NCBI GenBank assembly: GCA_039797645.1
Contig: JBDKHP010000029.1
Span: 1-28,129, forward strand
Source: Bacteroidota bacterium
GTDB lineage: Bacteria; Bacteroidota; Bacteroidia; Bacteroidales; JBDKHP01
Length of the DNA: 28,129 bases
Direction: 5' to 3'
Each line of letters starts with the position of its first letter. The stretch's first letter is position 1. Under the pieces are notes generated by a model. It did not search any database. It saw only the letters and a program-made list of their open reading frames with translations, and had not been told where the DNA came from. Below are positions 1 through 28,129 of the stretch, one piece after another. The translations under genes and the position numbers were made by a program.

Positions 1-10
1 CGGACTGATT

Positions 11-3000
11 ATGTACGAGAAAAAACAGGATAAATATATTTTCTACGATGCGGCCAATAGTGGACTGAGTCACAATACAATACGAACGCTGTATCGCGAT
101 TCGCGGGGTGACTTGTGGGTGGGTACCTACGATAAGCTCAACCGGCTTCACGCGGGCAAGTTCACAACGTTCGACCTGAAATTGAACTACAAACCTTGGC
201 TTAAGAACAATCTTATTTGTACCATAAAACCTTATTCTGAAACCCACGATAGCCTGCTATGGGTGGGCACAGAAACGGGTCTTTGCCTCTTCGATACGGG
301 AACGGGGAAATTTGTGGTCTATAATGCCAACAACACTGCTTTTAGTAACGAAGTGGTGAAATGTGTGTTTGTCCAAAACGATTCGACGCTGTGGTTGGGT
401 ACGGATTTCGGACTCAATATTTTCGACCCCAATACGCGGAAAGTGCGCAAATATTTTCACGACCCCAAGGCGAATCATACCATTTCGAACAACGTGGTTT
501 GGGATATTGTGGAGAGTCCGAAAGGGATGCTTTGGTTTGTGACTTCAGACGGAATTAGCCTGCTCGATATTCAGAAAAACTTAATGGTTTTTCATGAAGT
601 GTATTCTCAGCATGGGGCGCAAGTTGTGGGCAATCAGGTGCGGGCCTTGCTAGTTGATTCAGACGGAGATACTTGGTCTGCAACAAATTACGGTGTTATT
701 TGCCAGAAATATCGTAGCGAACAGCTCTTGCGTTTTACGGCATCTGAAAACCCGAAAACACGCATTTTGCTCGACAACGTATTTGCGCTTGCTCAAGACA
801 AACAGCGGCGTATCTGGATCGGTACGGCTGGGGGCATCAATATTTGGGACAAAAATAAGCAACAGATGCTGGCAATTTCCGCCAGCCGACAAAACGGGCT
901 TAACTCCAATTATATTCACAGTTTTGCCAAAGAAACGGAGCGTACTATTTGGATGAGTGCCTGGGAAGGTGGGCTGTTTAAAATTATAGAAAACCCCAAT
1001 AATCCACACGATTTTCGCTTCATTTCGCTCGATAACGAGACCGACGAAATTGTGTTTTCGGCAGGTAAACAGATGTTTACAGCTACAAAAAAAGAACTCT
1101 GGTTGGTAGATAGGCAAAGCTTTGAGAGAACTTTGTTTGCCCCCATCAACGAGGCGTTGGCTGGTAAAGAAATCTCTGCCGTAATGGGCGATTCGCTTGG
1201 CAATATTTGGGTGGCTGCCGACAGCAATTTGTTGCATTATTTGCCCCAAAGCAATTCCGTACAAACTACGAATATTGATGCAAATGGGCTGAAAAAAATC
1301 ATTGGTCTCCAAAGAGATCGCCACGGCGAGGTATGGGGTATTACCCACAATACAATCGTTAAATTCGACACGCCACAGCACACTTACCTCACGATACCGA
1401 TTCCTAAAAATTCGCCCCTAAAGACTTTTTACGAACAGTGTTGCGCCTTGACCAAGGACGGGAATTTGCTGTTTGGTGGCGATAATGGATATTTTGAGAT
1501 TAACCCCAAATCGGTGGTGCGTCATTCGCAAAAACCCAAAGTTTTTATTACAGAACTACTTATAAACAACCAACTTATCACAGCCCACGATTCTACACAA
1601 ATTTTAGAGAATGTTATTGCTTTCACAAAAAAAATTCGACTCAGCCACGAACAAAACTCTTTGACTTTAGAATTTTCTGCGCTCGAATATCTGTTTCCGA
1701 AAATTTCGGAGTTTTCGTTCCGTTTGTTGGGGGCCGAAACTTCGTGGCGGAGTACTTCGGGCGCAAAGAATTTTGCGATGTACGCCAATTTAGAACCAGG
1801 GGAATATACCTTCGAGCTGAAAGGTATGAATTTTATGGGTAATTGGAGCGATGCTGTGCAGTTGCACATTACTATTCTGCGGCCTTTGTGGTTACGTCCG
1901 CCTTTTTTGTTGCTCTATTTGGTGCTGCTTATGCTGCTGATTGTGGCCAGTGCGAAGTTTGTACGCTACCGACAACAGATGCAACAAGAGCTGAAACTTT
2001 CTAAGTTGGAAAAGGAACATGCCGACGAAATTTTTCGGACAAAACAGCAGTTTTTTACAAATATTTCGCATGAATTCCGTACGCCTCTTACGCTTATTTT
2101 GCCGCCAATTCAAGAAATATTACGAAGCAACGAACTTACCGAAAAAGACACTAAATTACTGGTTTTGGCCAATAGAAATGCTCTGCGTTTGAGTAAATTG
2201 GTGAATCAGTTGCTGGATTTTGCCAAAATAGAATCATCTAAATTGGCGCTTCGGCGTTCGCAGGTGGAGCTGGTGGCCTTTTGTAATCAGGTTTTTGGCT
2301 CTTTTGCAGATTTGGCCAAACGCAACGAAATTAACTACCGTTTCGAGTGCGAAATGGCCGTACTTTATACCAGTTTGGATCTCGAAAAAATTGAAACAGT
2401 GCTCTTTAATGTCCTCTCGAATGCCTTTAAATACACGCCCTACAATGGTGAAATTTCTTTCAAACTGTCGCAATTTGAGGAGCAGGATTTGCCCTATATC
2501 CGCATTGAAATTTGCGACAATGGCATGGGCATTGAGCCAGCAGACCAGCAGAAAATATTCGACCGGTTTTACCAAACCACAGCAAGTAAGGCGATGAACG
2601 TAGGTTCGGGCATTGGGCTTACCTTGTCGATGGAGTATGTGCGCTTGCACGGGGGCGATATCAATCTGGAAAGTGTGCCCGAGGCTGGAAGCTGTTTTGG
2701 GATAACACTTCCGTTTGTGGCTGCTTCTGCACCGAAAACCGACGATCTTCATCCGCCAGCAGTTCGAGCGGATACCGAGGGTTCTAAACCCGCTACCGAG
2801 GTAAACCCGGGCAAAAAACTGTTGCTAATTGTGGACGACAACACTGATATTCTGGATTTTATAGAACTAAACCTTGGGGATTATTACCGATTTATTCGGG
2901 CAACCGATGGGCGCAAAGGCTTGGAGAAATGCCGTAAACACCTGCCAGACCTAATCATTTCTGATATTATGATGCCAGAAATGGATGGAATTGCATTGTG

Positions 3001-3583
3001 TAAGGAATTGAAGAAAACGCCTGCTACTGCGCATATTCCTGTAATTCTACTCACTGCAAAATCGCTGGAAGTGCAAAAAGCAGAAGGCTTGGATTCAGGT
3101 GCCGATATGTACATTATAAAACCGTTTGATATAGATTTTTTGAAGTCTTCGGTGGCGAGTGTGTTCAGACGTAATACGCTGATGTACAATTTTGTAAAGA
3201 CTGAAATGTCGTTAGTTCCAGGAAAGAGTATCGACCCAGAAAAAAATCAAGACGCGGTATTTCTGAAACGTATTATCGACATTATTGAGGAAAATATCGA
3301 CAATAGTGAACTCAGCGTAGAATTTATAAGCGAAAAGTACGGTATCAGCACCACGCATTTGTACCGAAAAATGAAACAAATTACGAATAAATCGACGGTA
3401 GAAGTCGTGAAAAATTATCGGATGCAACGAGCAGCCCAGCTAATTAGCAACAACGAAGGCAATATTTCGGAGATTATGTACGCTGTAGGTTTTTCGAGTC
3501 CGTCGAGTTTTTCCAAGGCTTTTAAATCGGTATTTGGTGTTTCGCCCGCACAATATGCGGAGTTGCCGGCCGACAGTGCGTAG
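11..3583 (+). CDS. Hybrid two-component system sensor kinase/response regulator (beta-propeller + Y_Y_Y, TM, HisKA/HATPase, REC, AraC HTH); probably 5'-truncated by the window edge
   Basis: Repeated 'D..G.LW.GT' propeller motifs; 'YANLEPGEYTFELKG' (Y_Y_Y); TM 'PPFLLLYLVLLMLLIVASA'; H-box 'NISHEFRTPLT'; 'NVLSNAFKYT', 'DNGMGI', 'GSGIGL'; REC 'DLIISDIMMPEMDG'; AraC HTH 'YAVGFSSPSSFSKAFKSVFGVSP'. Frame is open from base 2 (gga ctg att atg) and there is no signal peptide at Met11, so the true start is probably upstream. Confidence 0.93.
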   Translation: MYEKKQDKYIFYDAANSGLSHNTIRTLYRDSRGDLWVGTYDKLNRLHAGKFTTFDLKLNYKPWLKNNLICTIKPYSETHDSLLWVGTETGLCLFDTGTGKFVVYNANNTAFSNEVVKCVFVQNDSTLWLGTDFGLNIFDPNTRKVRKYFHDPKANHTISNNVVWDIVESPKGMLWFVTSDGISLLDIQKNLMVFHEVYSQHGAQVVGNQVRALLVDSDGDTWSATNYGVICQKYRSEQLLRFTASENPKTRILLDNVFALAQDKQRRIWIGTAGGINIWDKNKQQMLAISASRQNGLNSNYIHSFAKETERTIWMSAWEGGLFKIIENPNNPHDFRFISLDNETDEIVFSAGKQMFTATKKELWLVDRQSFERTLFAPINEALAGKEISAVMGDSLGNIWVAADSNLLHYLPQSNSVQTTNIDANGLKKIIGLQRDRHGEVWGITHNTIVKFDTPQHTYLTIPIPKNSPLKTFYEQCCALTKDGNLLFGGDNGYFEINPKSVVRHSQKPKVFITELLINNQLITAHDSTQILENVIAFTKKIRLSHEQNSLTLEFSALEYLFPKISEFSFRLLGAETSWRSTSGAKNFAMYANLEPGEYTFELKGMNFMGNWSDAVQLHITILRPLWLRPPFLLLYLVLLMLLIVASAKFVRYRQQMQQELKLSKLEKEHADEIFRTKQQFFTNISHEFRTPLTLILPPIQEILRSNELTEKDTKLLVLANRNALRLSKLVNQLLDFAKIESSKLALRRSQVELVAFCNQVFGSFADLAKRNEINYRFECEMAVLYTSLDLEKIETVLFNVLSNAFKYTPYNGEISFKLSQFEEQDLPYIRIEICDNGMGIEPADQQKIFDRFYQTTASKAMNVGSGIGLTLSMEYVRLHGGDINLESVPEAGSCFGITLPFVAASAPKTDDLHPPAVRADTEGSKPATEVNPGKKLLLIVDDNTDILDFIELNLGDYYRFIRATDGRKGLEKCRKHLPDLIISDIMMPEMDGIALCKELKKTPATAHIPVILLTAKSLEVQKAEGLDSGADMYIIKPFDIDFLKSSVASVFRRNTLMYNFVKTEMSLVPGKSIDPEKNQDAVFLKRIIDIIEENIDNSELSVEFISEKYGISTTHLYRKMKQITNKSTVEVVKNYRMQRAAQLISNNEGNISEIMYAVGFSSPSSFSKAFKSVFGVSPAQYAELPADSA

Positions 3584-3681
3584 GGTATAGGCCAAGAAAT
3601 CTGGAAGCGTTCGCATTCACTTCATGCGCTTTTACAGACTCGAATGCCTAAGCATTAAACATAAAACGAGAGCAAAAAACA

Positions 3682-3718
3682 GGAGCAATAATCCAACGAT
3701 ATTTGTAATGGCAGCTCC
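3682..3718 (+). repeat. Fragment E: left-end remnant of the ~255-bp dispersed repeat
   Basis: ggagcaataatccaacgatatttgtaatggcagctcc aligns ungapped at 29/37 with the start of copy C1 (ggagctgtaactcaacaatatttgtaagggctgctac) and is preceded by an A-tract like the full copies. Confidence 0.6.
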
Positions 3719-3729
3719 CCTTCTACTCT

Positions 3730-5841
3730 TTATTTTCTTGCGTCTTCGAGGCGTTTTACGAGTTGCACCATGCCAATTGGGTAGAGATTGTCGAGCCGTT
3801 CGCAGACATTGAGATGGTGTACGTCGGGTGTTTTTTCCCACTCGGTAGCGAGGGTTTGGTAGGCACCTGGGGGGAAGATTCGGTCGAGTTCGATCGGATA
3901 TTTTTCATCCCAGAGAATGCCGTAGTGGCTGAAAATGGTGTTCACGCTGTATCCACGTTCGGTAGCAATGGCTTCGGGTTCGTAGTTGGCTTGGTAGTAG
4001 GCGAAGGTGAGCTTGTGGGTTTCGCCTTTCATCCCTTTAAGCATATCCTTAATTTCTATGTAGATACGACACATTTCTTGGGTGAATTCATGGCCAAATT
4101 TTGCGGCTTTTACTTGCGTTACTCCTTCTATTTTTATGAATTGCGATATATGTATTGGGCGTTTTTCGGCAAGTTGCACAATGGTGCGGTCGTCGAAAAT
4201 ATGTGTTGGGACGATGCCTTGTTCTTCGGCCAGTTTGAAACGGAATTCTTTGAGTCGCGTTTGTACCAAAATGCGCATCTCTTCGCGTTTGGTAAGCTTC
4301 GTGGGGACCTCCAACGGTACTTCGGTTTTTTTGCCAAATACGATTTTGCGTAGCGTTACGGGTTGTATGCCTTGTAGCACCAGTTGGCTCAGCGGGGTGA
4401 GTTTCACGAAGTGGTTGTCGGTCATATCAATTTCGAGAATTCCTTGATTTTGGAGCTGTATTATAAATTGTTGCCAGTCTAAGTGGGAATATTCGCGGCC
4501 AGCTCCGTAGGTGCGAATGCGGTCGTAGCCTGCACGGATAAGGTCGGCGGTGTGCATTCCGCGTAGTACGTTAATGAGCATATTTGTCGCCGCTTTTTGT
4601 TCGAGTCGTGTTACAGCGGAAAGTGCTTTTTGGGCAACAATTGTACCGTCGAATCCCTCGGGAGGTGTTTCGCAATTGTCGCAATGCTTGCAGTTTGTAG
4701 TGGGTGTTTCGCCAAAATAACTGAGCAACATGGTGCCTCGGCAGGAGTACGATTCGGAAAAATCGCGCATCCGCATGAGCTTGGCACGTTCGATTTCTGC
4801 CATGGGGCTGGCCTGGTTTATGAAACCTTCTAGTGTACTTAGGTCGGCGTATGAGTAGAATAGGTAGGCTACACTGGGGAGTCCGTCGCGGCCAGCTCTG
4901 CCAATTTCTTGGTAGTATCCTTCTACGTTTTTAGGCATGTTGTAGTGCATTACGAAACGCACGTTAGATTTGTTGATACCCATCCCGAAGGCGACCGTGG
5001 CGCAGACAATTTTGGTGCGATCGGCAATAAAATCGGAGAGTACTTTTCGTCGGGTATCGGGCGGGAGTCCGGCGTGGTAAGCTGCGGCATTAAAGCCCGC
5101 TTTTTTGAGGCGTTCAGCAATTTGTTCGGTGCTTTTCTGGCTCAGGCTGTATATAATTCCAGATTCACGGGTGTAGTCGCCCAATATTCTGATAATCTGT
5201 TCAATACGTTTAATTCCCGGACGTACGTTCATGGTGATATTCGGCCTGTCGAACGAAAGTAAATATACTTCGGGGTTGGGCAGGCGGAGTTGTTTTACGA
5301 TGTCTTGGCGGGTGGCTTTGTCGGCAGTGGCAGTGAGTGCGATGATGGGCACTTCGGGGAATTTGGCCTTGAGGTAGTACATTTGGGCGTATTCTGGGCG
5401 GAAATCGTGCCCCCACGAACTGATGCAATGCGCCTCGTCTATGGCAATCAGACTGATCCGAATACGGCACATCATTTCGTAAAAGCTGCGTGTAACCATG
5501 CGTTCTGGTGCCACATACAACAGTTTGATTTGCCCACGTTCTACCTTTGCAATCACGTCGTTTTGCGTAGCTCCTGTCATGCTGCTATTTAGAAATGCTG
5601 CGGCTATACCATTCTGTATGAGTGAGTCCACTTGGTCTTGCATCAGTGCAATGAGTGGCGAAACTACAATCGCAGTACCTTCCATAATGAGGGCAGGAAG
5701 CTGAAACGTGAGCGATTTGCCACCGCCTGTGGGCATTACCACCACAGAATCGTGGCCTGCCATAAGGTTTTCTATAATTTCTTGCTGACTTGGGCGGAAT
5801 TGTTCGTAACCAAAGTACTTTTTGAGGGTTTCGTGTAGCAT
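3730..5841 (-). CDS. recQ: ATP-dependent DNA helicase RecQ (helicase core, RQC, HRDC, C-terminal HTH)
   Basis: 'LKKYFGYEQFRPSQ', Walker A 'MPTGGGKS', 'DEAHCISSWGHDFRPEY', 'VCATVAFGMGINK', 'YYQEIGRAGRDG', Zn site 'CRGTMLLSYFGE...CKHCDNC', HRDC 'IFDDRTIVQLA'. Confidence 0.96.
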   Translation of the reverse strand: MLHETLKKYFGYEQFRPSQQEIIENLMAGHDSVVVMPTGGGKSLTFQLPALIMEGTAIVVSPLIALMQDQVDSLIQNGIAAAFLNSSMTGATQNDVIAKVERGQIKLLYVAPERMVTRSFYEMMCRIRISLIAIDEAHCISSWGHDFRPEYAQMYYLKAKFPEVPIIALTATADKATRQDIVKQLRLPNPEVYLLSFDRPNITMNVRPGIKRIEQIIRILGDYTRESGIIYSLSQKSTEQIAERLKKAGFNAAAYHAGLPPDTRRKVLSDFIADRTKIVCATVAFGMGINKSNVRFVMHYNMPKNVEGYYQEIGRAGRDGLPSVAYLFYSYADLSTLEGFINQASPMAEIERAKLMRMRDFSESYSCRGTMLLSYFGETPTTNCKHCDNCETPPEGFDGTIVAQKALSAVTRLEQKAATNMLINVLRGMHTADLIRAGYDRIRTYGAGREYSHLDWQQFIIQLQNQGILEIDMTDNHFVKLTPLSQLVLQGIQPVTLRKIVFGKKTEVPLEVPTKLTKREEMRILVQTRLKEFRFKLAEEQGIVPTHIFDDRTIVQLAEKRPIHISQFIKIEGVTQVKAAKFGHEFTQEMCRIYIEIKDMLKGMKGETHKLTFAYYQANYEPEAIATERGYSVNTIFSHYGILWDEKYPIELDRIFPPGAYQTLATEWEKTPDVHHLNVCERLDNLYPIGMVQLVKRLEDARK

Positions 5842-5864
5842 GTGGGGGAACGTGGAAAAAATTC

Positions 5865-5892
5865 CTACCCCAAGTTTGTGGGCTTGGGGTAG
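5865..5892 (-). terminator. Hairpin between pyrH and recQ, possible intrinsic terminator on the - strand
   Basis: Perfect 10-bp stem CTACCCCAAG/CTTGGGGTAG with an 8-nt loop; on the - strand it is followed by GAATTTTTT, so the U-tract is offset. Confidence 0.5.
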
Positions 5893-5904
5893 AAGCTGGG
5901 GTTA

Positions 5905-6615
5905 TCAATTGTGAACTAGAGTGCCTATTTTTTCGCCATTCATTAGTTTGGCGAGATTGCCGACTTCGTCCATATTGAAGACTTCGATCTTGAGTTTGTT
6001 CTCTTTGCAAAGTGCAAATGCCGTAAGATCCATAATTTTGAGATTTCGCGAAAAAGCTTCGTCGAAAGTAAGTGTATCGAATTTAGTTGCCGTGGGGTCT
6101 TTCTCGGGGTCGGCTGTATAGATTCCGTCCACGCGTGTGCCTTTGAGCATGGCTTCAGCCTCAATTTCTACGCCGCGCAATGCCGACGCTGTATCGGTGG
6201 TAAAAAACGGATTGCCAGTTCCGCCCGCCACAATTACTACTTTGCCTGCGTTTAGTGCCTCAATGGCCTTGGCTTTGCTGTACAATTCGCCAATAGGTTC
6301 CATGCGAATAGCTGTCATGGTAGCTACCGCTTGGCCAATAGATTCGAGGGCAGAACTCAGCGCCAAGCTGTTGATTACAGTCGCCAACATACCCATTTGG
6401 TCGCCTTTCACGCGGTCGAAGCCCTTTTGTGCGCCCGACAAACCACGGAAAATATTTCCGCCGCCAATCACTATGCCCACTTGAACCCCTTTTTGCGAAA
6501 GTTCCTGAATCTGCGTTGCATATTCGTTCAGTCGTTTGGGGTCTATTCCATAACCCTGCTCACCCATAAGCGATTCGCCGCTTAGTTTGAGTAAAATCCG
6601 TTTGTATTTTTGCAT
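5905..6615 (-). CDS. pyrH: Uridylate kinase (UMP kinase)
   Basis: 'YKRILLKLSGESLMG', 'VIGGGNIFRG', 'DQMGMLATVINSLAL', 'GTGNPFFTTDTASALR', 'VDGIYTADP', 'IMDLTAFALC'. Confidence 0.97.
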   Translation of the reverse strand: MQKYKRILLKLSGESLMGEQGYGIDPKRLNEYATQIQELSQKGVQVGIVIGGGNIFRGLSGAQKGFDRVKGDQMGMLATVINSLALSSALESIGQAVATMTAIRMEPIGELYSKAKAIEALNAGKVVIVAGGTGNPFFTTDTASALRGVEIEAEAMLKGTRVDGIYTADPEKDPTATKFDTLTFDEAFSRNLKIMDLTAFALCKENKLKIEVFNMDEVGNLAKLMNGEKIGTLVHN

Positions 6616-6643
6616 AATCTATTAATTTACAAAACTATAATTA

Positions 6644-7594
6644 TCAGTACCCAGGGCCTCGGTACTTTACATCTTCGTCGCCGCTGATAATATTCAGGTA
6701 GCTGTCGTAACGCGTGGGCGAAATTCGCATCTCTTCTACGGCTGTTTTTACGGCACAACCCGGCTCGTGAACGTGCGTGCAATTGTAGAACTTACAACTA
6801 TCTAGCAGCTCGAACATTTCAGGGAAATAATGCGCCACTTCGTCGGGTTCCATTTTGTGCATCCCAAAGCTTTTCACGCCGGGGGTATCAATAATTCTAC
6901 CGCCCGAAGTTAAGTCGAACATTTCGGCAAAGGTGGTTGTGTGTTTGCCTTTATGGTGAGCATCTGAAATAAGTCCTGTTTTCAGCACCAAAGCCGGATC
7001 AATCGCATTGATGAGTGTCGATTTTCCAACACCCGAATTGCCAGAAACCAGGGATGTTTTTTCGCACAACAAGGCTCGTAATTCTTCCACACCTTCGCCT
7101 GTGGCCGCCGACACCAAATGACAAGTATAACCTATGCCATCGTAGATATATTTCAGAGCCTCAAACTCTTCCATGTCTTCGTCGTTATATAAGTCGCACT
7201 TATTAAACACCAAATTGGCTGGGATCTTGTAGGCCTGCGCCGTTACCAAAAAACGGTCGATAAAGCGCAATTCTGTTCGGGGGTTTGCCAGCGTAGCCAC
7301 TAGCACCGCAAGGTCGATATTGGCCGCAATCACTTGCGCTTCTTTGGACAAGTTCGTCGATTTTCGCACAATATAATTGTTCCTTTCATGGATTCCGACA
7401 ATGTTTGCCACGCCTTCTTCGCCCTCTTCTAGCTCAATATCAACCACATCGCCCACTGCTACGGGGTTGGTACTCCGAATGCCTTGTATCCGAAACTTAC
7501 CCCGAATACGACACTCAAAAAACTCGTCGTCGCACTTCACCCAATACCAACTCCCGGTCGATTTTGTAACCACACCGATTTTCTTATCAGCCAT
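6644..7594 (-). CDS. rsgA: Ribosome small subunit-dependent GTPase A
   Basis: N-terminal OB fold; circularly permuted GTPase motifs 'NKCD', 'GNSGVGKS', 'KGKHTTT', 'DTPG'; Zn site 'CKFYNCTHVHEPGC'. Confidence 0.96.
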   Translation of the reverse strand: MADKKIGVVTKSTGSWYWVKCDDEFFECRIRGKFRIQGIRSTNPVAVGDVVDIELEEGEEGVANIVGIHERNNYIVRKSTNLSKEAQVIAANIDLAVLVATLANPRTELRFIDRFLVTAQAYKIPANLVFNKCDLYNDEDMEEFEALKYIYDGIGYTCHLVSAATGEGVEELRALLCEKTSLVSGNSGVGKSTLINAIDPALVLKTGLISDAHHKGKHTTTFAEMFDLTSGGRIIDTPGVKSFGMHKMEPDEVAHYFPEMFELLDSCKFYNCTHVHEPGCAVKTAVEEMRISPTRYDSYLNIISGDEDVKYRGPGY

Positions 7595-7613
7595 AAGTCT
7601 TTAATCTTTCACG

Positions 7614-7621
7614 CAAAACTA
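7614..7621 (-). promoter_or_regulatory. Possible Bacteroidota -7 promoter element for rsgA
   Basis: CAAAACTA is TAGTTTTG (TAnnTTTG) on the - strand, 19 nt upstream of the rsgA ATG; no clear -33 TTTG. Confidence 0.4.
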
Positions 7622-7745
7622 AGCAAATTTTTGCCGAAAACCCCTCAGAATTTACGAGCTAAACGCACGAATATACTGTCAGACGCCAGCTGAACGAAAA
7701 GAAACAAGCTTTTCCCTGAAACGAGAGCAAACGTTTTATTCGGTA

Positions 7746-7880
7746 AGCCATAGGCTCGCCCACTGGTACGTTTGCCCCGCAAGATTTTGGTGTGGGTCTG
7801 GAAAGTGGGGCACGGTCTAGCCCGGATTGGTTCTCCTATTGCATAAGGTGGAGTTCTAGCTAAGAGCCAAATGCAGCAGC
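7746..7880 (-). repeat. Fragment D: internally deleted, degenerate copy of the ~255-bp repeat
   Basis: 'ggtgtgggtctggaaa..gcacggtctagcccggat' matches C2 'ggcgtgggtttggaaa..gcacggtctagcccggat' (18-nt exact run gcacggtctagcccggat); 'gctaagagcc' and 'gcagcagc' match the module in copy B; the central ~100 nt are replaced by a short unrelated segment. Confidence 0.7.
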
Positions 7881-7928
7881 TTCACGGGTAACTTTGTGTT
7901 ACGATAGTGCGTTTTACTTACCTTAATA

Positions 7929-8594
7929 TCAGATATTTAGGTAGTTAATAAACTCTTCGTAGCGGCTGTTGAGCATGGTTTCGGAATATTCGTTTTCGGA
8001 ATAAGAAGCCACGATTGAATACCCATAGCGTTCGAAACTTTGGATGATGGCGCTCAGATCCATTCGGTTGATTTTGAGGGTGAGGTTTACCATCATGCTG
8101 TCGGGGTGGGTCGATACGTAGAGGCTGAGTACTTTGGCGTCGTTGCCTTCTACAATTTGCGATATTTCGGTGAGGCTGTAGTCGTGGGTGTGCATTTCGA
8201 GCATCACTACCCCCCCAGGACTGTCGGCGCAAATGAGCATTGAGAAGTGTTTTACGAGGTCGATCAGGGTGATTACCCCGAGGTATTCTTCGTCGCGTTC
8301 TACCACTGGAATTACCGATAAATTGAGGCGGGATGCGACTTCTATTACTTCGTAAATGTGCTGATCTCCATATACAAAGGGCCGAAATAACGAGAGGGTA
8401 TGGTCGCCAATGGGTTCGTCGGCCATGTTCATGTTGTAGATGTCGCTGTCGGTAATAAGCCCCAAAAATTCTTCGCTGTTCACAATGGGCAAATGCGACA
8501 CCTTGAACACATCCATAATACTGAGTGCCATTTTGCCAGTGTCCGAGGTGCGGAGCACAGGCACAATTTCCGATATAAGAGAGCGTGCTAACAT
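7929..8594 (-). CDS. CBS-domain pair protein with ACT-like C-terminal domain (Bacteroidota type)
   Basis: Two CBS repeats ('VSHLPIVNSEEFLGLI', 'LSVIPVVERDEEYLGVI') and a C-terminal 'DYSLTEISQIVEGNDAKVLS...FERYGY' region. ATG 8594 (MLARSLIS) is preferred over the ORF-track start at 8633. Confidence 0.85.
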   Translation of the reverse strand: MLARSLISEIVPVLRTSDTGKMALSIMDVFKVSHLPIVNSEEFLGLITDSDIYNMNMADEPIGDHTLSLFRPFVYGDQHIYEVIEVASRLNLSVIPVVERDEEYLGVITLIDLVKHFSMLICADSPGGVVMLEMHTHDYSLTEISQIVEGNDAKVLSLYVSTHPDSMMVNLTLKINRMDLSAIIQSFERYGYSIVASYSENEYSETMLNSRYEEFINYLNI

Positions 8595-8706
8595 AGCTAC
8601 AATACTATAAAAAGTTTGCCAAAGCTGGTACATCTTACAAAAATGTTGTGCAGCATGGGCCTAATGGTGCGAATATATTATCTTGCTGACCCATTTCGTG
8701 GAGCAG

Positions 8707-8736
8707 CAAACATACAACTAAGACTTGTAAATCAAA
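8707..8736 (-). promoter_or_regulatory. Possible Bacteroidota promoter for the CBS gene
   Basis: On the - strand: TTTG (8736-8733), N18, TATGTTTG (8714-8707). Confidence 0.4.
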
Positions 8737-8757
8737 CAATTAGTTACAATAGATTTC

Positions 8758-9471
8758 ATGACAAAACTAAGTGTAAACATCAACAAAGTTGCTACAATTC
8801 GCAACGCACGCGGTAGTAACACCCCCGACGTTGTTCGTTTTGCCATAGACGCCGAGCAATTTGGCGCACAGGGCATCACCGTGCATCCGCGCCCAGACGA
8901 ACGGCATATTCGCCGCGACGACTTGAGCGCACTCAAAAAAGTGGTGCGTACAGAGTTCAATATCGAGGGCTACCCCTCGCCCGATTTTATTGAGATGGTG
9001 TGCCGCATTAAACCAGAGCAGGTAACTTTGGTGCCAGATCCGCCGGAGGCTATTACCTCGAGTGCTGGTTGGGACACGCGCACACACCTCGAATTTCTGA
9101 CGGATGTAATTGCGCGGTTTCAGTCCGTAGGAATCCGCACATCGATTTTCGTAGATACTACTGCCGTAAATATTGAGTATGCAGCACGCACCAAAACCAA
9201 CCGCGTGGAACTCTACACCGAGCCTTACGCCACAAACTACCCCACAGACCGCGAGAAGGCCGTTGCTCCATTCGTTGTAGCAGCCGAACTCGCCTTGAGC
9301 TTGGGCCTTGGCCTGAATGCTGGCCACGATTTGAGCCTCGACAATTTGGGCTATTTTGCCCGAATGGTGCCAGGTTTGCAGGAAGTATCCATTGGTCACG
9401 CGCTCGTTTCCGATGCCTTATACCTCGGCCTCGAAGAAACAATTAAGCGATACAAACGCTGCCTTTTGTAG
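8758..9471 (+). CDS. pdxJ: Pyridoxine 5'-phosphate synthase
   Basis: '[16 protein letters not shown]', '[13 protein letters not shown]', 'EFNIEG', 'QVTLVPD', 'VELYT', 'LNAGHDL', 'EVSIGHAL'. Confidence 0.97.
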
Positions 9472-9478
9472 CACCCTT

Positions 9479-9515
9479 ACAAAGCTTCGGAATTTCTGGA
9501 GCTTTGTGCTTTTTT
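9479..9515 (+). terminator. Intrinsic terminator after pdxJ
   Basis: 13-bp stem (including G-U pairs) acaaagcttcgga/tctggagctttgt followed by gctttttt, 7 nt after the stop codon. Confidence 0.7.
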
Positions 9516-9543
9516 GGCGGCATATAACCCAGTGAAGCCGAGA

Positions 9544-9805
9544 TAAAAAAAAAGAAAAATAAGGATTAGGAGCGGTAGCCCAACAGTATTTGTAAAGGCT
9601 GCTGCCGGCTATCCGCTTGTAGTCCTCGCGTTCGGGAACGTAATCAACTGGCAGTCATTGTATTTCAGTCGAAAGGCATCAGCTTGCTGGCACGGTATCA
9701 CACCGCTGTGGGCTACCGCTACTATCCGGGCTAGTTGTAGCTACTGTATCGTCTGTAACGCCGTAGGTACGCGGGGCCAATCCTTTCAGTTGGCCTACGG
9801 CCATG
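9544..9805 (+). repeat. Copy A of the ~255-bp dispersed repeat
   Basis: A-tract, GGAGC, CCGGCT, GTAGTCCTCGC (9619-9629), GCTGTGGGCTAC, ATCCGGGCTAG, GCCGTAGG..CCTACGGCCATG; same order and similar spacing as copies B, C1 and C2. Confidence 0.92.
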
Positions 9806-10222
9806 GGGCGAAAAGCCAACAAAGAACCCAAACAAGTTAGCAAAACGAAGAAAAAGTACGTAGCAAGCAAACTACTGTTTTTCAGCATTCTGTTTAAATC
9901 GCACCCCGAATTCCACCTACAAACAATACTGTATTTCACCGCAAATCGACACATAAAGACTGAAATTCGCATTTCGTAGCAGCAGTTACTACACACTTGA
10001 CACTGCCGCAGAAAAAGAAGTCGGAGTAAAAAAAACCATAAAACTTTGGTGCTGTATTTGCAGAAAAAATCGATACTGCTATATTATCCTCAAAAAATAG
10101 CTGTATATTTAAAAGCTTATTACTTTAATCAGCAAAAAACTACTTGCTCTAATTTAAGAACAATAACAATTTGTATTTTAAGAATATTCTCCAAACAAAA
10201 TATTTACAAAATTACCTACCCA

Positions 10223-11977
10223 ATGAAAAATATTAAAATATCAGTAAAACTCATCTTTTTATCGCTATTCATGTCGGTAGTTATGCTATTTATTGGTGTA
10301 AGCGGCATCAATAACCTGAAAAAAGCAAATGCCGAAATGACTGGGATGTACGACGAGAATGTGGCTCCGATGGTGTTAATCACGACAATAGACGGATACT
10401 ACTCAAAAGAAATGATCGTAACGCTCGAAAACCTGAAAGAAAACCGTACCGATTATATACAAGGTGTTCATCAGATTGAGCAAACACTCGAAAAAATTAA
10501 AACAAGCTGGACGCAACTACGTAACTTACCCATAGATGAAGAAGAACAGGTACTCGAACTCGATGTAGAAACTCAGATGACAAAGCTCGACGACCATCTT
10601 TTTCTACTTAAAAACCACTTAATGCAGGCCGATACCACAAAATTTCTGCAAACTTGTGCCGACTATGTAGATGTTGCAATCCCATTTTACCAGAGTATCG
10701 ACAAATTACTCAAACACCAAGCCGTAGGCTGCAAAACTGTCGATTTAGACTCTAATGCTGAATACGAATCGGCTAGAATACAGTCGTATATACTTATTAT
10801 CATCTCGATTTGCATATCCTTGGCTATTGCCTTTTGGATAATCCTTGGCTTCCAGAAATCGCTAAAACAAGCCAACGATGCAATTGAGCGGGTAACGCGT
10901 GGCGATTTTTCTGTAAAAATTGAAGAAGCAGGCAACGACGAGGTGGGGCAGGTTTTACAAATGCTGCGCACGATGATCAGCCGTCTAAACGAAAGCGTAG
11001 GCATAGCCAATAGAATTTCAAAAGGCGACCTTACGATGGTCTCCGAACTCAAACGCAAGAATTCCACAAGCGAGCTGGATATTGCGCTCACCGAGATGGT
11101 GAGTAATTTAAGTGCCATTATGGAAAATATACTCGGCGGAGCAAATAGCATTGCAGCTGCAAGTGGCCAGATTAGTAGCACAGCACAACTTATGTCGCAG
11201 GGTGCAAGTGAGCAAGCTTCTTCTACTGAAGAGGTTACTTCGTCTATGGAAGAGATGTCTGCAAGTATTCAGCAGAATAGTCAGAATGCACGACAAACTG
11301 AACATATTGCCATAAAATCGTCTGGTGAAATTGAGCAAAGTAAGGATTTTGTAAAACAAACACTGGTGGCAATGAAGGATATTGCTGACAAGATTATACT
11401 AATCAATGATATATCCGAAAAAACAGACCTATTGGCAATAAATGCGGGTATTGAAGCCGCGCGTGCAGGCGAACAAGGTAAAGGTTTTGCGGTGGTTGCC
11501 ACCGAGGTGCGCAAACTTGCAGAAAATAGTCGGACGGCGTCGTTAAAAATTGCCGAACTCATTAGAGATAGTTTGTCGATAGCCGAAAAATCTAATGAAC
11601 TACTCACTGATTTGGTGCCAGAGATTCAAAAAACTTCCAATTTGGTAAAAGACATTTCAGCATCGAGTAACGAGCAAAATAGCGGGGCTTCGCAAGTGAC
11701 AGTTGCTATGATGCAACTGAGCCAAGTAACACAGCAAAATGCGGCTGCTTCTGAAGAACTTGCTACCAGTGCTGAAGAGTTATCGGCCCAAGCGGAGCAA
11801 TTGTTGGGTATTCTTCGGTTTTTCCAAACCGAAAATAAAATGCAAATCAATAAGAAAACGGCTGCACCCAAGCGAATGGCTAATAATCAGAATGAAAGTA
11901 ATCATGAATCAAATTCGGGAGGGATTAAAATTGAGTTAAATGACAAATTTGATGCTGATTTTGAAATATTTAAATAA
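10223..11977 (+). CDS. Methyl-accepting chemotaxis protein (TM, four-helix-bundle sensor, TM, HAMP, MCP signalling domain)
   Basis: TM1 '[20 protein letters not shown]'; TM2 '[22 protein letters not shown]'; HAMP '[18 protein letters not shown]'; hairpin tip '[34 protein letters not shown]'. ATG 10223 is preferred; the 10046 TTG extension is AT-rich and non-homologous. Confidence 0.94.
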
Positions 11978-11996
11978 AACCGCGTGTTGCGTGTTT

Positions 11997-12027
11997 AAAA
12001 AAGGCGACCAAATTGGTCGCCTTTTTT
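11997..12027. terminator. Bidirectional intrinsic terminator after the MCP gene
   Basis: Perfect 14-bp inverted repeat aaaaaaggcgacca/tggtcgcctttttt with a 3-nt loop. Confidence 0.88.
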
Positions 12028-12133
12028 GTTTGGTGGGTGCAATTCGAGTTCGGAATCTGTTGTGAAGCTATGGCTGGTGTTCTTTTTCGGAAGGAATTGG
12101 CTTTGTGCTCGGGGAGTGAATGGGGTGGTGTTT

Positions 12134-12392
12134 CATGGCCGTAGGCCAACGCAAAGTGTTGGCCAAGCGCACCTACGGCGTTGCAAACGGTGCTGCCGAC
12201 CGAACTAGCCCGGATCGCGGCAAGTAGCCCACAGCGGGGTGATGTTGTTACCTTTTTTACAGTGATTTAATTGAAATACAAGGGCTTCCAAGTGATTGCG
12301 CTACCGTCCGCGAGGACTACTGCTAAGAGCCGGCAGCCGCCGCCTAAAGTATTGTTGGGCCTCCGCTCCTAATTCTTTTTTTTATTTTTTTT
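12134..12392 (-). repeat. Copy B of the ~255-bp dispersed repeat (inverted relative to A)
   Basis: Reverse complement carries all invariant blocks and shares a 43-nt exact run (gctgtgggctacttgccgcgatccgggctagttcggtcggcag) with copy C1. Confidence 0.92.
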
Positions 12393-12596
12393 CAATCATT
12401 GTGTATTTCGAGACCTTGTTTTTTTCGATTTTTCTGAAAATTGTGTCTGTTCGTGTTGTTTTGGACTTTGCACGCGGCTGGAATACCGCGAACCGATATG
12501 CGAAAATATAACTTTGGGCTTTTGCGACTGGTGGCTGTAAAGTGACCCAAAGCGTGTTTTTAAGATTAATTAAGGGGTGTGTTTGGCTGTAAGTGC

Positions 12597-12625
12597 TTGT
12601 TTCTGTGGATAAAAGTTTACATTTG
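12597..12625 (+). promoter_or_regulatory. Bacteroidota-type promoter for kbl
   Basis: TTG (12597-12599), N18, TACATTTG (12618-12625); 33 nt upstream of the ATG. Confidence 0.55.
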
Positions 12626-12658
12626 AGTCTAAAATACACGCAAACAAGAATCTGAGAT

Positions 12659-13846
12659 ATGTATGAAAATCTGAAGGAGAGGCTGGTGAATCAGTTGGCA
12701 GATATTGCCCAGGGGGGTCTCTATAAAACGGAACGCATTATTGCGAGCGCACAGGATGCTGAAATAACACTTGCCGATGGACGTAAAATGTTGAATTTTT
12801 GTGCGAATAATTATTTGGGGCTTTCGTCGCATCCGCGTGTGGTGGCTGCGTCGCAAAAGGCGGTGGAGAGTCGTGGTTATGGTATGTCGTCGGTGAGGTT
12901 TATATGTGGAACTCAGGATATTCACAAGAAATTAGAGTCTGAGATTTCGCATTTTCTGGGTATGGAGGACACGATTTTGTATGCTGCGGCTTTTGATGCA
13001 AATGGTGGTTTTTTTGAGCCTTTGTTTGATGAGAACGATGCGATAATCTCGGACGAATTGAATCATGCGTCGATAATTGATGGGGTGCGCTTGTGTAAGG
13101 CGCAACGGTTTCGGTACAAGCATGGGAATATGGACGATTTGGAAACGCAATTGGAGCGTGCTATGTCGCTGCGAAACCGTGTTATTGTTACGGATGGGGT
13201 GTTCTCTATGGATGGTGATATTGCAGATTTGGATCATATCTGCGAATTGGCCCAAAAATATGATGCGTTGGTGGTAGTGGACGATAGTCATGCTACGGGT
13301 TTTATTGGTGCTACGGGCAGGGGTACGCATGAGTATAACGATGTGATGGGCCGGGTGGATATTATAACCAGTACTCTGGGCAAGGCACTGGGTGGTGCAA
13401 TGGGTGGTTTTACGTCGGGGCCTCGGGAGGTTATTGATGTGTTGAGACAGCGTTCGCGGCCTTATTTGTTTTCGAATTCGTTGTCGCCAGCGATTGTTGG
13501 GGCTGCTCTCGAAGTGTTTGAGATGCTGAACGAATCGACTGAGCTGAGAGATAAAGTGATGGAAAATGCGGCGTACTTTCGTACGAAAATTGAATCGGCT
13601 GGTTTTAAAATTAAGCCTAGCCAATCGGCAATTGTGGCACTGATGCTATACGATGCGAAATTGTCGCAAAAATTTGCGACGCGTCTGCTGGAAGAGGGTA
13701 TTTATGTAATCGGGTTTTACTTTCCGGTGGTGCCCAAGGGACAAGCACGGATTCGGATACAACTTTCGGCGGCACATAGCCGGGCGCAATTGGATAAAGC
13801 AATTGCGGCTTTTGTTAAAATTGGCAAGGAACTTGCGGTGATCTGA
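12659..13846 (+). CDS. kbl: Glycine C-acetyltransferase (2-amino-3-ketobutyrate CoA ligase)
   Basis: '[12 protein letters not shown]', '[15 protein letters not shown]', '[15 protein letters not shown]', 'TDGVFSMDG', 'DDSHATG', PLP-Lys '[13 protein letters not shown]', '[11 protein letters not shown]', '[14 protein letters not shown]'. Confidence 0.96.
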
Positions 13847-13911
13847 GAAGTAATGCGTTGCAGGGTGGTTCCCTGCATATTTGATCTGAGATTGTGCATT
13901 AATTCAGCATG

Positions 13912-13946
13912 GCCATTGGGTGGATATTCCGACCAATGGCTTTTTT
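13912..13946 (+). terminator. Intrinsic terminator after kbl
   Basis: Stem gccattgg/ccaatggc (extendable) followed by T6; a second hairpin tgcaggg/ccctgca lies at 13859-13877. Confidence 0.8.
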
Positions 13947-14028
13947 ATGCCCGCCCGGAAGGGTAGATAATAAAAGATGAAAAAACTTTTTTTAATCTTT
14001 TTTATTTAGAAACATTTTAAATAAAGTT

Positions 14029-14036
14029 TATATTTG
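14029..14036 (+). promoter_or_regulatory. Bacteroidota -7 promoter element for cysK
   Basis: TATATTTG (TAnnTTTG) in an AT-rich stretch 82 nt upstream of the cysK ATG. Confidence 0.6.
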
Positions 14037-14118
14037 CAATCAGACGGCTTGTGAGATTCGCCAAATACTTACAGGTTGGGCTTATAAAGCGATATAATCT
14101 ATCAATCAAAAACCTAGT

Positions 14119-15072
14119 ATGAAAATTGCAAATAGTGTAGCAGATTTAGTGGGTGGTACTCCTTTGGTGCGCCTGAATAAAGTAACAGATGGTTGTGTGG
14201 CCACAGTGTTGGCTAAATTAGAATATTTTAATCCGGGTGCATCGGTGAAAGATCGTTTGGGTTATGCCCTAATTACGGATGCTGAAGAACGTGGTTTGCT
14301 GAATGCCAATAGTGTAATTATTGAACCATCGAGTGGTAACACGGGTATCGGTTTGGCAATGATTGCTGCTGTAAAAGGTTACCGCCTTATAGTGACCATG
14401 CCAGAGAGTATGAGCCGCGAACGTCGGAATTTATTACTCGCTTATGGTGCCGAAATTGTGCTAACCCCCGCTGCACAAGGCATGAAAGGCGCAATTGCAA
14501 AATCGGAGGAATTGGCCGAAGAAACTCCAAATAGCTTTTTGCCACAGCAGTTTAAAAATATGGCAAACGTAGCCATGCACAAACGTACAACTGCGGTTGA
14601 AATTTGGGACGACACTGATGGTGAGGTCGATATGCTCGTAGCTGGCGTAGGCACAGGGGGTACAATTACGGGTGTTTCCGAAGTGCTCAAACAACGTAAA
14701 CCAAGCTTTAAGGCCATCGCGATTGAGCCTCAGGAAAGCCCCGTATTGGCAGGTGGCAAACCAGGGCCACACCGTATTCAGGGTCTTGGTGCTGGCTTTA
14801 TTCCAGATATTGTAAACACAGATCTTATCGACGAAATATATGCGGTAAACATAGACGAATCGCTTGCAATGGCAAAACGTCTGGCAAAAGAAGAGGGTAT
14901 CTTAGCGGGTATTTCGTCGGGTGCTAATGTTCATGCTGCAATTGAGATTGCAAAACGCCCCGAGAACAAGGGCAAAACAATTGTGGTGATTGTTTGTGAT
15001 ACAGGAGAGCGTTACTTGAGTACACCTTTATACAATTTCGAGGCTGAAATGCAACAGCTTACTGCACAATAA
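14119..15072 (+). CDS. cysK: Cysteine synthase A (O-acetylserine sulfhydrylase)
   Basis: '[10 protein letters not shown]', '[14 protein letters not shown]' (PLP Lys), '[12 protein letters not shown]', '[10 protein letters not shown]', '[10 protein letters not shown]', '[12 protein letters not shown]', 'GISSGA', 'DTGERYLST'. Confidence 0.97.
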
Positions 15073-15094
15073 AACGCCCGAAATTTCACGTATT

Positions 15095-15127
15095 AAAGCC
15101 CTGCTCTTACCAGACAGGGCTTTTTTT
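15095..15127 (+). terminator. Terminator-like hairpin between cysK and cysE
   Basis: Stem aaagccctg/cagggcttt followed by a T7 run. Confidence 0.72.
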
Positions 15128-15191
15128 AGTACTTCTTTTTAGGCGCAAATAGAAAAGAACTTGCGCACAAACATTTAATAAAGACACGAAC

Positions 15192-16112
15192 ATGCAACGG
15201 ATTGATGGAATTTTCAAAGATGTAATTCAGCAACTGTCTGACGTTAACAACTCACGCTGGACGTACCAGTCGCCTACGTATGGGCAACCCATGCCGTCTA
15301 TCGATGAGGTGAAACAAATGGTGCATCTATGTCGCCAAGTAATATTTCCTGGTTTTTACGGCCACTCTTCTATGACCCCCGAACGTATGCCTTACTACTT
15401 GGGTGTCAATGTAGATCAACTCTTTACGGTATTGCACGAGCAACTCAAACGGGGTTACTGCTTCGCCTGCGAGCGTCAACCCAATTTTGTGTGCAGCGAC
15501 TGCAATGCAGAGGCTTATGCGAGTGCTGTGAACTTTATCAACTCCCTGCCCGAACTCCGCAGCCAACTGATTGGCGACGTAGAAGCCGCCTTCGACGGAG
15601 ACCCCGCTGCCAAAACACACGGCGAGGTGATATTCTGCTACCCTGCAATTCTGGCCATTACAAACTACCGCATTGCCCACAAATTGTTGGAAATGGGCGT
15701 GCCGCTTATTCCGCGTATTATCTCGGAATTGGCACATTCTCAAACAGGTATCGACATTCACCCGGGCGCACAAATTGGCGAACGCTTCACGATAGACCAC
15801 GGTACGGGTGTCGTAATTGGCGAAACGGCTGTAATTGGGAATAACGTGAAACTCTACCAAGGTGTAACTCTAGGTGCGAAGAGTTTCCCTACCGACGAGA
15901 ATGGCAATCCCATAAAGGGCATACCGCGTCACCCGTTTGTAGAAGACAATGTGGTAATTTACTCTGGAGCTACAATCTTAGGGCGTATTACCATAGGCAA
16001 AGGTTCGGTAATTGGTGGTAACGTATGGGTTACGAACAACTTACCACCCAACTCGCGTGTGGTACAAACAACCCCACGTGAAACGAAATTTACCGAAGGC
16101 GCAGGTATTTAA
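15192..16112 (+). CDS. cysE: Serine O-acetyltransferase (long, EpsC-type N-terminus)
   Basis: 'DVEAAFDGDPAA', 'YPAILAITNYRIAH', 'TGIDIHPGAQIG', 'IDHGTGVVIGET', 'KLYQGVTLG', 'RHPFVEDNVVIYSGATILG'; adjacent to cysK; ends in Ile. Confidence 0.93.
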   Translation: MQRIDGIFKDVIQQLSDVNNSRWTYQSPTYGQPMPSIDEVKQMVHLCRQVIFPGFYGHSSMTPERMPYYLGVNVDQLFTVLHEQLKRGYCFACERQPNFVCSDCNAEAYASAVNFINSLPELRSQLIGDVEAAFDGDPAAKTHGEVIFCYPAILAITNYRIAHKLLEMGVPLIPRIISELAHSQTGIDIHPGAQIGERFTIDHGTGVVIGETAVIGNNVKLYQGVTLGAKSFPTDENGNPIKGIPRHPFVEDNVVIYSGATILGRITIGKGSVIGGNVWVTNNLPPNSRVVQTTPRETKFTEGAGI

Positions 16113-16131
16113 GCCCAAGCTTTCACCAAAA

Positions 16132-16176
16132 AAAAAGCACAATTAGCAGCTCTAAAAGTTGCAGATTGTGCTTTTT
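16132..16176. terminator. Bidirectional terminator between convergent cysE and the SpmA/B gene
   Basis: Inverted repeat aaaaagcacaat/attgtgcttttt with A and T tails. Confidence 0.72.
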
Positions 16177-16202
16177 GTTTAATGAAAACCGCCTAGAAAT
16201 TC

Positions 16203-17435
16203 TCAGCCAAAGAAATAGTACGTAATTGCCACAGAGGCAATAAGTCCGGCAATATCGGCAATAAGCCCCGCTGTAATAGCATACCGCGTATTGCGAATAC
16301 CCACAGACCCAAAATAGACCGCAATGACATAAAATGTGGTATCTGCCGAACCTTGAATGATGCAGGTAAGACGCCCCACGAAAGAATCCGCACCAAAAGT
16401 CTTCATCGCGTCCACCATCATGCCCCGCGAGCCGCTTCCGCTGAGTGGTTTCATAAAGGCAGTAGGCAAAGCATCCACAAAGCGCGTGTCAAACCCAAGG
16501 TGCGTTACCAAAATACGGACAATCTCTACCAAATAATCCATCGCCCCCGATGCCCGAAACACTGCAATGCCCACCAGCATGGCCACCAAATACGGGATAA
16601 TTGTTATCGCCGTAGTAAATCCATCTTTCGCACCTTCAACGAAGGCTTCGTAAATGTTCACCCGTTTGAAAGCCGCCAAAGTAAAGAAGAAGATAATAAT
16701 CCCAAACAAAATCACATTACTGATAAGGCTCGACACCACATTCATTTGCTCCTGTGGCATTCTGCTCAACACGTAAATAGAGCCCACAATTACCGCCGAA
16801 AGACCGCCAATATAAGCCAGCACAACCGGATGCCAGAGCTTCAGCCGCTGAAATAAACCCACCGTAATAAGCCCCGCGAGGGTAGAGAAGAAAGTAGCCA
16901 AGAGGATCGGAATAAATACGTCCGACGGATCTGCCGCTCCCATCTTGGCGCGATATACCATAATAGAAATTGGAATAATCGTAAGTCCCGAGGTATTGAG
17001 CACCAAGAACATTATTTGCGGGTCGGAAGCCTTGTCTTTGTATTCGTTTAGGTCTTGCATTTCTTTCATCGCCTTGAGTCCCAAGGGGGTCGCAGCGTTG
17101 TCCAAGCCCAACATGTTGGCAGAAATATTCATCAGGATAGACCCAATTGCAGGGTGTCCCTTCGGAATCTTGGGGAATAGCTGTCGGAATAATGGCCCAA
17201 TAGCCTTAGAGAACAGCGCAATAACGCCCCCTCGCTCACCCACTTTCATAATACCCAACCAGAGCGACAACACTCCAGTAAGGCCAATCGAAATAGTAAA
17301 ACCCAATTCGGCACTATCGAAAGTTGCCTTCACCAAACGCGAAAACACGTCCATATCGCCAAATACAAACGCCTTAATCAACGCCACCACAAAGGCTACA
17401 AAGAAAAAGGCAATCCAAATATAATTCAGTACCAT
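16203..17435 (-). CDS. Fused SpmA/SpmB-type (nucleoside-recognition Gate domain) membrane protein
   Basis: 'GLTGVLSLWLGIMKVGE', 'NISANMLGLDNAATPLGLKAM', 'FLVLNTSG', 'AFVEGAKDGF', 'KPLSGSGSRG', 'QGSADTTFYVIAVYFGSVG'. ATG 17435 (MVLNYIW) is preferred over 17540. Confidence 0.88.
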   Translation of the reverse strand: MVLNYIWIAFFFVAFVVALIKAFVFGDMDVFSRLVKATFDSAELGFTISIGLTGVLSLWLGIMKVGERGGVIALFSKAIGPLFRQLFPKIPKGHPAIGSILMNISANMLGLDNAATPLGLKAMKEMQDLNEYKDKASDPQIMFLVLNTSGLTIIPISIMVYRAKMGAADPSDVFIPILLATFFSTLAGLITVGLFQRLKLWHPVVLAYIGGLSAVIVGSIYVLSRMPQEQMNVVSSLISNVILFGIIIFFFTLAAFKRVNIYEAFVEGAKDGFTTAITIIPYLVAMLVGIAVFRASGAMDYLVEIVRILVTHLGFDTRFVDALPTAFMKPLSGSGSRGMMVDAMKTFGADSFVGRLTCIIQGSADTTFYVIAVYFGSVGIRNTRYAITAGLIADIAGLIASVAITYYFFG

Positions 17436-17673
17436 ACGTCTAATTTTACACCCAAAGAACAGACCCAAGCTCCCGCAAAATGCACCGAGAAAGGCAGTCC
17501 CGAAAGTGTAAAAAAAAAAGATGCAAACCAAAGCCATCAAAAAGGCCAGTCCGTACGAAGATTAGCGCAAATAGCGAACGTAGAACTACAAAATATCGTA
17601 TATTGAACCCTTAATCTTGGGGCGAAATTTGCAACACGCAAATAGGTTTAAGCGGCACAAAAAAACATAGAGC

Positions 17674-19857
17674 ATGAAATCATGGCTAATAGCTATTTTT
17701 GGGGTACTAATTCCAATATTTACGGTAGCACAACAGGTTTATCTGACAGATAGTATCGAGTTCATACATAAAATCGACAAAAATTTAATACAGGTAACCG
17801 AAGCGCCCAACGAAAGCTTCACCATAAACCAACTCCTCCAAAAGCCTGAAGTATTTGAAGCCCATACCGCCAAAAACTACCTTCCCAGTAAGTCAAACGT
17901 TTCCGCCTGGGCCAAAGTCAAGATTGTATCTACCAGCGAAATAGATCGAGATTTGTTTCTTATTTGGTCCTCACAATCGGGTATGCGCATCAACGAACTC
18001 GAAGCCTACTTGGTACACAATGGGCAAGTACACGAAACCTTCCGCTTTGGCTACAACCGCAAAGCTTCGGAACTCTACAACACAGGCTTTCGCGATCGCT
18101 TCCGGTTCACAATGCTATCAAACGACACCGTTACAATCTACCTACACCTACACAACACCTTGGGCTACCCCCCAAGCTTCGACCTCCTACTTGCAGACAC
18201 CAATTCTTATACCCTATACGAACAAGGCCAAAAGCACTACCACTTTCTCTATTTTGGCGCACTCATCGTAATGATTCTCTACAACTTGTTGGTATATTCC
18301 TTCAATCGCGACAAAACCTACCTATATTATACCCTCTACATGATAAGTAGCCTGGTATATACCCTATACTTCTACCGATACATTATCAATTTCGCCATAC
18401 CCGAATTTCCCTTCCTAAATGCCTATTTCTGGCTCAGTTCGGTAGGAATTTCCACCGTATTCTACTACGCCTTTGTCCGTAGATTCTTCAATACGCCCAC
18501 CATTATACCGCATTGGGATCGGTTAATAAAAGCCGTAATGCTCATCAAGGTAATAGTCTGGCTCACAGAAATGATTGCCTACACCCTATTCCAACCCGTA
18601 AAGCTACTGGTAGATGTCGTAAACGTACAACTAATGCTCGAAGCTGTTTTCACCATCAGCCTCATGGTAAAACTCGCCCGCAACAACAAAGAAACAAGCT
18701 TTTTTGTACTCGCCGGCGCAGGTTTTCTGTGGTCCAGCCTCATCCTCACGACCATACTTTACACCATGGGCTATATGCGTGCGCAGCTCTGGTTTCAAAC
18801 AGGCGCCGTTCTTGAAATACTCTGCTACTCTGCTGGGCTTGGCTACCGGAGCATGATATCCGAACGCGACAAAATAAACGCACAGAAACAACTCTACTTA
18901 GAAGAAGTAAAAAACAAACGCATACAAGAAGAAGCCAACCAAAAACTCGAGCAGCGTATTAAAGAACGCACCCACGAGCTTAGCCAAACCAACGACAAGC
19001 TCCACTCCCTCAACACCGAACTAGAAGCCCAGAAAGAGGAAATCCTCTCACAAAACGAGACACTCTCGTCCACACTACTCGAGCTCAATGTAGCCCACAA
19101 TCAGATACAAGAAAGCATTAAATACGCAAGCCGCATACAACAATCCGTGATGCCGCCCCCACACGAACTCGATCTATACCTCGACACCCACTTTATGATA
19201 TTCCGTCCGCGCGACATCGTAAGCGGCGACTTTTTCTGGGCAAAAAAAATAGGCAACAAAACCATCGTTGCCATTGTCGATTGCACCGGGCACGGCGTCG
19301 GTGGTGCAATTCTCAGCATTCTAGGTATATCCATACTCAACGAAATAGCCAACGCCATACAACTCGGACACTTAGAATTTAGCCCCACAGCCATACTCGA
19401 TCGCCTACGCCAAAACGTAAAAATGGCCTTACACCATGGCGACTATACCAGCCGCGAAGGCATGGACGTAAGCCTCTGCATTATCGACAAAGACAGCCAG
19501 CAGATTCACTTTGCAGGCGCACACAACAACCTACTGATGATACGAAGCAACGAACTCATTGTCTTCAAAGGCGACCAAATGCCAATAGGCCAATACATAC
19601 GCGAAACACCATTTACCACACAAAGCACCCCCTACGAAACAGGCGACATGATCTATATGTACACCGACGGAATTACCGACCAATTCGGCGGAGCACTCGA
19701 AGAGAAATTCAAATCCCACCGCCTACGCGACCTAGTATATAACATCCGCAACCTTACCCTTGCCGACCAGAAAACCGAAATCGAACGCAAACACGAAACC
19801 TGGCGCAAAGGCTACAAACAACTCGACGACATACTCCTTATCGGGATGCGACTATAA
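17674..19857 (+). CDS. 7TM-DISM receptor with coiled coil and C-terminal SpoIIE/PP2C-type phosphatase
   Basis: Signal peptide; beta-rich extracellular region (7TMR-DISMED2-like); multi-TM region 'FLYFGALIVMILYNLLVY..RDKTYLYY'; coiled coil; PP2C motifs 'PRDIVSGDF', 'IVDCTGHGVGGA', 'YTDGITDQFGG', 'QLDDILLIG'. Confidence 0.88.
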   Translation: MKSWLIAIFGVLIPIFTVAQQVYLTDSIEFIHKIDKNLIQVTEAPNESFTINQLLQKPEVFEAHTAKNYLPSKSNVSAWAKVKIVSTSEIDRDLFLIWSSQSGMRINELEAYLVHNGQVHETFRFGYNRKASELYNTGFRDRFRFTMLSNDTVTIYLHLHNTLGYPPSFDLLLADTNSYTLYEQGQKHYHFLYFGALIVMILYNLLVYSFNRDKTYLYYTLYMISSLVYTLYFYRYIINFAIPEFPFLNAYFWLSSVGISTVFYYAFVRRFFNTPTIIPHWDRLIKAVMLIKVIVWLTEMIAYTLFQPVKLLVDVVNVQLMLEAVFTISLMVKLARNNKETSFFVLAGAGFLWSSLILTTILYTMGYMRAQLWFQTGAVLEILCYSAGLGYRSMISERDKINAQKQLYLEEVKNKRIQEEANQKLEQRIKERTHELSQTNDKLHSLNTELEAQKEEILSQNETLSSTLLELNVAHNQIQESIKYASRIQQSVMPPPHELDLYLDTHFMIFRPRDIVSGDFFWAKKIGNKTIVAIVDCTGHGVGGAILSILGISILNEIANAIQLGHLEFSPTAILDRLRQNVKMALHHGDYTSREGMDVSLCIIDKDSQQIHFAGAHNNLLMIRSNELIVFKGDQMPIGQYIRETPFTTQSTPYETGDMIYMYTDGITDQFGGALEEKFKSHRLRDLVYNIRNLTLADQKTEIERKHETWRKGYKQLDDILLIGMRL

Positions 19858-19890
19858 AAAAACGCGGCATTCCGTACAGGTATGCCGCGT
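19855..19890 (-). terminator. Intrinsic terminator for the PurQ-like gene (convergent junction)
   Basis: Stem acgcggcat/atgccgcgt with an A-run on its left, which reads as a U-tract on the - strand. Confidence 0.7.
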
Positions 19891-19915
19891 CACAAAATAT
19901 ATAAGTCCGGAAAAA

Positions 19916-20572
19916 TCAATAACTACCATTGTGGTGCATCACAGACCAAAAAATCTTCAAACCGTCCGTATTGCCCATCTCGTCGTCCACCGCACGTTCC
20001 GGGTTAAAAAGCAATCCCACAAAACGCCGATCGGCCGAACAAGCACCCGCCACACTCTCCAGGGGCACATTCACCCCACACACCTCTTCACCCTCATCCA
20101 GAAACCCAAACAAACGCAAATCGGCCTGAGACTCCTCCAAGCACCACCTACCAGCCTCCGTAGCCAAAGGCAAAAAAAGCACTTCTCCCAATTCTGTCTG
20201 GTTGTTCACCACCGAATCCTGCCCACAGGAAGTCACACTGATTTCCTTATCCACAAATAACTTCCCCATATTTTCGAGAATTTTACCCGGCAACAAGCCC
20301 TCGGCCACAAAAAAAGCCACCGCATCGCCCAGTGCAATCACCGGTTTACCCGCCGACGCCCTTTCGCGCAACAGCGGCCACAAAACAAAATGCGTATCCT
20401 GCGCCCAAGGCACAAAACTCAAATCCTCAGCCACCAAATACACATCGGCTTGGGGCAACTCTTGCCCAGTAGCAGCTACTACCACAGCAGTTTGGTCCAA
20501 CATCACATCAATCGCATACACCAAATTCTCAGTGTTCACAGCGTGCGGAAAATCAATAATTGCAAATACCAT
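19916..20572 (-). CDS. PurQ-like class I glutamine amidotransferase paralogue lacking the catalytic Cys and His (218 aa)
   Basis: Aligns with PurQ from memory: 'MVFAIIDFP' ~ 'MKFAVIVLP'; 'GKPVIALGDAVAFFVAEGLLPG' ~ '[22 protein letters not shown]'; 'LPLATEAG' ~ 'IPVAHGEG'; 'GLLFNPERAVDDEMGNTDGLKIF' ~ '[23 protein letters not shown]'. ATG 20572 is preferred; the 20710 extension is low complexity and runs into repeat C1. Confidence 0.8.
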   Translation of the reverse strand: MVFAIIDFPHAVNTENLVYAIDVMLDQTAVVVAATGQELPQADVYLVAEDLSFVPWAQDTHFVLWPLLRERASAGKPVIALGDAVAFFVAEGLLPGKILENMGKLFVDKEISVTSCGQDSVVNNQTELGEVLFLPLATEAGRWCLEESQADLRLFGFLDEGEEVCGVNVPLESVAGACSADRRFVGLLFNPERAVDDEMGNTDGLKIFWSVMHHNGSY

Positions 20573-20588
20573 ATCGGGTCGTTTCCCC

Positions 20589-20619
20589 CAAATGTAGCAA
20601 AAAAACCAGCAGAAACAAA
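20589..20619 (-). promoter_or_regulatory. Bacteroidota-type promoter for the PurQ-like gene
   Basis: On the - strand: TTTG (20619-20616), N19, TACATTTG (20596-20589), 16 nt upstream of the ATG. The region is CAAA-rich, so a chance -33 match is possible. Confidence 0.55.
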
Positions 20620-20620
20620 G

Positions 20621-20654
20621 CAAAACGCACAAAACACACAAAACACCAAAAGCC
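20621..20654 (+). repeat. Short degenerate tandem repeat (CAAAAC-based, 8-9 nt period)
   Basis: caaaacgca caaaacaca caaaacac caaaagcc, just outside copy C1. Confidence 0.5.
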
Positions 20655-20670
20655 AGTAACTCCCGAAAGC

Positions 20671-20925
20671 AAAAAAATAAAAATAAAGATAAGGAGCTGT
20701 AACTCAACAATATTTGTAAGGGCTGCTACCGGCTCTTGGCTGTAGTCCTCGCAACGGGTACGCAATCACTTGGCTACCCTTATTTTTCAATTTCACGCTG
20801 GTACGAATGGCCACTACGGCTCATGCTGTGGGCTACTTGCCGCGATCCGGGCTAGTTCGGTCGGCAGTACCGTTTGTAAGGCCGTAGGTGCGAGGGGCAA
20901 CACTTTGCGTTGGCCTACGGCCATG
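20671..20925 (+). repeat. Copy C1 of the ~255-bp dispersed repeat (left arm of the doublet)
   Basis: All invariant blocks present (GTAGTCCTCGC at 20742-20752); 43-nt exact run shared with B. Confidence 0.92.
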
Positions 20926-21019
20926 TGGCATTTTTCCGCCCACTGGTGGTGTCTCCTAAAGCGACACCCTCGGTATGTCTGCAGATTCAGCGTTGCCAAC
21001 GGTGAACTGTAATGCGCAT

Positions 21020-21272
21020 CATGGCCGCAGGCCAACTGGCTAGGCGGATACAGCGAAATAACGGCGTGGGTTTGGAAATAAGCCGCACGGTCTAGCCCGG
21101 ATAGTAGCGGTAGCCCACAGCAAGGTGATGCAATTGCCTTTTGTACTGTGCTTCGATTGAAATACACAAGCCGCCAAGTGTAGCAGCACCCGTTTGCGAG
21201 GACTACAAGCGGATAGCCGGCAGCGGGGTTTATTTGAAAAGTCTTGCTCCCGCTCCTTATCTTTATTTTTTT
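21020..21272 (-). repeat. Copy C2 of the ~255-bp dispersed repeat (right arm of the doublet)
   Basis: Reverse complement shares 29-nt (gctgccggctatccgcttgtagtcctcgc) and 30-nt (gctgtgggctaccgctactatccgggctag) exact runs with A; ends in gctccttatctttattttttt. Confidence 0.9.
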
Positions 21273-21689
21273 CTAACAGCTAGTTTGGGCATTCAAGCTG
21301 TTAATTAAGACCGGTTGAGTTTGCAAATACGCTGCTATTTTGAGTCCGTTTTTTTGTTGATCTGAGTGTGTAATCGGATTTTTTTTAGGCTCTACACGTA
21401 GTAAACCCCACGAAAAACAGGGTCTTTAGGTGCAAGGCTAAGCTTTTTTTTGCGGGATGAAAATAGTGCAGCCTCGTTTTTTAATTCGTTAGATTCATGC
21501 AAAATTCAAGAAAAACACAAGCTTGGTTTTTTAATCGGACAATTTGCTCCAGACACGGCTGATGCGTCATTTATGTTATTAAAACACAAAAAACACCTAT
21601 AAAATCGTCCTTTGGGCAGGTTCTACTCAAAAATGATATAACTTTAAAGCCAAATTCACAAACGCTAAAATTACACACACAACACGACA

Positions 21690-22352
21690 ATGGCAAAAAT
21701 TATTCAATTTGGGGAACATGTAGAAGGCTACAAAATCCCTGTTCTCAATGAGCGCGAGATTCGCGCTGCTGCTGGAATTCTTTTCGTACTTATGTTTCTA
21801 TCGGTGCTTATGGCAATTTTAAAAGGCGAATTTACTTTGCTCAAATATGCCGTTTCGATATTTATGGCCGACATTCTTGTGCGGGTACTTATCAACCCAA
21901 AATATGCACCTACGCTCATAATCGGGAGGTTAATTGTGCGTAACCAAACGCCTGAATACGTGGGAGCTGCACAGAAAAAATTTGCGTGGGTAATTGGAAT
22001 TATACTCGCCGCAACGATGCTCATTTTGGCCGTTGTGCTCAATACGTATAGCGCAATTACGGGTCTTATTTGTCTTATATGCCTTATCTTTTTGTTTTTC
22101 GAGTCGGCCTTTGGGATATGCCTGGGGTGTAAATTCTACAATCTTTTTTACAAAGAAAAAGCTCAATACTGCCCCGGAGAGGTGTGCGAACTTAAAGACC
22201 GACAGGAAATCCAGAAAACATCGGCTACGCAGTTGCTTATTGTGCTGGCTTTTGTGGGTTATATCGTGCTGTTGGTTTTTGTGTTTAAAGACAATTTTAA
22301 GGAACGGCCTCACAGTTTATTTCCGATGGAAACCCCTGCACACGCTGAATAG
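21690..22352 (+). CDS. DUF4395-family membrane protein
   Basis: 'LNEREIRAAAGILF', 'EYVGAAQKKFAWVIG', 'FESAFGICLGC', 'YCPGEVC'; several TM helices. Family call is from recognition of these motifs. Confidence 0.75.
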   Translation: MAKIIQFGEHVEGYKIPVLNEREIRAAAGILFVLMFLSVLMAILKGEFTLLKYAVSIFMADILVRVLINPKYAPTLIIGRLIVRNQTPEYVGAAQKKFAWVIGIILAATMLILAVVLNTYSAITGLICLICLIFLFFESAFGICLGCKFYNLFYKEKAQYCPGEVCELKDRQEIQKTSATQLLIVLAFVGYIVLLVFVFKDNFKERPHSLFPMETPAHAE

Positions 22353-22423
22353 TGTGTATAAAAGATAAATCTCGGACACACAATTTCGATTTTTTATCTC
22401 ACAAATCATAAAAACTAATTTTT

Positions 22424-22849
22424 ATGCCCTCACCAGTATCAGAATGCTTGTATTGCCAAAACAACGAGACGCTCGATCGTCTGATGGTTAAGATTTGCGA
22501 CCTTGGTGTTTCGCGTCTGTTTCTCTTTAAAGAACAGTCGTACACTGGCCGTTGCAACGTTGTGTACAAGGATCACGCGGTGGACTTTCACCAACTTACC
22601 GAGTCTGATCGCAATGCCTTTATGGCCGACGTAGCACGCGTAGGTAAAGCTATCGACGCGGCTTTTAGTCCTACAAAAATTAACTACGGCGCATACAGCG
22701 ACACGCTATCGCATTTACACATGCACATTGTTCCGAAATATGCCGAAGGTTACGGTTTTGGTGGTGTTTTCGAGATGAACCCACAAAAAACCTTTCTTTC
22801 CGACGAAGAATATAGTGCATTGATCGAAAAAATTAAAGCCAATCTTTAG
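22424..22849 (+). CDS. HIT-family hydrolase
   Basis: N-terminal CxxC 'CLYC'; histidine triad 'HLHMHIVP'; 'KINYGAYSD'. Confidence 0.9.
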   Translation: MPSPVSECLYCQNNETLDRLMVKICDLGVSRLFLFKEQSYTGRCNVVYKDHAVDFHQLTESDRNAFMADVARVGKAIDAAFSPTKINYGAYSDTLSHLHMHIVPKYAEGYGFGGVFEMNPQKTFLSDEEYSALIEKIKANL

Positions 22850-22880
22850 CGTAAATAGCGTTTTTTTGTGTAATACTTCG

Positions 22881-22914
22881 CAGCCCCACAAGTGAATTTG
22901 TGGGGCTGTTTTTT
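22881..22914 (+). terminator. Intrinsic terminator after the HIT gene
   Basis: Perfect 11-bp stem CAGCCCCACAA/TTGTGGGGCTG, 6-nt loop, T6 tail. Confidence 0.88.
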
Positions 22915-22938
22915 GTGGTTTTCGGACGTGTTTTGCTA

Positions 22939-22969
22939 TTTGTACGAGATGCCGTTTTTATTAACTTTG
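22939..22969 (+). promoter_or_regulatory. Canonical Bacteroidota promoter for metG
   Basis: TTTG (22939-22942), N19, TAACTTTG (22962-22969); lies downstream of the ORF-track start, supporting ATG 23026. Confidence 0.75.
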
Positions 22970-23025
22970 CGGCTTCTATTGGGAGTCGGTTTTCGGCGAA
23001 AAACCCTGATGTAAAAGATTTTGTA

Positions 23026-25056
23026 ATGAACGATATACAACGATACCTCGTAACTTCTGCCTTGCCGTACGCGAATGGGCCTATCCATATTGGCCATTTG
23101 GCGGGTGTGTATGTGCCTGCCGATATTTATGTGAGATTCTTGCGTCTCAAAAATCGGGATGTGGTATGGGTCTGCGGTTCGGATGAGCATGGTGTGCCTA
23201 TTACGCTGAAAGCTAAGAAACAAGGCATTTCGCCACAGGCTGTGGTGGACGAGTTTCATGAGCTGAATAAGAAGGCGTTTGAGGATTTTGGTATTTCGTT
23301 CGATATTTATTCGCGCACCAGCAGCAAGGTGCACCACGAAACGGCTTCGGCTTTCTTTCGGAAGTTGTACGACTTGGGTAAGTTTGTGGAGAATACGACC
23401 GAACAGTTTTACGACCAAGAGGCCGATCAGTTTTTGGCCGATAGATATATTACGGGTACGTGCCCTAAATGTGGCAACGAACGTGCGTATGGCGACCAAT
23501 GCGAGGCTTGCGGTAGTACGCTGAGTGCATTGGAGTTGATTAATCCGCAATCGACACTTTCGGGCAGTAAGCCTATTCTGAAGCCCTCGAAACACTGGTA
23601 TTTGCCGCTCGATCAGTATGAGGATTTTCTGAAGGAGTGGATTTTGGAAGGTCATAAGGAATGGAAATCGAATGTGTATGGTCAGTGTAAATCGTGGATA
23701 GACGGGGGCTTGCAGCCTAGAGCCGTGAGCCGCGATTTGGATTGGGGTGTGCCTGTTCCCGTAGAAGGTGCCGAGGGCAAAGTGCTGTATGTGTGGTTCG
23801 ATGCGCCTATTGGTTATATTTCTGCTACCAAAGAGTTTACGCCAGATTGGGAAAAGTATTGGAAAGCAGACGACACGAAATTGGTGCATTTTATTGGGAA
23901 GGATAATATTGTGTTTCACTGCATTATTTTCCCTGCGATGTTGAAGGCCGAAGGGAGTTTTATTCTGCCCGAAAACGTGCCAGCCAATGAGTTTTTGAAT
24001 CTGGAAAACGATAAGATTTCGACCTCGCGCAATTGGGCGGTGTGGTTGCACGAATATATTCAGGATTTCCCGGAACAACAGGATTCGCTGCGCTATGCGC
24101 TTACGGCGAATGCGCCAGAAACAAAGGACAACGATTTTACTTGGAAGGATTTTCAGGCGAGACACAACAACGAGCTGTTGGCAATTTGGGGTAATTTTGT
24201 GAACAGGGCGGTGGTACTGACCCATAAATATTACGACGGTTTTGTGCCTGCAGCCGATATGAATGCGGGCGATGTGGAAACTCTTGCGCAGATTGCGGAA
24301 CTTACCCAAAAAGTGGAATCGGAAATTGAAACTTATCACTTTCGTTCGGCGCTGAAATATGCGATGGACTTGGCGCGTGTGGGCAACAAATATTTGGCCG
24401 ATCAACAACCTTGGATCGTGCAGAAAACCGACCCCGAACGGGTGAAAACAATCATGAACGTATCGCTGCAAATTGCGGCTGCTACGGCGATTATCTTCGA
24501 GCCTTTTACGCCTTTCAGTACGGCACGTTTGCGCAATTTGCTGAATATGCCAAGCTTTACTTGGGATATGTTGCAAAAAACCGAGTTTTTGCCTGTGGGG
24601 CATAAATTGGGTGCTGCCGAATTGTTGTTCAAACAGATTGAAGATGCGGCAATTGAAGCGCAGGTGCAAAAACTGGAGGATACCAAAAAAGCCAATCTTG
24701 CGCAACAGGCTGTGGCTGCTCCGCAGAAACCAAATGTGAGTTTCGAGCAGTTTCAGACGATGGATATTCGCGTGGGTACAATTCTGGAAGCGGAGCGTGT
24801 GCCCAAGGCTAAGAAATTGTTGAAACTCCTGATTGACACAGGGATAGATAAACGTACGGTGGTATCGGGCATTGCCGAACATTATGCGCCTGCCGACATT
24901 GTGGGCAAACAGGTGTCTATTCTGGTGAACCTTGAGCCTCGGAGTATTCGGGGTATCGAATCGCAAGGGATGATTCTGATGGCCGAAAATTTTGACGGCT
25001 CGCTCAGTTTCGTACAGCCCGACAAGAACAACAAACCAGGTTCGGAAATCAGATAA
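23026..25056 (+). CDS. metG: Methionine--tRNA ligase with C-terminal tRNA-binding domain
   Basis: '[15 protein letters not shown]' (HIGH), 'GSDEHG', Zn knuckle 'CPKC..CEAC', '[10 protein letters not shown]', 'FIGKDNI.FH', KMSKS-equivalent 'KISTSRN', OB-fold '[19 protein letters not shown]'. Confidence 0.97.
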
Positions 25057-25083
25057 GTTTCGGACTTCATAACATATTATGTG

Positions 25084-25119
25084 TCCCCACAGGCTTGAGG
25101 CTTGTGGGGATTTTTTTTT
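25084..25119 (+). terminator. Intrinsic terminator after metG
   Basis: Stem tccccaca/tgtgggga followed by T9. Confidence 0.82.
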
Positions 25120-25127
25120 GCTACGGC

Positions 25128-25158
25128 TTGTTTTCGAGGCTTTGGGGTAGTAACTTTG
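25128..25158 (+). promoter_or_regulatory. Bacteroidota-type promoter for the endonuclease gene
   Basis: TTG (25128-25130), N20, TAACTTTG (25151-25158), 25 nt upstream of the ATG. Confidence 0.55.
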
Positions 25159-25183
25159 GACACTAACTTTATACATTGGTACG

Positions 25184-26065
25184 ATGAAAAAGATTTTGAC
25201 TTCATTGGCGTTTGTGCTTGTGGTGTTTGCGGTGTATCGCTATGCAAGTACTGAAAATAAGATAGATGCAAGCTCTCAGAACGACTCCATCGACTTGGTT
25301 GCGCCCGTTTCGGCTGGCGAACGTGAGGCGCTCGATGGCCAAGAAACAGCGGTGTCGCACACAGGCTTGGGTATTCACTCTGTGTTCGATGGCTACCCGA
25401 CGGGTGCTCCTGCTGAGGATCAGGTGGTGGTACATACAGGCTATAGTTTGGCATACAACGAAACCCACGAACAGCCCGACTGGGTGTGTTATATTCTCAC
25501 CAAGGCCGAGATAAAAAGCACCACAAAGACCAAACGTACCGACAATTTCCGACCCGACGAGGCTGTATCGAGCTTCTCGGCAACACCGCAAGATTACAGC
25601 AAATCGGGCTACGACCGTGGCCATTTGGCTCCAGCGGCTGATATGAGCTGGAGCGAACAGACCATGTCGGAGTCGTTCTTTATGAGCAACATGAGCCCGC
25701 AGTCACCAGCCTTTAATCGGGGTATTTGGAAGGAATTGGAAGAGAAAGTACGCGACTGGGCAGTAGCAAACGATAGCCTATTTGTGGTAACAGGCCCCGT
25801 GTTTCTCGACAACAAAGGCCAAATTGGTAAAGAGAAAGTAACCATACCCGGGCATTATTACAAGGTGATACTCGATATGTCTGGCCCTACCTACAAAGCC
25901 ATTGCATTCTACCTCCCCAACGAAGGCAGCGACAAACCAATCTACAGTTTTGCCATTACTGTCGATGCACTTGAGAAAATCACAGGGATCAATTTCTTTG
26001 GCAAATTGCCCGCCGCAACCCTCGAACCCTTAGAAAGTACTATGGATGTGAAACTGTGGCCTTAA
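25184..26065 (+). CDS. DNA/RNA non-specific endonuclease (NucA/EndA, His-Me finger), probably exported
   Basis: N-terminal signal/anchor 'MKKILTSLAFVLVVFAVY'; 'GYSLAYNETHEQPDWVCY'; catalytic 'YDRGHLAPAAD'; 'NMSPQSPAFNRGIWKELE'; 'VVTGPVF'; 'IPGHYYKV'. Confidence 0.93.
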   Translation: MKKILTSLAFVLVVFAVYRYASTENKIDASSQNDSIDLVAPVSAGEREALDGQETAVSHTGLGIHSVFDGYPTGAPAEDQVVVHTGYSLAYNETHEQPDWVCYILTKAEIKSTTKTKRTDNFRPDEAVSSFSATPQDYSKSGYDRGHLAPAADMSWSEQTMSESFFMSNMSPQSPAFNRGIWKELEEKVRDWAVANDSLFVVTGPVFLDNKGQIGKEKVTIPGHYYKVILDMSGPTYKAIAFYLPNEGSDKPIYSFAITVDALEKITGINFFGKLPAATLEPLESTMDVKLWP

Positions 26066-26112
26066 TTGCCCACAACAACCGTTGCCTTTCTGTAAACCCA
26101 AAAGCTTGAGAA

Positions 26113-28129
26113 ATGAACTATCAGGATGCTGTTGCCTATTTCAGAGCGTGTTATCTGGCCGACAACAAGGAACTTACGATCAGAGATTTATTTGCCAAAT
26201 CGGTGGAACTATTGTGGCAGATAGAGGGCGACGATGAGGTGCTGGCTGGGAATATGGTGTTGTACCCGATACCCGATGCCTATGCTACCGATGTAGCCAA
26301 GGTGCTAAAGGTTTATGAGAAGGAAAAAGAGTTGCTGTATTTTTCGTTCCTCTTGCTGGGACACGACCCACAGGCGCAACTGAAATTGGCTGCCCCTGTA
26401 TTCTTGTTTACCGCAAATCTTGGACAAGATGCCCAGGGTAGTTCGGTATGTATTGAGCGCGATAACCCCAAACTCAATGTGGGGGTTTTGCGCCTCATTG
26501 CCGAACAAACCGACGCCCAAACAGATTTGAGTTCGGTTGTTTTCGAGGAGTTGGCTGGGCTGGCAGATTACGGATTGGTCGATGGTGTTTTTGCGCGTAA
26601 CTTCCCGCATACCGACATCGCCCCTGTTTTGGAATACCCAAAACTCCATGGTGCAGAACAGGTGGCCTCTTTACTAAAAGAAGTGTTTCAGTGTAAAGAA
26701 TTGGTGCTAAAATTAGTGCCTGCCGCTGGTTTTTTCGTGCACAATAAATCTGGCGATACGCTTGGCGTGCTCAACGAATTGGCCGATTTGAGCGCGGCTA
26801 CAGATTTCTCCGATCCGTTACGTGCACTTTTTGGTACAGACTTGCCACTGCCCAAGCCCTTACCTTTGGGCGATGTGCCTGCAATTCTGAGTGCCGCGCA
26901 ACATCGCATTCTGGAATCGGCGGCTCGTTTTCCACTCAGCTTGGTGGTAGGCCCTCCCGGAACTGGAAAGTCTTACACCGTAGCTGCTTTGGCCATTGAG
27001 CATCTCACCAAAGGGCAGACGGTCTTGGTTGTGTCGCGCACCGACAAAGCCGTCGATGTAATTGCCCACAAGATAAAGCACGAGTTTCTGTTGCCCAACG
27101 CGGTGGTGCGGGCCGGACGTAGCCAGTATTTGCGCGATCTGAAAGACTCTATTCAGAGCTTACTCTCGGGGCAAAGCCTTGCAGACTGCCCCAGTAAGAA
27201 ACAAATTTCGGCCATAGCACACGATGTAAACCGGCTCAAAACCTGCATTCGTAAAGCCGAAGTTTCGTTTTTGAAAAGAGCTGCCCGCGAGAAACAATGG
27301 GGGCGTTTTTTGGCAAGTTGCCCAAATGGACAAGCCGCCAGTATCTGGACGCGTTTTCGTAAATCGTATATTCGCAACCGCGTACAAAACCGACAATATT
27401 TGTGGGCTTTAAGCGGACAACTAGAAACAGACTTCGATACCTTGGTGTCGAAAATTCGCAGTTTGGTTGCTGCCAAACATCTCGCACGTACACACCAAAT
27501 GCTCAAAAACCACCGTAAGCAATTGGGGAATTTATACAAAGCTTTGGGCGCACGCACGGGTACAAAAAAAGAGGAATACTTTGGAATGATAGATTTCGAG
27601 GTATTGTTGGGCACATTCCCTATTTGGCTACTCAACATGAAGGATATTTACAAAGCACTACCACTCCAAAAAGACCTCTTCGATTTGGCCATTATCGACG
27701 AAGCCACCCAGTGCGACATTGCGGCTTGTTTGCCAATTTTCCAACGTGCCAAACGTGTTGTCGTTACCGGAGACCCCAAGCAACTACGCCACATTTCATT
27801 CTTAGCTGGTGCTGTGCAAGGCCATCTCATGGCACGTTACAATTTAAAAGCCAGCGGTAAGGACTCCGATTTCTTCGACTACCGAAACCAGAGTATTCTC
27901 GACGTGGTGGCCGATAGGCTCGTGTCGCAACAGCAAGTGTCGTTCCTAAACGAACATTTTCGCAGCGTACCTTCCATTATACGTTTCAGCAACGAGGCGT
28001 TCTACAACAACTCCTTGCATATTATGACCCAAAAACCAGCCCACAAAGCCCTCAACACAGGCATTGCTCTTCGCCCTTGCCAAGGCACACGCCACAAAGA
28101 TGGCTACAATACAACCGAGGCTCAGAATC
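26113..28129 (+). CDS. Superfamily 1 (Upf1/DNA2-like, AAA_11/AAA_12) helicase, 3'-truncated by the window; absent from the ORF track
   Basis: Translated by hand from ATG 26113 (MNYQDAVAYFRACYLADNK) with no stop to the window end. Walker A 'VVGPPGTGKS' (GPPGTGKS at 26950-26973), 'VSRTDKAVD', Walker B 'IIDEATQ' (DE at 27697), 'GDPKQL', 'LNEHFRSVPSIIRFSNEAFY'. Confidence 0.9.
   Translation, partial: MNYQDAVAYFRACYLADNKELTIRDLFAKSVELLWQIEGDDEVLAGNMVLYPIPDAYATDVAKVLKVYEKEKELLYFSFLLLGHDPQAQLKLAAPVFLFTANLGQDAQGSSVCIERDNPKLNVGVLRLIAEQTDAQTDLSSVVFEELAGLADYGLVDGVFARNFPHTDIAPVLEYPKLHGAEQVASLLKEVFQCKELVLKLVPAAGFFVHNKSGDTLGVLNELADLSAATDFSDPLRALFGTDLPLPKPLPLGDVPAILSAAQHRILESAARFPLSLVVGPPGTGKSYTVAALAIEHLTKGQTVLVVSRTDKAVDVIAHKIKHEFLLPNAVVRAGRSQYLRDLKDSIQSLLSGQSLADCPSKKQISAIAHDVNRLKTCIRKAEVSFLKRAAREKQWGRFLASCPNGQAASIWTRFRKSYIRNRVQNRQYLWALSGQLETDFDTLVSKIRSLVAAKHLARTHQMLKNHRKQLGNLYKALGARTGTKKEEYFGMIDFEVLLGTFPIWLLNMKDIYKALPLQKDLFDLAIIDEATQCDIAACLPIFQRAKRVVVTGDPKQLRHISFLAGAVQGHLMARYNLKASGKDSDFFDYRNQSILDVVADRLVSQQQVSFLNEHFRSVPSIIRFSNEAFYNNSLHIMTQKPAHKALNTGIALRPCQGTRHKDGYNTTEAQN

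What the first reader, a model, noticed from the sequence alone, without database searches (positions are those of the whole stretch)
3730..25056. Repeat loci mark origin-polarity switches in strand composition, independent of gene direction
Seen (hand counts of + strand bases at third codon positions in selected ~20-codon samples). G/T-rich to the right of loci: recQ 3841-3900 15/20 (- gene), CBS 8041-8100 15/20 (- gene), kbl 12842-12901 19/20 and 12962-13021 18/20, metG 23221-23280 16/20. A/C-rich to the left of loci: pdxJ 9181-9240 17/20, SpmA/B 16261-16320 17/20 (- gene), 7TM 18121-18180 18/20 and 19681-19740 18/20, PurQ-like 20401-20460 17/20 (- gene). Between B and C1 the bias decays and reverses around cysK/cysE (14701-14760 9/20 G/T; 15543-15599 16/19 A/C). 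Genes on both strands and both gene ends share the same + strand bias, so codon preference or gene polarity does not explain it. Established: an A/C to G/T switch is the polarity seen at replication origins and fits ssDNA deamination bias. Inference: these elements may seed local, outward, strand-asymmetric DNA synthesis or ssDNA exposure (nicking/strand displacement, R-loops or outward transcription) over several kb. Caveats: samples were not random; DUF4395, just right of C2, is only weakly biased (10-12/20); a similar switch near 26.1 kb has no recognisable element.
Basis: partly seen in the sequence, partly recalled or inferred. Interest (0 to 1): 0.8.

Follow-up and report, generated by a model that had tools for sequence, protein, structure and literature searches.

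The report
Repeat element imprints one-strand mutation bias
In this uncultured freshwater Bacteroidota bacterium, a 258-base intergenic repeat present about once every 4 kb is followed for several kb by a strong excess of G and T at silent sites on its own strand, whichever way the genes run, and I found no published description of a repeat doing this.

Summary
The "repeat loci" are copies of a ~258-nt structured element: 628 hits, 452 of them full length, in a 2.66-Mb, 73%-complete MAG. Its core is a divergent Flavo-1 motif (Rfam RF01705).

On the strand that reads the element head to tail:
- G+T at fourfold-degenerate sites is 0.68-0.75 just beyond the T-rich tail, for co-oriented and anti-oriented genes alike.
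- The excess fades over kilobases (e-fold length about 4 kb).

Copies almost always sit head to head, so each pair gives an A/C to G/T "origin-like" switch. An element lies within 600 bp of 46 of 47 strong origin-like switches and of 0 of 16 terminus-like switches. Element-free intergenic sites show the opposite mean polarity (p = 4e-49).

Gene direction, codon preference and misjoined contigs do not explain the pattern; read damage is unlikely.

The mechanism is not shown. I favour a one-strand DNA event launched at the tail (a nick or priming followed by outward synthesis) over outward transcription. The skew crosses a strong terminator, ignores gene orientation, and no conserved promoter motif turned up.

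The signature was not found in 400 genomes of the same order. Canonical Flavo-1 copies elsewhere show no skew. Unchecked notes from this scan report hairpin-anchored local skews in other genomes.

The parts
9546..9805 (-). Element copy A, full length. Head at 9805, T-rich tail at 9546 pointing left towards pdxJ.
   Evidence: nhmmer score 260.7, model positions 1-257. Aligned with the other copies.
12134..12392 (+). Element copy B, full length. Tail at 12392 pointing right towards kbl.
   Evidence: nhmmer score 267.8. Alignment. Core helix kept.
20671..20925 (-). Element copy C1, full length. Tail at 20671 pointing left. It overlaps the called start of the PurQ-like ORF.
   Evidence: nhmmer score 257.8.
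21020..21276 (+). Element copy C2, full length. It lies head to head with C1 (94 bp between heads), with its tail pointing right. The core at 21090-21227 matches Flavo-1.
   Evidence: nhmmer score 213.1. cmscan RF01705 26.6 bits, E=0.0027, whole model matched, below the gathering score of 42.
7737..7900 (+). Short variant of the element: a REP-like hairpin, the CTAGCCCGGAT block at 7817-7827, and an AGCC..GCAGCAGC block. Missed by the element HMM.
   Evidence: Sequence read. About 17 relatives in other intergenic regions. Eight copies lying outside main-element hits have GT4 0.61-0.76 downstream against 0.42-0.46 upstream.
3668..3745 (.). Remnants of two element tails back to back. A ~50-nt tail fragment lies on the - strand (3668-3730) and a ~25-nt tail end on the + strand (about 3714-3745).
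   Evidence: Alignment to the four tails. Sequence.
12393..14256 (+). Skew domain downstream of B (kbl). The + strand is G/T-rich at silent sites.
   Evidence: GT4 0.84, 0.78, 0.90 and 0.68 in blocks of 50 sites, then 0.48. Whole kbl gene 0.82. GC skew up to +0.35.
16203..20670 (-). Skew domain downstream of C1. It covers PurQ-like (-), 7TM kinase (+) and SpmA/B (-). The - strand is G/T-rich, so the + strand is A/C-rich.
   Evidence: + strand GT4 0.02-0.48. Per gene 0.20, 0.19 and 0.35. GC skew down to -0.33 and AT skew +0.30.
21277..25222 (+). Skew domain downstream of C2 (DUF4395, a 141-aa ORF, metG). The + strand is G/T-rich. The domain runs through a strong + strand terminator hairpin at 22880-22909.
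   Evidence: GT4 0.58-0.76, falling to 0.54 and 0.40 after metG. Terminator-like site with a 13-bp stem.
8526..9545 (-). Skew domain downstream of A (the 3' part of pdxJ, which is anti-oriented to the element). The + strand is A/C-rich.
   Evidence: + strand GT4 0.36-0.42. pdxJ 0.35.
3766..5416 (+). G/T-rich domain over recQ (a - strand gene) with no full element beside it, only the tail remnants at 3668-3745.
   Evidence: GT4 0.64-0.78. recQ 0.69. No HMM hit in this part of the contig.
9806..12133 (.). Interior between the heads of A and B (chemoreceptor gene). No strong skew.
   Evidence: GT4 0.42-0.52. Gene value 0.51.

Best explanation
SHOWN. A ~258-nt structured intergenic element anchors a strand-specific substitution bias.
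- Anatomy, 5' to 3': a hairpin carrying GTAG, a long Flavo-1-like hairpin with a variable tip, a small hairpin, then a T run (the 'tail').
- Abundance: at least 628 copies, about one per 4 kb and 5% of the assembly.
- Effect: on the strand that reads the element head to tail, silent sites gain G (and some T) and lose A and C.
- Shape: the bias starts 0.5-1.5 kb before the head and peaks just past the tail at G+T about 0.75-0.8. The fitted value for a copy with no opposing neighbour is 0.89. It fades with an e-fold length of about 4 kb, whichever way the genes run.
- Arrangement: copies sit head to head, so each pair looks like a replication-origin switch. Between two pairs the opposing gradients add up to a near-linear ramp that crosses 0.5 midway.

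INFERRED, as the most likely mechanism. A one-strand DNA event is launched at or near the tail: a nick or a priming event, followed by outward 5'->3' synthesis (strand displacement or long-patch resynthesis). The downstream sense strand would then be affected in one of two ways. It could be left single-stranded again and again, which favours deamination of C to U and of A to hypoxanthine. Or it could be rebuilt again and again with uncorrected G.T mispairs. Either route gives A->G and C->T on that strand, with a processivity-type decay.
For: Association and polarity:
- 452 full-length copies.
- Downstream GT4 is 0.68 for co-oriented genes and 0.73-0.75 for anti-oriented genes.
- 91.5% of 353 copies exceed 0.5, and the distribution has one peak.
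- Step test p=3.8e-49, and 46 of 47 strong switches lie at elements.

Mutational origin rather than selection or artefact:
- Fourfold sites 0-1 kb downstream shift to A .14, C .13, G .43-.45, T .29. Codon positions 1+2 shift by only +0.04.
- The shift is the same in every neighbour context.
- kbl is 5 SD away from 80 orthologues.

A DNA-level, distance-limited process:
- Two opposing exponentials (lambda 4.3 kb) fit tail-to-tail intervals better than a constant-amplitude or a constant-slope ramp.
- The drop within genes (0.023 per 400 bp) is close to the drop across gene boundaries (0.037-0.068).
- The gene beside the tail is anti-oriented in 230 of 417 cases.
- The skew crosses a 13-bp-stem terminator at 22880-22909.
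- No promoter motif is conserved at a fixed position in or near the element.
- Flavo-1 hits in F. psychrophilum lie sense or antisense of transcribed regions, or outside them (PMC9723704).

The element is under selection as a folded nucleic acid:
- Mean pairwise identity is 73%, yet some blocks are invariant and Watson-Crick covariation is present (101:174 as AT/GC/TA, 82:193, 119:156).

Element position and orientation explain about half of the non-sampling variance in silent-site skew genome-wide (r2 0.44 on 60-site blocks).
Against: - No nick, ssDNA or nascent-strand data exist. The only runs labelled RNA look like DNA.
- No candidate enzyme was found: no Y1/HUH transposase and no reverse transcriptase in the 72.7% of the genome that is assembled.
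- Isolated copies also show a 1.5-kb ramp upstream of the head. A simple nick-and-extend model needs an added back-resection step to explain this.
- Change points are mildly enriched at gene 3' ends (22% against 13% within 150 bp). Boundaries with a sense-oriented gene end drop a little more. This hints that RNA polymerase may play some part.
- Twenty canonical Flavo-1 copies in two other genomes show no downstream skew, so the core motif alone does not produce the effect.
- Logan contigs break inside elements, so left-right linkage across a copy is not independently confirmed.
- The recQ domain has only tail remnants beside it.
Confidence: 0.45

Rival explanations
1. Outward transcription or R-loops. 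Each element is, or sits behind, a strong promoter or makes RNA polymerase resistant to termination. Read-through RNA leaves the non-template (sense) strand exposed and the template strand preferentially repaired. That would give G+T excess on the sense strand.
For: - The sign of the skew (G>C, T>A on the strand with RNA polarity) is the one known for transcription-associated asymmetry (my own knowledge: Green et al. 2003; Francino and Ochman 1996-2001).
- The upstream ramp at isolated copies could reflect transcripts entering from varied upstream starts.
- Domain ends are mildly enriched at gene 3' ends, and the drop is slightly larger where a sense-oriented gene ends.
- In the window, three domains end at co-oriented gene ends.
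- RNase HI was not found in the assembled 72.7%, which is weak evidence.
- The -7-like motif TAnnTTTG is enriched 0-200 nt past the tail. G/T richness alone would also produce that enrichment.
Against: - No promoter motif is conserved at a fixed position.
- 55% of tail-adjacent genes are anti-oriented, so such transcription would be antisense to them.
- The skew is as strong or stronger over anti-oriented genes.
- It passes a strong co-oriented terminator at 22880-22909 without a drop.
- Divergent boundaries, which have no terminator, drop as much as the others.
- The decay is smooth and exponential.
- Flavo-1 hits elsewhere are not consistently transcribed (PMC9723704).
- The amplitude (GT4 0.75-0.8) would need very high transcription at hundreds of sites.
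Confidence: 0.2
2. True dispersed replication initiation. Head-to-head pairs act as hundreds of small origins. Forks from neighbouring pairs meet between them, and the skew follows fork direction, as in the 'N-domains' of mammalian genomes.
For: - There are upward jumps at pairs (0.34 on the left, 0.68 on the right).
- Between pairs the decline is near-linear and crosses 0.5 at the midpoint in every spacing class from 2 to over 7.5 kb.
- Skew autocorrelation is negative at 4-7 kb.
Against: - Isolated copies act on one strand only and leave the upstream side neutral, not mirror-imaged.
- The constant-amplitude ramp expected from fork direction fits worse than two fixed exponential decays (-LL 16870.6 against 16816.3).
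- Amplitude grows with spacing.
- About 300 origins in under 4 Mb has no precedent in bacteria (my own knowledge).
- DnaA boxes and unwinding elements were not examined.
Confidence: 0.1
3. Passenger model. Something else creates the switch points, and the elements merely insert or survive there in a fixed orientation. A comparison is IS200/IS605-type elements, which orient with the replication fork.
For: - Orientation-specific insertion relative to replication is known for ssDNA transposons (PMC3971601, listed; my own knowledge: Ton-Hoang et al. 2010).
- The two arms of a pair are no more alike than random copies (0.746 against 0.733), so pairs arise from independent insertions or from selection.
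Against: - The bias peaks exactly at the tail and decays away from it.
- No other feature marks the switches. Only 4.7% of element-free intergenic sites show a step above 0.2.
- Gene direction does not explain the bias.
- Better-conserved copies have slightly stronger skew (rho 0.11, p=0.03).
- No Y1 transposase was found.
Confidence: 0.05
4. Artefact: chimeric joins or inversions at repeats in a genome with strong replication skew, or strand-specific read damage.
For: - The MAG is fragmented (525 contigs, 72.7% complete).
- Independent Logan contigs stop inside the elements.
Against: - Random misjoins would give both polarities equally. The observed result is 88% of one polarity, with 0 of 16 terminus-like switches at elements.
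- The skew decays smoothly inside unique sequence that independent contigs from two samples cover at 7-8x.
- The bias is concentrated at fourfold sites and nearly absent at codon positions 1+2. That is expected of fixed substitutions filtered by selection, and damaged reads would be expected to alter all codon positions alike.
Confidence: 0.02

Closest known systems
Flavo-1 RNA motif (Rfam RF01705; Weinberg et al. 2010, PMC2864571)
   Same: The element core carries the Flavo-1 signature: UAGCC..GAU.G.AGCGG ... AGCGGA.AGC.GG, closing a long hairpin with a variable tip. It matches the whole model, is found in Bacteroidota, and occurs in several copies per genome. The function of Flavo-1 is unknown, and its copies are not tied to transcripts (PMC9723704).
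   Different: - It scores 26.6 bits, below the gathering score of 42.
- It carries extra modules: a 5' GTAG hairpin, a 3' hairpin and a T-rich tail.
- It has about 630 copies, against 1-17 or more in relatives.
- The canonical copies examined show no flanking skew.
Replication-associated strand skew with its switch at oriC (Lobry-type; reviewed in PMC3269012 and PMC3269016, listed)
   Same: The polarity is the same (A/C to G/T on the + strand), the bases involved are the same, the effect is strongest at silent sites, and it is independent of gene direction.
   Different: It occurs at hundreds of sites per genome rather than one. It has kb-scale decay rather than Mb-scale plateaus. It is anchored to a repeat and set by that repeat's orientation. 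Isolated copies act on one strand only.
Vertebrate mitochondrial strand asymmetry under strand-displacement replication (my own knowledge: Reyes et al. 1998; Faith and Pollock 2003; see also PMC10730292, listed)
   Same: One strand is extremely rich in G+T at silent sites, consistent with A->G and C->T changes on that strand. A positional gradient is tied to fixed structured start sites (a hairpin with a T run, like OL). The amplitude is comparable.
   Different: This is a bacterial chromosome with hundreds of anchors and both strands affected in alternation. No replication mechanism has been demonstrated.
Skew N-domains of mammalian genomes (my own knowledge: Touchon et al. 2005; Huvet et al. 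2007)
   Same: Upward jumps at fixed sites and a linear decline between them.
   Different: The scale is kb rather than Mb and the amplitude is about ten times larger. A superposition of fixed decays fits better than fork directionality.
Transcription-associated mutational asymmetry (my own knowledge: Francino and Ochman; Green et al. 2003; PMC2927911, listed)
   Same: G+T excess on the strand with 'sense' polarity.
   Different: Here the polarity follows the element, not the genes. Anti-oriented genes are affected as strongly.
REP/REPIN elements and their RAYT transposases (my own knowledge: Nunvar et al. 2010; Bertels and Rainey 2011)
   Same: Abundant intergenic palindromic repeats, a GTAG next to a hairpin at one end, and inverted doublets as the usual arrangement.
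   Different: The unit is about ten times longer. Doublet arms are unrelated copies at variable spacing rather than a replicating unit. No Y1 transposase gene was found. I know of no report of skew around REPINs (own knowledge; not searched for REPIN by name).
Double-strand and single-strand origins of rolling-circle plasmids, ColE1 RNA II / R-loop priming, and oriK sites of constitutive stable DNA replication (my own knowledge)
   Same: Structured, orientation-specific elements that launch one-directional DNA synthesis and expose one strand. This is the working analogy for the mechanism.
   Different: Those are single sites on plasmids, or appear only in mutant backgrounds. No Rep protein or nickase was identified here, and nothing was tested.

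Membership tests
Flavo-1 RNA motif (RF01705) | Score at or above Rfam's gathering threshold (42 bits) | tested here: not met
   C2 core 26.6 bits, E=0.0027 in a 751-nt search. No match at E<=0.001 in the whole genome, with only 64 of 918 candidates scored. No match at gathering level in the window.
Flavo-1 RNA motif (RF01705) | Conserved sequence blocks on both sides of a hairpin with a variable tip, matched over the whole model | tested here: met
   cmscan alignment of model positions 1-76: UAGCCCGGAUAGUAGCGG ... AAGCGGAUAGCCGG. The same blocks occur in Flavobacterium MAG copies that score 31.8 and 53 bits.
Flavo-1 RNA motif (RF01705) | Base-paired stem supported by compensatory changes | tested here: met
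   Core helix (columns 77-105 with 179-208) is kept in 24 of 24 copies, with compensatory changes at 85:198 and 105:179. Across 336-452 copies: 101:174 as AT/GC/TA, 82:193 as AT/CG, 119:156, 117:157. Part of this covariation reflects two subfamilies.
REPIN / RAYT system | A cognate Y1 (RAYT / IS200-type) transposase gene in the genome | tested here: not met
   PF01797 gave no match in G000, and the positive controls did match. The genome is only 72.7% complete, so absence is not proven.
REPIN / RAYT system | The doublet replicates as a unit, so the two arms of a pair are each other's closest relatives | tested here: not met
   Arm-to-arm identity is 0.746, against 0.733 for random pairs. Subfamilies are paired at random (43 I-II, 29 I-I, 15 II-II).
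Chromosomal replication origin (oriC type) | A/C to G/T switch of the + strand at silent sites, independent of gene direction | tested here: met
Chromosomal replication origin (oriC type) | One or a few per chromosome, with Mb-scale skew arms | tested here: not met
   104 head-to-head neighbour pairs in 2.66 Mb, 62 of them tight. Decay length is about 4 kb.
Chromosomal replication origin (oriC type) | DnaA boxes, an AT-rich unwinding element, and linkage to dnaA/dnaN | not tested
   Not examined. The spacers between heads are not conserved.
Transcription-associated skew | The sign of the skew follows the direction of the transcribed gene | tested here: not met
   Co-oriented genes 0.68 and anti-oriented genes 0.73-0.75 on the same strand. 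In the window, 7TM, recQ, CBS and pdxJ carry the 'wrong' sign.
Strand-displacement (mtDNA-like) exposure gradient | Both C loss/T gain and A loss/G gain on one strand at silent sites | tested here: met
   T/(C+T) rises from about 0.5 to 0.61-0.75, and G/(A+G) from about 0.5 to 0.58-0.79, in every neighbour context.
Strand-displacement (mtDNA-like) exposure gradient | A gradient proportional to time spent single-stranded between a fixed start site and the next priming site | tested here: inconclusive
   The ramps are near-linear and amplitude grows with spacing. Two fixed exponentials fit best, and the scaling exponent is 0.45 (CI 0.23-0.86), which is neither 0 nor 1.
MITE (non-autonomous DNA transposon) | Terminal inverted repeats and target-site duplications | not tested
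   The ends differ (CATGGCC... head, T-run tail), which argues against terminal inverted repeats. Target-site duplications were not searched for. No recurrent gene lies between paired arms.

The most novel reading that the evidence does not exclude
The elements are dispersed start sites for one-directional DNA synthesis on a bacterial chromosome. There would be hundreds of orientation-specific 'mini-origins' or nick-and-displace sites built on a Flavo-1-type hairpin. Each would repeatedly expose or rebuild one strand for several kb, rewriting the silent sites, and so the codon usage, of about half the genome. This would also give the Flavo-1 motif, orphaned since 2010, a DNA-level function.
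Probability: 0.3. Interest if true: 0.95.

Novelty: categorically new. Interest (0 to 1): 0.85.

Why it matters
Strand composition skew in bacteria is read as the footprint of one origin, one terminus and gene direction. In this genome the main determinant of silent-site composition is the position and orientation of a repeat family. It explains about half of the non-sampling variance, and the spread of per-gene G+T at silent sites is four times the sampling expectation.

If the cause is a local DNA event, this points to a previously undescribed way in which a selfish or domesticated element shapes mutation in its neighbourhood. It would be a natural system of targeted, strand-specific mutagenesis acting on housekeeping genes. 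It would also be a first functional lead for Flavo-1-type motifs.

There are practical consequences as well. Such genomes defeat skew-based origin prediction. They distort codon-usage and horizontal-transfer statistics. They create long spurious antisense ORFs: the one opposite metG is longer than metG itself.

Unchecked notes from this scan report hairpin-anchored local skews in a sponge-associated bacterium and in archaea, so the phenomenon may be wider.

Tried and rejected
- Rfam at gathering level over the window, and tRNA search: nothing found.
- Small-ORF reading of the repeats: no conserved frame.
- An autonomous copy carrying a gene between the arms: 42 enclosed proteins, with no recurrent family.
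- Y1 transposase and reverse transcriptase: not found.
- Context-specific deaminase signature: none; the shift is uniform.
- Fixed-site Okazaki priming on a one-direction fork: rejected. Both orientations are equally skewed and the distribution has one peak. Isolated copies also ramp up, not down, just upstream.
- Break-and-resection at palindromes: the predicted polarity of the exposed strand is the opposite of what is seen, and isolated copies are not mirror-symmetric (reasoning).
- Skew as a general property of Flavo-1: rejected for 20 copies in two genomes.
- The same-genus 8-Mb genome G001: no element. Its 1-kb skew SD is only moderately raised (0.076-0.10), and there is no negative autocorrelation. 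Not pursued further.
- Transcription evidence: the runs labelled RNA-Seq behave like DNA and give no strand information.
- JGI metagenome contigs: no match to the signature.
- Genome-wide additive models gave short decay lengths (1.5-2 kb). I attribute this to unmodelled elements beyond contig ends, and I trust the estimate of 4.3 kb from intervals bounded on both sides.
- Repair-gene census. UDG, MutL and Mfd are present. RNase HI, endonuclease V and canonical MutS were not found. This is uninformative at 72.7% completeness.
- Literature searches for a precedent: none found.

Full report
**What the window is.** The window is the longest contig (C29, 28,129 bp) of a fragmented metagenome-assembled genome. 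The assembly has 525 contigs, 2.66 Mb, 44% G+C, and is 72.7% complete with 0.08% contamination. It belongs to the Bacteroidota; the best kbl relatives are 74-75% identical at the protein level. Near-identical sequence is held by freshwater and wastewater metagenomes from several studies.

**Checking the observation.** Every count matched. Whole-gene values agree with them. The + strand G+T fraction at fourfold-degenerate sites (GT4) is 0.82 in kbl, 0.71 in metG and 0.69 in recQ, which is a minus-strand gene. It is 0.19 in the plus-strand 7TM kinase, 0.20 in the minus-strand PurQ-like gene and 0.35 in SpmA/B. The tool's own profile shows GC skew from +0.35 to -0.33 inside the window. The same kbl gene in 80 other Bacteroidota has GT4 0.49 +/- 0.06 with a maximum of 0.67. 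The bias therefore belongs to this genome, not to the gene.

**What the repeat loci are.** The window holds four full copies of a ~258-nt element:
- A, 9546-9805, minus strand
- B, 12134-12392, plus strand
- C1, 20671-20925, minus strand
- C2, 21020-21276, plus strand

I call the CATGGCCGTAGGCC end the head and the GCTCC...T-run end the tail. 'Sense' is the strand read head to tail.

A profile built from the four copies finds 628 hits in the genome, 452 of them full length. They lie in 390 of 525 contigs and make up 5.2% of the assembly. Copies are old: mean pairwise identity is 73%. Several blocks are nevertheless invariant.

The middle of the element forms a long hairpin. Its lower stem is kept in every copy. 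Its variable upper part keeps pairing through compensatory changes: 101:174 as A-T, G-C or T-A; 82:193; 119:156; 117:157. RNAalifold on 24 copies gives the same picture.

No Rfam family reaches its threshold. In a permissive search, however, the core matches the whole Flavo-1 model (RF01705) at 26.6 bits. The same conserved blocks occur in Flavobacteriales MAGs, where they score 31.8 to 53 bits. Flavo-1 is a motif of unknown function described in 2010 (PMC2864571). In Flavobacterium psychrophilum its copies lie sense or antisense of transcribed regions, or outside them (PMC9723704). The element is therefore a greatly amplified and extended relative of Flavo-1. It fails the family's score threshold.

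**The association across the genome.** I called 1,926 genes with a small self-trained dicodon model. It reproduces my manual gene list for the window.

- On the sense strand, GT4 in the first kilobase beyond the tail is 0.68 for genes co-oriented with the element and 0.73-0.75 for anti-oriented genes. It returns to 0.5 at about 2.5-3 kb.
- Of 353 copies with enough downstream sequence, 91.5% exceed 0.5, and the distribution has a single peak at 0.69.
- On the + strand, the right-minus-left step is +0.20 at elements of either orientation (88% positive). It is -0.094 at element-free intergenic sites (22% positive). The Mann-Whitney test gives p=3.8e-49.
- Of 47 strong origin-like switches, 46 have an element within 600 bp, where about 30% would be expected. 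None of 16 strong terminus-like switches has one.
- A model using only element position and orientation gives r2=0.44 on blocks of 60 sites. That is about half of the variance not due to sampling, even though elements beyond contig ends are unmodelled.
- One-kb keto skew has SD 0.134 in this genome. In 80 loci of other Bacteroidota the pooled SD is 0.056 (median per locus 0.045). In the same-genus genome it is 0.076-0.10.

**Why the switches look like origins.** Neighbouring copies alternate in orientation. There are 104 head-to-head pairs (median 340 bp between heads), 42 tail-to-tail pairs (median 3.9 kb), and only 13 tandem pairs. The two arms of a pair are no more alike than random copies, and the two subfamilies pair at random. 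Pairs are therefore not duplicated units.

Around 62 tight pairs, + strand GT4 is about 0.34 on the left and 0.68 on the right for 2 kb. Fifty-one isolated copies show what a single arm does. Beyond 2 kb upstream the strand is neutral. GT4 then ramps up from about -1.5 kb (0.56) to 0.67 at the head, peaks at 0.78 just past the tail, and decays downstream. Each copy thus acts on one strand. The two-sided switch is the sum of two arms.

**Shape of the gradient.** Between two facing tails the + strand runs almost linearly from about 0.79 to about 0.20. It crosses 0.5 at the midpoint in every spacing class from 2 kb to over 7.5 kb, and the amplitude grows with spacing.

I fitted four models to 46 such intervals (26,656 sites). 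Two opposing exponentials with an e-fold length of 4.3 kb and an amplitude of 2.06 logit units (0.89 at the tail if unopposed) fit best. They beat a constant-amplitude ramp, a constant-slope ramp and a power-law scaling.

Within genes the drop is 0.023 per 400 bp. Across gene boundaries it is 0.037-0.068, with only a small excess where a sense-oriented gene ends. Per-element change points are mildly enriched at gene 3' ends.

**Nature of the bias.** At fourfold sites 0-1 kb downstream the sense strand has A .14, C .13, G .43-.45, T .29, against about .25 each in neutral zones. Codon positions 1 and 2 move by only +0.04 in keto skew. The bias therefore consists of fixed substitutions filtered by purifying selection, which is not what damaged reads would be expected to give. 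Both T/(C+T) and G/(A+G) rise by similar amounts whatever the neighbouring base. This argues against a context-specific deaminase.

**Mechanism.** The G/T-rich strand runs 5'->3' away from the tail. That polarity fits three things:
- the strand displaced by synthesis primed at the element
- the non-template strand of outward transcription
- the lagging-strand template of an outward fork

It does not fit the 3' tail left by resection at a break.

I favour a DNA-level event on one strand for these reasons:
- The effect ignores gene orientation. Tail-adjacent genes are anti-oriented in 230 of 417 cases.
- In the window it passes a 13-bp-stem terminator at 22880-22909 without any drop.
- The decay is smooth.
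- No promoter motif is conserved at a fixed position.
- Flavo-1 copies elsewhere are not tied to transcripts.

Either repeated single-strandedness or repeated resynthesis would give the observed A->G and C->T. Single-strandedness acts through deamination of C and A. Resynthesis acts through uncorrected G.T mispairs.

Points against this view:
- There are no direct data.
- No enzyme was identified.
- The upstream ramp at isolated copies is not explained by a simple model.
- Gene 3' ends have a small effect.
- Twenty canonical Flavo-1 copies in two other genomes show no downstream skew.

Transcription or R-loops (0.2) and true mini-origins (0.1) stay open. The repair-gene census is uninformative at this level of completeness.

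**Artefacts.** Logan contigs from two independent samples cover the unique flanks at 7-8x with almost no differences. They stop inside the elements, where summed depth rises into the thousands, consistent with hundreds of copies. Linkage across an element is therefore unconfirmed. A misjoin inside an element would still keep each tail attached to its own flank, and random misjoins would give both polarities equally. The data show one polarity. I rate artefact at 0.02.

**Distribution.** The 30-nt signature occurs 485 times in this genome. It was not found in 400 other genomes of the order (236 genera), including the 8-Mb same-genus genome, or in the JGI metagenome contigs. Related cores occur singly in Flavobacteriales MAGs.

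**What remains unexplained in the window.**
- The G/T-rich recQ domain (3766-5416) has only two back-to-back tail remnants beside it. The minus-oriented remnant has no matching A/C-rich zone to its left.
- A short variant element at about 7737-7900 precedes the G/T-rich CBS gene. Eight relatives of this variant show the same polarity.

**Precedent.** Four literature searches found no description of repeat-anchored kb-scale skew in bacteria. Other agents of this scan have noted hairpin- or palindrome-anchored local skews in a sponge-associated bacterium and in archaea, and a Flavo-1-type repeat family in another genome. These are unchecked notes. I use them as leads only.

Noticed in passing
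window 22936-25176 (- strand), opposite metG 22900-25056: An antisense ORF of 746 aa lies opposite metG and is longer than metG itself (718 aa). It is probably a by-product of the skew: with few A and C at + strand third positions, the opposite strand has few stop codons. Such shadow ORFs could mislead gene callers in this genome.
   Followed up: partly
G000 intergenic regions, e.g. C27:481-618, C126:10398-10915, C291:7150-7202: Other repeat families are present. One is a ~130-nt palindromic MITE-like unit. One is a tandem ~110-nt repeat. A third is a ~40-nt REP-like hairpin (GCCAAGCCGTAGGCTTGGC followed by GTACGATAA) with 20 or more copies, and its loop resembles the head hairpin of the main element.
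   Followed up: no
G029 loci L131 (second copy), L132, L133: In a complete 4.9-Mb genome of the same order, three of four Flavo-1 copies sit at the end of a stretch of at least 5 kb that is G/T-rich (+0.15 to +0.3) on the motif's sense strand upstream. The skew drops to about 0 right after the motif. This is the reverse of the geometry seen here.
   Followed up: no
L117:4843-4984 (-) and 5350-6361 (+): In a Flavobacteriales MAG, a Flavo-1-like copy with the same conserved blocks lies about 370 nt upstream of a 16S rRNA gene.
   Followed up: no
G001 (same genus, 8 Mb), e.g. L091:7000-16000 and L093:5500-17000: The same-genus genome lacks the element. It still has some 6-10 kb stretches with keto skew of 0.2-0.3 covering genes on both strands. 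Over 420 kb its 1-kb skew SD is 0.076 with no negative autocorrelation.
   Followed up: partly
G000 whole genome: RNase HI (PF00075), endonuclease V (PF04493) and a canonical MutS (only a 97-bit MutS_V match, on C402) were not found. UDG, MutL and Mfd are present. At 72.7% completeness these absences are not reliable.
   Followed up: partly
window 16121-16187: A 31-nt inverted repeat, likely a two-way terminator, lies between the convergent cysE-like and SpmA/B genes. It sits where the C1 skew domain ends.
   Followed up: no
window 9806-12133: The chemoreceptor gene enclosed between the heads of A and B is AT-richer (G+C 0.38-0.43) and unskewed. Genome-wide, 30 of 40 wide pairs enclose one to four unrelated genes.
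   Followed up: partly
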